From: Candidatus Yanofskybacteria bacterium RIFCSPHIGHO2_01_FULL_44_24
Lineage (GTDB): Bacteria; Patescibacteriota; Minisyncoccia; 2-02-FULL-40-12; GWA2-44-9
DNA: 46,011 nt
Assembly (NCBI GenBank): GCA_001794215.1
Contig: MGJK01000003.1
Location: 1-46,011 of the forward strand
Direction of reading: 5' to 3'
Shown: one piece after another, positions 1 to 46,011 of the stretch
Layout: every line of letters begins with the position of its first letter
Position numbering within the stretch: the first letter of the stretch is position 1
The notes under the pieces: model-generated
Told to the model about the DNA's origin: nothing
Database searches by the model: none
Seen by the model: the letters and a program-made list of their open reading frames with translations, nothing else
Translations under genes and position numbers: made by a program

Positions 1-15
1 CCTGAATATTTGGAA

Positions 16-115
16 GGCAGAACCCCAAAAAGAAAAATGTCCTTTCCATTTTCAGAAAAAATCGGGCGCGCGCAAATCCGAAAAGCGAGGAACATTTTTT
101 CTTTTTGGGGTTGCC
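16..115. repeat. Long imperfect palindrome with AACCCC...GGGGTT termini
   Basis: ggcagaaccccaaaaagaaaaatgtcct (16-43) is nearly the reverse complement of aggaacattttttctttttggggttgcc (88-115). Confidence 0.8.
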
Positions 116-249
116 GAGTGAAGCGAGGCGGTGGCGGGGCTTTCGTGGAGCGTACGGCTTAATTTAGAGCCACCACGCGCTTCGCGCGTGCGACACATCA
201 TTTGTTTTGAAAATAGGTTCTAACTTGGTACAATAGAGACACCATTATC

Positions 250-1683
250 ATGGAACTGCCTAAAGAAGTAAAAAACATATTAAACGCACTCGAAAAAGCA
301 GGTTTCGAGGGATTTATTGTGGGCGGGTGCGTCCGCGATTTATTGATGGGCAGAAAGCCTAAAGACTGGGATGTCACCACGAATGCTAAACCCGAAAAGA
401 TCCAGAAGATTTTTCCCGAGAACGTCTACGAGAACACATTCGGTACGGTTGGCGTAAAGACAGGCTCAGAAGATCCGGTTGTTTCCATCGTGGAAATAAC
501 GCCCTATCGTATTGAGGGTAAATATACCGATAAGCGCCACCCCGATGAAATCCGCTTCGCTGAAACTCTTAAAGATGACTTGTCGCGCCGGGATTTTACG
601 ATAAATTCCTTGGCCATGAATGAAAAAGGGGAGATAGTAGATTTATTCGGTGGCCAGAAAGACATCAAAAACTGTTTAGTCAGGACCGTAGGCAAACCGG
701 AAGAAAGATTTTCAGAAGATGCCCTGCGACTCTTAAGAGCCGCGAGATTCGCCTCGTCTTTGAATTTCGAACTGGAAAGTGAAACCAAAAAAGCCGTAAA
801 AGAGAAGTCGGAATGGCTGCGGGCAATATCTAAAGAAAGGATAAGGGACGAATTTATAAGAATAATTGAATCAGATAACGCCTACGAAGGCGTCCTCCTT
901 CTTGAAGAAAACGGACTTCTAAAATACATAGTTCCTGAATTGCGAGAGGGGATAGATGTGGGCCAGAACCTCCATCACATTTATACGGTCTGGGAACATA
1001 ACACCCGAGCCCTTAAATACGCGGCGGAAAAAAAATATTCATTAACAGTCCGGCTCGGGGCTTTATTTCACGACATAGGCAAACCAAGAACAAAAAGGGG
1101 AGACGGGAAATATTCCACTTTTTACGGCCACGATGTCGTAGGGGGAAGAATGACGGCTGAGATAATGGAGAGGCTGAAATTCCCCAAAGAATTAGCAGAA
1201 AAAATAATCAAGCTGGTCCGCTATCATTTGTTCTACTACAACGTCGGAGAAGTAACAGAATCTTCCGTTCGCAGATTATTGGTCAATGTCGGTCATGAAA
1301 ATATGGAAGATTTGATAAAAGTCCGTGAGGCAGACCGCATCGGTTCGGGCAGACCCAAAGCGGTGCCGTATAAGCTAAGGCATATGAAATATATTATCGA
1401 TAAAGTTTCGCACGATCCGATTTCGGCAAAAATGCTCAAGGTGAACGGAGAGGACGTCATGAAAGAGCTTAAGATAAAGCCCGGACCAAAAGTTGGCTTG
1501 ATCCTTAATTACCTTTTGGCTGAGGTTATAGACGACCCGGCCAAAAACAAAAAAGAGGACCTAAAAAAACGGATCCACGAACTTGATAAAAAGTCTCCGG
1601 AAGAACTTAAGAGGGCTTTAGAAAAGATAGAAAAAGCAGTCGAAGAAGAAGAAAAGGAAAGAATGAAAAAATATTATGTATAG
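250..1683 (+). CDS. cca: CCA tRNA nucleotidyltransferase (class II) with HD domain
   Basis: VGGCVRDLL, DWDVTT, RRDFTINS, EDALRLLRA, and HD motif FHDIGK. Four of the six tRNA genes here lack an encoded CCA. Confidence 0.92.
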   Translation: MELPKEVKNILNALEKAGFEGFIVGGCVRDLLMGRKPKDWDVTTNAKPEKIQKIFPENVYENTFGTVGVKTGSEDPVVSIVEITPYRIEGKYTDKRHPDEIRFAETLKDDLSRRDFTINSLAMNEKGEIVDLFGGQKDIKNCLVRTVGKPEERFSEDALRLLRAARFASSLNFELESETKKAVKEKSEWLRAISKERIRDEFIRIIESDNAYEGVLLLEENGLLKYIVPELREGIDVGQNLHHIYTVWEHNTRALKYAAEKKYSLTVRLGALFHDIGKPRTKRGDGKYSTFYGHDVVGGRMTAEIMERLKFPKELAEKIIKLVRYHLFYYNVGEVTESSVRRLLVNVGHENMEDLIKVREADRIGSGRPKAVPYKLRHMKYIIDKVSHDPISAKMLKVNGEDVMKELKIKPGPKVGLILNYLLAEVIDDPAKNKKEDLKKRIHELDKKSPEELKRALEKIEKAVEEEEKERMKKYYV

Positions 1684-1728
1684 TATGCCGCACCTTTATG
1701 ATATATCATAAAGGTTATTATATATATC

Positions 1729-2187
1729 ATGGCCCATATAAAAACTGCGATCATGAAAAAAATAAAAATTAAAAGATTCGATAAGGACTTCCCTCTGCCG
1801 GAGTACAAAACGGCGGGAGCGGTTGGTTTTGACTTGATCGCCAGGAAAAATACAAAAATAAAACCAGGCATGGTAGGATATGTCCCTCTGAATATTGCCT
1901 TGGAAACGCCCGATGATTGTGTTCTATTTATAGCCGCAAGGGGTTCAACCCATAAATTCGGAGTTTTACCTGTTCATGGCATAGGGATAGGAGACCCGGA
2001 CTTCAGGGGGGAAGGCGATGAATACAAGATACCCTTGCTCAACTTTACCAAGGAACCGGTCACAATAACCAAGGGGGCGAGAATTGCTCAGGGATTTTTT
2101 GTAAAATTCATAAAAGCAAGCTGGCAGGAAATTACAAAAATGAAATCAAAAACAAGAGGGGGCTTCGGGAGTACGGGACATAGATAA
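1729..2187 (+). CDS. dut: dUTP diphosphatase (trimeric)
   Basis: AVGFDL motif 1, DPDFRGE motif 3, RIAQ motif 4, RGGFGSTG motif 5. Confidence 0.9.
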   Translation: MAHIKTAIMKKIKIKRFDKDFPLPEYKTAGAVGFDLIARKNTKIKPGMVGYVPLNIALETPDDCVLFIAARGSTHKFGVLPVHGIGIGDPDFRGEGDEYKIPLLNFTKEPVTITKGARIAQGFFVKFIKASWQEITKMKSKTRGGFGSTGHR

Positions 2188-2203
2188 CCCTCACACTACA
2201 TAC

Positions 2204-2274
2204 CGGGATGGAGTATGCCGGTAGTACGCACGCTTCGGGTGCGTGAAGACCGAGTTCGATTCTCGGCATCCCGA
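2204..2274 (+). tRNA. tRNA-Pro(CGG)
   Basis: Acceptor CGGGATG/CATCCCG; anticodon arm CACGC-TTCGGGT-GCGTG; T arm CCGAG-TTCGATT-CTCGG; no encoded CCA. Confidence 0.92.
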
Positions 2275-2327
2275 CTGAACGAAGTGAAGGAGGTCCTGAG
2301 CCTATCAAAAGGCGAAGGACAAGACAT

Positions 2328-2360
2328 ATTCAAAAACAGGTTCGATGCCTGTTTTTGAAT
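2328..2360. terminator. Hairpin, possible terminator after tRNA-Pro
   Basis: 13 bp perfect inverted repeat attcaaaaacagg / cctgtttttgaat. Confidence 0.6.
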
Positions 2361-2383
2361 CAAGGCACATAACCTTGTCAGGA

Positions 2384-2417
2384 ATTAAAAGACACCGAAA
2401 AATCGGTGTCTTTTAAT
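2384..2417. terminator. Bidirectional intrinsic terminator
   Basis: attaaaagacaccga-aaaa-tcggtgtcttttaat between convergent transcription units. Confidence 0.75.
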
Positions 2418-2419
2418 AT

Positions 2420-3076
2420 TTATGTCGTCGGAGTTGGAGATGGTGACGGGCTAACAGATGGGGACGGACTTGGCGACGGTTTCGGTAAAGAGTTCATCGC
2501 TTTTCTCGCGTCAACTAATGCCCGATGAACATTCTTTATCTTGTCTCTGATCTCTTCGACAAGTTGTTTAACTTTTTTTAGAGCTTCTTTTGGTTCATTA
2601 TTATTTATGAGGCTCTCGACTTGAGCAGTTCCATCCTGAATCATCTTCGCGGTGTCATCGATCATTTTCACGGCATCATCAAGTTTCTTCTTGACTTCGG
2701 TAACGTCGACGCCTCGAGCGGCTAACTTATTAAGCTTCTTCCTGAGGTTATCAGCCAATCTTCTTTCGTTTCTGAGTAAAACCTCAAGTCGATGCATCAT
2801 TTTTCTCCAGAATTTTCTAACTTCTTCTTTTCTCTTTTCTAATCTCTTCGCCTCTCTTTCATCCTTTTTTTCTTCCTTCTTCTGATCTCTCTCTTCTTTT
2901 CTTTCTTCTTGTTTCTGTTTATTTTCCTGCTTTCTCTCAAGAGCTCTTTCCCTTGCAGTCGGCGAAGCCGACGGTGAGGGTGAGGGCGTCGGCGAAACCG
3001 TCTGAGCACTTACGGACAATCCCGACAAAAGAAATGCTGCCATTATGACGGCGGCTGTGTAATTGTGTTTTTTCAT
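2420..3076 (-). CDS. Secreted coiled-coil protein with Pro/Ser linkers
   Basis: Signal peptide (..VSA-Q), PSPSP tracts at both ends, K/E-rich helical core. Confidence 0.75.
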   Translation of the reverse strand: MKKHNYTAAVIMAAFLLSGLSVSAQTVSPTPSPSPSASPTARERALERKQENKQKQEERKEERDQKKEEKKDEREAKRLEKRKEEVRKFWRKMMHRLEVLLRNERRLADNLRKKLNKLAARGVDVTEVKKKLDDAVKMIDDTAKMIQDGTAQVESLINNNEPKEALKKVKQLVEEIRDKIKNVHRALVDARKAMNSLPKPSPSPSPSVSPSPSPTPTT

Positions 3077-3271
3077 TTAATTTTCTGACTATAGGCTTTT
3101 TCAGGAGTCTATGGTCAACGCTTTAATTTAACTAATTATACTAATAATCCTATAAAATAGCCAATTTCGACCTGATTAAAAGACGAAATGGGAAGATAAA
3201 TCTTACGTCCAAGCAGTACGACATAAATTAGCTAAATCGACTGATTTTTGATATTTTAACCAGGTAGAGAA

Positions 3272-3393
3272 GGGCCTATGGTTCAGTGGTAGAACACGGC
3301 CCCGCCCATAATACAGAGTCTTGGCGGGATTGCGATTTGTCACCAATCGCTTCGCTTTCGGACAAATCGGGAACATTCGCACCTGGCCCACCA
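3272..3393 (+). pseudogene. tRNA-like gene: intact 5' half and acceptor end, anticodon/T arms replaced by palindromes
   Basis: GGGCCTA-TG-GTTC-AGTGGTA-GAAC-A-CGGCC at the 5' end and GGCCC-ACCA at the 3' end; no anticodon-stem complement and no canonical T arm. Confidence 0.65.
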
Positions 3394-3408
3394 ATTACTT
3401 ATACTTGT

Positions 3409-3484
3409 GGGCCGTTAGCTCAACTGGTAGAGCGCTACATTCGCATTGTAGAGGTTACCGGTTCAAGTCCGGTACGGTCCACCA
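3409..3484 (+). tRNA. tRNA-Ala(CGC)
   Basis: Acceptor GGGCCGT/ACGGTCC with G3:U70; anticodon arm CTACA-TTCGCAT-TGTAG; T loop TTCAAGT; ends ACCA. Confidence 0.95.
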
Positions 3485-3507
3485 AAACGAATTTGAGAGC
3501 GTGGCAA

Positions 3508-6057
3508 CTATTTTATATCCTCGATCGTCAGGCCGAATTCCTGTCCCTTTTTTATACTCTTATCTAAAATCTTCTTGGCAATCGCATTCTCGATTCTGTC
3601 TTTGATGACCCTTTGCATCGGCCTCGCCCCGAATTGAGGATCAAATCCTATTTCGGAAATGTATCTGATAATATCTTCTGTCGGTTTGAATATGTAGCCT
3701 TTATTTTCGAGTTGCTTGGTCAGCGCCTCGATCAATATTCGGGCAATATCTCCGATCTGTTCTTTGGTTAACGGCCTGAATACGACTATCTCATCAAATC
3801 TGTTCAAAAATTCTGGACTGAAGTAATTCTGACGTATCAGTATATCCACAACCTTTTCTTTTTCCAAAGACGGGTCAAGGCCGCTTTTGACCATCTCTCT
3901 GATCTGTTCGGCGCCGGCATTGGATGTGGCGATGATGATATTCTGTTCAAAATTGACCTTCCTTCCGAAGACATCCGTAAGACGGGCTTCGTCAAAAACC
4001 TGCAAAAATATATTCAGAATATTCTTATGAGATTTTTCAATTTCATCGAGAAGAATCAGGGAAAAAGGATTATCTCTGACGGTGGAAACAAACTGGCCCG
4101 GCTCATTCGTTCTTAGATTTCCCAGAAAACGGTCCAAAGACTCAATATCCTGATATTCTGACATATCAAAACGGATCATCCTATCTACGGCTCCGTAATA
4201 GGTTGTGGCCAGTATTTTAGCGGTTAGCGTCTTTCCGACTCCGGTCGGACCAACAAATAAGAACACGCCGGCCGGCTTGCCTCTTTTCCCGAGTCCGGTT
4301 CTTAACCGCCTCATTGTTGAAGCAACCACCTCAACCGCCCGATCCTGGCCGACTAATTGCTTATGCATCAGACTCTCTAAGTTCTCTAATTTGGTTTTTT
4401 CTTCTTCGGCAATCGGACCAAGAGGAATTCCGGTTTTACGGCTGACTACCTCGTTAACATGCTGAGACATTAAAACCTTTTCTTTTTTATTCACCGCGTA
4501 AGAGACGGCCTCGGATAATAAGTCCACGGCTTTTTCCGGAAAAGGAGAGGTTCTGATATATTTATCGGCGCTCTCGATAATATTCTTAATCGCTCCATAG
4601 GTCACTATGATTCCTAATCTCGATTCGGTCTGAGGAACTATCTCCTCAAGTATTTTGAGGGTCTGATCAGAAGTGGCTTCGTCAACATCGATTCTTTCAA
4701 ATGCATTGGCTATCTCGGAACGATTCTCGATGAATTTATGGAAATTGGCCGAATTGGTGGTGGCAATAACCTGGATATGGGTCGATTTAAGGTACGGGAC
4801 GATAATCTCGGAAATATCCGCCCTCCCCATCCCCCCTATTTCACCGATAAAATTATGGAGGTCTTTTATGATCAAGATGATATTTCCTGAACGGGTGGCT
4901 TCGTTAAGCAGCTGGATTAAAATATTCTGTACGCCGGAAATATCCTTTGACGAAGACATCATCAGAGGAATGTTCAAATCAAATACTTTTTTATAATTAA
5001 GCTGGGGCAGAGCCCGTCCTTTGGCAATCAGGTCGACAAAATCAGCAATAAGCCTTTCTTTGCCGACGCCCTCCTCTCCGACAATAATGATATTGTTCTC
5101 TCCTGATCTGGCCAACACTTCTTCGATCTGACGTATTTCTTTATCCCGGCTCACTAATTTAAACGGCTGAAAAGATGTCTCCGATTGGTCGGTTAAGTTT
5201 TTAGCGAAAGAATTCAGGTAAGGGGAGTAGCCGTAAATCCACCCGCGCCCGATCGGAGCTTTGCGCACGAGATTCTCCAAAAGCCAGAATCGCCGGTTGT
5301 TCTGCCTGAAAGACCAGATATGCTCAAACCAGTTGGCTAACTCTTCCAAATCGTTGCGATCCAAGTCCTGAGCGAAGATGAGTTCTTTGAAATCGTTGTC
5401 ATGATCAAAAGCTGCAGCCAAAATATCGAGAACAGTTATTTTCTCTCCCCGATGGCTCGCCCTGATTTTGTCAGCTTCTTCAACTGTCCACCTAAGATCT
5501 TCCGAAATCGGCAAGTAAGCACTGATGTAATTGAAAGGAATATCTTTTCTTTCGTTGTCCGACAATTTGTTTTTAAACTCCTGTATGATTCCGGCATCGG
5601 GAATAATTCTGAAAATAATATCCCGGAAAAATTTATCGCCAAAAACGCGATAAAGAAAAGCCCGCAAGGGAATTGCACTATGTTTAGATAATCTTGCCGC
5701 CAAAGAAGCCTCGGACAGTATGCGGGCTGAATGATAATCAAGAATATCCGCCAAGTTATCTCCGGCTTCGGCCTTGGGATTCTTAAGGTGGTATTCGCCG
5801 AACAATTCGAAAAACAAGACCGCAAAGCCGATCGGCAGAAAGATCAGAGCAATCCCCAATAATCCATCGGGGTTGACCGAAGGCACGAAATTAAAGTTCG
5901 CTAAGATTGAAAAGAATTTCTTGATTCCCCAAAACCCAAGCGATACAAAACCGATCCCAAACAGTAATACGCGGTAAAGCTTCATAAGGCCGCCCGGAAA
6001 AATACGGTAAAAAACTACCGCGTCATAAATTGACGATTTGTTCGGATTAAAATCCAT
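3508..6057 (-). CDS. Membrane-anchored ClpA/ClpB-family AAA+ ATPase
   Basis: Two N-terminal hydrophobic segments; D1 GEEGVGKE; D2 GPTGVGKT, RFDMSEY, LLDEIEK, FSPEFLNRFD, FGARPMQR. Confidence 0.85.
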   Translation of the reverse strand: MDFNPNKSSIYDAVVFYRIFPGGLMKLYRVLLFGIGFVSLGFWGIKKFFSILANFNFVPSVNPDGLLGIALIFLPIGFAVLFFELFGEYHLKNPKAEAGDNLADILDYHSARILSEASLAARLSKHSAIPLRAFLYRVFGDKFFRDIIFRIIPDAGIIQEFKNKLSDNERKDIPFNYISAYLPISEDLRWTVEEADKIRASHRGEKITVLDILAAAFDHDNDFKELIFAQDLDRNDLEELANWFEHIWSFRQNNRRFWLLENLVRKAPIGRGWIYGYSPYLNSFAKNLTDQSETSFQPFKLVSRDKEIRQIEEVLARSGENNIIIVGEEGVGKERLIADFVDLIAKGRALPQLNYKKVFDLNIPLMMSSSKDISGVQNILIQLLNEATRSGNIILIIKDLHNFIGEIGGMGRADISEIIVPYLKSTHIQVIATTNSANFHKFIENRSEIANAFERIDVDEATSDQTLKILEEIVPQTESRLGIIVTYGAIKNIIESADKYIRTSPFPEKAVDLLSEAVSYAVNKKEKVLMSQHVNEVVSRKTGIPLGPIAEEEKTKLENLESLMHKQLVGQDRAVEVVASTMRRLRTGLGKRGKPAGVFLFVGPTGVGKTLTAKILATTYYGAVDRMIRFDMSEYQDIESLDRFLGNLRTNEPGQFVSTVRDNPFSLILLDEIEKSHKNILNIFLQVFDEARLTDVFGRKVNFEQNIIIATSNAGAEQIREMVKSGLDPSLEKEKVVDILIRQNYFSPEFLNRFDEIVVFRPLTKEQIGDIARILIEALTKQLENKGYIFKPTEDIIRYISEIGFDPQFGARPMQRVIKDRIENAIAKKILDKSIKKGQEFGLTIEDIK

Positions 6058-6442
6058 AGACGAGACTTAGTCCGCGGAAAATTAGATAAATAGCTAAAAC
6101 CGGCCATATTATCCACACCAGAAAAAGGGCAGTAAATCCTAAGGCTATAAATAACTGGGTTACAAGTCCGGCGATTATCACCGACAGCCTGATTGTGGCG
6201 GCAATCAGACGGATATAGATATCGGCTATAAAATCCAAGATCTTGTCTCCAAAATTTTTACTTCTTTTAGGGGCCAGCTGAGAAGGCTCCTGCCGATGCC
6301 AGGGAGCAAAAAGGGTTTTGAAATGTTGACCTATCAGAAACCTGTGCCAGAATGCCCGAAGATAGTTGGTCATAATAACCATGATTTGAAGGGGGGCTAT
6401 GGTAAAATGCCAATAAACGTATTTAATGAAGATGGTAGTCAT
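6047..6442 (-). CDS. Small membrane protein overlapping the start of the Clp ATPase gene
   Basis: 131 aa with a long hydrophobic C-terminal half; TGCTATAAT -10 box just upstream on the minus strand. Confidence 0.7.
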   Translation of the reverse strand: MTTIFIKYVYWHFTIAPLQIMVIMTNYLRAFWHRFLIGQHFKTLFAPWHRQEPSQLAPKRSKNFGDKILDFIADIYIRLIAATIRLSVIIAGLVTQLFIALGFTALFLVWIIWPVLAIYLIFRGLSLVYGF

Positions 6443-6483
6443 TTCTTATAAGTAATTATAGCAATTAAGCCTCGAACCACCAA

Positions 6484-8508
6484 TTGACTGATTCAATATT
6501 AGAAAAATTGAATGATAAGCAGATTGAAGCCGTTAAGATCGTAGACGGGCCGGTTTTGGTTATTTCCGGACCCGGTTCGGGCAAAACCCGCTGTCTGACC
6601 CACCGGATAGCCCACCTTATCTCTGCCGGCGTCAGACCGCAAAACATCCTTGCGGTAACTTTCACCAATAAGGCTACTGAAGAGATGCGAAACAGAGTTT
6701 CGCATCTCTTAAATTTCCAATTTCCAATTTCCCCCGGCCTCGCCTCGGCTTGGCCGAGGGCGGGCAATTTCCAATTTCCTTTGATTGGAACATTCCATTC
6801 TATCTGCGCAAGAATACTGAGAAACGAGATAGGGAGGTTGGGCTATAGCCGAAGTTTTAATATTTTCGACGACGATGATCAGTTGTCGTTAACTAAAAAA
6901 ATAATGGCCGAGCTTGAAATAGATACCCAGCGGTTCAACCCTCGCGGAGTAATGAACAAAATTTCAAGCTTGAAAACCGAGCTTAAATTTCCGGAAAATT
7001 ATGACGGTGAGGATTTTTACTCCCGAATGGTTGCAAAAATATATAAAAACTATCAGTCGCAGCTCCAAAAAATGAATGTCTTAGACTTTGACGATCTGAT
7101 AGTCCTGACGGTTAAGATATTTAAAAACTACCCCGAGGTTTTGGATCGATACCAGGAAATGTGGCGATATATCCTCGTCGATGAATACCAGGACACCAGC
7201 TACGATCAGTATGTCCTCATAAATCTTCTCGGACAAAAATACAGGAATCTTTTCTGCATCGGCGACGATGCCCAGTCGATATATCAGTTCAGGAGGGCCG
7301 ATATAAGAAATATATTAAATTTTGAAAGGGATTATCCGGAAGCCAAAATAATTATGCTTGAGCAGAATTACCGTTCCACGAAAAATATCTTAAATGCCGC
7401 CCAAGAAATTATTTCCAACAATAAGTCCCAGATACCGAAATCCCTTTGGACTGATAACAATTCGGGTCACAAAATAACAGTTAAGGAGTCGATAAACGAA
7501 AGAATGGAAGCCCAATTTATAGTTGAAGAGGTTGAGGATCTTGCCGCTCAAGGTTACAAGCTCCGCGATTTCGCTGTTTTATACAGAACCCACGCCCAAT
7601 CAAGGGCAATAGAGGAGGCCTTCGTGGCCAAGGGTTTTCCGTATCAAATAATCGGCGGCATAAAATTCTACCAGCGAAAAGAGATTAAAGATATTTTAGC
7701 TTACTTAAAATTCATCAATAACCCGAATGATATCGCAAGCTTTGAAAGAATATATAATATTCCGCCAAGAGGCTTAGGCAAGGGCGTATTTGAGAAAATA
7801 AGCCGACAAGACGAACCCAACCTCATAAAAGCCGTAGCTGCCTTATCGAAAGAGCCGGCTCCACCCCGGCAATCCAAAGCCATAGCCCAGTTTTTAAATC
7901 TCCTGAACGATCTGAGCGAGCTTAAGACGACTAAGAAACTCACTGACATAATCAAAGCCGTTGTAAAAAAGACTGGCTATGAAAACTATCTTATCAATCT
8001 TTCTCTATCCAAGTCGGACGATCATGAAACAAATGATGAAAGAATAGAAAACCTCAAAGAGCTTCTGACAGTTACAAAAAAATACGACTCCCTTGAGATG
8101 GGAGAGGGGGTAGAGAAATTCCTTGAAGAAATCGCTCTTCTCCAAGATACCGACAAGCTAAAAGACGGAGAGATCGACCAGAACAAACAGGGGAAGATAA
8201 CTCTTATGACCGCTCATGCATCCAAGGGTCTTGAATTCCCGGTGGTTTTTCTGGCCGGAATGGAAGAGGGCCTCTTTCCGCACAGCAGAACGCTTATTAA
8301 CCCCGTAGAGTTAGAGGAAGAGCGGCGCCTATGCTACGTTGCCGTAACTCGGGCCAAAGAAAGGCTTATTATAACTACCGCAAAGTACAGAAACATATTC
8401 GGGTCTACCCAGGTAAACCTGCTCTCAAGATTTGTAAATGAGATCCCGACTAAACTCGTCGACTACCAACAGATGAGCTGGAGCGATGATGAAACCATAT
8501 ACTACTAA
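6484..8508 (+). CDS. pcrA: UvrD/PcrA SF1 DNA helicase
   Basis: SGPGSGKT, TFTNKA, LVDEYQD, GDDAQSIY, QNYRST, HASKGLEF, EERRLCYVAVTRAK. Confidence 0.95.
   Translation: MTDSILEKLNDKQIEAVKIVDGPVLVISGPGSGKTRCLTHRIAHLISAGVRPQNILAVTFTNKATEEMRNRVSHLLNFQFPISPGLASAWPRAGNFQFPLIGTFHSICARILRNEIGRLGYSRSFNIFDDDDQLSLTKKIMAELEIDTQRFNPRGVMNKISSLKTELKFPENYDGEDFYSRMVAKIYKNYQSQLQKMNVLDFDDLIVLTVKIFKNYPEVLDRYQEMWRYILVDEYQDTSYDQYVLINLLGQKYRNLFCIGDDAQSIYQFRRADIRNILNFERDYPEAKIIMLEQNYRSTKNILNAAQEIISNNKSQIPKSLWTDNNSGHKITVKESINERMEAQFIVEEVEDLAAQGYKLRDFAVLYRTHAQSRAIEEAFVAKGFPYQIIGGIKFYQRKEIKDILAYLKFINNPNDIASFERIYNIPPRGLGKGVFEKISRQDEPNLIKAVAALSKEPAPPRQSKAIAQFLNLLNDLSELKTTKKLTDIIKAVVKKTGYENYLINLSLSKSDDHETNDERIENLKELLTVTKKYDSLEMGEGVEKFLEEIALLQDTDKLKDGEIDQNKQGKITLMTAHASKGLEFPVVFLAGMEEGLFPHSRTLINPVELEEERRLCYVAVTRAKERLIITTAKYRNIFGSTQVNLLSRFVNEIPTKLVDYQQMSWSDDETIYY
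6712..6779 (+). repeat. In-frame repeat/palindrome insert in pcrA
   Basis: (AATTTCC)x3, then a GC-rich hairpin, then (AATTTCC)x2; encodes NFQFPISPGLASAWPRAGNFQFP. Confidence 0.8.
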
Positions 8509-8554
8509 CTAAACTGGGGGTCGTTAGCGCGGTAGCGCAGTATTAAAAACCAAT

Positions 8555-8917
8555 ATGGAGAATAAAAATTCCTACAGAAATTTAATAGTCTGGCAAAGGG
8601 CAGTCGAGTTGGCCCTGGAGATTTATAATTTAACAGAGAAGTTCCCTAAATCAGAAATCTATGGCCTGACTTCTCAAATGAGAAGATCTGCCATTTCAAT
8701 ACCATCTAACATTGCCTAGGGGAGAAGACGAGGTTACGAAAAAGAGTTCATCCACTTTTTGTCGATAGCTTACGGTTCTGGCGCAGAATTAGAAACTCAA
8801 ATAGAAATATCGAGAAAACTACCCTTCTCTAAAGATTTGGATTATAAGAAGGTAGATAGATTGATAGACGAGACGATGAGAATGCTTAATGTATTAATTA
8901 ATAAATCAAAAAGCTAA
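8555..8917 (+). pseudogene. Four-helix-bundle protein (23S rRNA IVP-like) with an in-frame TAG
   Basis: Manual translation: MENKNSYRNLIVWQRAVELALEIYNLTEKFPKSEIYGLTSQMRRSAISIPSNIA*GRRRGYEKEFIHFLSIAYGSGAELETQ... The TAG at 8717-8719 replaces the Glu of the SNIAEG motif. Absent from the ORF track. Confidence 0.88.
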
Positions 8918-9723
8918 TGACTACCACACTACCCACTAAGTTTACTCCTAAAAAATCCTTGGGTCAGAATTTTTTAATTAACCCCCACATAATAGACCGG
9001 ATTATTGATGCCGCCCGAATATCAGAGAAGGATTTAGTTTTAGAAATAGGTCCCGGAACAGGAAATTTAACGGAGAAGCTGGCGAAAAAGGCTGGCCAAG
9101 TTATCGCAATCGAGAAAGATAACCGCCTCATCGAACCCCTGCGGGAAAAGTTTAAGAATTTTAAAAATATAGAAATAATTGAGGGCGATGTCCTTGCAAA
9201 GATGCCCTTTGTAAAACAAAGGGCATCTTTGCAATATAAAATCGTCGCCAATATCCCATATTACATTACGTCCAATCTGTTCCGGAAAATATTCGAAGAG
9301 TGGCCCAGACCCGAGCTGGTCGTTCTGACAATTCAAAAAGAAGTCGCCCAAAGAATTACGGCCAAACCGCCCCATATGAACCTACTGGCCCTCTCCGTTC
9401 AATACTACGCCGAACCGGAAGTGGTTGTCTTTATTTCTAAAAATAACTTCCGGCCGATTCCCAAGGTTGACTCAGCTATTATCCGCTTAAATCCTAAATC
9501 CGAAATCCGAAATCCTAAAAAAACAGAAGAAATTTTTAAAGTAATAAAAGGGGGGTTCTCGGAGAAAAGGAAACAACTGGCAAGCAATCTTTCAAAAAAA
9601 CTTAAACTGTCTAAAAGCGCCGTCCTTGAAGCATTTAAAACGGCCGGTATAAAAGAACTATCACGACCGGAAAACCTTTCTCTCAACGACTGGGAAAATT
9701 TGGCAGAAGCTCTATTTGGCTAA
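8917..9723 (+). CDS. rsmA: 16S rRNA adenine dimethyltransferase KsgA/RsmA
   Basis: KKSLGQNFL, EIGPGTG, VANIPYYIT, PIPKVDS. Confidence 0.95.
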   Translation: MTTTLPTKFTPKKSLGQNFLINPHIIDRIIDAARISEKDLVLEIGPGTGNLTEKLAKKAGQVIAIEKDNRLIEPLREKFKNFKNIEIIEGDVLAKMPFVKQRASLQYKIVANIPYYITSNLFRKIFEEWPRPELVVLTIQKEVAQRITAKPPHMNLLALSVQYYAEPEVVVFISKNNFRPIPKVDSAIIRLNPKSEIRNPKKTEEIFKVIKGGFSEKRKQLASNLSKKLKLSKSAVLEAFKTAGIKELSRPENLSLNDWENLAEALFG

Positions 9724-9749
9724 GCACTGAAGTGGGTTATAATTGAGTA

Positions 9750-10790
9750 ATGAAGAAAAAGGCTGCGCTAACCATACTCGGAATATCTTTTTTAATCTAC
9801 GGAATCATTTTTGCCGTGGATCATCTTGCTGATGCGGCAATAAGTCCGACTCCAGAGATAACACCCGATGCCGCCACGATCGAAAAAGCAAAGAATGATT
9901 TTTTGTCTAATATATGCGCCAGTCATGGCGGAGTGAACTGCTCTATTATCCGGCCCGACGCCGCCATAATCTGCAATGACGGGACACGAGATGAATCAAC
10001 TATCATCTACGCGGTTCCCCAGTGTCAAAATGCTGTACTAAGCACCGTCGAACAGGAGTCTGATTTTATGGCCCGGAGCGGATGCTCCCCGCCCTCGGAA
10101 ATGGGTTGCTTCAATGAACAATCCTATCAAAATCTCTATCAAAAACTCCAAAATGCCGGCTTGGCCAGCTCAAGGCTTGGTCAGGGCGAATTAACCCAAT
10201 GCCGGCAAGAAATAGCTGACTATACCCAAAAAAACAACGACTATCTTTTGTGCCTTAAAGAAAATAATAGGCCGGCGCTCAACCTTTATGGCGACAGATT
10301 AGTCTTACCTATACTGAAAGCGTTTTTCTGCCCAATGCTATATGGCTATAACGCAACATATGATCTTGAAGCTGATATTTGTTCGTGCAATGCCGGATAC
10401 TTTATGTCAGGGGGCCAGTGCCAAGAAGCAAATCAAATCTGCCGATCCCAACATGGCCAGAATTCGTTGGCCCAAAACGGCAACTGCTATTGCCGGTCAG
10501 GATACCAACTAAATACTGCGACAAGCGAATGCGAACTGAAACCGACCGCCACATCTAAAACACCGGTAATGATCCCGACTCCTATTATAACTACGAGAAT
10601 AACCGACAATTTCACCGTTGATGAAAATTACTCGTCACCGGAACCGTTACCAAGTCCCTACGAATTCTCAACGCCCGAAATAACAAGCCGGCCGAAAATA
10701 ACTGACACCAAGTCTTCACCGAATTTTGTATCAAGAATGCTCAACTCAATCGGTTCGGCTATAAAAAACATAATAAACTTATTTAAATGA
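9750..10790 (+). CDS. Secreted/anchored Cys-rich protein with EGF-like motifs and a Pro/Thr tail
   Basis: N-terminal hydrophobic segment, CASHGGVNC, CSCNAGY and CYCRSGY repeats. Confidence 0.7.
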   Translation: MKKKAALTILGISFLIYGIIFAVDHLADAAISPTPEITPDAATIEKAKNDFLSNICASHGGVNCSIIRPDAAIICNDGTRDESTIIYAVPQCQNAVLSTVEQESDFMARSGCSPPSEMGCFNEQSYQNLYQKLQNAGLASSRLGQGELTQCRQEIADYTQKNNDYLLCLKENNRPALNLYGDRLVLPILKAFFCPMLYGYNATYDLEADICSCNAGYFMSGGQCQEANQICRSQHGQNSLAQNGNCYCRSGYQLNTATSECELKPTATSKTPVMIPTPIITTRITDNFTVDENYSSPEPLPSPYEFSTPEITSRPKITDTKSSPNFVSRMLNSIGSAIKNIINLFK

Positions 10791-11560
10791 AGCAGAAGCT
10801 GCTGATTGTATTTATCGGATTAACCCTGATTGCCCCTAATTTTTCAAGGGCTTTTCTTCCGCCGGATACTGACGATCCGGCTTTAAACGTCTCTCTTGAT
10901 GCAACCTGCAACGCTTCTTCTAAAATCAGCTGGCTGGCTTGGTTAAAAATAGTTTGCGAAGTCAGAAAGGTTATGAGCTACATTAATAATCTTAAAATCA
11001 TCGGCGCCTTAAAAACGGTAGTTAACGTTCTCGGCTATGTGCCCCATCAGTTTCCTTTCGGAGGACATATAACTTCTACGGAACGGGCCTGTACTTTCGA
11101 TTTCAAAGCCTGGGTCTGGATCGTTAATCCCGCCTGTTATCTTCCTTACGGCCAAGGTGTCTGTGCGGCATATCCCATCATACCCATACCTCTACCTATA
11201 CCCATACCTCTGGGCGGCAGGGCAATTGAGGTCGGTCCGCCCGTGCCCACTCCGGGAAAGGTAATAGTCTTTCCGTGGATCTCCAACGTGTACAGAAACC
11301 ACAACGAGGATCGGATAGGACCATGGGCTTTAGGTATCGGTTTTACGCCCTTTCCACTTAAAGACATAAATAATGCAATAAAAGACATCACCATATGGAT
11401 TCCGCCGACGATTACCGGAAAATGTCCAGGCTGGGAGATTCGTCCCGTGGGAACGGTATGTATAACCGACTTTAAATTCGACTGCAAGGCTTCGGGAGAG
11501 AAAGATCAATCTGGAGAAGATATATATAAAGTCATTTTAAAGCTTGGTACCAGCAATTAG
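10787..11560 (+). CDS. Secreted Cys/Pro/Trp-rich hypothetical protein
   Basis: Signal peptide, 8 Cys, PFGG and GPWALG motifs; ATGA overlap with the upstream gene. Confidence 0.7.
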   Translation: MKQKLLIVFIGLTLIAPNFSRAFLPPDTDDPALNVSLDATCNASSKISWLAWLKIVCEVRKVMSYINNLKIIGALKTVVNVLGYVPHQFPFGGHITSTERACTFDFKAWVWIVNPACYLPYGQGVCAAYPIIPIPLPIPIPLGGRAIEVGPPVPTPGKVIVFPWISNVYRNHNEDRIGPWALGIGFTPFPLKDINNAIKDITIWIPPTITGKCPGWEIRPVGTVCITDFKFDCKASGEKDQSGEDIYKVILKLGTSN

Positions 11561-11733
11561 GCCTCTGATCAACGACAGTAAGCGCCAATTTTTACCCTAA
11601 AAGATATACACAGATAATCTTGGGCAGGTTTTGTTCTCTCTGTGCTATAATTAGTATTGTAACGAGCTTAAATCCTGACTTTTTGGCTTGTTAACAAACT
11701 GAATATAACCAGCCGGATAAGCTGGGGAATATT

Positions 11734-12633
11734 ATGTCCATAAAAGTTAAGATATTTTTCGCCTTCTTGGCAGTTTTTGCCTTATTTTCTGTTTTGGCGG
11801 TTTTTAATTATTTTGATAACCGGCCGAAAAGCTCTCTCTCGCTCGCTAACGTACAAAGCAACTTTGATTCATCCATCAACTCCGATAAAGACGGGGATGG
11901 TCTTTCCGATATGGAAGAAGCCTACTGGAATACCGACTTTCAAGATCCGGATAGCGATGACGACGGATTTTTAGATGGAGAGGAAGTTGCTTCCGGACAT
12001 GACCCAAGCCAGCCCGGACCGGATGATCTAATTAATGATCAAAATATAACCGCCAAGCTAACCGATCTTGCAGTTGGCGGTTTGATTGAGGGGACTCTGA
12101 GATCCGATAATCCTGACTACGAGCAAGCCTTAGAAGATCTGACGCTATCAATTGTCGACGACAGCTTATACAGTCTTGACCCGAAGGTTGATATGTCGAA
12201 GATCTTAATCGTCGACTCGTCTGACCAAAACCAGAAAATCTATGCTCAAAATATTCAGGGGATACTCGGAGATTTTGCAGTTGAGATTTCTCACCAAGCC
12301 GAAGAACTTCAAACCATCTCTGAATCAGGCGGGGGACAGGAGGCTGAGAAAAGATTCATCGATTTGTTCAATAGTTCTTCAGACAAATTCCTTTCCATTT
12401 ATAACTCCGCGATATTAATACCTGTGCCAGAAAACTGGAAAGATCTTCACTACAGTTTAGTTTTATCCATAAAAAAGCTATCCGAACTTTCAAAAGGAGT
12501 CGCCCGGCAACAAGACGATCCTCTTAGGGGGCTAACCGCTTTCACTCTTTTGGATAGCTCCTATGATGAGGCTTTTATTTTAGTCCAGTTATTATTCGAT
12601 AATCTAAGCAAAGAAGATCTACTAAGTCGATGA
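11734..12633 (+). CDS. Membrane-anchored protein with DxDxDG Ca-binding (TSP3-like) repeats
   Basis: N-terminal TM, DKDGDGLSD and DSDDDGFLDGEE. Confidence 0.75.
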   Translation: MSIKVKIFFAFLAVFALFSVLAVFNYFDNRPKSSLSLANVQSNFDSSINSDKDGDGLSDMEEAYWNTDFQDPDSDDDGFLDGEEVASGHDPSQPGPDDLINDQNITAKLTDLAVGGLIEGTLRSDNPDYEQALEDLTLSIVDDSLYSLDPKVDMSKILIVDSSDQNQKIYAQNIQGILGDFAVEISHQAEELQTISESGGGQEAEKRFIDLFNSSSDKFLSIYNSAILIPVPENWKDLHYSLVLSIKKLSELSKGVARQQDDPLRGLTAFTLLDSSYDEAFILVQLLFDNLSKEDLLSR

Positions 12634-14627
12634 TATTCGAAAGAATCAAAAAGCCGGTTGCCGTACTACTATTGATCGTTTTAGTTTACTCCTACATCCA
12701 GCCTATCGGAATGTCGGCAGAGGCTCAATCCGTTCCCGGCGCAATCGCCAGCACGATTTCCTGCGTAGTAGCCGGTAAAATTGTCGGTTGGTTAGTTAAG
12801 AAATTCGATACGTTCTTAAATATAGTGAAAGATTTTTTGAATCCTGCCGGTTACATTAAGCGATCGATCAGTGCCGTAGCTGCTTTAATCGGGGGAGCTG
12901 GATCCGTACCAACTGATGACGAGAAAAATAACGCTAAGGAATCATGGGGCGACTTGATAGCCCGGTGCGGAGCGATGGCTGTTTTAGATTACCTAACAAA
13001 AGGAATGATCTCGACTATTCGTTCAAGCGGGCGAGACGGGGGACCCTCGTTCGTAAGAAACTGGAGGAACTTTTTAACCGGATCCCAGTACCGGGGTGAA
13101 AATATTTTTAGGTCAATTTTGAGCCAGACGAACTTGTGTGCTCATTTTGATAGGAGTATGAAGTCTCTTTTTAGCGCCAATACTCGGCAGAATCTACCCT
13201 CTCAAAACCTCAGGGTATCAGCTTTTGAGTCTTTCCCCCTAAGAAATAACTGTACTCTTCCTTCCAATTTCAGTCTTCAAAGCTATATTGCCGATTTCTC
13301 CCGAAACGGAGGCTGGGAAGCTCTTTCGCGTTTAACCGAACCTCAAAATAATTTCTTTGGAACATTTTTTAGCGCTATGGGCGAGGCTGACACTCAAAGG
13401 AATTTTGAGCAAAGAAACGACGAGCTCGAGATTACTTCTGGTGGCGGTTTTACTTCCAGAAGAGGCAAAGATGCCAATGACAGCTGCTTGGTCCGGGGTC
13501 AAAATAACAGCTGTCTGATATACAGAGACGTTATAACTCCGGGCAGAACATTGGCTGATGCCGCCTCTAATGTAATAAATCAAGAGCTTGCCTGGATCAC
13601 CAACACGGACGAAATAGAAGAATTAATGGCTAATCTAACTAACAGGTTACTGAGGAGGATACTCGATCTCGGCGGACAAAGACCGGCATCGGCGGTCATA
13701 GGAAAGCCCACGAACGAGGAAGGTCCGGGAATAATTAACGACCCCAATGGTTCTTGGCCAAACGCACCCGGAGGCGGGGGAGGATCTCCGACCGTACCGA
13801 TTCCTTCGGTTCCGCCGGGCTCGGTAATTCTTTGCATAAGCATAGATTATGCTGATGGCTGTGAAGTATTTTCGGTCAGCGATCCGGATTTGACCAATAA
13901 CCAGATAGGCAACGATACCGTCTCGTCGATAATACTGCCGGGCGACGGAACAACAGCAACTTTGTGCGAACATAGTTACTATGGCGGACAATGCACCACA
14001 TTCACGGTCAGTGACCCGGATATCGACGGCCCGTTCTTATCTTCTCCTCAATTTCCGAATGATGAAACTTCTTCGGTTATAGTAAATTCGGGGCCCGGCA
14101 CCACGCCAACCCCTCCGCCGACCGGTGTTATACGTCTGTGCGATACTATAGATTTTCAAGGTACCTGTGAAGATTTCAACTCCGATGATCCAGACTTATC
14201 CAATAACACGATAGGAGAAAATACTGCTTCGTCGGTAGTAGTTCCTTCCGGTACGTCCGTAATAATTTGTTCTGATCCGAACTATGGCGGAAACTGTATT
14301 CAGTTCACTACCTCGGAGCCTAACTTTACCATCCTTGTTAACTTCAACGATGTGGCGTCGTCGCTAAGATTTTTGCCGGTGTGTTCTGACGGAATAGACA
14401 ATGAGGGCGACGGATTCACCGACTACCCCAACGATCCTGAATGTGTTGACGCAAACGGAACAGACGAGGGCCCGCCGCCGCCTCCTCCGCCCCAACCGAC
14501 ATCTCTCTTTGGACCAGAATGTAGCGATGGATTAGATAATGATAACGACGGAGATACCGACTTCCCCGATGATACCGACTGCGTAGATTCTTTTGATGAT
14601 AACGAGGGGTTGGGTATAGGCATGTAA
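12630..14627 (+). CDS. Secreted protein with four beta/gamma-crystallin-like motifs and two CSDGxDNxxDG repeats
   Basis: Signal peptide; four repeats of C-x3-(D/N/S)(Y/F)xG-xC...N(D/T)xxSS; C-terminal CSDGIDNEGDG and CSDGLDNDNDG. Confidence 0.75.
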   Translation: MIFERIKKPVAVLLLIVLVYSYIQPIGMSAEAQSVPGAIASTISCVVAGKIVGWLVKKFDTFLNIVKDFLNPAGYIKRSISAVAALIGGAGSVPTDDEKNNAKESWGDLIARCGAMAVLDYLTKGMISTIRSSGRDGGPSFVRNWRNFLTGSQYRGENIFRSILSQTNLCAHFDRSMKSLFSANTRQNLPSQNLRVSAFESFPLRNNCTLPSNFSLQSYIADFSRNGGWEALSRLTEPQNNFFGTFFSAMGEADTQRNFEQRNDELEITSGGGFTSRRGKDANDSCLVRGQNNSCLIYRDVITPGRTLADAASNVINQELAWITNTDEIEELMANLTNRLLRRILDLGGQRPASAVIGKPTNEEGPGIINDPNGSWPNAPGGGGGSPTVPIPSVPPGSVILCISIDYADGCEVFSVSDPDLTNNQIGNDTVSSIILPGDGTTATLCEHSYYGGQCTTFTVSDPDIDGPFLSSPQFPNDETSSVIVNSGPGTTPTPPPTGVIRLCDTIDFQGTCEDFNSDDPDLSNNTIGENTASSVVVPSGTSVIICSDPNYGGNCIQFTTSEPNFTILVNFNDVASSLRFLPVCSDGIDNEGDGFTDYPNDPECVDANGTDEGPPPPPPPQPTSLFGPECSDGLDNDNDGDTDFPDDTDCVDSFDDNEGLGIGM

Positions 14628-14649
14628 TTCGCAAGTCGTAGCTCTAAAG

Positions 14650-17600
14650 ATGCTGAAATACTTGAAAAATAAAAAGATCCTGTCGTCGGTGATATTACTG
14701 ACTATTGTTTTGGGATTTTTGCCAATTTCAAACGCTCACGCCCAGGTAGAGCTGCTTGTGGGAGGTATCTCATTTTTGACGTCAGCCCTTACCTCAGGCG
14801 GAGTATTTCCCTCTTTAGCAAGCTGGATTACACAGTTTTTAGTCGAATTTGTTGTCGGTTACTTAGGCAAGCTCTTAGAAGCGACAGCTAAGATATTCAA
14901 TTGGGTCATTTATCTTTCGGCATATCCATCGTCGGGCCATTTAACGGTTGTCCAGGAGAGCTGGAGAATCATAAGAGACTTCACCAATATGTTCTTCATT
15001 GTAATCCTGGTCATCATGGCCTTTGCCACGATATTTGATATCTCCAAATACGATTACAGAAACATCCTCCCTAAGTTTCTTATAGCCGCCGTACTCATAA
15101 ATTTCAGTCTGGTCATCGGCGGGATGATTATAAATTTCAGCCAAGTTTTAAGCAGTACGTTCCTTACTTCGATAGGAGACGCGGCAGCTCAGTTGGGCCA
15201 CAACTTAGTCAAGGGAGTTCCGACAATACAATTCGGCAATACGGCCGTTACCGTTGGCCAAACAACTCAAGCGGTCGTCGGCCAAGGAGCTATTATAGCT
15301 ATATCAACTATAGTTTTAATGGTAATGATGCTCATAAGCATGGGGACGGCGATAATTTTCGCCCTGATAAGAATACCTGTCCTTTGGTTCCTGCTCATTA
15401 TGTCTCCGATAGCCTGGCTGACCGGAATATTGCCCTCGACTCAGCATATAAACCAAAAATGGTGGAAAAACTTCTGGGCCTGGACATTTTTTCTGCCAAT
15501 CTACCTCTTCTTCCTCTACTTCGGAATTTATTTCTTGAATGAGTCGGGCAATACCCTGGGTCAGCTCAACGCTAACTTTAGCGCAGGTGAAATAACGAGT
15601 ATCGGCCTGACGTTCCAAACTATATTCAACTTTGTTTTAGTCGGAATATTTCTTATTGGAGGGGCGGCAATGGCTATGAGTATGTCCATGTTCTCCGGAA
15701 CAAGCGTAGTGAGGGCGGCAAGCTGGTCGCGTAAAGCGGCCGGAGGAATATTAACTCTCGGTCAGGGCGGGGTAATCTCAAGGGCTGCCAAAGAAAGACG
15801 GGAACAATTCCAGAAAGAAGGCTTTAAGGGTACTCCAGTCGACCGCTGGACGGGTGGCATCGCCGGTAAGATTTATGGCGGCAAGGAAGGATCTGAAAGC
15901 AGAGCAGACATATTCCGAAAAGCTTTTGGCGTAACGGGTATAGATGATAAGAGGATAGCCGCCGAAGTAGAGAGCGCCAGGAGAAGAATACTTGCAGAAA
16001 ATCCCGATAGAAATGAGGAAGCCCTGAGAAGAAAGATGAATACCAGCAACAGCAAGGGAGAGAGGATAGCGGCGGCAGAATTACTTCGCGAATTCCATCA
16101 AGAATTAAAGGCACCTGAAATAAAGAAGATATACGAGGACTACGGCGGCGATAAATCAGTATTGGCCAATAAATTCTTGGCGGGCATAAATTACAATAGC
16201 CTCGGCCGCAGCGACCGCGAGTATCTTGAAGGAGATCCTAAAGATCCGACAACCGGCATACAAAACAAGCAGATGAGAGAAAGATTGAGGCAGGTTCAGT
16301 TTAACAACGGCGAGTTCGGAAGCCTTGATGAAGCTACAAAGGCTTTAACCATGTTTACAAATGAGGGTACAAGAGTAACCAATATCGGCAAGCTTAAAAA
16401 TCTGATGGAGGATTCGGGCAAGCAGGAAAGGTTGGCTTTTTATGACAAGTTAGAAGCGCAGGGCGCCAGCAAAGCCGAATTAAGGGCTACGGCTGAATTT
16501 CTGGTTAAAAAAGGTGATTTTGATTCAGCCAGAATTGAGAAAATGGCCGGCACCAGTATCAGTCCCGACGGTAAACCGACAAATAGCATATACGAATCCA
16601 AAGCCGAGCTGGAAAGATTCTTAAATTCCGCCCAAGAAAGTGATCCGAAAACGGCTATCAATGTGAAGCGCAGATTTAAAATGCTCCGAGACGAAAACGG
16701 CGAATTAATTAAAGAGCCTATTACGGATGACGATGTTAAGAAAGCGATTCGCGCCGATATAGAGAATAGAACCACTTCTCAAATATGGAAGATATCAGAG
16801 ACGGAAGATGAGAATGTCAAAGAAGCTATGGTCGAAGAACTTACTCCTGACAGGATAAAGTCTATGATGGACAGTCCTGAATTCAAAGGCAAGAGAGCAG
16901 AGAAATTCAAGGGCATATTTAAGGCAGTATACGGTAAGTATCTAACGGAAGTAGAGAAGAAATTTAACGATTCTGCTGACGAACTTGAGAAAGCTATAAA
17001 GAATGGCAACAAAGAAGACCAGAGAAAGTTTACAACAGAGGCCAGGAATCACCTTAGATCAATGACGGCCCTGAAGAAGAAAATCGATGATAATAAAAAG
17101 GCTGAAGCCTCCACTAAGGAAAGTGCCCAAGCTATCTTCAGTGCTTCCGATGTCCGTCTTAATAGACTTTTGGAGGGCGAATTAGACGAGGTGGACGAGA
17201 GCACTAAGCCGGATGAAGATGAGAGTGATGGCGGACCAGATGATGGAAGTGGGGGCGGCGATGGAGGCGGAGGAAGCGAGCCAACACCAAAACCAAGACC
17301 ACCGAAAGACCGACCTCTAAGCGGAGGAGCCCAGAGAGGATCCAGAACTCTCCCGCCCGGCTTTGGCGGACAATCAAGTTCAACCTGGAGACCTACTCCT
17401 CGACCACCCGCGCCTCCGGCTTCACCATCCGCACCTCCCTCACCCAACAGACCGCCTCCGCCGGCTGGGCCCTCGCCCGCACAGCCACCAAGACCGGCAG
17501 GACCCAACCCTCCGCCAAGGCCAACGCCTCCGCCGAATAACCCTCCGGCCCCAAGCAACGAGGCACCAGAAAGATCAACTTCAGCCCGTCCATCCATTAT

Positions 17601-18066
17601 CCTAAGTCCGAGAGATCAATTTGTGTCTGACCTATCGGAAGAAAAACGCGCAAGGCGCGGGTATTCTGCTTCTCCCCGCGCCCAGACACCGCCTCCGGCA
17701 AAATCACCGGCTCCGATTCCGGCCTCGCCACAACCACCGAAGCCAGAAAGACCTCCGGAATCAGCTAAAAAACCGAGGGACTATGGCCAAATTCTTAAAG
17801 ATGTTGCGAGCAGCCCTGCTTATAAAAAGATAATGGAGGCCAAGAGCTTAGAGTACCTAAAAACTAAAGCTAAAGAATACTTTGAAAGAGAATTCAGCGG
17901 AGAATTAGATAAAGACGGTTATCTTATGAAAAAAGACGGGACGTCATCGAACACAAAACCCAGCCAAAATATAGGTGGCGGCAAAGCGCTTCAGTGGGTT
18001 CTTGACGCCGCTCAAGATGAGCTTAGCAGCAAATACCCAGAAGAGGCTAAAAAATATGGATACTAA
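14650..18066 (+). CDS. VirB6/TrbL-like polytopic membrane protein with a long cytoplasmic, Pro-rich extension
   Basis: About 350 aa multi-TM N-terminus (WRIIRDFTN, LINFS, IRIPVLWFLLIMSPIAW, WWKNF); upstream of PrgI and VirB4. Confidence 0.7.
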   Translation: MLKYLKNKKILSSVILLTIVLGFLPISNAHAQVELLVGGISFLTSALTSGGVFPSLASWITQFLVEFVVGYLGKLLEATAKIFNWVIYLSAYPSSGHLTVVQESWRIIRDFTNMFFIVILVIMAFATIFDISKYDYRNILPKFLIAAVLINFSLVIGGMIINFSQVLSSTFLTSIGDAAAQLGHNLVKGVPTIQFGNTAVTVGQTTQAVVGQGAIIAISTIVLMVMMLISMGTAIIFALIRIPVLWFLLIMSPIAWLTGILPSTQHINQKWWKNFWAWTFFLPIYLFFLYFGIYFLNESGNTLGQLNANFSAGEITSIGLTFQTIFNFVLVGIFLIGGAAMAMSMSMFSGTSVVRAASWSRKAAGGILTLGQGGVISRAAKERREQFQKEGFKGTPVDRWTGGIAGKIYGGKEGSESRADIFRKAFGVTGIDDKRIAAEVESARRRILAENPDRNEEALRRKMNTSNSKGERIAAAELLREFHQELKAPEIKKIYEDYGGDKSVLANKFLAGINYNSLGRSDREYLEGDPKDPTTGIQNKQMRERLRQVQFNNGEFGSLDEATKALTMFTNEGTRVTNIGKLKNLMEDSGKQERLAFYDKLEAQGASKAELRATAEFLVKKGDFDSARIEKMAGTSISPDGKPTNSIYESKAELERFLNSAQESDPKTAINVKRRFKMLRDENGELIKEPITDDDVKKAIRADIENRTTSQIWKISETEDENVKEAMVEELTPDRIKSMMDSPEFKGKRAEKFKGIFKAVYGKYLTEVEKKFNDSADELEKAIKNGNKEDQRKFTTEARNHLRSMTALKKKIDDNKKAEASTKESAQAIFSASDVRLNRLLEGELDEVDESTKPDEDESDGGPDDGSGGGDGGGGSEPTPKPRPPKDRPLSGGAQRGSRTLPPGFGGQSSSTWRPTPRPPAPPASPSAPPSPNRPPPPAGPSPAQPPRPAGPNPPPRPTPPPNNPPAPSNEAPERSTSARPSIILSPRDQFVSDLSEEKRARRGYSASPRAQTPPPAKSPAPIPASPQPPKPERPPESAKKPRDYGQILKDVASSPAYKKIMEAKSLEYLKTKAKEYFEREFSGELDKDGYLMKKDGTSSNTKPSQNIGGGKALQWVLDAAQDELSSKYPEEAKKYGY

Positions 18067-18937
18067 TACACCACAACTAAACAGTAGACCTACCGGTCAA
18101 CAGGATACTACGACAGAAATGTCTACATATGAATACATCGTTGCTTCTCCTTATTTTGCCTATTATCAAGATGAGACCGAAGAAGAAAAGACCAGATTTA
18201 CAGATGCTTTCTTTGACCTCCCCGTGGCATTAAAGAATTTTCTATCGTCTCCCAAAACAGCTCAATATATCTATACAATGACCGCAGATCATGAAATGGG
18301 GGATATAGAAGCCTCTGTAATTGCTTCGTTGGTCCGAGATGTAATTGTCGGAAAAATTTTTGTTAAAGATTTTCCACTATTGTTGTCTTCGGGACTTAAT
18401 CTTGATCAGCAGAAAGCTTCTTCTATCGCTAATAAGATTGCTTCTGATCTTTTCACTCCGATACTGGAATACATTAAGGCAATCCAGCATCAAAAATTCG
18501 GAGATAAAATTAAATTAGCGAAGCTTGAGTCAAAACCCAAGATAGACACGGAAACTTTCATACGCTCCCAGACGCCTCCTCTGAAAAAAGAAATGCCCGA
18601 ACAACCGGAAAAAGAAGTTACCGTACTCTCGATGCAAGCTCCCGTAGAATCTAAATCTTTTCAGCCCTTGCCCCAAAAAGCTCCTTCTCCTCCTCCGCCG
18701 ATAAGGCAGGCTCTGCCTCAGCAACCGCCCCATCAACCGTCTCCGCCAATACCGGCCACGGCCATCACGCCTCCGAAGCCGTCAGTTACCCAACCGCCTC
18801 CCAATTTACCCCGGCCTGAACCAGTACCCAACTTATCAGCCAGAGCCGACGGGTTAAAACCAGCTCAATCACCCCAGACAGAGCAGAAGGGGAATGTGTT
18901 GGATTTAAGGAGTAAGGAACAAAATCCGAAATCCTAA
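18056..18937 (+). CDS. Hypothetical protein, helical N-domain plus Pro-rich tail
   Basis: ORF track starts at 17975; ATG 18056, overlapping the end of the upstream gene, is more plausible. Confidence 0.7.
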   Translation: MDTNTPQLNSRPTGQQDTTTEMSTYEYIVASPYFAYYQDETEEEKTRFTDAFFDLPVALKNFLSSPKTAQYIYTMTADHEMGDIEASVIASLVRDVIVGKIFVKDFPLLLSSGLNLDQQKASSIANKIASDLFTPILEYIKAIQHQKFGDKIKLAKLESKPKIDTETFIRSQTPPLKKEMPEQPEKEVTVLSMQAPVESKSFQPLPQKAPSPPPPIRQALPQQPPHQPSPPIPATAITPPKPSVTQPPPNLPRPEPVPNLSARADGLKPAQSPQTEQKGNVLDLRSKEQNPKS

Positions 18938-19055
18938 ATACTAAATCCTAAACAAATTCCAATGACCAAAATCCGAATTATCAAAACTGTTTTGAACATT
19001 TGGAAATTTGCATTTTGATATTGTTTAGAGTTTAGATATTAGAATTTAGAAATTT
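18922..19055. repeat. 7-nt-period palindromic element, copy 1
   Basis: AAATCCG/AAATCCT left arm, centre tcaaaac-t-gttttga, TTTAGA right arm; homologous to 21946-22080. Confidence 0.85.
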
Positions 19056-19061
19056 ATTCAA

Positions 19062-19391
19062 GTGCGCTTCCAAGTACCACAATTCATTGAAACAGAAACG
19101 AAAATCGTTGGACCATTTACCATAAAGCAGTTTCTGTGGATGGGCGGAGGAGGGGCGATTCTCACACTGCTTTATATTGCCGCGCCAAGATTGATATTTT
19201 TCATCTTGGGCCTTCCTGTCGCGACAGTTTTTGTCGCCTTCGCTTATATCAAGATAGATAACATCCCCCTCTTTAACTACTTAGCTTATGCCCTTTCTTA
19301 TTTTCTGAATCCTAAAAGATATCTTTTCAGCAAGCAGGATGAACAGGAATTAGGAAATGTGGAGATAATAGAAGAACACAGGCTTCGCTAA
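19062..19391 (+). CDS. PrgI-family (VirB3-like) membrane protein
   Basis: FQVPQFIETETKIVGPFTIKQF signature, two TMs, PKRYLF. Confidence 0.85.
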   Translation: MRFQVPQFIETETKIVGPFTIKQFLWMGGGGAILTLLYIAAPRLIFFILGLPVATVFVAFAYIKIDNIPLFNYLAYALSYFLNPKRYLFSKQDEQELGNVEIIEEHRLR

Positions 19392-19498
19392 ATTCAAAAT
19401 GAAAATATTAAAATGTAAAATTCAGGTTACTTAAAACTTTGTTAGCAAAGTTTTAAGTCTCAATAATTTTAAACTTTGATTTTTAAATTTTAAATTTG
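19390..19498. repeat. AT-rich periodic palindromic element
   Basis: AAAAT-type left arm, central 13 bp inverted repeat acttaaaactttg-ttag-caaagttttaagt, TTTTAAA right arm. Confidence 0.75.
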
Positions 19499-19503
19499 CC
19501 TTT

Positions 19504-20157
19504 ATGGCTGCGCCAAATCAATCTACCCAACAATTAGTCGATATAGCCGAGATAAGGGACAATATCGTCATCCTAAAGGATGGCTCTTTGAGGGCGGTCG
19601 TCGAGGTATCGGCTATAAACTTTGAATTGCGCTCGGAAGATGAGCAGGTGGCCATTCTTCAAAACTTCCAAAGGTTTTTAAATTCAGTGGATTTTTCTCT
19701 CCAGTTGTCAACGATATCAAGACGGCTATTCATCGATACTTATCTAAAATACGTGGAAGAGACGACCAGAACGGTTACCAATGAACTTTTAAGGATCCAG
19801 TCTCAGGAGTATATAAAGTTCGTAAAAGAGCTATCGGCCCTGGCTAATATCATGTCCAAGAAGTTTTATATAGTCGTCCCTTTCTATGCCTTTGAGAATC
19901 CGGCGAAAGCCGGGATCGGAGCGGGACTGAAGAGCATCCTTAAACCTTCAACCGGAGCCAAGAAACTAAGCGAAGAACAGTTTAATATCTACCGAGACCA
20001 AATTCTTCAGAGAGCAGAGCTTGTATACGGAAATTTGGTAGGTTTAGGTCTTAGGACTAAACTGCTCGGGCAAGAAGAGCTAATTAACCTTTTTTATAAC
20101 CTATACAACCCGACAACCGATCAGACTGCTCAAAAAGGCCCGCAAGGAAACGTATAG
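19504..20157 (+). CDS. VirB4-associated protein resembling the N-terminal region of TraC/VirB4
   Basis: STQQLVDIAEIRD, VSAINFELRSEDEQ, FLNS, KKFYIVVPF; lies between PrgI and VirB4. Confidence 0.65.
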   Translation: MAAPNQSTQQLVDIAEIRDNIVILKDGSLRAVVEVSAINFELRSEDEQVAILQNFQRFLNSVDFSLQLSTISRRLFIDTYLKYVEETTRTVTNELLRIQSQEYIKFVKELSALANIMSKKFYIVVPFYAFENPAKAGIGAGLKSILKPSTGAKKLSEEQFNIYRDQILQRAELVYGNLVGLGLRTKLLGQEELINLFYNLYNPTTDQTAQKGPQGNV

Positions 20158-20186
20158 GTCGACACCGGTATTTCATTTATTATCCG

Positions 20187-21947
20187 ATGGCAACCGACAT
20201 AAAAAACCTGACAGAAAAAAGCTTGGATGCATTCTTTGCTCCATCGGCTTTTAACGTTTCCCCGGGCAATCTCCGGGTGGGCGACCGTTACGCTCGGACC
20301 ATATTTCTGACCACCTACCCCCGCTACCTCCATACCAGCTGGTTTTCTCCGTTAATAAACATAGACCGGTCGATGGATATATCCATCTACATAGTGCCTA
20401 AAAACACCTCGTTAGTTTTGAAACAGCTACGAGACCAGCTGGCCCGGCTTCAAGCCCAGGAGATGGAAGAGTCAGCAGCCGGAAAAGTGAGAAATCCGAT
20501 ACTGGAGACGGCTATCCAGGATATTGAAACGCTGAGGGACCGGCTCCAACAGGGAATTGATCGTTTTTTCGAGCTCGGAGTATACGTCACAATTTACGAG
20601 AACAGCTTGAAGGAACTTGATGAAACAGAATCAAGGCTTAGGGGTATGCTCGAATACCAGCTCATATACTCACGTCCGGCCACCTTCAGGATGGCCGAGG
20701 GATTCTTATCTACTCTTCCGCTGAACAACGATCGTCTTAATGTCAAAACACCCCTGAATACCGAACCGCTTTCATCTCTCTTCCCGTTCGTTTCATTCGA
20801 TCTCACTTCAAATTCGGGAGTTTTATACGGAATCAACACCCACAATAATTCTTTGGTTCTCTTTGACAGATTTCAACTCGAGAATGCCAACTCGGTTGTA
20901 TTCGGCAAATCAGGAGGAGGTAAAAGTTATACCATCAAGCTTGAGATTTTAAGAAGCCTGGTTTTCGATACCCAGGTAATAATTATCGACCCCGAAGACG
21001 AGTATCGCTACTTGGCGGAAACGGTGGGCGGTTCGGCTATAAAAATATCTATCAACTCGCCCCACCATATCAATCCTCTTGATTTACCTACGCCCAAAGA
21101 GGATGAAACGCCGGCGGACGTCTTTAAATCACACTTACTCGATCTGACCGGATTGATGAAACTTTTACTGGGAGAGATGACTCCCGAGGAGGGCTCGATC
21201 CTCGATGAAGCCCTGATAGAAACCTACGCCCTCAAAGACATTAACCCAAATACAGACTTCTCCAAAAGCGCGCCCCCTCTTTTGTCCGATCTCCAAAGCG
21301 TATTAGAGGGTCTGACCGGGGGAGAGTCTTTGGCTATAAGGCTGAGAAAATACACTCATGGGACATTCGCCGGATTTTTGAACAACCCGACAAACGTTTC
21401 TTTGGACAGTTCTCTCCTTGTTTTCAGTATCCGGGATATGGAAGAAGAGCTTCGCCCGATTGCGATGTATTTGATTCTAAATCACGTCTGGACTCAGATA
21501 AGAAGAACGCTACGCAAGAGATTACTGATAGTTGATGAGGCCTGGTGGTTGATGAAATACCAGGCCGGAGCGGATTTTCTTTTCAATATCGCAAAGAGGG
21601 CGAGAAAATATTATCTTGGACTGACTACGATTTCCCAAGACATACCCGATTTCATGGCCAGCCCTCAGGGAAAGGCTATTGTCACAAATTCGTCCATCCA
21701 AATGCTGATGAAACAGTCTCCGGCAGCGATTGAGGTAGTGAAAGAGACGTTCAATCTTACCGACGCGGAAAAGTATTATCTTTTAGAAGCCCGCGTAGGC
21801 TTCGGACTTTTCTTTATAGGCCAGAATCATGTCGGTATCAGAGTAGTAGCTTCCTATGCCGAAGATCAGATCATAACCTCGGATCCACGACAGATTCTCG
21901 AAGTAGAAAAAGCGAAAGAAGAATGGGCAAAGAGCAACAAGGAGTAA
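20187..21947 (+). CDS. virB4: VirB4-family T4SS ATPase
   Basis: Walker A GKSGGGKS, IIDPEDEY, INPLD, Walker B LLIVDEAW, RARKY, TISQD. Confidence 0.9.
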   Translation: MATDIKNLTEKSLDAFFAPSAFNVSPGNLRVGDRYARTIFLTTYPRYLHTSWFSPLINIDRSMDISIYIVPKNTSLVLKQLRDQLARLQAQEMEESAAGKVRNPILETAIQDIETLRDRLQQGIDRFFELGVYVTIYENSLKELDETESRLRGMLEYQLIYSRPATFRMAEGFLSTLPLNNDRLNVKTPLNTEPLSSLFPFVSFDLTSNSGVLYGINTHNNSLVLFDRFQLENANSVVFGKSGGGKSYTIKLEILRSLVFDTQVIIIDPEDEYRYLAETVGGSAIKISINSPHHINPLDLPTPKEDETPADVFKSHLLDLTGLMKLLLGEMTPEEGSILDEALIETYALKDINPNTDFSKSAPPLLSDLQSVLEGLTGGESLAIRLRKYTHGTFAGFLNNPTNVSLDSSLLVFSIRDMEEELRPIAMYLILNHVWTQIRRTLRKRLLIVDEAWWLMKYQAGADFLFNIAKRARKYYLGLTTISQDIPDFMASPQGKAIVTNSSIQMLMKQSPAAIEVVKETFNLTDAEKYYLLEARVGFGLFFIGQNHVGIRVVASYAEDQIITSDPRQILEVEKAKEEWAKSNKE

Positions 21948-22080
21948 ATTTCTAATCCCTAAATCCTAATTTCTAAACAAACTCTAATGGCCAAAATCCA
22001 AATCACCAAAACAGTTTTGAAAATTTGGAAATTTGCATTTTAGTATTGTTTAGAGTTTAGGTGTTAGATTTTAGATATTT
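21946..22080. repeat. 7-nt-period palindromic element, copy 2
   Basis: Centre caaaac-a-gttttg; shares atttggaaatttgcatttt and tattgtttagagtttag with copy 1. Confidence 0.85.
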
Positions 22081-22087
22081 CCCCACC

Positions 22088-22837
22088 GTGGCTCAAAACA
22101 CCCAACAACTAAATGCCGACGGACGGGCCCTGGAAGAAGAGGAGATTTCAGATGAAGAAGAGTTAACGATTGACGCAATCGAAGAAGAGGAATTGGTCGC
22201 TAACCAGCTATCTACAGAAAGAAACCTTTATAATATGGAGAGGGAGGTTAACGACCTTGCGAAAACGGGGAAAAAATTCGGACATCCTTCTTTCTTAAAA
22301 TACGGGATACTCGCTTTATTGGCGGTGTCGGCAGATTTAATAGACGCGGCGGCCTTAACCGGCATAGGCGTGATCGTATCTACGTTCAGCTCTGTGGTTC
22401 TCAATTCTATTATTTTTATAATATTCATAACATCCGGAACAGAGCAGCATAATGCCGGACGGTACGTCAGCCATTCACAGGCAAGAATCCAAGAAATAAT
22501 CGGACAGATAGCAGACCTTGAGCGCAATATCGCTCATCTGGCTCGACGAAGTATGCAAGTTTCGAAATTCTTATTAGGCAAGAAGAGGTTTGCCAGGCTG
22601 GCGACTTCAAAGGCGGCAAAAGGTATAGAGGCAGGAACAAGATGGTTATCGAAGTCTTTGAAATGGGGAGGGCTGGTTGCCGAAACTATTCCGGCTATGG
22701 ACTTGGGATTTCTTCCTCTAACCTGTATTTCTGTTTTATTGAGCTATTTAGATGAGAGGAAAAGCTACAAGAACGCACGAACCGTAGGAGATAGCATCTC
22801 TGAACAATTTACTGAGGCCAGTACAGATTTAGCTTGA
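22088..22837 (+). CDS. Hypothetical membrane protein
   Basis: GTG 22088 lies after the repeat element (track start 22061 is inside it); acidic N-terminus, hydrophobic hairpin, coiled coil. Confidence 0.7.
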   Translation: MAQNTQQLNADGRALEEEEISDEEELTIDAIEEEELVANQLSTERNLYNMEREVNDLAKTGKKFGHPSFLKYGILALLAVSADLIDAAALTGIGVIVSTFSSVVLNSIIFIIFITSGTEQHNAGRYVSHSQARIQEIIGQIADLERNIAHLARRSMQVSKFLLGKKRFARLATSKAAKGIEAGTRWLSKSLKWGGLVAETIPAMDLGFLPLTCISVLLSYLDERKSYKNARTVGDSISEQFTEASTDLA

Positions 22838-22869
22838 GAGGGGCCACATGGTATAATAAAGAAATAACA

Positions 22870-23934
22870 ATGAGACTTAAAGTATATCTAATAACAATTT
22901 TAATATCTGTTGTAGCTGGGACCAGCTGGTATCTAATGGGGGAGGGGGGGGACTTCGAGGAACGCCAGACAGGCACTATTCTTGATGGCTTTACAGATAA
23001 TGACAAGAGCCGGATAAAATCCGCCGAATCGGGGCTTATTTTGCTTAGCCAGAGAAAAGCAATATCGGCGACTGACTCTCCGGAAAAGGGGGTATTATTC
23101 TACGAAAAAGAGACCGGGAAGGTTTTTCAAGTTGATATAGCCAACAAGACTGAATCGGTAGTCTCCTCGAAAGTTCTAGAAAATTTCCTAAGCACTGTTT
23201 GGGCGCCTAATAAACGCGATGTTATATCGTTATTCTACTCCCCGAATGGGAACAGGCTGAGCTACTATGATTACGACGCTAAAAAGGCCTGGGCTTATGA
23301 CCAGAGCATTAAATCAGCCGTTTTCTCTCCTGACGGCAACTCGGTTGCTTATTTCAAGACCGGATCAGAAGAAGACGGAGGATTGAATAAGATATTCATA
23401 GCACAGCCCAACGGCAGTTATACAAAAAAGATTTTAGACACACGATTAACGGATATTGAGATGTTCTGGCCCTTGGACAGCCAGCTTTCTTTTAAAACCA
23501 AATCTTCAGTGTTTATGCTGAGCAAGGACGGGGCTTTGAGCAAGTTTTTTGATGCTTATTCCGAGACTTTGAATGTGATGTGGTCTCAAAGCGGTAAAAA
23601 GGTCCTGCTATCCTACATTAACCCGAATAACGGAATTACCGAGCTCTGGTTTAAAAACACTGACTTTGGAGGAGAGGGCTTGCTGACGACAGGAATATCG
23701 GCCTCGGACTGTGCCTGGAGCATAGATGAAGTAAATATATTTTGCGCTGCAAATAAGTTCCCCGGGAGTTTAGAGACCGAAATACGCTTGATCAGCACTG
23801 ATAACGGATCGGTTAAGACGATGGGAGTCTCGGCGGTGGGATCAAAGAACCTGTTCCTTTCATCTTTAGAAGACTTCCTTGTATTTACAAGTCCTTTGGA
23901 CGAGCGTCTGTATGCACTAAAAATCAGTAATTAG
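22870..23934 (+). CDS. Membrane-anchored beta-propeller (TolB/WD40-like) protein
   Basis: N-terminal TM; WAPN, FSPDG, WSQSG, WSID blade motifs; TGGTATAAT upstream of ATG 22870. Confidence 0.75.
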   Translation: MRLKVYLITILISVVAGTSWYLMGEGGDFEERQTGTILDGFTDNDKSRIKSAESGLILLSQRKAISATDSPEKGVLFYEKETGKVFQVDIANKTESVVSSKVLENFLSTVWAPNKRDVISLFYSPNGNRLSYYDYDAKKAWAYDQSIKSAVFSPDGNSVAYFKTGSEEDGGLNKIFIAQPNGSYTKKILDTRLTDIEMFWPLDSQLSFKTKSSVFMLSKDGALSKFFDAYSETLNVMWSQSGKKVLLSYINPNNGITELWFKNTDFGGEGLLTTGISASDCAWSIDEVNIFCAANKFPGSLETEIRLISTDNGSVKTMGVSAVGSKNLFLSSLEDFLVFTSPLDERLYALKISN

Positions 23935-24019
23935 CTCTTAGCGTAGTAACGCAGTAGCTAAAAAGAGTACCTCTCAGGGGTGCTTTTGCTAAAAGCTAAA
24001 GCCTAATATGCTACGAGCT
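23932..24019. repeat. Periodic palindrome and probable bidirectional terminator
   Basis: TAGC-type repeats on the left, central hairpin gagtacctc/ggggtgctt, GCTA-type repeats on the right; between convergent genes. Confidence 0.65.
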
Positions 24020-24021
24020 TT

Positions 24022-24495
24022 TTATGGATAAGGCTTCACGATGATCCTTCTCTGGGGCTCGTTTCCAATACTTTCAGTGGCAATGTCGGGGTAAGAAGCT
24101 AATTCCATATGAACAATTCTTCTCTCATAGGCGGACATGGGGAGGAGCGCCTCTGCTTTTTGAGTATTGCGAACCCGGGTTACCACCTGCTTGGCAAGCT
24201 CTATCACATATGAAGCTTTGGCCTTTCGGTAGTCATTAACATCAACAACGATATTTTTGAATTCATTCAAATTCTTTAGAAACATAGCCCGAACTACCTG
24301 CTCGATGGCTCTCAGGTTCTGGCCGTTCTTGCCGATAAGGAAACGGGCGTTTTCCGGAGTGTAAACCAAAACTACAAGAGCTTTGCCGTCCTTATCGACT
24401 TCCTCCCGAGTCTCAACTTGGCACTCCAAGTTCATAAAAGAGATCATCTCCCTGATTTTCTCGGCTAAATTGTTTTTTGGATTAATGGATTCCAT
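24022..24495 (-). CDS. jag: Jag/KhpB-like RNA-binding protein (KH + R3H)
   Basis: LIGKNGQNL KH motif, PMSAYERRIVH R3H motif; downstream of yidC. Confidence 0.9.
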   Translation of the reverse strand: MESINPKNNLAEKIREMISFMNLECQVETREEVDKDGKALVVLVYTPENARFLIGKNGQNLRAIEQVVRAMFLKNLNEFKNIVVDVNDYRKAKASYVIELAKQVVTRVRNTQKAEALLPMSAYERRIVHMELASYPDIATESIGNEPQRRIIVKPYP

Positions 24496-24499
24496 GCGT

Positions 24500-25189
24500 T
24501 TATTTATATCTCTGCCTTAAGTAACTCTGTTCGAAGATAGAAAATGCCGTAGTAGCCAGCCAATAAAGAACTAAACCGGCCGGCAGATTCCAACCAATAA
24601 TTATAATCATTACCGGAAAAAAATACAACATTTGCTTATTCAATGCCTGCATCGGGTCATTTTGTCCGCCGGCAGAAGTTTTATTCGTTTTAAACTGAAC
24701 AAATTGAGCGATCCCGCTTAGTATCGCCAACGGATGGCTTTTAGTGCTAACGTCAATGAAGCCGAAAGACAGCGTATTAATACTGCCGGGATTTCCGATA
24801 AATCCATACAACATATCGAGGCTCTCGGGCTTGAATCCGGCTATAAATGCCTGGTACAAAGCAATAAGTATCGGAATCTGAATAATTAAAGGCAGGCACC
24901 CCGCTAAAGGATTGATATTTTTCTCCTTATAGAGGGCCATGATGGCCGCGGATTGGGCGGTTTTATCATTTTTAAACTTATCCTTAAGCTCATTGATTTT
25001 AGAATTTATACCGGCCATGTCTTTTTGAGATTTGAACATCTTGGCTGTCAGCGGAAACATAGCCAATCTTAGAATAACGGTCAGTATAACAATAGCTAAA
25101 CCGAAATCATTCCATGGTAAGATATTGTAGATGGAGATGACTGCATTAAAGAGAGGACGATATAATATTTCTTGGAATATATTTAACAT
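24500..25189 (-). CDS. yidC: Membrane protein insertase YidC (short form)
   Basis: FGLAIVILTVILR, NPLAGCLPLIIQIPILIALY, PAGLVLYW. Confidence 0.93.
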   Translation of the reverse strand: MLNIFQEILYRPLFNAVISIYNILPWNDFGLAIVILTVILRLAMFPLTAKMFKSQKDMAGINSKINELKDKFKNDKTAQSAAIMALYKEKNINPLAGCLPLIIQIPILIALYQAFIAGFKPESLDMLYGFIGNPGSINTLSFGFIDVSTKSHPLAILSGIAQFVQFKTNKTSAGGQNDPMQALNKQMLYFFPVMIIIIGWNLPAGLVLYWLATTAFSIFEQSYLRQRYK

Positions 25190-25196
25190 TTTTAAA

Positions 25197-25427
25197 TCAA
25201 GCTAAGTCTACCCCGCCCTTCGTGAGAGGGTTGCATCTTAAAACCCTGTAGAAGCCCCTAATAGCCCCCCTGAGAGGTCCTTTGGCTTTAATCGACTCTA
25301 TCATATAGTCAGAGCAGGTGGGGTAGTATCTGCACCCTGAACTCAAAAAACAAAAAGGAGACCGTCTCCAGATTATTTCTTGGATGCTTTTATAGAAAGA
25401 TATCGACTTTAAGATTAATCCGGTCAT
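25197..25427 (-). CDS. yidD: Membrane protein insertion efficiency factor YidD
   Basis: CRYYPTCSDY, RVLRCNP, GGVD; synteny. Confidence 0.92.
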   Translation of the reverse strand: MTGLILKSISFYKSIQEIIWRRSPFCFLSSGCRYYPTCSDYMIESIKAKGPLRGAIRGFYRVLRCNPLTKGGVDLA

Positions 25428-25768
25428 ATTAGCTTAGTTTTCTTCAAAATACCTAATAATTCATTCTTAATCAGACTGCCTTCTACGGGCGGTTTTCTGA
25501 ATCCGACCACTACATCGTAACCGGGCATAATCCGATCCATATCTGCCATCAGTGCCTCGGTAACTGTTCTTTTGACCGCATTCCTTGCCGCCGCTTTTTT
25601 AAATATTTTAGAAGGCGCTGCTATTCCGAACCTGCTTACTTTTAAGCCATTGGGTTTTATCCTTATAAATAAAAAATTGGCCTCGAAAGCCTTGCCGTTT
25701 TTAAAAACACTTTTAAACTCCCGGTCTTTTTTCAGTCTGTACTGTTTCGATAATGCCACGATGATCAA
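25424..25768 (-). CDS. rnpA: RNase P protein component
   Basis: RLKKDREFKSVF, SRFGI, KAAARNAVKR; synteny. Confidence 0.9.
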   Translation of the reverse strand: MIIVALSKQYRLKKDREFKSVFKNGKAFEANFLFIRIKPNGLKVSRFGIAAPSKIFKKAAARNAVKRTVTEALMADMDRIMPGYDVVVGFRKPPVEGSLIKNELLGILKKTKLI

Positions 25769-25815
25769 TTTTCATTAAAAGAAAAATCGGCCGGATTGAA
25801 TTATTCTGCCGCCAT

Positions 25816-25953
25816 CTAAACTGTCAGCTTGTGACGTCCTTTGCCTCTCCTTCTGGCTAACACTGACCTGCCGGACTTGCTCAACATTCGGCCTAAAAAA
25901 CCGTGTTTTACCTTTCTTTTCTTCTTTTTGGGACGGTATAGCGTTGATTTCAT
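25816..25953 (-). CDS. rpmH: 50S ribosomal protein L34
   Basis: Manual translation [45 protein letters not shown] (45 aa, not in the ORF track); synteny. Confidence 0.95.
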
Positions 25954-26224
25954 ATTATCTATTATCTTCAATATTCAATAATTTTCAAGTCCCCGGTCTT
26001 TTAGGCATGCATTTTTGGGGCTGTCAATATTGTTTTATTTTCTCCACTTGTTATAAACATCATATCAACTTTTATCTGTTTTCCTGTTATTTTTTTAATC
26101 GAGTATAATTTACTATGTGTCTTAAAAGGTTAAGTCGAAAAACGGAAAGCGCAAAATAATTTCGATCGTCCCGGCAATACTTCGTTTTTGCTTCAATTTT
26201 CGACTTTAATCTAACTGGCGTATT

Positions 26225-27592
26225 ATGACTAACGAGGAAATCTGGAAAGCCGTGCTTGGAGAGATGGAGTTGATGTTGTCTAAGGCAAATTTTACGACTT
26301 GGTTTAGAAATACGTCCATTATCTCCAAGGATAGGAATGCTGTCGTTGTTAGCGTTCCGAACGGTTTCATAAAAGAGTGGCTTGAAAATAAATTTCATAA
26401 AAAAATACTCGACTCTATCAGAACCCTGACTCCCGAAATAAGAGAGATCCAGTATATAGTCGGCCATCCTAAAATAGACCTCAAACAAAATATTGATAAG
26501 GTTTTACTGGAGAAAGACCTGGAAGAAAAAATCGGCACAGCTGTGGATGTTGATGTAGACAGGACTACTAACCTAAATAAAAAATACTCTTTCGATTCTT
26601 ATGTTGTCGGGTCCAGCAACGAATTGGCTTTCGCCGCTTCTCAGGCAATCACAAAGAATATAGGAAAATTGTACAACCCTCTATTTATATATGGGGGAGT
26701 CGGCTTAGGGAAAACTCACCTTCTTCAAGCGATAGGCAATAGAATCTTATATGAGAACAGGGGAAGAGTGCTCTATGTACCGGCTGAGAAATTGACTGCC
26801 GACCTTATTGAATCGATCAGAAATAGAACGATTGAAGAGTTAAAAAATGTTTACTCTAAACTTGACCTGCTTATTATAGATGACATTCAGTTTATAGCCG
26901 GAAAAGAAAAGACTCAGGATATTGTTTTTTCTATTTTTAATGAGCTCCACGGGAAAAATAAGCAGGTTGTCCTGTCTTCCGATAGGCCGCCTAAGGCCAT
27001 CCCGGCCCTTGAGGAACGCCTCAGGTCGCGTTTTGAAGGAGGAATGATAGCCGATATAGGCACTCCTGACTTAGAGACAAGATTAGCTATTTTAAAAATG
27101 AAATCAGAGGATAAAGAGTGCGGATTAGACGCTAATACTTTATCTTATATAGCTACGAATATCCAGAAGAACGTTAGGGAGCTTGAGGGAGCACTGAACC
27201 GAGTCATTGCTTTCAGCCAGATATACAATCGCATTCCCGATCTTAAAGAGGTTAAAAATATACTAAACACCTATTTAAGCAGTCCTTACCGCAAAACCTC
27301 GCCCCAAGTTATTCTTAAAAATGTAGCTGACTTTTACAGTATCTCTCTTACCGACTTACTGAAAAGAAGCAGAAAGAAAGAAGTAGTCAGGCCCCGCCAG
27401 ATTGCCATGTTTCTATTAAGAGAGGAAACAAAACTTTCTTTTCCTGAGATAGGACAAAAACTAGGCGGCCGGGATCATTCCACTGTCATTCATGCTTTTG
27501 AAAAAATAAAAAAGGAAGAATCGGCGGATGAGCCCTTGAAACAGGAATTAGTGTTGATTAAAGAAAGGATTTATAATTCGTTTGAAAAATAA
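26225..27592 (+). CDS. dnaA: Chromosomal replication initiator DnaA
   Basis: YNPLFIYGGVGLGKTHL, LLIIDDIQF, RLRSRF, RELEGAL, GGRDHSTVIHA. Confidence 0.98.
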   Translation: MTNEEIWKAVLGEMELMLSKANFTTWFRNTSIISKDRNAVVVSVPNGFIKEWLENKFHKKILDSIRTLTPEIREIQYIVGHPKIDLKQNIDKVLLEKDLEEKIGTAVDVDVDRTTNLNKKYSFDSYVVGSSNELAFAASQAITKNIGKLYNPLFIYGGVGLGKTHLLQAIGNRILYENRGRVLYVPAEKLTADLIESIRNRTIEELKNVYSKLDLLIIDDIQFIAGKEKTQDIVFSIFNELHGKNKQVVLSSDRPPKAIPALEERLRSRFEGGMIADIGTPDLETRLAILKMKSEDKECGLDANTLSYIATNIQKNVRELEGALNRVIAFSQIYNRIPDLKEVKNILNTYLSSPYRKTSPQVILKNVADFYSISLTDLLKRSRKKEVVRPRQIAMFLLREETKLSFPEIGQKLGGRDHSTVIHAFEKIKKEESADEPLKQELVLIKERIYNSFEK

Positions 27593-27868
27593 TGTTGATG
27601 AATCGGTTGATATCTTTCTGAAAACTTTGTTAATAACAGGCAGACAATAATATGACAATAGATACTGTTAAAAATATTTATAAAGATAACCGGAACTTAT
27701 CCCTGAAGATATCAATAAATTGTTTATAAAATTTTTACCGGTTTTCATTCTTAATAATTTTTTAAATAATACTTCTCCACAAATCCACAGTGCTAATAAG
27801 TAATAATAAATTCTTTATAGATATTAGATAATAATTATTATTGATGGATAAGGGGCACTAATACACTT
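27593..27868. promoter_or_regulatory. Probable oriC
   Basis: AT-rich dnaA-dnaN spacer; tandem DnaA-box-like TTCTCCACA/AAATCCACA (27773-27789) followed by trinucleotide repeats ctaataagtaataataa; further degenerate boxes. Confidence 0.85.
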
Positions 27869-28960
27869 ATGAAAATAACTTCGTCCACTAAAAATTTAAA
27901 GAAAGCTTTGAGTTTAGTTGAAAAAATAGTATCTAAGAGTACATCACTGCCTATTTTAAATAATATATTAATAAAAACAGAAAACGGCCGGCTCAAGTTG
28001 TCGTCGACTAATTTAGAGATCGGGATCAATTATTTAATAGGCGCAAAAATAGAGGAGACGGGAGAAATAGCCGTTCCGGCCAGAATAGTTTCTGACTTTA
28101 TAAATAATATTAGAGAAGAAAAAGTATCTCTCAGTACGAAAAACAATATATTAAATATTGACTCAGATCACTGTAAAACCAGTATTTTAGGCTTTGACCC
28201 TAAGGATTTTCCGATCATACCTAAAATAAAGAAAGAGTCTTTTGCCAGTATTAATACCAAAGTCCTTAAAAGTTCTCTTATGGCTATTCTTGATTCCATA
28301 GCTCTATCCGAGGCAAGACCTGAATTAGCCGGGGTATTTGTAAGTTTTAGCTCAGATAAACTAACTTTTGCCGCTACAGACAGTTTTCGACTGACAGAAA
28401 GAATTAATGATTTTAACTGTAAAGATCAGAAATCAATTATTTTACCAAGAAGCACTGTCATTGAGCTGATAAGGGTCAGCAGCGATACAGAAGGGGATTT
28501 AGACGTTAAAATAGGCGATAATCAGATAGTTTTTTCAAATAATGACTTAGAGGTAATCTCAAGAATAGTGGAAGGAAGCTATCCTGACTATAAAAAAGTG
28601 ATTCCGGAAAAATTCGTATCGAGAGTGATCGTAAACAAGGACGATTTTGAAAAGAACACCAGATTAGCCGGACTTTTCTCTTCGAATATATCGGACATTA
28701 AAATAAAATGTCTTGAGAAAAAATTAGTCATTGTCTCTAAAAACTCAGAAAAAGGAGAGATCAATACATCAATGGAATGCGTCTTAAAGAACGAGCCGTT
28801 CGATATAGCCGTTAACTATAATTATATTTTAGATGGTCTTAAAATACTTCCGACCGAGAAAGTTATCTTAGAATTTACCGGTCATGGAAGTCCTTTAGTA
28901 TTAAGACCGGACGGCAATGAAAAAAAACTGACTTATCTGATTATGCCTCTAAGGAGTTAA
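27869..28960 (+). CDS. dnaN: DNA polymerase III beta clamp
   Basis: LPILNNILI, STNLEIGI, ATDSFRL, YPDY, LIMPLR. Confidence 0.97.
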   Translation: MKITSSTKNLKKALSLVEKIVSKSTSLPILNNILIKTENGRLKLSSTNLEIGINYLIGAKIEETGEIAVPARIVSDFINNIREEKVSLSTKNNILNIDSDHCKTSILGFDPKDFPIIPKIKKESFASINTKVLKSSLMAILDSIALSEARPELAGVFVSFSSDKLTFAATDSFRLTERINDFNCKDQKSIILPRSTVIELIRVSSDTEGDLDVKIGDNQIVFSNNDLEVISRIVEGSYPDYKKVIPEKFVSRVIVNKDDFEKNTRLAGLFSSNISDIKIKCLEKKLVIVSKNSEKGEINTSMECVLKNEPFDIAVNYNYILDGLKILPTEKVILEFTGHGSPLVLRPDGNEKKLTYLIMPLRS

Positions 28961-28963
28961 ATT

Positions 28964-29251
28964 ATGTTCAAATCACTAAATTCGAGAATTGCCAAGAAGT
29001 ACGGTAAAATAGCAAAAATTCAGAATACCAATATCGAAATAGAAAAGTCTTTTAAGAGTTTTATGACTGAACAGTTTGGACCAGTCGCTAAAAATATTTC
29101 CTGTACGGTAGTCTATGATAATAAAGCGAATTATGCCGTATTTAAATTCACGAATAAAACAGCGGCGAACGAACTAAGTCTTAGAATTAACGAACTAAAG
29201 AGATTCTTAGATAAATCCGGACTAAAGATAGGCAGGATCATAATCCAATAA
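28964..29251 (+). CDS. Small protein, possibly DciA/DUF721-like
   Basis: 3 nt after dnaN; TNKTAANELSL resembles the DciA A-x-E-L helix. The family call is inference. Confidence 0.5.
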   Translation: MFKSLNSRIAKKYGKIAKIQNTNIEIEKSFKSFMTEQFGPVAKNISCTVVYDNKANYAVFKFTNKTAANELSLRINELKRFLDKSGLKIGRIIIQ

Positions 29252-29253
29252 GC

Positions 29254-31380
29254 CTATCTGTAAACAGATCTGATGGCCCACTCCCAGTTATTAAATTGGG
29301 GATCGGCAGAGGGATTTTCAGGAAAAGGCCCCAGAGGGTCGTTTTTATTTACGTAAAATAAAATATTATGCATTTCCTGACCGGATGCCTGTTCGTTTTT
29401 ATATAAATACTGGCCGTTCAGCATTATTTTATTCGTGAATACAGGATCGGGGGGATTAAAAGTTTCACGAGGGAGAGCCGAAAGTGCCTTTACCATAAAT
29501 TCATGCCACATTGGCCCAGCGGCGCTGATGCCGGCTCCTTCTCTGGTCATGGACTGGTTATCGTTATTACCAACCCAAACCCCGGCGGCGAAATTAGGTG
29601 AATATCCTGCAACCCAGGCATCTCTGTTCTCTTGTGTGGTTCCGGTTTTTGCGGCCACGTCGAAATCCGGAAAATATAAAGAGCTTGAAAAGCCAAAAAC
29701 AGGGGATCGGGCACTATTGTCCGAGAGTATATCGCTGACTAATCGGGTTATTTTCGGATCTACAACGCGTAAAGGAGAAGGTTTAGATTCCTCCAGTATA
29801 TCACCATTGGGCAATTCTATTTTCTTTACTATATACCACGGATTTCTTACTCCTTCATTGGCGAATACTCCGTAAGCTGATACAAGATCGACTAATTTTA
29901 CCTCAGCTCCGCCCAGAACTAAAGATAATCCGTAACGAGACCGGTCTTCCAAAGTGGTAATGCCCATTTTTCGAGCTAAATCTATCGTATTATCAACTCC
30001 GGCAAGATAAAGAACTTTGACGGAGGGGACATTTAAAGATCGAGAAAGAGACTGGCGCAAAGTTACCGGGCCACGAAAGTCGCCATCGTAATTTTGAGGA
30101 TGATAGCAATCAAGGCCGAAAGGATCTTTTTTTTCTGAACTGTCAGGTTGGCAGTTAGGATTAAACTCTGTTTTTACATCGAAAAGAATCGTTGAGTCAG
30201 GATACCCGGCTTGAAAGGCGGCAGCATAAGCAAACGGCTTAAAGGCCGAACCGGGCTGTCTTTTGGCTGTGGCGACGTTAAAGTTACCCTGATTTTCGAT
30301 GTCGAAATAGTTAGCCGATCCCACTAAGGCAAGAAGATCTCCGGTTTTAGGATTAACCGCTGCCAAAGCCGCATTCTTGGCTTTATAGCGCTCTTTATTG
30401 ATCACCGAGTACTTTTCTACCACTTCTTCTGCGGCCTCTTGAAAGGCAGAATCAAGCGTGGTTGTGATCTTAAAGCCTCCGCTCTCGACTGCTTCCTCCC
30501 CGTATTTAGAGATCAGATATTCTTTTATCATGATTACGAAATGGGGAGCCGATATTTCTTCTTTCGCGGATTTAAACTCGACTTTTTCCGATAGAGCGTG
30601 ATTGAGTTCTTTTTCGGTGATAAATCCTAAACCGAACATTTTACTCAAAGTATCGTTTTTTCTGGACATCAACTCTTCCACGTGATTGCCGTAAGGAGAA
30701 TAATATGTGGGTGCCTTAGGGAGAGAGGCGATAATAGCCGATTCATTCAAGGTGAGGTCAGAGGCAGATTTGCCAAAAAACTGTTTACTGGCGGCTTCAA
30801 TACCGTATGAGTTTGATCCATAGGGTATCTGGTTTAAGTACATCCAGAATATCTCATCTTTTGTAAACCTTCGCTCGATTTCAATTGCGACTAAAATTTC
30901 CTTTACCTTTCTTGTAATAGTTTTTTCATCACCGAAAAGAGCCTTCTTGACCAGCTGTTGAGTGATTGTTGAACCGCCCTGAGAGATCTCAAAATTTCTC
31001 AAGTCCTTTAAAAAAGCCCTAATTATACCGCGCAGGTCGAGACCTTTGTGGGTATAAAAATCAGCATCTTCTGAAGCGATGGTCGCTTTTTTAATATACT
31101 CAGGTATCTTTTCCCAGGCGATGATGGTTCTTTTCTCTTCTCCATGGATGTCGTAAAGAAGAACCTCTCCCGTGCGGTCATATATCTTCGTAGATTCTCC
31201 GACGCGCCTTGTAGCTATGGATTCAGGATCGGGCAGAGTGTACTGAATGTAAATAAAAAGCAAAAGAAACCAGATAGCTCCCAAAACAAACAACCACAAA
31301 AAAAGCATTGACAATGCTTTAATAAATCTCATATTTCTAATTCTTTTTATCTTGTAAACTTTGAATTTAGGTCCGGCCAT
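29254..31380 (-). CDS. Class A penicillin-binding protein (PBP1A family)
   Basis: GT51 motifs EDADFY, QGGSTITQQLVK, RKVKE; transpeptidase SAFK, SLN, KTG. Confidence 0.95.
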   Translation of the reverse strand: MAGPKFKVYKIKRIRNMRFIKALSMLFLWLFVLGAIWFLLLFIYIQYTLPDPESIATRRVGESTKIYDRTGEVLLYDIHGEEKRTIIAWEKIPEYIKKATIASEDADFYTHKGLDLRGIIRAFLKDLRNFEISQGGSTITQQLVKKALFGDEKTITRKVKEILVAIEIERRFTKDEIFWMYLNQIPYGSNSYGIEAASKQFFGKSASDLTLNESAIIASLPKAPTYYSPYGNHVEELMSRKNDTLSKMFGLGFITEKELNHALSEKVEFKSAKEEISAPHFVIMIKEYLISKYGEEAVESGGFKITTTLDSAFQEAAEEVVEKYSVINKERYKAKNAALAAVNPKTGDLLALVGSANYFDIENQGNFNVATAKRQPGSAFKPFAYAAAFQAGYPDSTILFDVKTEFNPNCQPDSSEKKDPFGLDCYHPQNYDGDFRGPVTLRQSLSRSLNVPSVKVLYLAGVDNTIDLARKMGITTLEDRSRYGLSLVLGGAEVKLVDLVSAYGVFANEGVRNPWYIVKKIELPNGDILEESKPSPLRVVDPKITRLVSDILSDNSARSPVFGFSSSLYFPDFDVAAKTGTTQENRDAWVAGYSPNFAAGVWVGNNDNQSMTREGAGISAAGPMWHEFMVKALSALPRETFNPPDPVFTNKIMLNGQYLYKNEQASGQEMHNILFYVNKNDPLGPFPENPSADPQFNNWEWAIRSVYR

Positions 31381-31477
31381 CTTTTAAGAATAATGGCATA
31401 AATCAGCCTTCTTTACAAGGCAAAGTAATAGATCTTTGAATTTGAAGAAGCGATAAATATAAGCTATTATAATAACC

Positions 31478-32650
31478 ATGAACCAGCTTTTAGAAAGAGG
31501 CGTAGAAGAGATTATAGAAAAAGAACATTTAAGGGCCCGCTTGGATAGGGGCGACAAGCTCAGGATTAAACTCGGGATTGACCCCACCGCACAAGACCTC
31601 CATTTAGGCCACACCGTGGTCTTAAGAAAACTTAGGCAGTTTCAGGATGCCGGTCATCAGGCCGTTTTTATTATCGGTGATTTCACCGCTACCATCGGAG
31701 ACCCTTCTGGTCGCAACGAATCAAGGCCAGCCTTATCGGAAAAAGATATTAAAGATAATATGAAAAATTATCTTAATGAGGCGGGTAAGGTTATTGATTT
31801 AAAAAAGGCGGAAATTCACCACAATTCTGAGTGGTACAAGAAAAAAGACACCGGTTTCTTGATGGAGCTGGCCAGTAAGTTTACGGTAGCGCGGATGATG
31901 GAGAGGGATGACTTTCAAAAAAGGCTCAAAGACGGTCAGGACATAAGCCTTCTCGAAATATTGTACCCTATACTGCAAGGGTATGATTCATTTGCCGTAA
32001 AGGCTGATCTGGAATTAGGCGGTACCGATCAAAAATTTAATCTTTTAACCGGGAGGAAGGTTCAGAAAAGATACGGCCAGGCAGAGCAGGACGTGATGAC
32101 CATGGTTCTTATCGAAGGTTTGGACGGATCAAAAAAGATGAGCAAGAGTTTAGGGAATTATATAGGCCTCTCGGAAAGGCCGGAAGATATGTTCGGAAAA
32201 ACCATGTCGTTGCCGGACGTACTAATGCCCAAGTACTTCAGTGTTCTAACCGATGTTCCAGATGAGGAGATAGACCGACTTAAAAAAGATTTAAATAGTC
32301 AAAATTCGAGCGGCCAGTCGCTTAAAGGATGGAAGGAGAGGTTGGCTTATGAGTTAGTAAAAATATATCACGGAGAAAGAGAGGCGAAAAAAGTTCGGGA
32401 CGAATTTAATAGAGTTTTTTCTAAAAGGGAGATACCGGAAGATGTTAAAGAATGGAAGACGGGTGGCGACAGCGGTATCGTAGATATTTTAGTAGATTCT
32501 GACTCGGTAAAATCCAAAACAGAAGCCAAGAGACTTATAGACCAGAAAGCCTTATCGATTAACGGTCACACTATTACTGATTGGGATTTCAAGGTAAAAA
32601 AGGGCCAAGTGGTAAAAATAGGTCCGAGAAAGTTCTTGAAAGTATTGTAA
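31478..32650 (+). CDS. tyrS: Tyrosyl-tRNA synthetase
   Basis: GIDPT..LHLGH, QGYD, GGTDQ, KMSKS, C-terminal S4-like domain. Confidence 0.97.
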   Translation: MNQLLERGVEEIIEKEHLRARLDRGDKLRIKLGIDPTAQDLHLGHTVVLRKLRQFQDAGHQAVFIIGDFTATIGDPSGRNESRPALSEKDIKDNMKNYLNEAGKVIDLKKAEIHHNSEWYKKKDTGFLMELASKFTVARMMERDDFQKRLKDGQDISLLEILYPILQGYDSFAVKADLELGGTDQKFNLLTGRKVQKRYGQAEQDVMTMVLIEGLDGSKKMSKSLGNYIGLSERPEDMFGKTMSLPDVLMPKYFSVLTDVPDEEIDRLKKDLNSQNSSGQSLKGWKERLAYELVKIYHGEREAKKVRDEFNRVFSKREIPEDVKEWKTGGDSGIVDILVDSDSVKSKTEAKRLIDQKALSINGHTITDWDFKVKKGQVVKIGPRKFLKVL

Positions 32651-32682
32651 ATTTAAATCGCCCCGGCCGGGGCGATTTAAAT
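32651..32682. terminator. Perfect 32 bp palindrome, likely bidirectional terminator
   Basis: atttaaatcgccccggccggggcgatttaaat between convergent genes. Confidence 0.7.
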
Positions 32683-32685
32683 CAG

Positions 32686-32892
32686 TTACCAGCTATTTCC
32701 TTCATCTTCGTCTCCGGCCACTGGATCGCTCTCGTCATTAAGATCGGGGTCGTCCATCTCACTGTCATCCTCCTCGTCATCATCCTCTTCTATCACAGGT
32801 TCGACCGGGTCACCATCGAGACCGCCATCTTCTATAGACATCGTTTTCCAGAACAGACTGTCCATAAATGGGTTTTCTTTGCCTGTCCCCAT
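32686..32892 (-). CDS. Small highly acidic protein
   Basis: 27 of 68 residues are D/E; AAGGAG upstream; own promoter and terminator. Confidence 0.6.
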   Translation of the reverse strand: MGTGKENPFMDSLFWKTMSIEDGGLDGDPVEPVIEEDDDEEDDSEMDDPDLNDESDPVAGDEDEGNSW

Positions 32893-32967
32893 CAGCTCCT
32901 TAGGGATCAGATAAGAGATCGGGCAAATAAGCTTATTTATATTATTATATTACAAAAATCATCCTCA

Positions 32968-32995
32968 ATTGTATTTATGTGGATAACAATGTCAA
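32968..32995 (-). promoter_or_regulatory. sigma70 promoter with a DnaA box in the spacer
   Basis: TTGACA-N16-TACAAT on the minus strand; TTATCCACA at 32978-32986. Confidence 0.75.
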
Positions 32996-33140
32996 CCCCT
33001 CACTTGAGGAAGGATAGGTTCTGCGGCAGCAAAGTCTTGTGGGTGAGGATTAATAAATGAACTAATCTATAATTCATAGACTTGGCTATTATACAGAACA
33101 ACTACTTTGCATATCCTTGCTGTATTACGGGGTCAACCCC
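32991..33140 (-). mobile_element. Palindromic element A (MITE/PATE-like)
   Basis: Homologous over its length to 35326-35474 in inverted orientation, with 28 bp identical; direct repeat gtcaacccctcac at 32991 and 33132. Confidence 0.7.
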
Positions 33141-33600
33141 TCACGGATGAAGCGCAACAAACCGCAATTGCTAAGGCGTCGGCGGCATCGTCCGGTTTAA
33201 TGTCGGTAGTAATTTTTAATATCAGGCGAACCATATTTTGAACTTGTTTTTTCTCCGCTCTGCCGTAATTGGTAATTGCTGACTTTATTTCCAGGGGGGT
33301 GAACTCGTAAAATGGCAGTCCGCTGTTTTCTATGGCCCAAAGCATAACCCCCCTCATTTGGGCTACCGGTATGGCGGTCTTTTGGTTCTTGAAGAAGAAC
33401 AGTTTTTCGACGGCAACCGCGTCGGGCTTGTATTTATTTATAATTTTAGAGACCTTATCCGCTGCATCTTTATATATTCCAGGTCCTTTGCCTGTGTTTT
33501 TTAAAATACCGTAAGCTAAACAAGACAGATTGTTTCCATTTGATTCTACGACCCCGAAACCGATACGAGTTATACCAGGATCAATGCCCAGGATTATCAA
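33133..33600 (-). CDS. ruvC: Holliday junction resolvase RuvC
   Basis: ILGIDPG, AVEKLFF, YGRAEK, DDAADALAIA. Confidence 0.96.
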   Translation of the reverse strand: MIILGIDPGITRIGFGVVESNGNNLSCLAYGILKNTGKGPGIYKDAADKVSKIINKYKPDAVAVEKLFFFKNQKTAIPVAQMRGVMLWAIENSGLPFYEFTPLEIKSAITNYGRAEKKQVQNMVRLILKITTDIKPDDAADALAIAVCCASSVRG

Positions 33601-33603
33601 ATA

Positions 33604-33687
33604 AATTTCTAATTTCTAATTTCTAATTTCTAAAAATAATAGTCTGGTAATAAATTTTAGAATAATTAGCTTGATTAGAATAATTAG
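33604..33687. repeat. Periodic repeat element between yebC and ruvC
   Basis: (AATTTCT)x4 at 33604-33631 facing TTAGAATAA-type repeats at 33657-33687. Confidence 0.8.
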
Positions 33688-33688
33688 G

Positions 33689-34201
33689 TCAATTCTCCGC
33701 AAGGTTAGAGATTACGTCCTCGACTTCTTCCTGATCATCGAGAGCTTCAAATAGAAGATCGATTTTATCTCTCACAGATTCATCCGGGGCAGTAAATTGT
33801 TCGTCAAGCATCCAGCCTATACTGCCGGGCGGAACCATCTTACTTTCATGTTCGCTGAGTATATTTTTAATATCGGCAACAGTTCTATTTCTGTTGTCGG
33901 TAATCGCCTTTACACGCATAGCTATTCCGCCGGGTCCAATCCCGTCGATTATCAGCTCTTCTAATTGAGCCGAGGATTTATCGGCCGCTTTCTTTATCGC
34001 CCGCGCTATATTGTCGTTCGGAACATTCATTGCTCGAGCCTGGTCTATCGCTTGAGACAGGGCGGCGTTGGATTTCGGGTCAGTGCCTTTTTTTGCCGCA
34101 AGAGTTATCGCCCTCGATATCTTAGAGAAAAGCTGTCCTCGTTTTTTATCAGTAACGGCTTTTTTGTGTCTGATCTGGGCCCACTTAGAGTGTCCGCTCA
34201 T
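33689..34201 (-). CDS. yebC: YebC/PmpR-family protein, short form
   Basis: MSGHSKWAQIRHKK, GPGG, TDNRNRT, V..VISN; 170 aa. Confidence 0.92.
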   Translation of the reverse strand: MSGHSKWAQIRHKKAVTDKKRGQLFSKISRAITLAAKKGTDPKSNAALSQAIDQARAMNVPNDNIARAIKKAADKSSAQLEELIIDGIGPGGIAMRVKAITDNRNRTVADIKNILSEHESKMVPPGSIGWMLDEQFTAPDESVRDKIDLLFEALDDQEEVEDVISNLAEN

Positions 34202-35247
34202 AGCAGTGTATTTTTAATTCCAAGATGTTTTAGGCCTTGAGCGGTGATAACCCGGCCCTTTGGTGTCCGGGCTATTAACCCGATCCTCAGCAGATACGGT
34301 TCATAAACATCTTCGATGGTGCCCTCTTCTTCCGATATGGAGGCAGCGATAGATTTAAGTCCTACGGGACCGCCGGCAAACTTGTCTGCGATAGCGTGCA
34401 TAATTTCTCTGTCTGTTTTTTCAAGTCCTCGGTCGTCTATCTCGAGCATGGCTAAGGCCTTTTTTGCGGCCAAAGCGCTTATGGAAGTTTCCTCATCCGT
34501 CATTTGGCTATAGTCCCTTACTCTTTTGAGCAGGCGGTTGGCTACCCGGGGAGTGAATCGTGATGCCTGTGAAATAATGCTTACCGCCTCTTTGTCCGTA
34601 TCTATACTGAGCAATTTAGCCGAGCGGTTGACGATTCTTTCTATGTCTCCCTGATTATAAAAATCCAGCCTCAAATTAGCTCCGAAGCGAGATCGAAAAG
34701 GGGATGAGAGCATTGATATCTTGGTCGTAGCGGCGATAAGGGTAAACCGAGGCAGGTCTATCTGAAGAGTCTTAGCCGAATTGCCTTTACCGATGACTAT
34801 ATCAAGTTTAAAGTTTTCCATTGCCGGATAAATAACCTCCTCAACGGCTTTATTCAGCCTATGGACCTCATCTATAAATAAAATATCCCCGTCGCTTAGG
34901 CCGGTAAGTATTGAGCCGACATCCCCGGCTTTTTCAAGGGCAGTGCCGGAAGTAATTTTAAGATTTGCTCCCAGTTCCTTGGCTATAATATAAGCAAGAG
35001 TCGTCTTGCCTAAGCCGGAGGGGCCGTGAAGCAGAAGATGCTCGATAGGTTCCTTTCTTTTCTTAGCCGCTCCGATAAGTATCTTAAGATTTTCTTTTAT
35101 CTTATCCTGGCCGACATACTCATCAAAGTTGGAGGGCCTTAGCGCGCGGTCAAGAACCTGATCGTCCAAGGTCGGCTTCGGAGCAACTTCTTGCCGGCCG
35201 GCCGTAGAATTATTTGATCCCGGATTGTCGTGTCTCTTAATTTTCAT
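34198..35247 (-). CDS. ruvB: Holliday junction branch migration helicase RuvB
   Basis: LRP..F..YVGQ, GPSGLGKTT, FIDEVHR, TPRVANRLL, GGPVG, EPYL. ATG 35247 preferred over 35298, which lies in a hairpin. Confidence 0.96.
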   Translation of the reverse strand: MKIKRHDNPGSNNSTAGRQEVAPKPTLDDQVLDRALRPSNFDEYVGQDKIKENLKILIGAAKKRKEPIEHLLLHGPSGLGKTTLAYIIAKELGANLKITSGTALEKAGDVGSILTGLSDGDILFIDEVHRLNKAVEEVIYPAMENFKLDIVIGKGNSAKTLQIDLPRFTLIAATTKISMLSSPFRSRFGANLRLDFYNQGDIERIVNRSAKLLSIDTDKEAVSIISQASRFTPRVANRLLKRVRDYSQMTDEETSISALAAKKALAMLEIDDRGLEKTDREIMHAIADKFAGGPVGLKSIAASISEEEGTIEDVYEPYLLRIGLIARTPKGRVITAQGLKHLGIKNTLL

Positions 35248-35325
35248 ATAAGATTCCAACCCGACAGAGGTCTCGCTCGCCCCATAGAGGCGAGTCATAA
35301 GACCTCGGCGAGGCTATCTCTAACG

Positions 35326-35474
35326 GGGGTTGACCCCGTAATACAGCAAGGATCGGCAAAGCAGTCATTCTGTCCTATATGCCGGTTCTATCTAATCATC
35401 TACGCTTGATAATCTGGACTATCAGTTAGTCTTTGCTTATGCAGAATATATCCTTGCTGATATGCGGGGTTGAC
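35326..35474 (+). mobile_element. Palindromic element B (MITE/PATE-like)
   Basis: Arms ccccgtaatacagcaaggat / atccttgctgatatgcgggg; ggggttgac at both ends; homologue of element A. Confidence 0.7.
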
Positions 35475-35498
35475 ATTCATTTTAATTTAGATTACAAT
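35470..35498 (+). promoter_or_regulatory. sigma70 promoter with no downstream ORF
   Basis: TTGACA-N17-TACAAT. Confidence 0.75.
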
Positions 35499-35504
35499 AT
35501 GCAC

Positions 35505-35688
35505 GGATCATAAGCCTCAAAACCCATTTAATCTGTAGGCAATTGGGTAGGTGTTGTCACGCAGACCCAACAGGGATACTGTCTTAGTTCGGATAGTTTG
35601 GTTCCGACTGAACTACTCCTCGGAATTATCCTATCCCGCGTTTTGTAAATTCGGGCCTTTGCCTACAGATTAAAGGGGTTTTATGTTT
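35505..35688 (+). ncRNA. Candidate structured RNA (6S-like size) or further palindromic element
   Basis: 16 bp perfect stem tttaatctgtaggcaa/ttgcctacagattaaa plus aaaaccc/gggtttt closing several inner helices; follows a near-consensus promoter. Confidence 0.45.
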
Positions 35689-35699
35689 AAAAAGTGCTT

Positions 35700-37361
35700 T
35701 TAGCCGAATACTCTCTCAAGCTCTTCCAGCGAAGTGATGCCTTCAAGAAGTTTCAAGTATCCGTCTTGAACCATCGTGACCATACCCTCGCTTACCAGAA
35801 GTTCATTAACTTCAGAAATCACCATTGGCCGGCTCATCAGCTTTTCTAATTCTTTAGATACCGAGAAAACCTCAAACGATCCTAAACGGCCGGAATATCC
35901 AAGGTGGCTGCATTCAGCGCATTGTCCCGGGTAGTATATTTTTAGAGACGAGCTCAAGTCGGGGAATTTTATCCGACCACTGATCGGTTCAAGGATCTTT
36001 TTAATTTTTGTAAGATCACCGGGGCTTACTTTCTTTAATATTTTGCATGATCCGCAGAGTTTTCTAATTAATCTTTGGGATATTACCAAATTCAAAGCCG
36101 GGGCGAGTATTTCCGGTTTCACGTGAAGATCTACCAGGCGGGGGATGGCTCCGGCGGCGTTGTTAGCGTGAATGGTTGATAAAACAAGGTGACCGGTCAA
36201 ACTCGCGTTCAGAGCTATATCGGCCGTTTCCATATCGCGTATTTCTCCGACTAAAATAACGTCCGGATTTTGCCGCATTATTATCTTGAGTCCGTTGGCG
36301 AATGTGTAGTTTTTGGCCGGATCAACCTGGCTTTGAGATATACCTTGAATATGATATTCAATCGGATCTTCAATGGTTAGGATTTTAGTTTTTGAAGAGT
36401 TTATGTAGTTTACAAAAGCATAAAGAGTGGTCGTCTTACCGGCTCCGGTCGGGCCGCTTACCAAGACCGTGCCGGTATTTATCTTAAGTTTTTCTTTTAT
36501 AAAATCGAGGATGTCTTTGCGCAGTCCAAGATCCTCGAGGGTGCCTCTTACGGTGAAGGGGTCAAGGATCCTCATTACTACGGTTTCGCCGAATTCGCTC
36601 GGTAAAATTGATATCCTCAAGTCGACGTTGTTATTATTCTTTTGTCGAACGCTGAACCGGCCTTCTTGGGGTCCATGGACATTTAACTTTAGCTTGGAAA
36701 GGATTTTGATCCTGTTTAAAATCTTATTGTAGTAGTCGTGATCAATAGTGGCTACATCGTAAAGAATTCCATCAAGTCTGTAGCGCAGGCGGGCAGTGGT
36801 TCTCTCCGGTTCAAAATGTATATCCGAAGCCCGTGTCTTTAGAGCTCCTGCCATTAAGATTTCGAGTAGTTTGGTGACCGATACATTGGTTATTTTTGAT
36901 TTCAGGTCAGCAATGGTTTTTATTTCATCTTCAAGTCTGGAAAGCTCTTCCTCGTCTATCTCGATTGCTCCGACTTCGAACACCTGAGGACGTTCGGAGG
37001 ACTTGTATCTTGCCCAGACGCGCTCCAAAGCCTCGGGGGTCGTTATCATTATTTCAAGGTTAAGTCCGGGTTTTTTAAGCGATTCAATGGTCTTTTGAGT
37101 GGCTGGGTTTGAGGGGTCAGTGACGGCGATGATCAGCTTTGAGGCGGTTTTGTATAAAACGGCCAGATTGGAGCTTCTGGCGGTATCTTCGTTTATAACA
37201 TGAAGAGCATCGCGATCTATCGGAACGCCTTTTAGATTGGAAAATGGCAGATTCAGGCCGGAAGCTAAAGAGTGGTACTTTTCCTCAGATTCTTTTACCG
37301 CAATATCCTGCAGTTTTTTCTCGAGTTCTTCTTCTTTTGTTCGGATTTGAGAGGGAGCCAT
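35700..37361 (-). CDS. GspE/PulE/PilB-family secretion/pilus assembly ATPase
   Basis: ASDIHFEP, GPTGAGKTT, TIEDPIEY, RQNPDVILVGEIRD, TGHLVLSTIH, two CxxC motifs. Confidence 0.93.
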   Translation of the reverse strand: MAPSQIRTKEEELEKKLQDIAVKESEEKYHSLASGLNLPFSNLKGVPIDRDALHVINEDTARSSNLAVLYKTASKLIIAVTDPSNPATQKTIESLKKPGLNLEIMITTPEALERVWARYKSSERPQVFEVGAIEIDEEELSRLEDEIKTIADLKSKITNVSVTKLLEILMAGALKTRASDIHFEPERTTARLRYRLDGILYDVATIDHDYYNKILNRIKILSKLKLNVHGPQEGRFSVRQKNNNNVDLRISILPSEFGETVVMRILDPFTVRGTLEDLGLRKDILDFIKEKLKINTGTVLVSGPTGAGKTTTLYAFVNYINSSKTKILTIEDPIEYHIQGISQSQVDPAKNYTFANGLKIIMRQNPDVILVGEIRDMETADIALNASLTGHLVLSTIHANNAAGAIPRLVDLHVKPEILAPALNLVISQRLIRKLCGSCKILKKVSPGDLTKIKKILEPISGRIKFPDLSSSLKIYYPGQCAECSHLGYSGRLGSFEVFSVSKELEKLMSRPMVISEVNELLVSEGMVTMVQDGYLKLLEGITSLEELERVFG

Positions 37362-37615
37362 TAATATTTGTTGAGCCGGCAGCGTTTTAAAGTTAAGATG
37401 GTCTATCTGGAGCCAAGATAGCGAACCTGGCTCTTTTGTAAAGACGGAATCATGTGGATATCTCTATTATAGCATAAAGGGCTTGACCTGCGGGGATATA
37501 TTTGTTAGTATTATTCCAGTAACTTAGTGGTCCGCAGATGCGGACCCGTATTTTTAAATAGCAATCAATCAACGGTAAACAATTCATAACGCTGTTGTAA
37601 ATTGTGAGTTGAGGA

Positions 37616-38881
37616 TTGTCGGTAGAATTGGAAACTAAACAATTTTTGTCAGCTATAAAGCAGATTTCTGAAGAAAAAGGAATTTCAGAGAAAAGCGTCA
37701 TAGAAACAATCGAGGCCGCCATCGCTGCCGCCTACAAAAGGGATTACGGTAAAAAAGGCCAGATCATTAAAGCCAAACTCGACATGGAAACGGGCGATTT
37801 GGACATGACCCAGATCAGCTATGTAGTCGAGGGGATGGATGAAGAGGGCTATATAACCGGTAAGTTGCCGGCTAAATTATCCGAAGACAGGGCTGATATG
37901 CAGGACTTGGAAGATTTGAGACAGAGAAGGGAAAGGCGGGAGAAAATAGAAGAAGAAAAAAAGGAAGAAAACGGAGAGATAAAAATTAAATTCAATCCCG
38001 AAAAGCATGTACTTTTAGAAGATGCCAAAAAGAAAAATAAAAAATTAAAGGTAGGCGACGAAATCGTGGTTAAGCTTGAAGCCCAGACCAGCTTCGGCCG
38101 TATCGCCGCCCAAACGGCCAAGCAGGTCATTATCCAGAGACTGAGAGAGGCCGAGCGGAACGCTATCTTTTCCGAGTTTAAGAATAGGGAAGGCGAGCTG
38201 ATAAGCGGCGTAGTTCAAAGACGCGAGGGCCCCTTAGTTTTTATCGACCTTGGTAAAACAAACGGCCTCCTGGTTCCCATTGAACAAATACCCACCGATA
38301 ATTACAGGATCGGACAACGACTAAGGTTTCTTATTTTAAAAGTGGAAGAAACCTCGCGCGGACCGATGATTCTTTTATCCAGATCACATCCCAAGCTGGT
38401 AGTCGAACTTTTCCGAGTGGAAGTTCCGGAAATAGACAGCGGATCGGTAGAGATCAGGGCGATCGCCCGAGAAGCCGGGTCAAGGACCAAGATCGCGGTA
38501 AGCTCGAAAGAGGAAGGCGTTGATCCGATCGGGTCTCTGGTGGGGCAAAAAGGAGTCAGGGTGCAGACCGTCATTAATGAGCTCTCTGGTGAGAAGATAG
38601 ATATAATTCTTTGGAGCGAGAAGCCGAAAGAATTCATTGCCAACTCTCTTTCTCCGGCCAAAGTAGTAAATGTCGATATTATTGATGAAAAAAGAAGACA
38701 TGTTTTAGTCGAAGTGTCCGATGACCAGTTCTCCTTGGCTATAGGGAAAAGAGGACAGAATGTCCGACTTGCCGCCAAACTTACAAACTGGAAAATAGAC
38801 GTCCGGTCGCCCAAGGAAAACCTCAATTTTAAAGAGGTCGTCGAAGAAACGGAAATTAAGAACGAAACAGCGAGCCTATAA
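37616..38881 (+). CDS. nusA: Transcription factor NusA
   Basis: FGRIAAQTAKQVIIQ, S1 domain, AREAGSRTKIAV, LAIGKRGQNVRLAAKLT. Confidence 0.97.
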   Translation: MSVELETKQFLSAIKQISEEKGISEKSVIETIEAAIAAAYKRDYGKKGQIIKAKLDMETGDLDMTQISYVVEGMDEEGYITGKLPAKLSEDRADMQDLEDLRQRRERREKIEEEKKEENGEIKIKFNPEKHVLLEDAKKKNKKLKVGDEIVVKLEAQTSFGRIAAQTAKQVIIQRLREAERNAIFSEFKNREGELISGVVQRREGPLVFIDLGKTNGLLVPIEQIPTDNYRIGQRLRFLILKVEETSRGPMILLSRSHPKLVVELFRVEVPEIDSGSVEIRAIAREAGSRTKIAVSSKEEGVDPIGSLVGQKGVRVQTVINELSGEKIDIILWSEKPKEFIANSLSPAKVVNVDIIDEKRRHVLVEVSDDQFSLAIGKRGQNVRLAAKLTNWKIDVRSPKENLNFKEVVEETEIKNETASL

Positions 38882-38886
38882 AAGCC

Positions 38887-40170
38887 ATGGAATCAACACT
38901 CAAGAAAATCAGCAAAGATCAGTCCGAGCTGTTTATTGAGCTTGGGAAAGAAGAGCTGGTCAAATTTATAGACAAAGCCGAGACACTTCTTTCTCGCGAC
39001 CTTCATATAGATGGTTTTCGGAAAGGCAAAGCCCCTAAAGATTTAGTAAAAAGACATTTTGGAGAGCAGTTTATACTTGAAACCGCGCTTGATTTAGCCG
39101 TAAAACAAAGTTTAGCCGAGACTATTAAAGAAAAAGATCTCGAAGTCCTTAAGGCCTCTTCTCTTAACATAGTCGAGAACAGTTCGCAGCGTTTAATATA
39201 TAAGGTTTTACTGACTCTTTTCCCTGAAATAAAATTGCCTGACCTCAGGACTATTAAAGTCAAAAGAAGAGAAGTTCAGGTAACATCGGAGGAGGTAAAT
39301 AACACCCTGGAAGATATTAGGTCTTCAAGGGCGACTTTCTTGGATAAAGACGAACCGGTCGAGAACGGCGACAGGGTTGAAATTGACTTCGAAGCTTTTA
39401 TTAACGGACAGGCGATTGAGGGCGGGGTAAGCAAGAACCACCCCCTCATAGTCGGCAAAAAGACTTTCATACCCGGATTCGAAGAAAAGTTAGTGGGGAT
39501 GAGAAAAGGAGAAGAGACGACATTCTCTTTAAATGCTCCGGAAAACTACTTCAATAAAGATATCGCCGGCAAAGAACTCGACTTCAAGGTTAAGGTGGTG
39601 GATGTCAAAAAGGTGACTCTTCCGACCTTGGACGACGGTTTCGCCAAGCTTTTAGGGAATTTTGGCAATTTTCAAGATCTCGAAGCGAGCGTAAGGGACG
39701 GTATTTTAGCGGAAAAAAAATCGAAAGAGCGGGAACGCTTGTTGGTTGAGGCCGTAAGTAAGATCACCGAAAAATCAGATATCAAGGTTACCGAAGACCT
39801 TATCGACCAGAAAGTGGAGGAAATGGTAGCGAGATTCGATCAAGACCTGCATCAAAAGGGGATGGAGCTGAGCCTCTATCTTGCCCATATAAATAAAACT
39901 CAGGATGAGCTAAGGCAAGACTGGAGAGAAAATGCGGACAAACAGCTTAAGACCTCTCTAATTATTCAGAAAATATCAAAAGAAAAAAAGATTAACGCAT
40001 CGGAAGCAGAGGTAGAAGAGGCCGTCAGCCAAGCCATTCAGATGCTCTCTGCAAGAGGGGACGTCCAAAGCGACTCTCTTGATTTAGAAAAGATCAAAGA
40101 AGAAGTGGCGTCCAAGATAATTAACGACAAGACCCTGTCTTATATCGAAAGCATTTGCATCTCGGCTTAG
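38887..40170 (+). CDS. tig: Trigger factor
   Basis: IDGFRKGKAP ribosome-binding motif; FKBP domain FIPGFEE. Confidence 0.95.
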   Translation: MESTLKKISKDQSELFIELGKEELVKFIDKAETLLSRDLHIDGFRKGKAPKDLVKRHFGEQFILETALDLAVKQSLAETIKEKDLEVLKASSLNIVENSSQRLIYKVLLTLFPEIKLPDLRTIKVKRREVQVTSEEVNNTLEDIRSSRATFLDKDEPVENGDRVEIDFEAFINGQAIEGGVSKNHPLIVGKKTFIPGFEEKLVGMRKGEETTFSLNAPENYFNKDIAGKELDFKVKVVDVKKVTLPTLDDGFAKLLGNFGNFQDLEASVRDGILAEKKSKERERLLVEAVSKITEKSDIKVTEDLIDQKVEEMVARFDQDLHQKGMELSLYLAHINKTQDELRQDWRENADKQLKTSLIIQKISKEKKINASEAEVEEAVSQAIQMLSARGDVQSDSLDLEKIKEEVASKIINDKTLSYIESICISA

Positions 40171-40222
40171 AAACCTTAAAACAAAACACCCATGAATTAA
40201 AGGGTGTTTTGTTTTAAGGTTT
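40171..40222 (+). terminator. Terminator-like hairpin after tig
   Basis: 21 bp inverted repeat aaaccttaaaacaaaacaccc / gggtgttttgttttaaggttt. Confidence 0.75.
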
Positions 40223-40441
40223 ATTTCTGCGGTACCTCTGATTCGCTGGTTTTACGAGGCTTGAATTATCCCAATTAAATTAATAATATGGGAACAGATG
40301 TATTCCCAGCTCCGCTTTTCGGTACCAACCCCTGTATTTGACCGGTTGGTCTCAAGAAGCGGAGCTGGGTATTTGATTACCCCGGTAGCCACATAACCCG
40401 AAGTACCACCTTATGCTTAATTATACACTATTATTCTAACA

Positions 40442-41617
40442 ATGTCAAGTAACCCTAAAAAGGCCATATATTTAGATAATGCCGCCGCTACCCCTATCGA
40501 TAAAGCCGTAAAAGACGAAATGTTTGAATTTTCAAACTCTTTTTACGGCAACCCGTCGTCTTTTAATGAAAAAGGGCGGGAGGCGCGGGATCGTATCGAA
40601 AAAGCCCGAGCCTTCGTGGCTAAGTTTATAGGCGCCCGTCCTGATGAAGTTATTTTCACAAGTTCTGGATCGGAAGCTAACAATTTGGCCATATTAGGAT
40701 CTCTTGGCAGCGATCAGCCCGGAGAGGCGGTAGTTATGTCCATAGAGCATCCTTCAGTTCTGGAGGCCTATAAAGTTCTACGAGATAGGGGATGGAAGAT
40801 AAGCCATATCAAGGTTGACGAGAATGGTTTAATCAGTCTTGAAGATCTTGAAAGCAAGCTCAGCGCAAGAGTTAAGTCAGTATCCGTGATGTATGCTAAT
40901 AACGAAATAGGAACCATCGAGCCGATAAAAAAGATTTCAAAAGTCATCAGTAACTTTAGGAATAAAAAAATATTTCCTCTTTTGCACGTTGATGCCTGTC
41001 AGGCAACGGAATACCTTGGTATGAACGTGAACAATTTAGGCGTTGATTTAATGACGTTCAACGGCTCTAAAATATACGGGCCGCGCGGGATAGGCGTCCT
41101 CTATGCAAGGAGGGGTGTAAAAATAAATCCTCAAATTGTCGGTGGCGATCAGGAGGGGGGTCGTCGGGCTGGAACAGAAAATGCCCCGGCTATTGTAGGA
41201 ATGGCCAAAGCCCTGAGCCTTATAGACCGAAAAGAAGGCGAAAGACTCAGTAGGCTGAGGGATTATTTCATAGAAAATATTCAAAAAGTAATTCCCGGAA
41301 TCAAAATAAACGGAGCTTTGGGCAAAAATAGGCTCCCTAATAATATAAATATTTCCATTTCTGGCCTGAGCAGCGAGATACTGCTTTTGGAGCTCGATAA
41401 ATACGGGATCTATGCCGGATCGGGATCGGCTTGCACCGCAAGATCGGTTGAGCCTTCACATGTTCTCAGGGCGATCGGCAATGAAAGCAAGTATTTGGAG
41501 GGGGCTTTACGGTTTAGTTTAGGGCGCGGGACAAATAAAAACGACTTAAATTATGTTTTCAAGATTCTTCCTCAAATTGTTCTTAATCTAAAAAAAAGGC
41601 TACAATACAGGATATGA
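40442..41617 (+). CDS. iscS: Cysteine desulfurase (IscS/NifS type I)
   Basis: YLDNAAATP, ANNEIG, HVDACQ, GSKIYGP, RAGTEN, SGSAC. Confidence 0.9.
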   Translation: MSSNPKKAIYLDNAAATPIDKAVKDEMFEFSNSFYGNPSSFNEKGREARDRIEKARAFVAKFIGARPDEVIFTSSGSEANNLAILGSLGSDQPGEAVVMSIEHPSVLEAYKVLRDRGWKISHIKVDENGLISLEDLESKLSARVKSVSVMYANNEIGTIEPIKKISKVISNFRNKKIFPLLHVDACQATEYLGMNVNNLGVDLMTFNGSKIYGPRGIGVLYARRGVKINPQIVGGDQEGGRRAGTENAPAIVGMAKALSLIDRKEGERLSRLRDYFIENIQKVIPGIKINGALGKNRLPNNINISISGLSSEILLLELDKYGIYAGSGSACTARSVEPSHVLRAIGNESKYLEGALRFSLGRGTNKNDLNYVFKILPQIVLNLKKRLQYRI

Positions 41618-42783
41618 AAATAGGATTTTTCTCAGAGACGTACCTTCCCGTAATTCACGGAGTGACTATATCCATAGAGACATTCAGAAAAGAACTGGAG
41701 TCAATGGGCCACAAGGTTTATATATATACCTTAGATATTCCCGGATATAAGGACAAGACTCCAAATGTTTTCAGGTTTAAATCTATAAGAATAATAAAAA
41801 ATCCTGAGCTTCGGCAGCTTCAGCCGGCTCTGCATTTGAAGCCGGTCAGAGCCTCCTTAGAAGAGATACATAAGCTCAAATTAGACATAGTCCATGCCCA
41901 TACTCCTTTTAGCTTGGGCGTCTTGGCCAAGAGCGTCTCTAAGGAGCAGAAGATCCCCATGGTATATACTCATCACACGGATTATCCAGAATATATTAAG
42001 TTTTACTGGAAGGACAAGATTATTCTTCCTCGATTAATGAAGGTTTACACTCGATGGTTCTCTAATCTTTCAAACGGCATTATTGCCCCATCTCTTAAAA
42101 TCAAAAGGTACTTGCGTGGATACGGTGTAAATAAAAAAATCCCGATTTATGTCCTTCAGACAGGTATTGACCTTAATCTTTTTAAAAAATCTCCGGCTGC
42201 CGGTTTTTTGGTAAGGAGGAAGTTGGGCATATCTCCTCAAGCCAAGGTTTTGATATGCGTCGGTAGGATAGGTCAGGAGAAGAATGTTGAATTTATAATC
42301 AGGGCTTTTGGCGAGATTTCTAAAGATAGAGAAGGAATATTTTTAATGATGGTAGGCGAGGGTCCTTTCTTTGAAAGCCTCAAGAAGATAGTCAAAGATT
42401 CGGGGCTGGATAAAAAGGTAATATTCACCGGCAGAATTTCTCACGACGAAATTAAGGACTATTATAACGCAGCCGACTTGTTTGTCTTTGCTTCTTATAC
42501 GGATACTCAGGGCATCGTAATTATCGAGGCAATGGCCTGTGGTTTACCGGTGGTGGCGTTAAAAGACGATGCATTTTCTGACATGATAGCTGATGGTAAA
42601 AATAGCTTTATGGTAAATAAGCAATCAGAAAAGATTTTTGCCCAAAAGGTTAATCAGTTGCTTGGCGATAAAGAATTATACAGAAAATTCTCATCAGCAG
42701 CTATTAAGCAAGCCGCTGCTTTCTCTAAGGAGAATATGGCCAAAAAGCTTATCTCCGTATACAAGTCTTTATTGAAAAAATAG
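41614..42783 (+). CDS. GT4 glycosyltransferase (diacylglycerol glucosyltransferase-like)
   Basis: ETYLPVIHGV, HAHTPF, YTHHT, GRIGQEKN, DTQGIVIIEAMACGLPVV. Confidence 0.88.
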   Translation: MKIGFFSETYLPVIHGVTISIETFRKELESMGHKVYIYTLDIPGYKDKTPNVFRFKSIRIIKNPELRQLQPALHLKPVRASLEEIHKLKLDIVHAHTPFSLGVLAKSVSKEQKIPMVYTHHTDYPEYIKFYWKDKIILPRLMKVYTRWFSNLSNGIIAPSLKIKRYLRGYGVNKKIPIYVLQTGIDLNLFKKSPAAGFLVRRKLGISPQAKVLICVGRIGQEKNVEFIIRAFGEISKDREGIFLMMVGEGPFFESLKKIVKDSGLDKKVIFTGRISHDEIKDYYNAADLFVFASYTDTQGIVIIEAMACGLPVVALKDDAFSDMIADGKNSFMVNKQSEKIFAQKVNQLLGDKELYRKFSSAAIKQAAAFSKENMAKKLISVYKSLLKK

Positions 42784-42812
42784 GATTTTGTGATAAAATA
42801 TCCGCCAGTAAT

Positions 42813-42884
42813 GCCCCCATAGCTCAACGGATAGAGCGACACCCTTCGAAGGTGGAGATCTGGGTTCGATTCCTGGTGGGGGCG
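42813..42884 (+). tRNA. tRNA-Arg(TCG)
   Basis: Acceptor GCCCCCA/TGGGGGC; anticodon loop CT-TCG-AA; T loop TTCGATT. Confidence 0.92.
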
Positions 42885-42955
42885 CAAGAATAGATCGAAG
42901 TCTAAAAAATAAAAATAATTTTCAATTTTGATATTTACATTTAAAGTTATTATAC

Positions 42956-43028
42956 GCGCCCGTAGCTTAATTGGTGAAGCAGCTCGCTCTTAACGAGAAG
43001 ATTGAAGGTTCGAGTCCTTCCGGGCGCA
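42956..43028 (+). tRNA. tRNA-Lys(CTT)
   Basis: Acceptor GCGCCCG/CGGGCGC; anticodon loop CT-CTT-AA; T arm GAAGG-TTCGAGT-CCTTC. Confidence 0.93.
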
Positions 43029-43039
43029 CAGCTTTAAGT

Positions 43040-43354
43040 ATGAAAGAAGTACTACCCAAAAATCGATTAATTGAGGACCCGGACTATTATAGGAATATCA
43101 TAGAGAGAATTGCCGAGGAACTTGAAGGGTTGGCTAAGTTATTTGACCAAGAAACATCAGGCATTCGCAGAATGAGTGGGTCATGGGGAGAGAAAGCTGC
43201 TCTACTTAAGTCAGGCGAGAAGCTTGGGTCAGATCAGTCGGCAGTGAGAGAAATAGTTAAGGATATTGCAGATAATGCAGGGTTATCGGTTGGAGAGCGA
43301 CAATATCTTTTAGGTCGGGTGTTTAATCCGCCAAGACTTAGAAAGACCGATTAA
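43040..43354 (+). CDS. Hypothetical protein
   Basis: ATG 43040, 11 nt after tRNA-Lys; the track start 42971 lies inside the tRNA. Confidence 0.55.
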   Translation: MKEVLPKNRLIEDPDYYRNIIERIAEELEGLAKLFDQETSGIRRMSGSWGEKAALLKSGEKLGSDQSAVREIVKDIADNAGLSVGERQYLLGRVFNPPRLRKTD

Positions 43355-43415
43355 GAATAGTTTTCATATAGATCGTCAGCTCTTTTAGTATTTGGCATTC
43401 AAACTAACGGCAATT

Positions 43416-43447
43416 AATCTAAAAACCCCTTCCGGGGTTTTTAGATT
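43416..43447. terminator. Bidirectional terminator
   Basis: aatctaaaaacccc-ttcc-ggggtttttagatt between convergent genes. Confidence 0.8.
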
Positions 43448-44006
43448 AGGATTCCTGAACTATTTCTATGACAACTCTTTTACTTCCGAAAGTCTTGGCT
43501 AAGTTTCTTTCGGGGAACCAGATGTCGATATTATTCGTATACCGGGCATTCATTCTGTCTTCAACGACGAATACCTTATCACCGTAAATTTCCGGTATCC
43601 TAACCAATGTGCCAAAAGGAACTCGGCGGCCGTTGACATAAAAATTTGCCGCGATGATACCGTCGCGGACATATGCTCCGGAAGCGGTTATGAAGGGCGT
43701 GCTGTCGGTTTGATCTGGAGTCGAAGAGTACCCCGTTGCCCTAACCGTGTGGGTTTTTACAACCTTTAATTCCGGAGCGGGTTCTTTTTTGTCGGCTACA
43801 ATATCACCTAAAACAAGAAGCTGGTCAGAGTTATAGATACCGTTCATCGAAAATTCCCCAAGATCTAATAAGCCGTTAAGCAGTCCGCCTCCGTCATTTG
43901 GGTTTGATGCCCAGCTAAAGAAACCGGCCTGAGCTGGGGCTTGGGGGATTAGCTGACACAAAAGAACCACAGCTCCTATCGATATTAATTGTGTAATTTT
44001 AACCAT
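43446..44006 (-). CDS. Secreted 3D-domain (MltA-like) cell-wall protein
   Basis: Signal peptide; ATGYSSTPDQTD, TASG, VVEDRM, IDIWF. Confidence 0.85.
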   Translation of the reverse strand: MVKITQLISIGAVVLLCQLIPQAPAQAGFFSWASNPNDGGGLLNGLLDLGEFSMNGIYNSDQLLVLGDIVADKKEPAPELKVVKTHTVRATGYSSTPDQTDSTPFITASGAYVRDGIIAANFYVNGRRVPFGTLVRIPEIYGDKVFVVEDRMNARYTNNIDIWFPERNLAKTFGSKRVVIEIVQES

Positions 44007-44102
44007 TTTTTAGCCTCATGAGCCGGTATTATCTGTTCTCGGGGCTCGCTTTATGAAGTTGCGCCGCCCCCGACTCAAAGTAGGTTGAATATAGGTCTTT
44101 TA

Positions 44103-44245
44103 GGCAACACCCTCACACCTATCAAGTACTTGCCGCTCTTGTTTCCATGGACAGTATTATCTACCCAGACCATAGGTTAGGTCGGTCAGAATAATAATCA
44201 TGGCAACTGTTAAGAAACATGTATTTGATAGGTGTGAGGGCAACA
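44103..44245. repeat. 131 nt imperfect palindrome flanked by a GGCAACA direct repeat
   Basis: ccctcacacctatcaagtac (44110-44129) versus gtatttgataggtgtgaggg (44221-44240), 19/20 complementary; nested inner helices. Confidence 0.8.
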
Positions 44246-44303
44246 AAAAACGGCTTACAAAGCCATTTCTTCGCCATAGCCCAATATCTCAGGCTACCTT
44301 ACA

Positions 44304-44332
44304 ATGTTAGCAGATTTGGACCGAAAAGTCAA
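44304..44332 (-). promoter_or_regulatory. sigma70 promoter upstream of the 3D-gene leader
   Basis: TTGACT-N17-TAACAT with an extended TG. Confidence 0.65.
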
Positions 44333-44805
44333 GGGAGTCGATCATGCCTGAAAGGCCAGTGGTTCGATGCCATCTTCACCCCCTTTTTAGCTGAAATTAT
44401 TATACCTACTATTGCCAAAACCATTACCAATCCATTATAGCTCAATCTAGCGGGGTCATCTTCGGTCAGATTGATCCACATCCCGAATTCGTCGAAAGCA
44501 AGTCCCAATCCTAAGCCATGGAGTAGCGCAATCCAATATTTTGCTCTCGGCCCGTTAAATACGAGCGCAAGATATCCCGATACCATGACAACAAGAAAAC
44601 CGTAAACAAAATGATGGACATGAATTCCGGCCCAGAGAATATAGAAATCCGGGAGGGTGCGGCTGAAAACCCTTGCTCCTACGAAGGTAAGCAGAAAGGC
44701 CACGGTAATGGGGAAAAGGATCGAAATATAAAGACCGGGTTCCTGGGTGAGAACCTTGGTTCTTATCGATCTCTTCATTTTTGAGAAGATGTTCAGGGAT
44801 AGCAT
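44329..44805 (-). CDS. Integral membrane protein with HxHH motif
   Basis: Four hydrophobic segments, IHVHHFVYG, GLGLAFDEF. Confidence 0.75.
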   Translation of the reverse strand: MLSLNIFSKMKRSIRTKVLTQEPGLYISILFPITVAFLLTFVGARVFSRTLPDFYILWAGIHVHHFVYGFLVVMVSGYLALVFNGPRAKYWIALLHGLGLGLAFDEFGMWINLTEDDPARLSYNGLVMVLAIVGIIISAKKGVKMASNHWPFRHDRLP

Positions 44806-44904
44806 TTGATTGTCGTAAACTCTGTTCTTGCGAACCGAGTTTGACTCGGGAGCGGGCCGCTCATTTTCGTAAACGAGCCTTGCTCAAAAAATGATAGGAC
44901 TTTG

Positions 44905-44975
44905 AGCGGGTGAAGGGGATCGAACCCTCGTACCCGGCTTGGCAAGCCGGTTCACTACCACTGTGATACACCCGC
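44905..44975 (-). tRNA. tRNA-Gly(GCC)
   Basis: Minus strand: acceptor GCGGGTG/CACCCGC, anticodon arm CCGGC-TTGCCAA-GCCGG, T loop TTCGATC, U73. Confidence 0.94.
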
Positions 44976-45000
44976 TTATTTTATGGTTAGTATATCCGAT

Positions 45001-45690
45001 TCAAGCGGCATTTTCAATGTTTAAGGCGTAAGCTTCTAAGTGATTTTGGCAGAGGGTTATCCATCTCAATATCCGCTCCTTTAGAGCTCTACTGCTTACG
45101 AAGACGGTGCATACTCCGAATGAAAGTCTTTTGCGAGTATGCCGGCCTTTTATGTAAATAGATTTCTTAAATTTTTCTAAAGGAATTCCTGTGGTTTTAC
45201 TCCAATAATTTTTCTGAACAGAATCAATGAGGTCGGGGTAAAGAAGCAGGCATGCCGAAATCTTATCAGGGCTTATTTTAAGGGATTTAGATAAAAACAG
45301 GTAAAATATCTTGATCATTTCCGGATCACTATTTCCAAGCCTTACCTGGCTGGATTTTGACTGTTTTTCTCCTTCGGCCCAATAGAGCATTAAGCCGGCC
45401 CAAAAAAGCGGATCTTCTTTTAACCTGCCGAACTCTTTTATCGCAGCGGTTCTATATTCTTCGTGCTTAAGTTTCCAGCGCTCACGGTTGGCATGAGCCA
45501 TAATCTCCAAGGTTTTTGGGTTGGCTAAAGACACCTGACTTGATAGGCGGTTTTTTATTTCTCGAGACCAGGGCTGATTCTTAAACCATCCGGATAGAGT
45601 TGCTATTGGTATGTCCAGCTCTTGGTGGATAGACTTATAGCTTCTCCCGGATAGTCTTAGCTGTATGGCTAATTCCTTGTCTTTTCGCAT
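45001..45690 (-). CDS. HTH plus LAGLIDADG-like domain protein
   Basis: N-terminal AIQLRLSGRSYKSI..L.IP.ATLSGW HTH; AGLMLYWAEGEK helix, then LGNSDP..I..F. Confidence 0.65.
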   Translation of the reverse strand: MRKDKELAIQLRLSGRSYKSIHQELDIPIATLSGWFKNQPWSREIKNRLSSQVSLANPKTLEIMAHANRERWKLKHEEYRTAAIKEFGRLKEDPLFWAGLMLYWAEGEKQSKSSQVRLGNSDPEMIKIFYLFLSKSLKISPDKISACLLLYPDLIDSVQKNYWSKTTGIPLEKFKKSIYIKGRHTRKRLSFGVCTVFVSSRALKERILRWITLCQNHLEAYALNIENAA

Positions 45691-45701
45691 GTGTTGACAA
45701 T

Positions 45702-45788
45702 TGTGGATATACCCTCCGTACCCCTAATAGAGTATATAGATTTAGTATAACAAAGGGGTTCGGTTTTTGTGGATATCGATGTGGATAA
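45702..45788 (-). promoter_or_regulatory. Cluster of three co-oriented DnaA boxes
   Basis: tgtggatat 45702-45710, tgtggatat 45768-45776, tgtggataa 45780-45788. Confidence 0.6.
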
Positions 45789-45861
45789 CATAGATTTAGG
45801 TAGCGTTTATATTGAAAAAAAGCCGATTTAGTGTTAGTATATAGCAGGATTATTGGAGAAT

Positions 45862-45936
45862 GCCGCGGTAGCTCAGTGGTAGAGCATATCCCTGAAGAGG
45901 ATGTGGCCGTCAGTTCGATTCTGACCCGCGGCACCA
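45862..45936 (+). tRNA. tRNA-Phe(GAA)
   Basis: Acceptor GCCGCGG/CCGCGGC; anticodon arm TATCC-CTGAAGA-GGATG; T loop TTCGATT; ends ACCA. Confidence 0.95.
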
Positions 45937-45970
45937 AAACAGAACTCAACGGCTTTTTCAAAGCCAGAAG

Positions 45971-45995
45971 GTGGGACGCGCGAAGCGCGTCCCAC
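45971..45995. repeat. GC-rich GAA-loop mini-hairpin
   Basis: gtgggacgcgc-gaa-gcgcgtcccac; same ACGCGC-GAA-GCGCGT core as the reverse complement of 174-190. Confidence 0.75.
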
Positions 45996-46011
45996 TGATT
46001 TCCCCCCATTT

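Follow-up and report, generated by a model that had tools for sequence, protein, structure and literature searches.

Hairpins in a Yanofskybacteria genome as probable gene-less relatives of very small GIY-YIG nuclease elements

The six long hairpins (E1 to E6) in the window, the whole 46,011-nucleotide stretch of DNA analysed here, are not a single family. E2, E3, E4 and E6 are short elements with terminal inverted repeats, and these four, probably together with E1, are likely to be miniature copies, lacking the gene, from a superfamily of very small mobile elements that in its full form carries a GIY-YIG nuclease. E5 lies outside the element family and is an ncRNA gene of its own, inherited vertically. 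The hairpins are taken as ORF-less derivatives because their repeats match those of 260–295 bp elements elsewhere in the window's own genome (G000, 0.97 Mb), each of which encodes only one GIY-YIG nuclease of 84–95 residues. Full-length members of the superfamily have one such gene inside terminal inverted repeats of 13–21 nt, likewise with YCCC...GGGR ends, and measure about 260–305 bp. A formal description of this GIY-YIG micro-element of these ultra-small groundwater bacteria was not found in the literature.

Table 1. Hairpins, target copies and ORF-bearing partner elements (positions in the window unless marked G000).
Feature	Position	Strand	Description
E1	21..112	.	92-nt hairpin at contig start, arms AACCCCAAAAAGAAAAA / TTTTTCTTTTTGGGGTT
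E2 target copy TTGA	32992..32995	-	with next bases, -35 box TTGACA
E2	32996..33132	-	137-nt ORF-less element; arms E4-type CCCCGTAATACAGCAAGGAT and C9/C11-type CCCCTCACTTGAGGAAGGAT
E2 second TTGA copy	33133..33136	-	overlaps ruvC stop codon
E3	35259..35329	+	degenerate copy of 71-nt three-way-junction element, upstream of ruvB
E4 left target copy TTGA	35330..35333	+	E3/E4 junction
E4	35334..35469	+	136-nt ORF-less element, arms CCCCGTAATACAGCAAGGAT / ATCCTTGCTGATATGCGGGG
E4 right TTGA copy and E5 promoter	35470..35498	+	TTGACA 35470-35475, 17 nt, TACAAT 35493-35498
E5	35519..35686	+	conserved structured ncRNA gene: 24-bp closing stem, inner hairpins, U-rich tail
E6 left target copy CAACA	44105..44109	+	
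E6	44110..44240	.	131-nt ORF-less element, 23-nt arms CCCTCACACCTATCAAGTACTTG
E6 right target copy CAACA	44241..44245	+	
ORF-bearing partner	G000 C12:49338-49619		repeat ATCCCGTTAGAGCCA
ORF-bearing partner	G000 C9:2136-2431		repeat GCCCCTCACTTGGAAAGGAT
ORF-bearing partner	G000 C11:59119-59403		
ORF-bearing partner	G000 C15:48223-48486		
Decayed ORF-bearing copy	G000 C7:12743		

Hairpins of the window

All six inverted repeats reported in an initial annotation were found where it had placed them, and its claim that they form one family fails on the unrelated E5. The shared termini are real in E2, E3, E4 and E6, which end in YCCC...GGGR between target duplications of 4–5 bp. The CCC and GGG of the proposed (A)AC and GT(T) termini stand, whereas the outer letters are the target duplication plus one closing pair and make up no fixed motif. 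A dispersed superfamily of mobile hairpins with conserved ends and free interiors is supported: the hairpins end in inverted repeats, duplicate a short target and recur at several scattered sites. When the single-stranded DNA fold was compared with those of 200 shuffles, z scores were -6.3 for E6 (44103-44245), -4.5 for E4 (35333-35471), -4.2 for E1 (21-112) and -2.8 for E3 (35258-35331); the score of E2 (32991-33140), whose two arms differ in type, was not significant (-1.8, 10 of 200 shuffles equally good). A genome-wide scan (12-nt arms, at least 10 of 12 positions paired, 40–320 nt apart) gave 133 CCC...GGG hairpins in G000 versus 62–83 in five second-order Markov genomes, and 74 versus 65–72 for the mirror control GGG...CCC. 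Counting both strands, the 0.97 Mb contain the decamer CCCGTTAGAG 24 times. The CCCGTTAGA end is present at about 20 places in G000, where manual reading gave 17 paired elements of 45–278 nt and two unpaired ends.

E2 is homologous to E4 in the opposite orientation and has copies in G000 at C11:3904-4034, C20:18999-19135 and C6:40220-40353; with these included, copies of the E2/E4 type outside the window lie on C6, C11, C20, C16 and C9. The minus-strand promoter at E2 (TTGACA-16-TACAAT) exists without the element in G001, the same-genus genome used for matching sites. The last codons of ruvC (GTGAGGGGT) resemble the remnant of an element end, and the ruvC C-terminus (...SSVRG-stop) is unlike that of the five relatives shown. 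At the E4 site, G001 reads uninterrupted (...ACGGGGC/TTGACATTC...). The start of the E6 arm matches the repeat around a decayed GIY-YIG gene (G000 C7:12743-12925). The E3-type consensus is YCCCGTTAGAAG...CTTCTAACGGGR, of which the left arm is mutated to CCCGACAGAG in the window's copy, and this copy has no clean target duplication; G001 has at this position a hairpin of ~45 nt ending in ...AACGGGGC. Membership of E1 in the element family is probable: look-alike pieces occur at other loci in three genomes (G034, G025 and G032), and homology with G001 begins only at base 154, past E1. Neither a second copy in G000 nor a clear target duplication was found for E1.

At least 28 of 40 relatives carry E5 next to ruvB. 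Of 10 genomes examined for its promoter, 8, with G000 among them, have the same one ahead of the RNA. Its fold as RNA (35519-35690) has a z score of -7.2, the consensus folds better on the plus strand (-50.0 kcal/mol) than on the minus strand (-40.1 kcal/mol), and G·U pairs are found on the plus strand only. The ACCC/GGGT ends that E5 appeared to share with the other hairpins covary away in relatives (for example, to ACTTAT/ATAAGT in G001). The initial annotation had named vertical conservation at one locus as an ncRNA as what would speak against its reading; E5 is conserved in just this way. E2, E4 and E6 are missing from the matching sites of G001.

Targets and fold of the elements

Insertion duplicates TNNA. 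The target of the E2/E4 type is the TTGA within promoter -35 boxes (TTGACA), and the box is regenerated; the widespread 71-nt E3 type mostly targets the TGAA of ATGAA gene starts, and the ATG is rebuilt. In 21 of 40 E3-type copies the four flank bases nearest the element agree between the two sides, whereas 1000 shuffled pairings averaged 5.3 such copies and never exceeded 14. The base adjoining the left end is Y, and that adjoining the right end is R, in all 40. Two copies in G032 with identical interiors have the flanks TGGA and TGAA/TGCG, hence the repeats derive from the target and not from the element. None of the 40 copies has C at position -3, and the common TGAA therefore has no counterpart with its complement, TTCA. 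At E4, E2, C20 and C6c, 4 of 9 copies by script, the right junction is a -35 box with a -10 box 16–17 nt further on, and the C11 copy adds one promoter junction by eye (TTGACT-18-TATACT). An ORF of at least 90 aa begins at +1 in 10 of 44 E3-type copies.

The E3-type fold is a conserved three-way junction with compensatory changes; 98.6% of the cells in the alignment are paired, 7 pairs are changed on both sides, and U·G is invariant at one pair (41/41) and present at another in 14 of 41. The T·G pairs of E3 are strand-specific and one bulge is conserved, features that make recognition of a folded single strand plausible.

GIY-YIG elements with matching ends

The hairpin ends match the ends of ORF-bearing elements in G000. 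The three partner ORFs that were compared with the Pfam GIY-YIG family match it with E values of 2e-16 to 2e-15, and the nearest solved proteins are UPF0213 (1ZG2, E 3e-13). An enzyme family does accompany the elements, as the initial annotation had expected, although it is a GIY-YIG nuclease and not a recombinase. Two congeners can differ in which form, hairpin or ORF-bearing, occupies an orthologous site: directly 5' of the same ATG, the 71-nt form is found in G032 and a 278-nt GIY-YIG form in G026. At locus L028, the element carried by G026 is missing in G032. GIY-YIG matches occur in 41 of 41 genomes (1–15 per genome). Among the best 30 GIY-YIG loci in relatives, 11 have strong inverted ends at 279–321 bp, and by manual reading YCCC adjoins the end in 8 of these; a simple gap-free scan found no strong inverted ends at the other 19. 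Inverted ends were likewise not found at 3 of the 8 small GIY-YIG genes in G000. Hairpins and ORF-bearing elements have only their 12–20-nt ends in common, no interior homology being seen, and neither the E4 arm type nor E1 yielded an ORF-bearing partner.

Alternative explanations and possible mechanism

Inverted ends with a target duplication are the classical signature of MITEs moved in trans by a DDE transposase through 4–5 bp staggered cuts, in which case the GIY-YIG genes would be passengers or unrelated users of the ends. Both orientations occur (E2 versus E4), and G000 has one rve-type IS (about C12:17441-18800). However, the ends of this IS (AATGACACCCAAAT) are unrelated to the hairpin ends, PF01609 has no match in G000 at E ≤ 0.1, a scan for inverted repeats of at least 16 nt spaced 0.5–4 kb gave no CCC-ended pair around a gene, and 44 loci with 2.5-kb flanks gave no long-range end pairs. 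Every ORF found between such ends is a GIY-YIG ORF, and the target is asymmetric, E3-type TTCA being absent. We consider this explanation improbable. Correia/NEMIS elements of Neisseria are bacterial MITEs in transcribed regions and are likewise short, with inverted ends, a target duplication, many copies, co-transcription with genes and RNA hairpins. The elements here differ in that their presumed autonomous partner encodes a GIY-YIG nuclease and not a DDE transposase, in that their duplication is TNNA and not TA, and in that one subfamily has a conserved three-way-junction interior.

We give an equally low probability to host-serving RNA structures (RNase III sites like rRNA intervening sequences, intercistronic stabilisers or terminators) that would be conserved for such a function and spread only incidentally. 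The covariation and strand-specific wobble pairs of E3 and positions exactly between stop and start codons fit an RNA role, as does the sense-strand bias for flanking genes (22 E3-type copies co-directional, 9 against), a bias that could stem from selection on RNA and not from the insertion mechanism. Yet the elements are missing at orthologous sites of close relatives, where the same junctions function in their absence, different subfamilies have unrelated interiors, and 9 of 44 E3-type copies are antisense to both neighbours; an RNA role accounts for tolerance but not for origin. The rRNA genes of CPR bacteria have insertions, neither group I nor group II introns, that contain GIY-YIG ORFs, and many ORF-less insertions under 200 bp occur in the same bacteria (J Bacteriol 2024, PMC11270868). 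This pairing of GIY-YIG ORFs with short ORF-less forms resembles the elements here and is also in keeping with the host-RNA explanation. In contrast, the portions of that paper drawn on here describe no inverted ends, hairpins or copies outside rRNA genes ('inverted repeat', 'palindrom' and 'hairpin' have 0 occurrences there).

REP/REPIN-like movement on single-stranded hairpins by a Y1 (HUH) RAYT-like transposase is less probable still. G000 does have one Y1_Tnp gene (C13:23750-24463, E 8.6e-10), flanked by palindromes whose copies often end in CCC(C)...GGGG. That palindrome (CATGTTTGGAGGT-N3-ACCTCCAAACATG, 8 copies) is a different sequence family, and the RAYT-like system of G000, which has this palindrome to itself, exists alongside the elements as a distinct one. 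Of 41 genomes, 21 have Y1_Tnp, and among the 10 relatives with E3-type copies it is present in only 7 (not in G015, G020 and G040). HUH transposition also takes the right-hand cleavage site along, whereas identical E3 copies have different flanks. REP/REPIN elements with RAYT genes and the elements here are alike in having one small nuclease-type gene flanked by palindromes that it presumably spreads, and in ssDNA hairpin recognition, which is putative here; they differ in enzyme fold, and REPs have no target duplication (partly after PMC11893778, in the portions drawn on here). Sites of the attC type, which the initial annotation had suggested, share imperfect, variable-length (45–290 nt) hairpins with conserved ends, tandem copies and a GTTGAC loosely like GTTRRRY, but integron-type recombination building gene-less cassette arrays is already contradicted and close to excluded, since there are no R''/R' cores with inverse-core/core pairing and no cassette ORFs, the flanks are direct, target-derived repeats that change with the target, copies are single and dispersed over 20 contigs in both orientations, and the only tyrosine recombinase gene in G000 (PF00589, C2:9644-10165) is distant from every stack, with no integrase adjacent.

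For the preferred reading, movement with a GIY-YIG nuclease, the closest published relatives are the Ssn nucleases with their NTS/dRS3/SRM hairpin repeats (Chenal et al., Nat Commun 2025, PMC11893778). According to the portions of that paper drawn on here, in which Patescibacteria have 0 occurrences, Ssn nucleases cut only hairpin ssDNA; SsnA, a GIY-YIG protein of 94 aa, binds the hairpin repeat only as ssDNA of one strand and cuts a few nt upstream of it, in the variable flank, and NTS-ssnA-NTS is likened to an IS by its authors. In both systems, as far as those portions go, a free-standing GIY-YIG protein of ~90 aa is encoded between copies of a repeat that is also found many times without a gene, the ends of the repeats are similar (ATTCCCGCG...CGCGGGAAT versus ATCCCG...CGGGAT), and one-strand binding fits the strand-asymmetric pairing of E3. 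They differ in that the ends here pair across a gene or a 20–250-nt interior, whereas each Ssn repeat is a self-contained hairpin of 20–30 nt; the elements here also have empty sites, clear duplications of a target that is a start codon or a -35 box, several end subfamilies per genome, and a host among the Patescibacteria, with UPF0213 as the nearest solved proteins, the Ssn clade being cd10448.

By analogy with the Ssn/NTS system, a structure-reading single-strand nuclease is plausible. We propose that the GIY-YIG nuclease would move the elements by recognising their folded ends on a single DNA strand and might cut in the flank, as Ssn nucleases do, and that host repair would complete the insertion. 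GIY-YIG enzymes hydrolyse DNA, and we know of no strand-transfer chemistry for them. The conserved E3 fold and its strand-specific T·G pairs may serve nuclease recognition, harmlessness in mRNA, or both.

Neighbouring genes survive because the duplication rebuilds the signal, and since the target is regenerated beside the element end at each insertion, copies accumulate head to tail, which produces the stack of three elements that lies between ruvB and the pilB-like gene. The tandem junction 'ggggt-tg-acccc' in this stack is the TTGA target shared by E3 and E4, and repeated insertion accounts for what had been seen as arrays of gene-less cassettes. We read the relation of the hairpins to the ORF-bearing elements as resembling that of MITEs to an insertion sequence.

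Six inverted repeats and their terminal motif

The genome of Candidatus Yanofskybacteria RIFCSPHIGHO2_01_FULL_44_24 (G000) comprises 0.97 Mb in 20 contigs and is 99% complete, with the window forming the entire contig C3. All six inverted repeats of the initial annotation were recovered in place and are termed E1 to E6. Folded as single-stranded DNA, E1 (z −4.2), E4 (z −4.5) and E6 (z −6.3) are far better than shuffled sequences, E3 is moderately better (z −2.8) and E2 is not significantly different (z −1.8). The six had been described as a single family with conserved terminal motifs. A triplet-anchored scan with simulated genomes, which replaced earlier hairpin catalogues that were too noisy (932 matches) or used other seeds that missed imperfect ends, gave 133 CCC...GGG-bounded hairpins across G000 compared with 62–83 in five simulated genomes, whereas the mirror control GGG...CCC gave 74 compared with 65–72. 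An excess that is not seen in the mirror control indicates that the motif is more than chance; this part of the description holds, but the six hairpins are not one thing. At Rfam gathering scores the whole window yields tRNAs only, and at E-value thresholds 32800–35800 yields nothing credible.

Coordinates of the hairpins, neighbouring genes and ORF-bearing elements in G000
Feature	Contig	Coordinates	Strand	Basis
E1	C3	21-112		
CCA-adding enzyme	C3	250-1683	+	Pfam
TyrRS	C3	31478-32650	+	Pfam
E2	C3	32991-33140		
RuvC	C3	33133-33600	-	Pfam
YebC-family gene	C3	33689-34201	-	Pfam
RuvB	C3	34198-35247	-	Pfam
E3	C3	35258-35331		
E4	C3	35333-35471		
E5	C3	35519-35682	+	
PilB-type ATPase	C3	35700-37361	-	Pfam
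E6	C3	44103-44245		
GIY-YIG ORF element, 278-nt form	C12	49338-49619		
ORF element, CCC-type ends	C9	2136-2431		
ORF element, CCC-type ends	C11	59119-59403		
ORF element, CCC-type ends	C15	48223-48486		
Decayed GIY-YIG element	C7	12743		

The window also contains AT-rich palindromes of tandem heptamers (AAATCCT and TTTCTAA types) at 9489–9523, 18914–19060, 21939–22080 and 33604–33697. This family occupies 30 intervals in G000 and has matches of at least 90% in many relatives, and summed contig depth is very high (1500–5300) over 33579–33675 in four groundwater or soil runs.

The E5 RNA beside ruvB

E5 is, judged by its sequence, a vertically inherited RNA gene. The plus strand of the window at 35470–35686 carries a conserved, structured RNA of ∼165 nt, which folds as RNA with z −7.2 and has its own TTGACA-17-TACAAT promoter. 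Of 40 relatives searched with 32600–36200, at least 28 have the stretch beside ruvB, counted among the matches listed, beyond which there are 46 more. An alignment of ten genomes (mean column identity 72%) gives a 49-pair consensus fold, in which 13 pairs show compensatory changes, at −50.0 kcal/mol for the plus strand versus −40.1 kcal/mol for the minus strand, on which the G·U pairs of the closing stem would become A·C mismatches. The promoter, TTGACATTCAT...TA(A/C)AAT, lies upstream on the same (plus) strand in eight of the ten genomes, including G000, and the ACCC/GGGT letters at the outer ends are lost through covariation in relatives. No Rfam family corresponds to E5, as 35490–35700 searched at E ≤ 10 gives nothing credible. 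Neither 6S RNA (RF00013) nor small SRP RNA (RF00169) has a match anywhere in G000 at E ≤ 1, and a literature search for 6S RNA in Patescibacteria found nothing relevant. Since G000 is without a detectable 6S or small SRP RNA, E5 may, as a guess, be one of these missing housekeeping RNAs, perhaps a divergent one, which makes it a candidate for the sort of housekeeping RNA that standard models miss in these bacteria.

In the same-genus genome G001 (locus L002) a small hairpin, ATCCCG-N8-CGGGAT, lies downstream of the E5 promoter and ahead of the RNA, and longer variants of it occupy this position in two other relatives, G005 (L005) and G010 (L010). At their ends these hairpins are similar to dRS3 of Neisseria, a repeat quoted as ATTCCC-N8-GGGAAT in PMC11893778.

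Insertion sites and the E3 subfamily

E2, E4 and E6 are insertions. E2 and E4 are homologous and oppositely oriented, with relatives on contigs C6, C11, C20, C16 and C9 of G000 and none among the 40 related genomes searched; the two arms of E2 are of different types, making it a hybrid. The E4 site is uninterrupted in G001 (...ACGGGGC|TTGACATTCATTTTT...) and reads ...ACGGGGG-TTGA-[E4]-TTGACATTCATTTTA... in G000. Directly after ruvC, G001 has the promoter TTGACA-16-TACAAT, and it is at this box that E2 lies between two copies of TTGA in G000. E6, which has CAACA on both sides, is absent from the G001 site. In four of nine E2/E4-type copies the right-hand duplicate is the −35 box of a promoter-like site with a −10 box 16–17 nt on, and a fifth case, on C11 (TTGACT-18-TATACT), was read by eye. 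Among the public sequencing runs listed for this DNA none is of RNA. In contigs from four DNA runs over 32900–35800, E3/E4 are unaltered, as in one of 1014 nt that spans 34993–35800. None of the contigs from these runs contains a joint skipping E2 or E4 in that region, the joints listed being short-sided and from other organisms or repeats. On the minus strand at 33133–33150, the ruvC C-terminus (...SSVRG*) is unlike that of the five relatives shown, and its last codons look like a remnant element end, GTGAGGGGTTGA.

E1 is probably also a member of the family, with look-alike pieces at other loci in the relatives G034, G025 and G032. It is without a clean duplication, no second copy was found in G000, and homology to G001 begins only past it. 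A promoter-like block, TTGAAA-17-TACAAT, is present near three contig starts of G000 (window 197–244, C2:190–245 and C9:46–138) and may mark an assembly-breaking repeat.

E3 represents a subfamily that is widespread and strongly conserved. Its ends, CCCGTTAGAG...CTCTAACGGG, occur at ∼20 places in G000, read as 17 paired elements (45, ∼70, ∼115–120 and 278 nt in length) and two unpaired ends. Ten of the 40 relatives have matches to the ∼70-nt form at ∼80% identity, in many cases more than one per genome, and an exact 22-nt pattern was found at 44 loci in one-genome-per-species collections, 42 labelled as Patescibacteria-type MAGs and two on short contigs in bins labelled otherwise. Forty-one copies align as a 71-nt three-way junction with 98.6% of cells paired (all slid controls ≤47%) and 7 of 29 pairs altered on both sides, where the search pattern sets the first 22 columns, so that independent evidence comes from the other columns alone. 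At one position U·G is found in every copy (41/41), another position is U·G in 14 copies and U·A in 27, and a 3-nt bulge is conserved.

After four of the 44 copies were dropped because the right end was not found, the left end is always adjoined by Y and the right end by R (40 of 40). The four bases beyond match between left and right in 21 of 40, whereas 1000 shuffled pairings average 5.3 and reach at most 14, and mismatches cluster at the outermost positions. The element is thus YCCC...GGGR, and the target bases that it duplicates number four, with the consensus T-N-R-A; for E6 the duplication is 5 bp. Two copies in G032 have identical interiors and different flanks. The repeats are thus target-derived, which argues against both an HUH-type mechanism and an inherited recombination core.

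The commonest E3-type flank is ATGAA, in which the ATG is rebuilt from the terminal A of the element and the duplicated TG. An ORF of at least 90 aa begins at +1 in 10 of the 44 loci, and upstream ORFs often end a few bases ahead of the element. Elements are co-directional with both neighbours at 22 loci and antisense to both at nine. At locus L051 (G001:C8, 2406–2593) a 71-nt E3-type element is nested in a larger one of ∼115 nt whose ends are the same, and at L018/L023 and L050 a pair of head-to-tail elements is separated by 6 nt.

GIY-YIG elements and candidate movers

At an orthologous site in two congeners, G032 carries a 71-nt E3-type element and G026 a same-ended 278-nt element with an ORF, ahead of the same downstream ATG. 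The G026 form is the same element as that on C12 of G000; those on C9, C11 and C15 have other CCC-type ends. Each such partner element in G000 encodes only a small GIY-YIG protein, the ORF beginning just inside the left end and extending into the right; three of these ORFs, 84–88 aa from the first Met, match PF01541 with E values of 2e-16 to 2e-15, and the C12 copy uses as its stop codon the TGA contained in the duplicated ATGAA. The C12 ends match E3 and the 115-nt and 45-nt forms, those of C9 match the other arm of E2 and the C11, C20 and C6 copies, and those of C7 match E6. G000 has eight small GIY-YIG genes in addition to uvrC, and GIY-YIG matches are present in 41 of 41 genomes searched (1–15 each). 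Among the 30 best-scoring GIY-YIG loci, 11 have strong inverted ends at 279–321 bp, and by our own reading YCCC adjoins the end in eight of these. The nearest solved chains to the partner proteins are UPF0213 (1ZG2, 1YWL), and NCBIfam gave only a sub-threshold match to a group I intron endonuclease. Elsewhere on C12 (110380–110800) a tRNA gene (by eye tRNA-Lys) has a small GIY-YIG gene as its neighbour; because the 5' part of the tRNA gene, TCCGCCCTTAGC, is present three times, insertions into the 5' end of this tRNA gene are suggested.

The hairpins share with MITEs their terminal inverted repeats, small size (45–140 nt), lack of an ORF, several dispersed copies and presence or absence between relatives. 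Their target duplications are TTGA (E4, E2), CAACA (E6) and, for the E3 type, the 21 of 40 against 5.3 expected, and their ends are common to elements bearing GIY-YIG, the putative mobilising nuclease. The ends, duplications, empty sites, ends in common with nuclease-bearing elements and location at −35 boxes and start sites are established.

A known system offers a comparison. According to PMC11893778, the 94-aa GIY-YIG protein SsnA from Neisseria meningitidis binds its hairpin repeat (core ATTCCCGCG...CGCGGGAAT) only when this is single-stranded and only in one of the strands, cleaving the variable flank a few bases upstream. Copies of the repeat often lie to either side of ssnA, a layout that the authors remark is that of an insertion sequence. 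The partner proteins, at 84–88 aa, are likewise single-domain GIY-YIG proteins and of about the Ssn size (∼90–100 aa). One difference is that the multi-copy end motif here flanks the gene as inverted ends pairing with each other across it, rather than as two self-contained hairpins. Leaning on the Ssn family, the GIY-YIG nuclease would be the mover, reading folded ends on one strand, and a staggered cut with fill-in by host repair might give the 4-bp duplication, the latter step being our guess for a hydrolytic nuclease.

The invariant strand-specific T·G pairs of E3 would fit Ssn-type recognition and would fit selection at the mRNA level equally well. A purely RNA-level role of the hairpins would account for the tolerance of inserts, but not for their origin. 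REP/REPIN-style movement by an HUH enzyme has a candidate in a RAYT-like Y1 gene (237 aa, within G000 C13:23700–24520), which lies between palindromes, CATGTTTGGAGGT-N3-ACCTCCAAACATG, that have eight copies in the genome, one of them in frame within the Y1 gene itself. However, this palindrome family is other than that of the hairpins, where REP/REPIN systems use the same palindrome, and the Y1 gene co-occurs poorly with E3 (7 of 10 E3-bearing relatives, 21 of 41 genomes overall); Y1_Tnp and its palindrome are a separate REP-like system. For movement by a DDE transposase no candidate was found: DDE_Tnp_1 has no match in G000, a long-range inverted-repeat search for an autonomous partner gave none with CCC ends, and the one rve-type insertion sequence (approximately C12:17441–18800), which splits a C-methyltransferase gene, has unrelated ends, AATGACACCCAAAT.

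The initial annotation had likened the organisation of the hairpins to that of integron attC sites and REP/PATE elements, and had proposed a structure-specific recombination or insertion system building arrays of gene-less cassettes. The stems begin at CCC/GGG rather than by the inverse core pairing of attC (RYYYAAC/GTTRRRY), and the flanks carry the same word on each side (TTGAC...TTGAC, TCAAC...TCAAC, CAACA...CAACA). attC sites insert in a single orientation and without duplication, whereas here the repeats are target-derived and E2 and E4 are opposed. With the sole PF00589 match in G000, the signature sought for an integron integrase, on another contig (C2:9644–10165), the integron reading is abandoned. 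Tandem stacks are simply accounted for by repeated insertion regenerating the target, because every insertion leaves its target beside an element end. Sites beside the −35 box of the E5 promoter are taken up by (G)GGG-ending sequences in G000, G001 and two further relatives, G012 and G018. TIGR-Tas arrays were discounted, as their unit size differs and no Tas gene is known here.

A more far-reaching reading, to which we give rather less than even confidence, is that the hairpins, together with the relatives that bear an ORF, form a prokaryotic transposable element class of their own. Its sole protein would be a GIY-YIG nuclease of ∼90 residues, no enzyme of the DDE, HUH, serine or tyrosine type being involved. 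The nuclease would read folded ends on single-stranded DNA, the element would enter compact genomes at ATGAA starts or TTGACA −35 boxes that the duplication rebuilds, and some gene-less copies would have evolved the conserved three-way junction. The pairing of enzyme and hairpin is already in print for Ssn (PMC11893778), as is the occurrence of GIY-YIG ORFs within CPR rRNA genes, in insertions that are not introns, inverted ends going unmentioned there (PMC11270868); PMC11602168 does not mention Patescibacteria or CPR. In the literature on repeats of CPR, Patescibacteria and Parcubacteria, on MITEs and on GIY-YIG, no description was found of an inverted-repeat micro-element, gene-less hairpins or start-codon and −35 targets, although supplements may bear on this.

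For annotation, such hairpins break assemblies, E1 lying at a contig start, mimic terminators or non-coding RNAs, and mark promoters and gene starts. If a small GIY-YIG nuclease truly moves these elements, this would represent transposition chemistry beyond the known enzyme classes and would supply the mobile-element context only hypothesised in the Ssn paper. It would also account for the persistence of selfish DNA in genomes below one megabase that have almost no room between genes, since the start codons and −35 boxes on which the elements land are rebuilt.

Follow-up and report, generated by a model that had tools for sequence, protein, structure and literature searches.

The segment 8510–8944 of the DNA analysed here, a stretch of 46,011 nucleotides (hereafter, the window), is probably a decayed copy of an intervening sequence (IVS)-type gene cassette. 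The cassette family to which this copy belongs is genuine, widespread, and hardly documented in the literature; in the window, its gene is dead and its arms are worn. The copy lies on the + strand between two host genes, pcrA (6484–8508, +), which encodes a UvrD-type helicase (Pfam UvrD-helicase, 4e-85; UvrD_C, 5.7e-81) and ends with the stop codon TAA at 8506–8508, and rsmA/ksgA (8917–9723, +), identified from the ORF list and a Pfam RrnaAD match (1.8e-58). Between the pcrA stop and the rsmA ATG at 8917 is a 120-codon frame (8555–8917, +) that matched PF05635 at 6.6e-38 (129.6 bits, against a cut-off of 33.8) over positions 1–105 of 106, and TIGR02436 at 1.9e-37 (127.8 bits, against a cut-off of 24). 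The gene is therefore a clear member of this four-helix-bundle (23S rRNA IVP) family, and outside its stop codon the aligned protein shared 68% identity with its nearest relative, the intact copy L013 of genome G009. A profile of the relatives (the 7-sequence alignment A2) matched the PDB entries 2gsc (2e-28) and 2rld (1.2e-8), with five chains each, which is a link at the sequence level only; the S23p/IVP protein is described as a homopentamer in PMC4990558.

The frame of the window gene is broken by an in-frame TAG at 8717–8719 (+), which falls in the translation at the invariant Glu codon of NIAEG. Glu occupied this column in all 14 of the other aligned proteins, all of them from intact relatives, and contigs of the sequencing runs X4, X5, and X6 covered the codon with no differing letters; the filled, TAG-bearing form was the only form across four DNA-contig runs. 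The position of the stop at an invariant Glu and its presence in three other runs indicate that the window gene is a recent pseudogene. The genome contains seven PF05635 genes, located on C3, C8, C12, and C15, and the window copy alone is interrupted by a stop. Recoding of TAG was rejected, because TAG is the stop codon of 189 of the 710 long ORFs and a CUA anticodon is absent from all 41 tRNAs. The in-frame stop had been overlooked in the preliminary description of this DNA, which saw here a minimal mobile or RNA-processing unit; with its broken gene and eroded arms, the window copy itself is no working unit.

The left arm (8510–8542, +) consists of an outer TAAACT (8510–8515), GTCGTTAGC (8520–8528), and the 8-nt array TAGCGCGG-TAGCGCAG-TA (8525–8542), and pairs with 8913–8944 in the minimum-energy fold. 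The right arm (8913–8944, +), defined from the sequence, TRF, and the fold, consists of GCTAATGAC (8913–8921), the array ACTACCACACTACCCACTA (8920–8938), and an outer AGTTTA (8939–8944). The flanking letters quoted in the preliminary description were all present, and TRF called the periodic arrays that it had reported on both sides of the gene, each with a period of 8 (8525–8542, 2.2 copies; 8920–8938, 2.6 copies). The short tandem repeats on the left end 12 nt 5′ of the IVP ATG and have a period of 8, not 7. The arms had also been called roughly complementary: the inverted Smith–Waterman score of the window flanks was 16, a background value that was reached by 410 of 1077 genome ORFs (rank 410), and the repeat search of the window did not report 8525–8542 and 8920–8938 as an inverted repeat. 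The complementarity between the two arrays is not above chance, and the best permissive alignment of the arms set GTCGTTAGCGCGGTAGCGCAGTA against GTGGGTAGTGTGGTAG-TCATTA. Judged by eye and with no statistics, the differences in the array part of the arms are mostly C/T or A/G transitions at CpG positions. The 437-nt fold of 8509–8945 closes via TAAACT/AGTTTA and GTCGTTAGC/GCUAAUGAC, with a z-score of −1.56, and 6 of 100 shuffles folded as well; the fold of one intact paralogue has a single long closing stem made from its arms (z −3.58), and none of 100 shuffles was as good.

The right arm runs into rsmA, as had been noted previously: TAATG at 8915–8919 is the overlap of the IVP stop with the rsmA ATG, and the arm contains the IVP stop together with the first nine rsmA codons. 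Because rsmA begins just 5′ of the conserved PKKSLGQ in relatives without the insert, this comparison suggests that the right arm may now supply the start of rsmA. The weak arrays of the window are intelligible only in the context of the arms of its paralogues and relatives.

The six other paralogues in this genome, among them the intact copies at C15:75593–75937 and C12:13318–13716, had inverted-flank scores of 28–46. A score of at least 28 was thus found at six of six paralogues, and at 26 of 1077 genome ORFs (2.4%), which bears out the proposal that the paralogues have periodic complementary flanks. When 27 IVP loci from this genome and its relatives were scored with corrected gene boundaries, 20 scored at least 28 (14 of the 20 copies in relatives). 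The repeat unit differed at each of the seven copies in the genome (GTAG-type, AAGTTTAT, ATTTAAAT, TTTTCAAT, TTTTTAC, and TTCGAAA were among them). The cassettes of relatives likewise had periodic inverted arms but with other units, and the sharing of one unit was restricted to small sub-families, such as TAGCGCAG at four loci. One relative's copy (L032), which also has periodic arms, lies inside an Rfam LSU match, that is, in a 23S rRNA gene. An armed copy within 23S rRNA indicates that one design underlies both the rRNA IVS and the cassettes between genes, and the connection with 23S rRNA IVSs drawn in the preliminary description is therefore sound. Flanking arrays alone are weak proof, because 306 arrays of period 7/8 occur in this genome, many of them in gene-less hairpins. 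Such arrays (score of at least 29) lay near both ends of only 23 of 1092 ORFs, five of which are IVP genes; in the ORF calls behind this count, the stop divided the window gene in two and C8:24772 extended too far.

The pattern extends across more than 10 phyla. With alignment A2, 80 loci were found in Patescibacteria, Acidobacteriota, Bacteroidota, Clostridia, Gammaproteobacteria, Elusimicrobiota, Desulfobacterota, and others, and 78 were usable after L086 and L126 were removed for their short flanks. Among the carriers are the cultured, harmless bacteria Thiohalocapsa halophila DSM 6210 (L084), Lacinutrix mariniflava (L103), Fodinibius halophilus (L107), and Winogradskyella ursingii (L116). 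Thirty-five of these 78 reached the 99th percentile of a null distribution of mismatched upstream/downstream pairs (median 28.5 vs 14). Period 7 scored at least 0.7 in 49 of the 77 upstream flanks and in 44 of the 77 downstream flanks; among control windows at a distance of 600 nt, 5 of 152 did so. The composition of the arms was counted at 71 of 104 loci, the 33 with alignment scores <30 being left out. The upstream arms were G-rich (25% G, 11% C), and TAG was 3.3 times commoner in them than CTA (147 vs 44), indicating that the orientation of the IVP gene is fixed relative to its arms. The idea that the 7-nt units are a device for placing stops in all three frames was weak (upstream arms 33 of 71; downstream arms 27 of 71).

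A comparison of the pcrA–rsmA junction among relatives, in which the end of the helicase gene was recognised by reading the DNA and not by a Pfam scan, showed that pcrA directly abuts rsmA in 13 of 17 genomes, with neither arms nor gene. Compared with most relatives, the window locus is thus an insertion, consistent with the earlier view of the gene and its arms as a discrete acquired unit. The four other relatives carry different inserts at this junction: an IVP cassette of a different subfamily with TTTACAAT-type arms (G012), a truncated IVP gene with an array upstream only (G009), a 135-amino-acid GxxExxY/PDDEXK_3 gene (Pfam 5.6e-30; TIGR04256 6.6e-31) within periodic arms (G008), and a non-periodic hairpin of approximately 220 nt (G015). 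The arms and ORF of the G012 cassette align with the cassette at C8:24811 of the genome studied here (G000), which occupies an unrelated site, and the alignment does not extend past the outer arm boundaries. The occurrence of one cassette at different sites in two genomes indicates that the arms and gene are one transferable unit. No target-site duplication was recognised at the window locus or the G012 junction, and the TAATTTA found at both ends of the G012 insert may belong to the arms. We identified no transposase or recombinase tied to the cassettes.

A gene-less periodic hairpin occurs at 23933–24019 (+), between the convergent ORFs 22834–23934 (+) and 24022–24495 (−). The preliminary description had pointed to this second locus as having similar arms around a small hairpin, and both features were confirmed: the region 23925–24025 folded on the + strand at −38 kcal/mol (z −4.2; minus strand, z −1.2), and the left arm TAGCGTAGTAACGCAGTA (23939–23956) agreed with 8525–8542 in 15 of 18 positions (0.01 matches of this quality expected per window). 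The TAGCGCAG unit recurs in a hairpin within a uvrC-like ORF at C6:29620 and in a solo array at C12:5654. These sequence matches support a common array family of this genome for the gene-bearing and gene-less forms. The further claim that they represent filled and empty states of one cassette draws on the gene-less TAGCGCAG hairpins at window position 23939 and C6:29620 and the solo array. Against it, no orthologous locus had the arms without the gene, and the empty pcrA–rsmA junctions were armless. Among 15 relatives compared at the jag junction, which is the orthologous site, one (G005) had a gene-less periodic hairpin and most of the others a plain terminator-like hairpin, and no filled counterpart was found in any of the 15; nor was an orthologous filled/empty pair found at one site. 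On the whole, the original observation was confirmed in part, and its interpretation gained partial support.

The closest published case is the IVS in the 23S rRNA gene of Coxiella burnetii, in which, according to Warrier et al. (2016, PMC4990558), inverted repeats form a stem whose loop contains an S23p ORF, with two to four tandem heptameric repeats, variable in number among strains, 5′ of the ATG. The same paper maps RNase III cuts in the stem, describes the ORF as decaying and argues that S23p is probably not translated, regards ORF-bearing IVSs as selfish elements, and also cites Leptospira, Brucella, and Xanthomonas for IVSs. The likeness to the cassettes extends to the S23p ORF, the inverted-repeat stem, the tandem repeats before the ATG, and the decay-prone ORF, and exactly this design was found in the 23S rRNA gene of the relative with L032. 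Unlike an rRNA IVS, however, the window copy is flanked by two protein genes of an operon, in a window without rRNA; an Rfam scan of the window returned only tRNAs, and neither hairpin was matched by any family. The window copy also differs from the Coxiella heptamers in that its unit is 8 nt long and present in approximately two copies, and its stem has decayed. Only for the rRNA form has excision by RNase III been published, and our literature search found no paper on non-rRNA, cross-phylum, heptamer-armed IVP cassettes.

Other known systems resemble the cassettes in single features. REP/REPIN elements, which are mobilised by RAYT transposases, and MITEs are short hairpin-forming elements at gene junctions with dispersed gene-less copies. 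The cassettes share the hairpins at gene junctions and the dispersed gene-less copies but, unlike these elements, carry a conserved ORF, have arms that are tandem arrays and not unique palindromes, and have no cognate transposase linked to them. The single terminal sequence that all copies of a MITE/REPIN-type transposon would share was not found, the unit changing at each of the seven copies and among relatives. Rickettsia palindromic elements persist in frame within protein genes, a property comparable with that of the pcrA and rsmA arrays and of the inserts that relatives have in lepA, and the cyanobacterial STRR repeats are tandem heptamers scattered between genes; both differ from the cassettes in having unrelated sequences and hosts, and we know of no case in which either packages a four-helix-bundle gene. 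PF05635 (PDB 2GSC) is reported in PMC10053308 to be related to Avd (4DWL), the protein of diversity-generating retroelements (DGRs), which has the same fold family. The window protein matched the NCBIfam Avd model weakly (DivGenRetAVD, 21.1 bits against a cut-off of 80), which excludes its identity as a DGR accessory protein. A link to DGRs was also rejected, because RVT_1 matches, representing two reverse transcriptases, occurred only on C5 and C19, with none near an IVP gene.

In our preferred explanation, the cassette would be a promoterless IVP/S23p gene between two inverted arms of short tandem units, and would have entered this site in one piece, precisely between the pcrA stop and rsmA. 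A working cassette would be co-transcribed with its host operon, and its arms would pair in the host transcript. In terms of setting, the IVP gene was co-directional with both neighbours at 62 of the 72 loci where both were callable and antisense to both at none, compared with a crude baseline for this genome of 59.6% and 10.8%, respectively. A sequence scan found no promoter-like sites in 8300–9100 or 23800–24150, and the two terminator-like matches in the same two ranges were both on the minus strand and at shuffle level. By analogy with the published rRNA IVS, we infer that RNase III, whose gene lies at C20:3603–3998 in this genome, cuts the stem formed by the cassette arms, which would free the cargo mRNA and limit the damage to the flanking genes. 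Units (7 nt, here 8 nt) would be gained and lost by slippage, and their periodicity would keep the arms pairable in several registers. In the window copy, the gene presumably died by a change of GAG to TAG and the arms eroded, the right one now apparently providing the start codon and first codons of rsmA.

Alternatively, the arms may act primarily at the DNA level, as terminal inverted repeats or single-stranded DNA hairpins used by a trans-acting transposase, recombinase, or replication-linked process, the RNA stem being incidental. We consider this possible but doubtful. It would fit the presence of the whole unit at different sites in two genomes, the range of insertion sites (rRNA, gene junctions, and in-frame positions within lepA and a helicase gene), and the fact that this genome encodes a Y1 (IS200-like) transposase with hairpins on its flanks. 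It would also fit the mismatches between paired arms: at the 71 loci counted above, 81 mismatches were compatible with G·U pairing on the sense strand, 76 were so on the antisense strand, and 242 were transversions, so that a wobble-asymmetry test for RNA-level selection on the arms gave no strand-specific signal. This spectrum does not favour RNA-level over DNA-level constraint. On the other hand, the arm sequence varies from copy to copy such that no one sequence-specific enzyme fits all, the cassettes have no enzyme gene linked to them, and for the rRNA form, cutting of such a stem by RNase III has been published (PMC4990558). A DNA-level role of the arms is compatible with the IVS-type cassette described above and does not exclude it.

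The cargo offers another possible route of spread. GxxExxY genes of relatives also lie within periodic arms; three of these genes are inserted in frame, in lepA or in a gene for a DEQH helicase, and the open frames span 750, 488, and 840 codons. The intact IVP genes of one same-genus orthologue pair had a dN/dS of 0.125, and other IVP pairs had pN values of 0.16–0.28 against pS values of 0.69–0.92; the intact cargo genes are under purifying selection. This selection sits uneasily with the claim made for Coxiella that S23p is probably untranslated. A cargo that promotes its own spread in the manner of a free-standing homing gene, with the PD-(D/E)XK (GxxExxY) or IVP protein acting on empty sites, repair copying the cassette in, and the arms only lowering the cost to the host, would be consistent with this selection, with an alternative cargo from a nuclease superfamily, and with the occupation of the pcrA–rsmA junction by different cassettes in 4 of 17 relatives. 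However, IVP proteins have no known nuclease activity or motif, and a site-specific homing enzyme leaves unexplained how one cassette type comes to lie at unrelated sites, which makes this route improbable. Less probable still is that the arrays are ordinary intergenic hairpins or terminators of a repeat-rich genome, unconnected to a gene that is merely a dying resident, a reading that draws on the background-level complementarity of the window arms and the 306 arrays but is already largely refuted at the family level by the scarcity of ORFs with arrays near both ends and the IVP genes among them, the matched arms at six other paralogues and most copies in relatives, the recurrence of the pattern in phyla without this genome's repeat load, and the relationship of the window left arm to three other TAGCGCAG arrays.

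Returning to the IVS-type cassette, a bolder form of this explanation, which we regard as unlikely and offer tentatively, is that periodic-armed cassettes are cross-phylum selfish units without a transposase. RNase III cutting of a register-tolerant stem would make them harmless at the RNA level, such that they would be tolerated in rRNA, in operons, and in frame within essential genes such as lepA. Their cargo would be swapped between an IVP toroid and a GxxExxY nuclease-family protein, and the pentameric IVP ring might read four to five units of its own arms, approximately one per subunit, and so control processing or movement.

To our knowledge, the IVP/S23p family, although very common, has no assigned function, and the rRNA IVS is the only setting in which it has been studied. 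If the hairpin-armed cassette is the normal habitat of the family, the rRNA IVS would be a special case of a broader selfish element, and the arms would offer the IVP protein a definite RNA or DNA partner that can be tested. It would also provide an annotation rule for inserts, for gene-less or broken remnants, and for in-frame inserts in the housekeeping genes of reduced genomes. To this, the window adds a dated end state, in which the gene is dead, the arms are eroded, and one arm has apparently been reused as the start of rsmA.

Periodic repeats also occurred inside coding sequences. In the relatives G026, G027, and G005, GxxExxY (PF13366) domains flanked by ACGCAGA/TCTGCGT periodic arms were found as in-frame insertions in essential genes, namely lepA (loci L161 and L163) and a DEQH helicase gene (L162). 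The insertion point in lepA lay between the motifs ERGITIK and DTPGH, and at all three loci the reading frame was open across both arms and the cargo.

Within pcrA in the window (6712–6779), three copies of AATTTCC were followed by the GC-rich hairpin CCCGGCCTCGCCTCGGCTTGGCCGAGGGCGGG and then by CAATTTCCAATTTCC. This element was in frame with the helicase ORF, its translation being LNFQFPISPGLASAWPRAGNFQFPL, and is one example of a type in which heptamer arrays lie on either side of a CCCGCC...GGCGGG hairpin. Further examples of this type in the source genome, G000, adjoined C8:24811 and lay within a glycosyltransferase ORF (approximately C12:8740–8800).

The rsmA gene contained a 32-nt in-frame array of AAATCC[T/G] heptamers (window 9488–9519), encoding LNPKSEIRNPK; its sequence matched the arm of a family of hairpins dispersed between genes. 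The rsmA matches of G005 and G009 were each in two pieces within one continuously open frame, suggesting that there are in-frame inserts in these genes as well. A dispersed family of long intergenic hairpins in G000, of approximately 135 nt, was heptad-periodic throughout, with the layout AAATCC (×4) ... CAAATTCCAATGACC ... TTTAGA (×4), and had members at 18922–19056 and 21958–22076 in the window, and at C4:41367–41488, C18:43523–43635, and C18:55736–55867.

In addition to the window pseudogene, the IVP copy L022 (G020:C3:254326–254640) was broken by an in-frame TAA stop, although its arms (GTAACTA/TAGTTAC) were well preserved; gene death in IVP cassettes may therefore precede arm decay. A longer IVP subfamily of 174–180 amino acids (L004, L016, and L026) had a conserved C-terminal extension (..GSEFQGLQYKK..MPE..EYY..), and L004 also carried ATTTAAAT arrays within its ORF.

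Other inverted repeats and hairpins were present too. Two small GIY-YIG genes in G000 (C12:49334–49621 and C9:2142–2402; Pfam 2.7e-15 and 3.4e-16, respectively) were each located between copies of a non-periodic inverted repeat of approximately 20 nt, and an IS200-like Y1 transposase gene (C13:23750–24463; PF01797, 2.9e-9) had REP-like hairpins on either side (catgtttggaggt...acctccaaacatg). Long non-periodic hairpin inserts of approximately 200 nt occurred at the pcrA–rsmA junction of G015 (L045) and the jag junction of G014 (L148), whereas other relatives had periodic cassettes or hairpins at these junctions.

Across the whole G000 genome, 92 strong period-7 arrays varied little in length (median, 31 nt; 10th–90th percentile, 27–34; 4.4 copies). 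Many were 100% perfect, and their units were many and different. These arrays look more like the products of templated or length-controlled formation than of free slippage.

Follow-up and report, generated by a model that had tools for sequence, protein, structure and literature searches.

Correia elements (CREE/NEMIS) of Neisseria and the repeat family described here (elements A and B and their relatives) have in common, by description and not by sequence comparison, a size of ~100-150 nt, a non-coding and intergenic nature, inverted ends, a short target duplication, hairpin potential, and ends that form promoter hexamers together with the duplicated target. The hexamers formed by the ends of Correia elements affect neighbouring genes. 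In Correia elements the duplicated target is TA, and the boxes to which they contribute are -10-like. Unlike them, the A/B family duplicates 4 nt, mostly TTGA, and thereby rebuilds an existing -35 box; moreover, its arms are far more variable, it has two conserved crossing helices and its host has an ultra-small genome.

IS-derived MITEs such as MITEAba12 of Acinetobacter (PMC6382973) are likewise non-autonomous; they have inverted ends, duplicate their target site, vary in presence from strain to strain and are moved in trans. Their ends are those of a known parent IS, and no such IS was found for the A/B family in the genomes examined. REPINs and REPs with their RAYT (PMC3337134, PMC3116915) are hairpin doublets of ~100 nt, long-lived in lineages, with a single-copy Y1 gene. 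The A/B family resembles REPINs in that it is hairpin-forming and in that a single Y1 gene is found in the genome under study (G000, 0.97 Mb). REPINs are not known to be flanked by target duplications, and they are grouped near their RAYT gene. Unlike REPINs, the A/B family has a 4-nt duplication, and it is another family of palindromes that flanks the RAYT gene of G000.

IS200/IS605 ends and PATEs share with the A/B family a short motif beside hairpin DNA and insertion next to a specific short target. Each of their ends has a subterminal hairpin of its own; they are not known to duplicate the target, and they require TnpA(Y1). Unlike IS200/IS605, the ends of the A/B family pair mutually, its flanks are duplicated and variable, no TnpB was found and Y1 is not co-distributed with it. 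Integron attC sites also combine a conserved structure with a variable sequence, short conserved ends and a variable centre of similar length. The attC ends, RYYYAAC and GTTRRRY (core consensus as generally given), are mutual reverse complements, and the sites form co-oriented cassette arrays next to intI. An attC identity was discarded: in the A/B family TTGA(C) is repeated directly, copies are scattered over the genome, and only one tyrosine recombinase, Xer-like, is encoded per genome examined.

Elements A and B are located on either side of three ruv-region genes in the window, i.e., the whole stretch of 46,011 nucleotides that was analysed. The features are listed below; R1 is the covariance model (CM) built from the G000 copies, TTGAC flanks included, and G001 is a genome of the same genus.

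32686-32892, minus strand: gene of a 68-aa acidic protein, downstream of the site A promoter; no Pfam family
32968-32995, minus strand: right TTGA of A (32995 to 32992) with -35 TTGACA, 16-nt spacer and -10 TACAAT; promoter scan 11/12
32996-33132, minus strand: body of element A, CCCC...GGGG, 137 nt, mosaic; CM R1 match of 149 bits
33113-33140, no strand: 28-nt exact complement of 35326-35353, i.e., 5' arm of the element plus flanking GGGGTTGA
33133-33136, minus strand: left TTGA duplication at A (table of target-site duplications); its last three bases are the ruvC stop TGA
33133-35298, minus strand: ruvB-yebC-ruvC block between the insertions (Pfam)
33133-33600, minus strand: ruvC (Pfam RuvC, 2.6e-46)
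33689-34201, minus strand: yebC (TACO1_YebC_N, 6.2e-27)
34198-35247 or 34198-35298, minus strand: ruvB (RuvB_N, 1.3e-70)
35330-35333, plus strand: left TTGA duplication at B, from filled G000 versus empty G001 (single TTGA in GGGGCTTGACATTCAT)
35334-35469, plus strand: body of element B, 136 nt, hairpin intact; CM R1 match of 131 bits
35470-35480, minus strand: relic of the ancestral ruvB start (ATG AAT GTC AA...), cut off from the gene by B
35470-35498, plus strand: right TTGA of B with -35 TTGACA, 17-nt spacer and -10 TACAAT; promoter scan 11/12
35505-35690, plus strand: conserved structured RNA candidate, present in 9/9 genomes; no Rfam match

The initial annotation had pointed out that 33113-33140 is the exact reverse complement of 35326-35353 (28 nt) and that similarity runs through both elements. 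Both observations are correct. The inverted match widens to 48 nt at 90% identity (33093-33140 with 35326-35373), and a second pair of arms is 78% identical over 50 nt. A and B are 70% identical over 152 nt by BLAST, and the global alignment of their bodies has 96/142 identical positions (68%). A separate alignment has conserved ends, with columns 21-48 invariant, and a middle of ~55 nt that is not conserved. The motif GGGGTTGAC is found five times in the window versus 0.15 expected (five or more in 0/100 shuffles), and the element ends account for four of these five occurrences.

Each element had also been described as a long hairpin. This is true of B, with a DNA fold of -21.8 kcal/mol (z = -3.9, equally good shuffles 0/200) and 18 Watson-Crick pairs between its arms. 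It is not true of A, with -12.4 kcal/mol (z = -1.2, equally good shuffles 22/200) and 14/20 arm pairs, an exception among the copies. Only B is thus convincing as a hairpin. The 5' arm of A is 20/20 identical to that of B versus 14/22 to the G000 copy at C20, while its middle is closer to the C20 copy (75% versus 58% to B), as is its 3' arm (90% versus 75%). A is a poor hairpin because its two arms stem from different subfamilies. Since A is a mosaic and B is not, the 28-nt identity is best read as gene conversion of the 5' arm of A by B, 2.2 kb away. No Pfam family was found for the single ORF overlapping A.

The suggestion that A and B are non-autonomous hairpin elements with other copies elsewhere was borne out by BLAST, nhmmer and CM searches. 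The family has at least seven copies in G000, plus fragments: six full copies, detected by nhmmer and CM (pairwise identity 53-86%), and, by eye, one more copy at C16 as well as fragments at C6 and C12. Of the 61 genomes examined in this order, G000 counted, 13 gave CM matches, distributed over three families; elsewhere in the phylum, 1 genome in 150 did so. Genome sizes in the order and phylum sampled are 0.4-1.2 Mb. The end pattern TYRACCCCGYNCTT occurs 4-18 times in 4/5 relatives (up to 18 ends in G005) versus 0-1 for the reversed control, and all its end pairs in the five relatives are spaced by about 130 nt or less. No match to the elements was found in phage and plasmid collections. Rfam 15 gave nothing but 5 tRNAs over the window at the gathering score, and chance-level rows only in 32600-35900 at E up to 10.

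The size of 28 copies ranges from 61 to 148 nt, with terminal inverted repeats of ~20 nt (CCCC...GGGG). Tandem, half and mini copies exist, and tandem copies have one GGGGTTGAC in common. Over the 28 copies, the arms contain 497 Watson-Crick positions, 51 mismatches and 24 gaps. The mismatches include 15 G-T and 14 A-C; neither strand is favoured, in line with inverted repeats of double-stranded DNA. Although identity between copies is only 53-86%, the arms keep 18-19/20 pairs. Pairing in three helices, measured on 13 copies of 4 genomes, is 97.4%, versus 35-50% when the partners are slid; 7 pairs have changed on both sides and 0/500 shuffles reach the score. Two internal 6-bp helices cross each other (pseudoknot order) and covary. 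This conserved pseudoknot-like core is situated where the long stem begins, at its base. Relative to TTGA, the six full copies of G000 are all oriented alike.

The 4-nt flanks are identical in 23 of the 28 copies, with six different 4-mers: TTGA (18 copies) and TCAA, TTAG, TGAG, TTCA and TTTA (one each), the predominance of TTGA being overstated because R1 (built with TTGAC flanks) and TYRACCCCGYNCTT (which fixes TYRA) favour TTGA flanks. Five copies lack an exact 4-nt duplication. The C16 copy has CAAG on both sides (by eye). As the flanks are equal within a copy and differ between copies, they correspond to a target-site duplication and not to a fixed cleavage motif.

Empty alleles with a single TTGA, which had been predicted, were found at both sites. 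Site B is empty in G001 (...GGGGCTTGACATTCAT...TACAAT) and site A is empty in G001 and G006 (TTGACAT-N-TACAAT). A third locus has the reverse pattern, i.e., a TTGA-flanked element in G001 and a single TTGA in G000. G000 and G001 therefore differ at three loci by the presence of an element, the empty allele having one copy of the target. A and B each have a 4-nt duplication of their own, so that they were inserted independently and do not form a bracketing pair. An unfiltered CM search of the ruv loci of the 8 relatives retrieved one element, at site B of G012 (E = 1e-4), the next best match having E = 0.44. The flanks of the G012 and G053 elements map to the same pilB-ruvB gap as B, with arms unlike those of B and, in G053, the opposite orientation. 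The pilB-ruvB gap is an insertion hot spot, and the same promoter was entered independently in three genera.

At each outer end, TTGACA followed by TACAAT 16 or 17 nt further on had been noticed; these two predicted promoters (11/12 matches each) are indeed the two best in 32500-35900, where the total of promoter-like sites (6) is not above that of shuffles (5.8). The elements did not create them, as had been proposed, since the same promoters exist without element in relatives: that of site B is kept in 8/8 (with an element in G012 only) and that of site A is found downstream of ruvC in 2/8 (G001 and G006). In 15/18 TTGA-flanked copies (by eye), the rebuilt hexamer is followed after 16-18 nt by a -10-like hexamer (4/6 matches or more, with A as second and T as sixth base), against a background of ~8% per site that is an arithmetic estimate and not a tool result.

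By position, the predicted site A promoter would drive the small acidic-protein gene; an acidic small ORF is present at the matching place in 8/8 relatives (by eye). The predicted site B promoter would likewise drive the non-coding RNA candidate, in which 60 pairs are predicted, 22 of them with compensatory changes, and whose invariant G-U pairs are on the plus strand. As to the ruv genes, the initial annotation correctly placed A at the ruvC stop codon: the ORF ends at 33133 and its TGA (33135 to 33133) lies inside the TTGA adjoining A, so that this stop codon is evidently supplied by the left duplication of A. An ATG at the position of the ruvB relic is in frame into RuvB in 6/8 relatives (by eye; not in G001 and G004). 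It reads ATG(A/G)ATGTCAAG in G011, G006, G015, G014 and G007 and, once the element is removed, ATG AAT GTC AAT in G012. In G000, B comes directly after GTCAA. From this comparison B evidently split the ancestral start codon of ruvB, and the gene therefore starts further in.

The single-TTGA empty sites and the reverse locus point to MITE-like insertions into pre-existing TTGACA -35 boxes. A and B are thus probably two independent insertions of a non-autonomous terminal-inverted-repeat transposon of ~135 nt, small, non-coding and multi-copy. At both sites, the TTGA target represents the first four bases of an older sigma-70-type -35 hexamer, TTGACA. TTGA is duplicated around each element, and the right copy together with the old flank restores TTGACA at its old distance from the -10 box. 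With TTGACA restored at the old spacing the core promoter survives, and only the upstream DNA is displaced, by ~140 nt. The insertions may persist in a very compact genome because this geometry preserves the promoter. The transposase would act in trans, with 4-nt staggered cuts (DDE type) and a preference for TTGA(C), and would be encoded outside G000.

Several points argue against this MITE-like reading: (i) neither a cognate transposase nor a parent IS sharing the ends of the family was found in G000 and the relatives examined: DDE_Tnp_1 has no match in G000, G035, G015 and G053, the single rve-type IS of G000 has ends unrelated to the family, and no pair of element ends at IS-size spacing was seen in five genomes; (ii) within a genome the arms are very dissimilar from copy to copy, an unusual situation for sequences read by a single protein; (iii) a plain cut-and-paste MITE does not predict crossing covarying helices; (iv) nor does the uniform orientation of the six full G000 copies agree with it; (v) 5/28 copies are without the exact duplication.

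It is also conceivable, though rather unlikely, that the elements home to promoters: the machinery would recognise the -35 TTGAC(A), or promoter DNA held by RNA polymerase, and rebuild the promoter. The pseudoknot-like core would then imply that the element moves or acts as folded single-stranded DNA or RNA, by means of a class of enzymes with which elements of this type have not so far been connected.

The helices raise another explanation, namely a functional structured nucleic acid (RNA, single-stranded DNA or cruciform) selected beside promoters, its mobility being secondary or past. The 97.4% pairing of three helices, two of them crossing, unmatched in 500 shuffles, is in its favour, as are the 18-19/20 arm pairs retained at 53-86% identity, the extension of the family to three families of the order and the occupation of the pilB-ruvB locus in three genera. 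It is nevertheless clearly unlikely, given the presence or absence at three orthologous sites of two congeneric genomes, with duplications, and the tandem, half and mini copies. Moreover, both the upstream and the downstream neighbour may be on the strand of the element or on the other one, depending on the copy (crude nearest-ORF table), G-T and A-C mismatches are balanced (15 versus 14), there is no Rfam family, B has no co-oriented upstream gene and no visible promoter of its own, and no terminator-like T run follows the hairpin.

Kinship with IS200/IS605 had been suggested at the outset. Y1 HUH (RAYT) elements of the IS200/IS605, PATE or REPIN kind would be cut after TTGAC at both ends and inserted 3' of TTGAC, with no duplication. 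The identical pentamer at both ends of most copies, the long hairpin of every copy, the GGGGTTGAC common to tandem copies, the single orientation in G000 and the covarying helices, which fit a single-stranded intermediate, agree with such a process. G000 also encodes one Y1/RAYT-like protein (237 aa; PF01797, 8.6e-10; NCBIfam REP_Tyr_transpos, 2.5e-11, under the model cut-off). However, the palindrome present inside this gene and at its flanks is another one, GTTTGGAGGT..ACCTCCAAAC (8 sites genome-wide), and no copy of the A/B family is beside it. Y1 matches occur in 9/13 genomes with the element and 24/48 without; the 4/13 with elements and no Y1 match include G015 (100% complete) and G053 (98%). 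The five copies with other equal 4-mers and the CAAG flanks of C16 are contrary to a fixed cleavage motif, no TnpB was found, and the ends pair mutually and not each into its own subterminal hairpin. Neither a fixed motif without duplication nor an association with Y1/RAYT being observed, this origin is quite improbable.

Movement as small circles, by a large serine recombinase resembling TnpX/TndX, is very improbable. The circle joint GGGG-TTGA-CCCC with its 20-nt inverted arms would be the site, and the targets would resemble the joint. The empty site B (GGGGCTTGAC) does resemble element end plus flank, the shared GGGGTTGAC of tandem copies and the uniform orientation in G000 are compatible, and large serine recombinases are encoded in 5/5 genomes examined (3 to 8 per genome, 5 in G000). 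Yet these enzymes exchange at a fixed 2-nt core, and six different equal 4-mers better fit a staggered-cut duplication; moreover, the five G000 enzymes either share 30-59% identity or are unrelated, and no element adjoins any of them.

Finally, it had been proposed that A and B are recombination sites of an invertible cassette, the 2.2-kb ruvC-yebC-ruvB block being flipped by a recombinase or by homologous recombination across the 28-nt identity. A perfect 28-nt inverted repeat with copies 2.2 kb apart, the 5' arm of A apparently converted by B (so that both copies have interacted), and the five large serine and one Xer-like tyrosine recombinases of G000 speak for it. This is extremely improbable: the relative orientation in the order PBP, tyrS, ruvC, (yebC), ruvB, pilB is constant in 8/8 relatives, seven of which have neither element, with ruvB, (yebC) and ruvC co-oriented with pilB; metagenome contigs (runs X1 and X5) cover 32653-33628 across A and 33608-35469 through the inner part of B in the reference orientation, with no strand-changing joint among the contig matches listed (contigs drop rare variants); each element has its own duplication and empty site; a reciprocal crossover would make B a mosaic too; and, once flipped, the operon would lose any transcription that enters ruvB from the direction of pilB. 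With a constant gene order and contigs in the reference orientation only, the inversion is unsupported.

The apparent invertible ruv cassette would then give way to something more ordinary but useful, a MITE-like family, so far undescribed, whose bacterial hosts have very small genomes; the literature searched contains no description of such elements in this bacterial group. Element B pointed to a conserved, unannotated structured RNA gene candidate between pilB and ruvB. These insertions reshape genes in compact genomes: the ruvB start was cut off independently in three genera, and a ruvC stop was supplied. Owing to the preference for TTGA(C)A -35 boxes, each copy would mark a probable promoter in organisms that cannot be cultivated. 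If the choice of target is mechanistic and not a survivor effect, this would be an unusual transposon that homes to promoters and repairs them.

The genes ruvC, yebC and ruvB are bracketed, over the region 32968-35498, by two related non-coding elements, A and B, localized at opposite ends of the block and inverted relative to each other.

32996-33132 (-): element A
33133-33600 (-): ruvC (ORF and Pfam)
33689-34201 (-): yebC, short form (ORF and Pfam)
34198-35247 or 34198-35298 (-): ruvB (ORF and Pfam)
35334-35469 (+): element B

The arrangement reported in the initial annotation is, as a whole, real and non-random: (i) the exact inverted identity of 28 nt between 33113-33140 and 35326-35353 was recovered and the likeness continues at both ends of the elements; (ii) the GGGGTTGAC motif is present at all four element ends (5 occurrences in the window vs. 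0.15 expected); (iii) a promoter scan returns the two outward TTGACA/TACAAT pairs, with transcription starts predicted near 32961 (-) and 35505 (+). A and B have an overall identity of 68-70% and their middle is not conserved. The description of each element as a long hairpin holds for B (fold z = -3.9) and not for A (z = -1.2). As regards the block itself, the short YebC has 170 aa and matches the Pfam model of the second/third domain over the first 55 of 160 positions only; this form aligns across 166-169 residues in six of eight relatives, yebC being undetected in the two others (G011 and G004).

The comparison with relatives leads to the conclusion that the elements are insertions with a 4-nt duplication, since filled and empty sites were found at three loci. 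G001, a genome of the same genus, is devoid of both A and B. Its site B reads ...GGGGCTTGACATTCAT...TACAAT, and the present genome (G000) is identical except that TTGA[element]TTGA replaces the single TTGA. At site A, G001 and the relative G006 have an element-free TTGACAT-N-TACAAT directly past ruvC. The situation is reversed at the third locus, where an element with TTGA on either side is present in G001, and G000 (contig C2, near 43.2 kb) has a single TTGA; the latter is contained in a TTGACC hexamer followed by a -10-like hexamer.

On the basis of these alignments, the duplicated TTGA of both A and B forms the first four bases of a predicted, pre-existing -35 hexamer, and the third-locus TTGA opens a similarly arranged hexamer, TTGACC. 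The elements had been credited with creating the two outward promoters; this must be abandoned, as element-free relatives already have both, and the site-B promoter is conserved in all eight relatives. A -10-like hexamer (second base A, sixth base T and no fewer than 4/6 matches to the consensus) follows at 16-18 nt in 15 of the 18 TTGA-flanked copies, as counted by eye, the rough arithmetic expectation being ~8% per site. G012 and G053 likewise carry an element at the site-B TTGA. The arms in G012 are different from those of B, and those in G053 are different again, with an opposite internal orientation, which points to site B being a hot spot hit repeatedly and independently rather than to one old insertion. 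On contig C20 of G000 (52746, -), GGGGGTTGACT is followed by TATAAT at promoter spacing without any element; it resembles a vacant target of the type that the family prefers.

The site-A promoter faces a gene for a 68-aa acidic protein (32686-32892, -), for which a protein atlas gives scores of 0.81-0.83 only, i.e., a weak lead to Minisyncoccota. Between this gene and the convergent tyrS, a perfect palindrome of 32 nt (32651-32682) is probably a two-way terminator, since relatives have a different G+C-rich palindrome in the same gap. The site-B promoter is predicted to drive a conserved structured RNA candidate of ~170 nt (35505-35690, +), localized in the pilB-ruvB gap, in antisense to the two genes, and found in all nine genomes compared. 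In its predicted fold, three inner hairpins are enclosed by a long stem whose 10-bp core does not vary; compensatory changes affect 22 of the 60 predicted pairs, and the + strand is indicated by G-U pairs that are invariant. No Rfam family was obtained for the elements or for this RNA candidate, either at the gathering score or with E up to 10. Elsewhere in the window, ARAGORN reports a tRNA-Pro(CGG) at 2204-2275 (+), which the Rfam tRNA model does not report at gathering score.

The insertions also touch the ends of ruvB and ruvC. In six of eight relatives an ATG in frame into RuvB is present at the site-B position (read by eye): ATG(A/G)ATGTCAAG in G011, G006, G015, G014 and G007, and ATG AAT GTC AAT in G012 after removal of the element; it is absent from G001 and G004. 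This ancestral start stretch of ruvB is, by eye, the complement of the -35 box of the RNA promoter. In G000, G012 and G053 the element lies between this ATG and ruvB, whose start must be more internal (at 35298 or 35246 in G000). At the other end, the left TTGA of A provides the TGA stop of ruvC; the RuvC C-terminus is unlike in every relative.

The elements had been proposed to be non-autonomous hairpin elements, and this is borne out by a dispersed family with copies elsewhere in G000 (970,849 bases, 99% complete, 20 contigs, of which the window is C3). A profile built from the copies gives six full ones, A and B included; the four others are:

C6:40211-40358: full copy (profile match), adjoined by a 3' half-copy
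C6:6155-6311: full copy (profile match)
C11:3896-4043: full copy (profile match)
C20:18990-19142: full copy (profile match)

The six are mutually 53-86% alike. A seventh copy, with different flanks (CAAG), was read by eye on C16, as were decayed pieces on C6 near 6035 and C12 near 115452. The covariance model R1, derived from alignment A2, gives hits in 13 of the 61 genomes of this order, G000 counted; leaving it out, the distribution by family is 8/36 (f1), 2/8 (f2), 2/8 (f3) and 0/8 (f4). Among other genomes of the phylum, 1 of 150 is matched, with stricter filters and fewer candidates scored than in the order search. The end pattern occurs 4-18 times, exceeding the reversed control, in four of five relatives. 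Paired ends in these five are never more than ~130 nt apart, and some pairs are mini-palindromes of ~34 nt. Unpaired ends, read individually, belong to short, decayed or contig-end copies rather than to a longer element. In the exact-pattern scan of genome contigs, the matches listed from unrelated high-GC genomes are single and mostly due to chance; a Betaproteobacteria MAG repeat containing the pattern is a different element. A BLAST of B against phage and plasmid collections gave no match.

Each copy begins with CCCC and ends with GGGG. The two terminal stretches of ~20 nt pair with each other (over 28 copies, 497 positions are Watson-Crick), and the 15 G-T vs. 14 A-C mismatches mean that there is no strand bias in the arms. 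The arms vary greatly among copies, even in one genome, yet are complementary within each copy. Identical 4-nt flanks were found in 23 of the 28: TTGA in 18, and TCAA, TTAG, TGAG, TTCA and TTTA in one each. Covariation is seen in two inner 6-bp helices, GCAAAG/CTTTGC and RTTCTG/CAGAAY, of a 13-copy subfamily (G000, G026, G012 and G053): 97.4% of the cells are paired vs. 35-50% with slid partners, 7 pairs are changed on both sides, and the score was reached by none of 500 shuffles. These helices cross and thus cannot both sit in a simple hairpin.

Inversion of the ruv block between A and B had also been envisaged. Against such an event, PBP, tyrS, ruvC, ruvB and pilB keep one order and one relative orientation throughout the eight relatives. 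In Logan contigs of the metagenome runs X1, which may be the source sample, and X5, from another study, one contig covers 32653-33628 and another 33608-35469. Both follow the reference orientation; the contig break at 35445-35469 coincides with a B arm recurring at 98% identity on C6. No strand-changing joint is present among those listed from these contigs, which drop rare variants, so that rare flipping may escape them. Joints of the "skip" type were given no weight, their sides being of 20-31 letters and touching the conserved RNA or a repeat at 33603-33634. The latter consists of AATTTCT units in tandem between ruvC and yebC, with a summed contig depth up to 18002 and many loose ends; its depth is very high in all four metagenome runs, and it is evidently a low-complexity repeat common to many organisms of those samples.

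Element A is a mosaic and B is not. The 5' arm of A is identical to that of B (20/20, vs. 14/22 for the C20 arm), its middle is 75% like C20 vs. 58% like B, and its 3' arm resembles C20, C6b and C11 at 90% and B at 75%. A one-way transfer fits this pattern, and a reciprocal crossover with inversion does not. We infer that the 28-nt identity would result from gene conversion from B to A.

An IS200/IS605 (HUH) ancestry, suggested by the similar ends, does not agree with the variable flank 4-mers, nor with the only Y1/RAYT-like gene of G000, which carries a different palindrome.

L047 (G000:C13:22511-24721), locus 1240-1953 (-): RAYT-like Y1 protein, 237 aa

A 23-nt palindrome, GTTTGGAGGT..ACCTCCAAAC, lies on either side of this gene and also inside it. 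The palindrome has 8 genomic sites and constitutes a second, separate repeat family. Of the 13 element-bearing genomes 9 have a Y1 gene, vs. 24 of the 48 that lack the element. A parent IS with matching ends was not found, either with PF01609, PF00665, PF01548 and PF07282 (five genomes each) or with the end pattern (five genomes); IS110-type and TnpB gave no match in five genomes, nor did DDE_Tnp_1 in four of five. G000 has one rve-type IS (L086, G000:C12:16354-19629, locus 1097-2441) with a 412-aa transposase, weakly IS481/IS3-like and below NCBIfam cut-offs. Its perfect 14-nt inverted ends (TGACACCCAAAT...) are unrelated to those of the elements, a 9-nt likeness to the G053-copy arms being judged due to chance. 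This IS divides an apparent methyltransferase gene (ORFs 400-1101 and 2425-3012). In five genomes, Xer-like tyrosine recombinases number one per genome and large serine recombinases 3-8; the five serine recombinases of G000 are divergent and none adjoins an element. One serine recombinase ORF (57359-58978, in G000:C11:56346-58954) lies amid two pairs of ~100-nt inverted repeats, 98-99% identical, one pair being placed over the two ends (5' and 3') of this gene; judging from these repeats, the region may be an invertible segment.

The variable yet duplicated 4-mers argue for a putative staggered-cut (DDE-type) transposase, which would move the elements in trans. ISfinder values for families with 4-nt duplications (IS5 group, IS701, IS1380 and IS407) were given no weight in this. 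The family has the MITE traits tested, i.e., inverted ends, a duplication of constant length, multiple small copies without coding content and empty alleles, the exception being a parent IS, and lacks those tested for IS200/IS605 or REPIN elements, integron attC sites and invertible segments. Tn3-type miniature elements have a 5-nt duplication and GGGG ends; such an origin was rejected on account of a right end without terminal CCCC. A pdif-type Xer module was rejected on account of the own empty site of each element, and a terminator function on account of a stem without trailing T run.

The closest analogues are promoter-associated MITEs, e.g., Correia elements (PMC2649163). Searches of one literature collection returned no paper on MITEs in the candidate phyla radiation/Patescibacteria or on MITEs targeting -35 boxes, and no description of such elements for this bacterial group. 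Two features of the family deserve attention: the preference for the -35 box and the conserved crossing helices.
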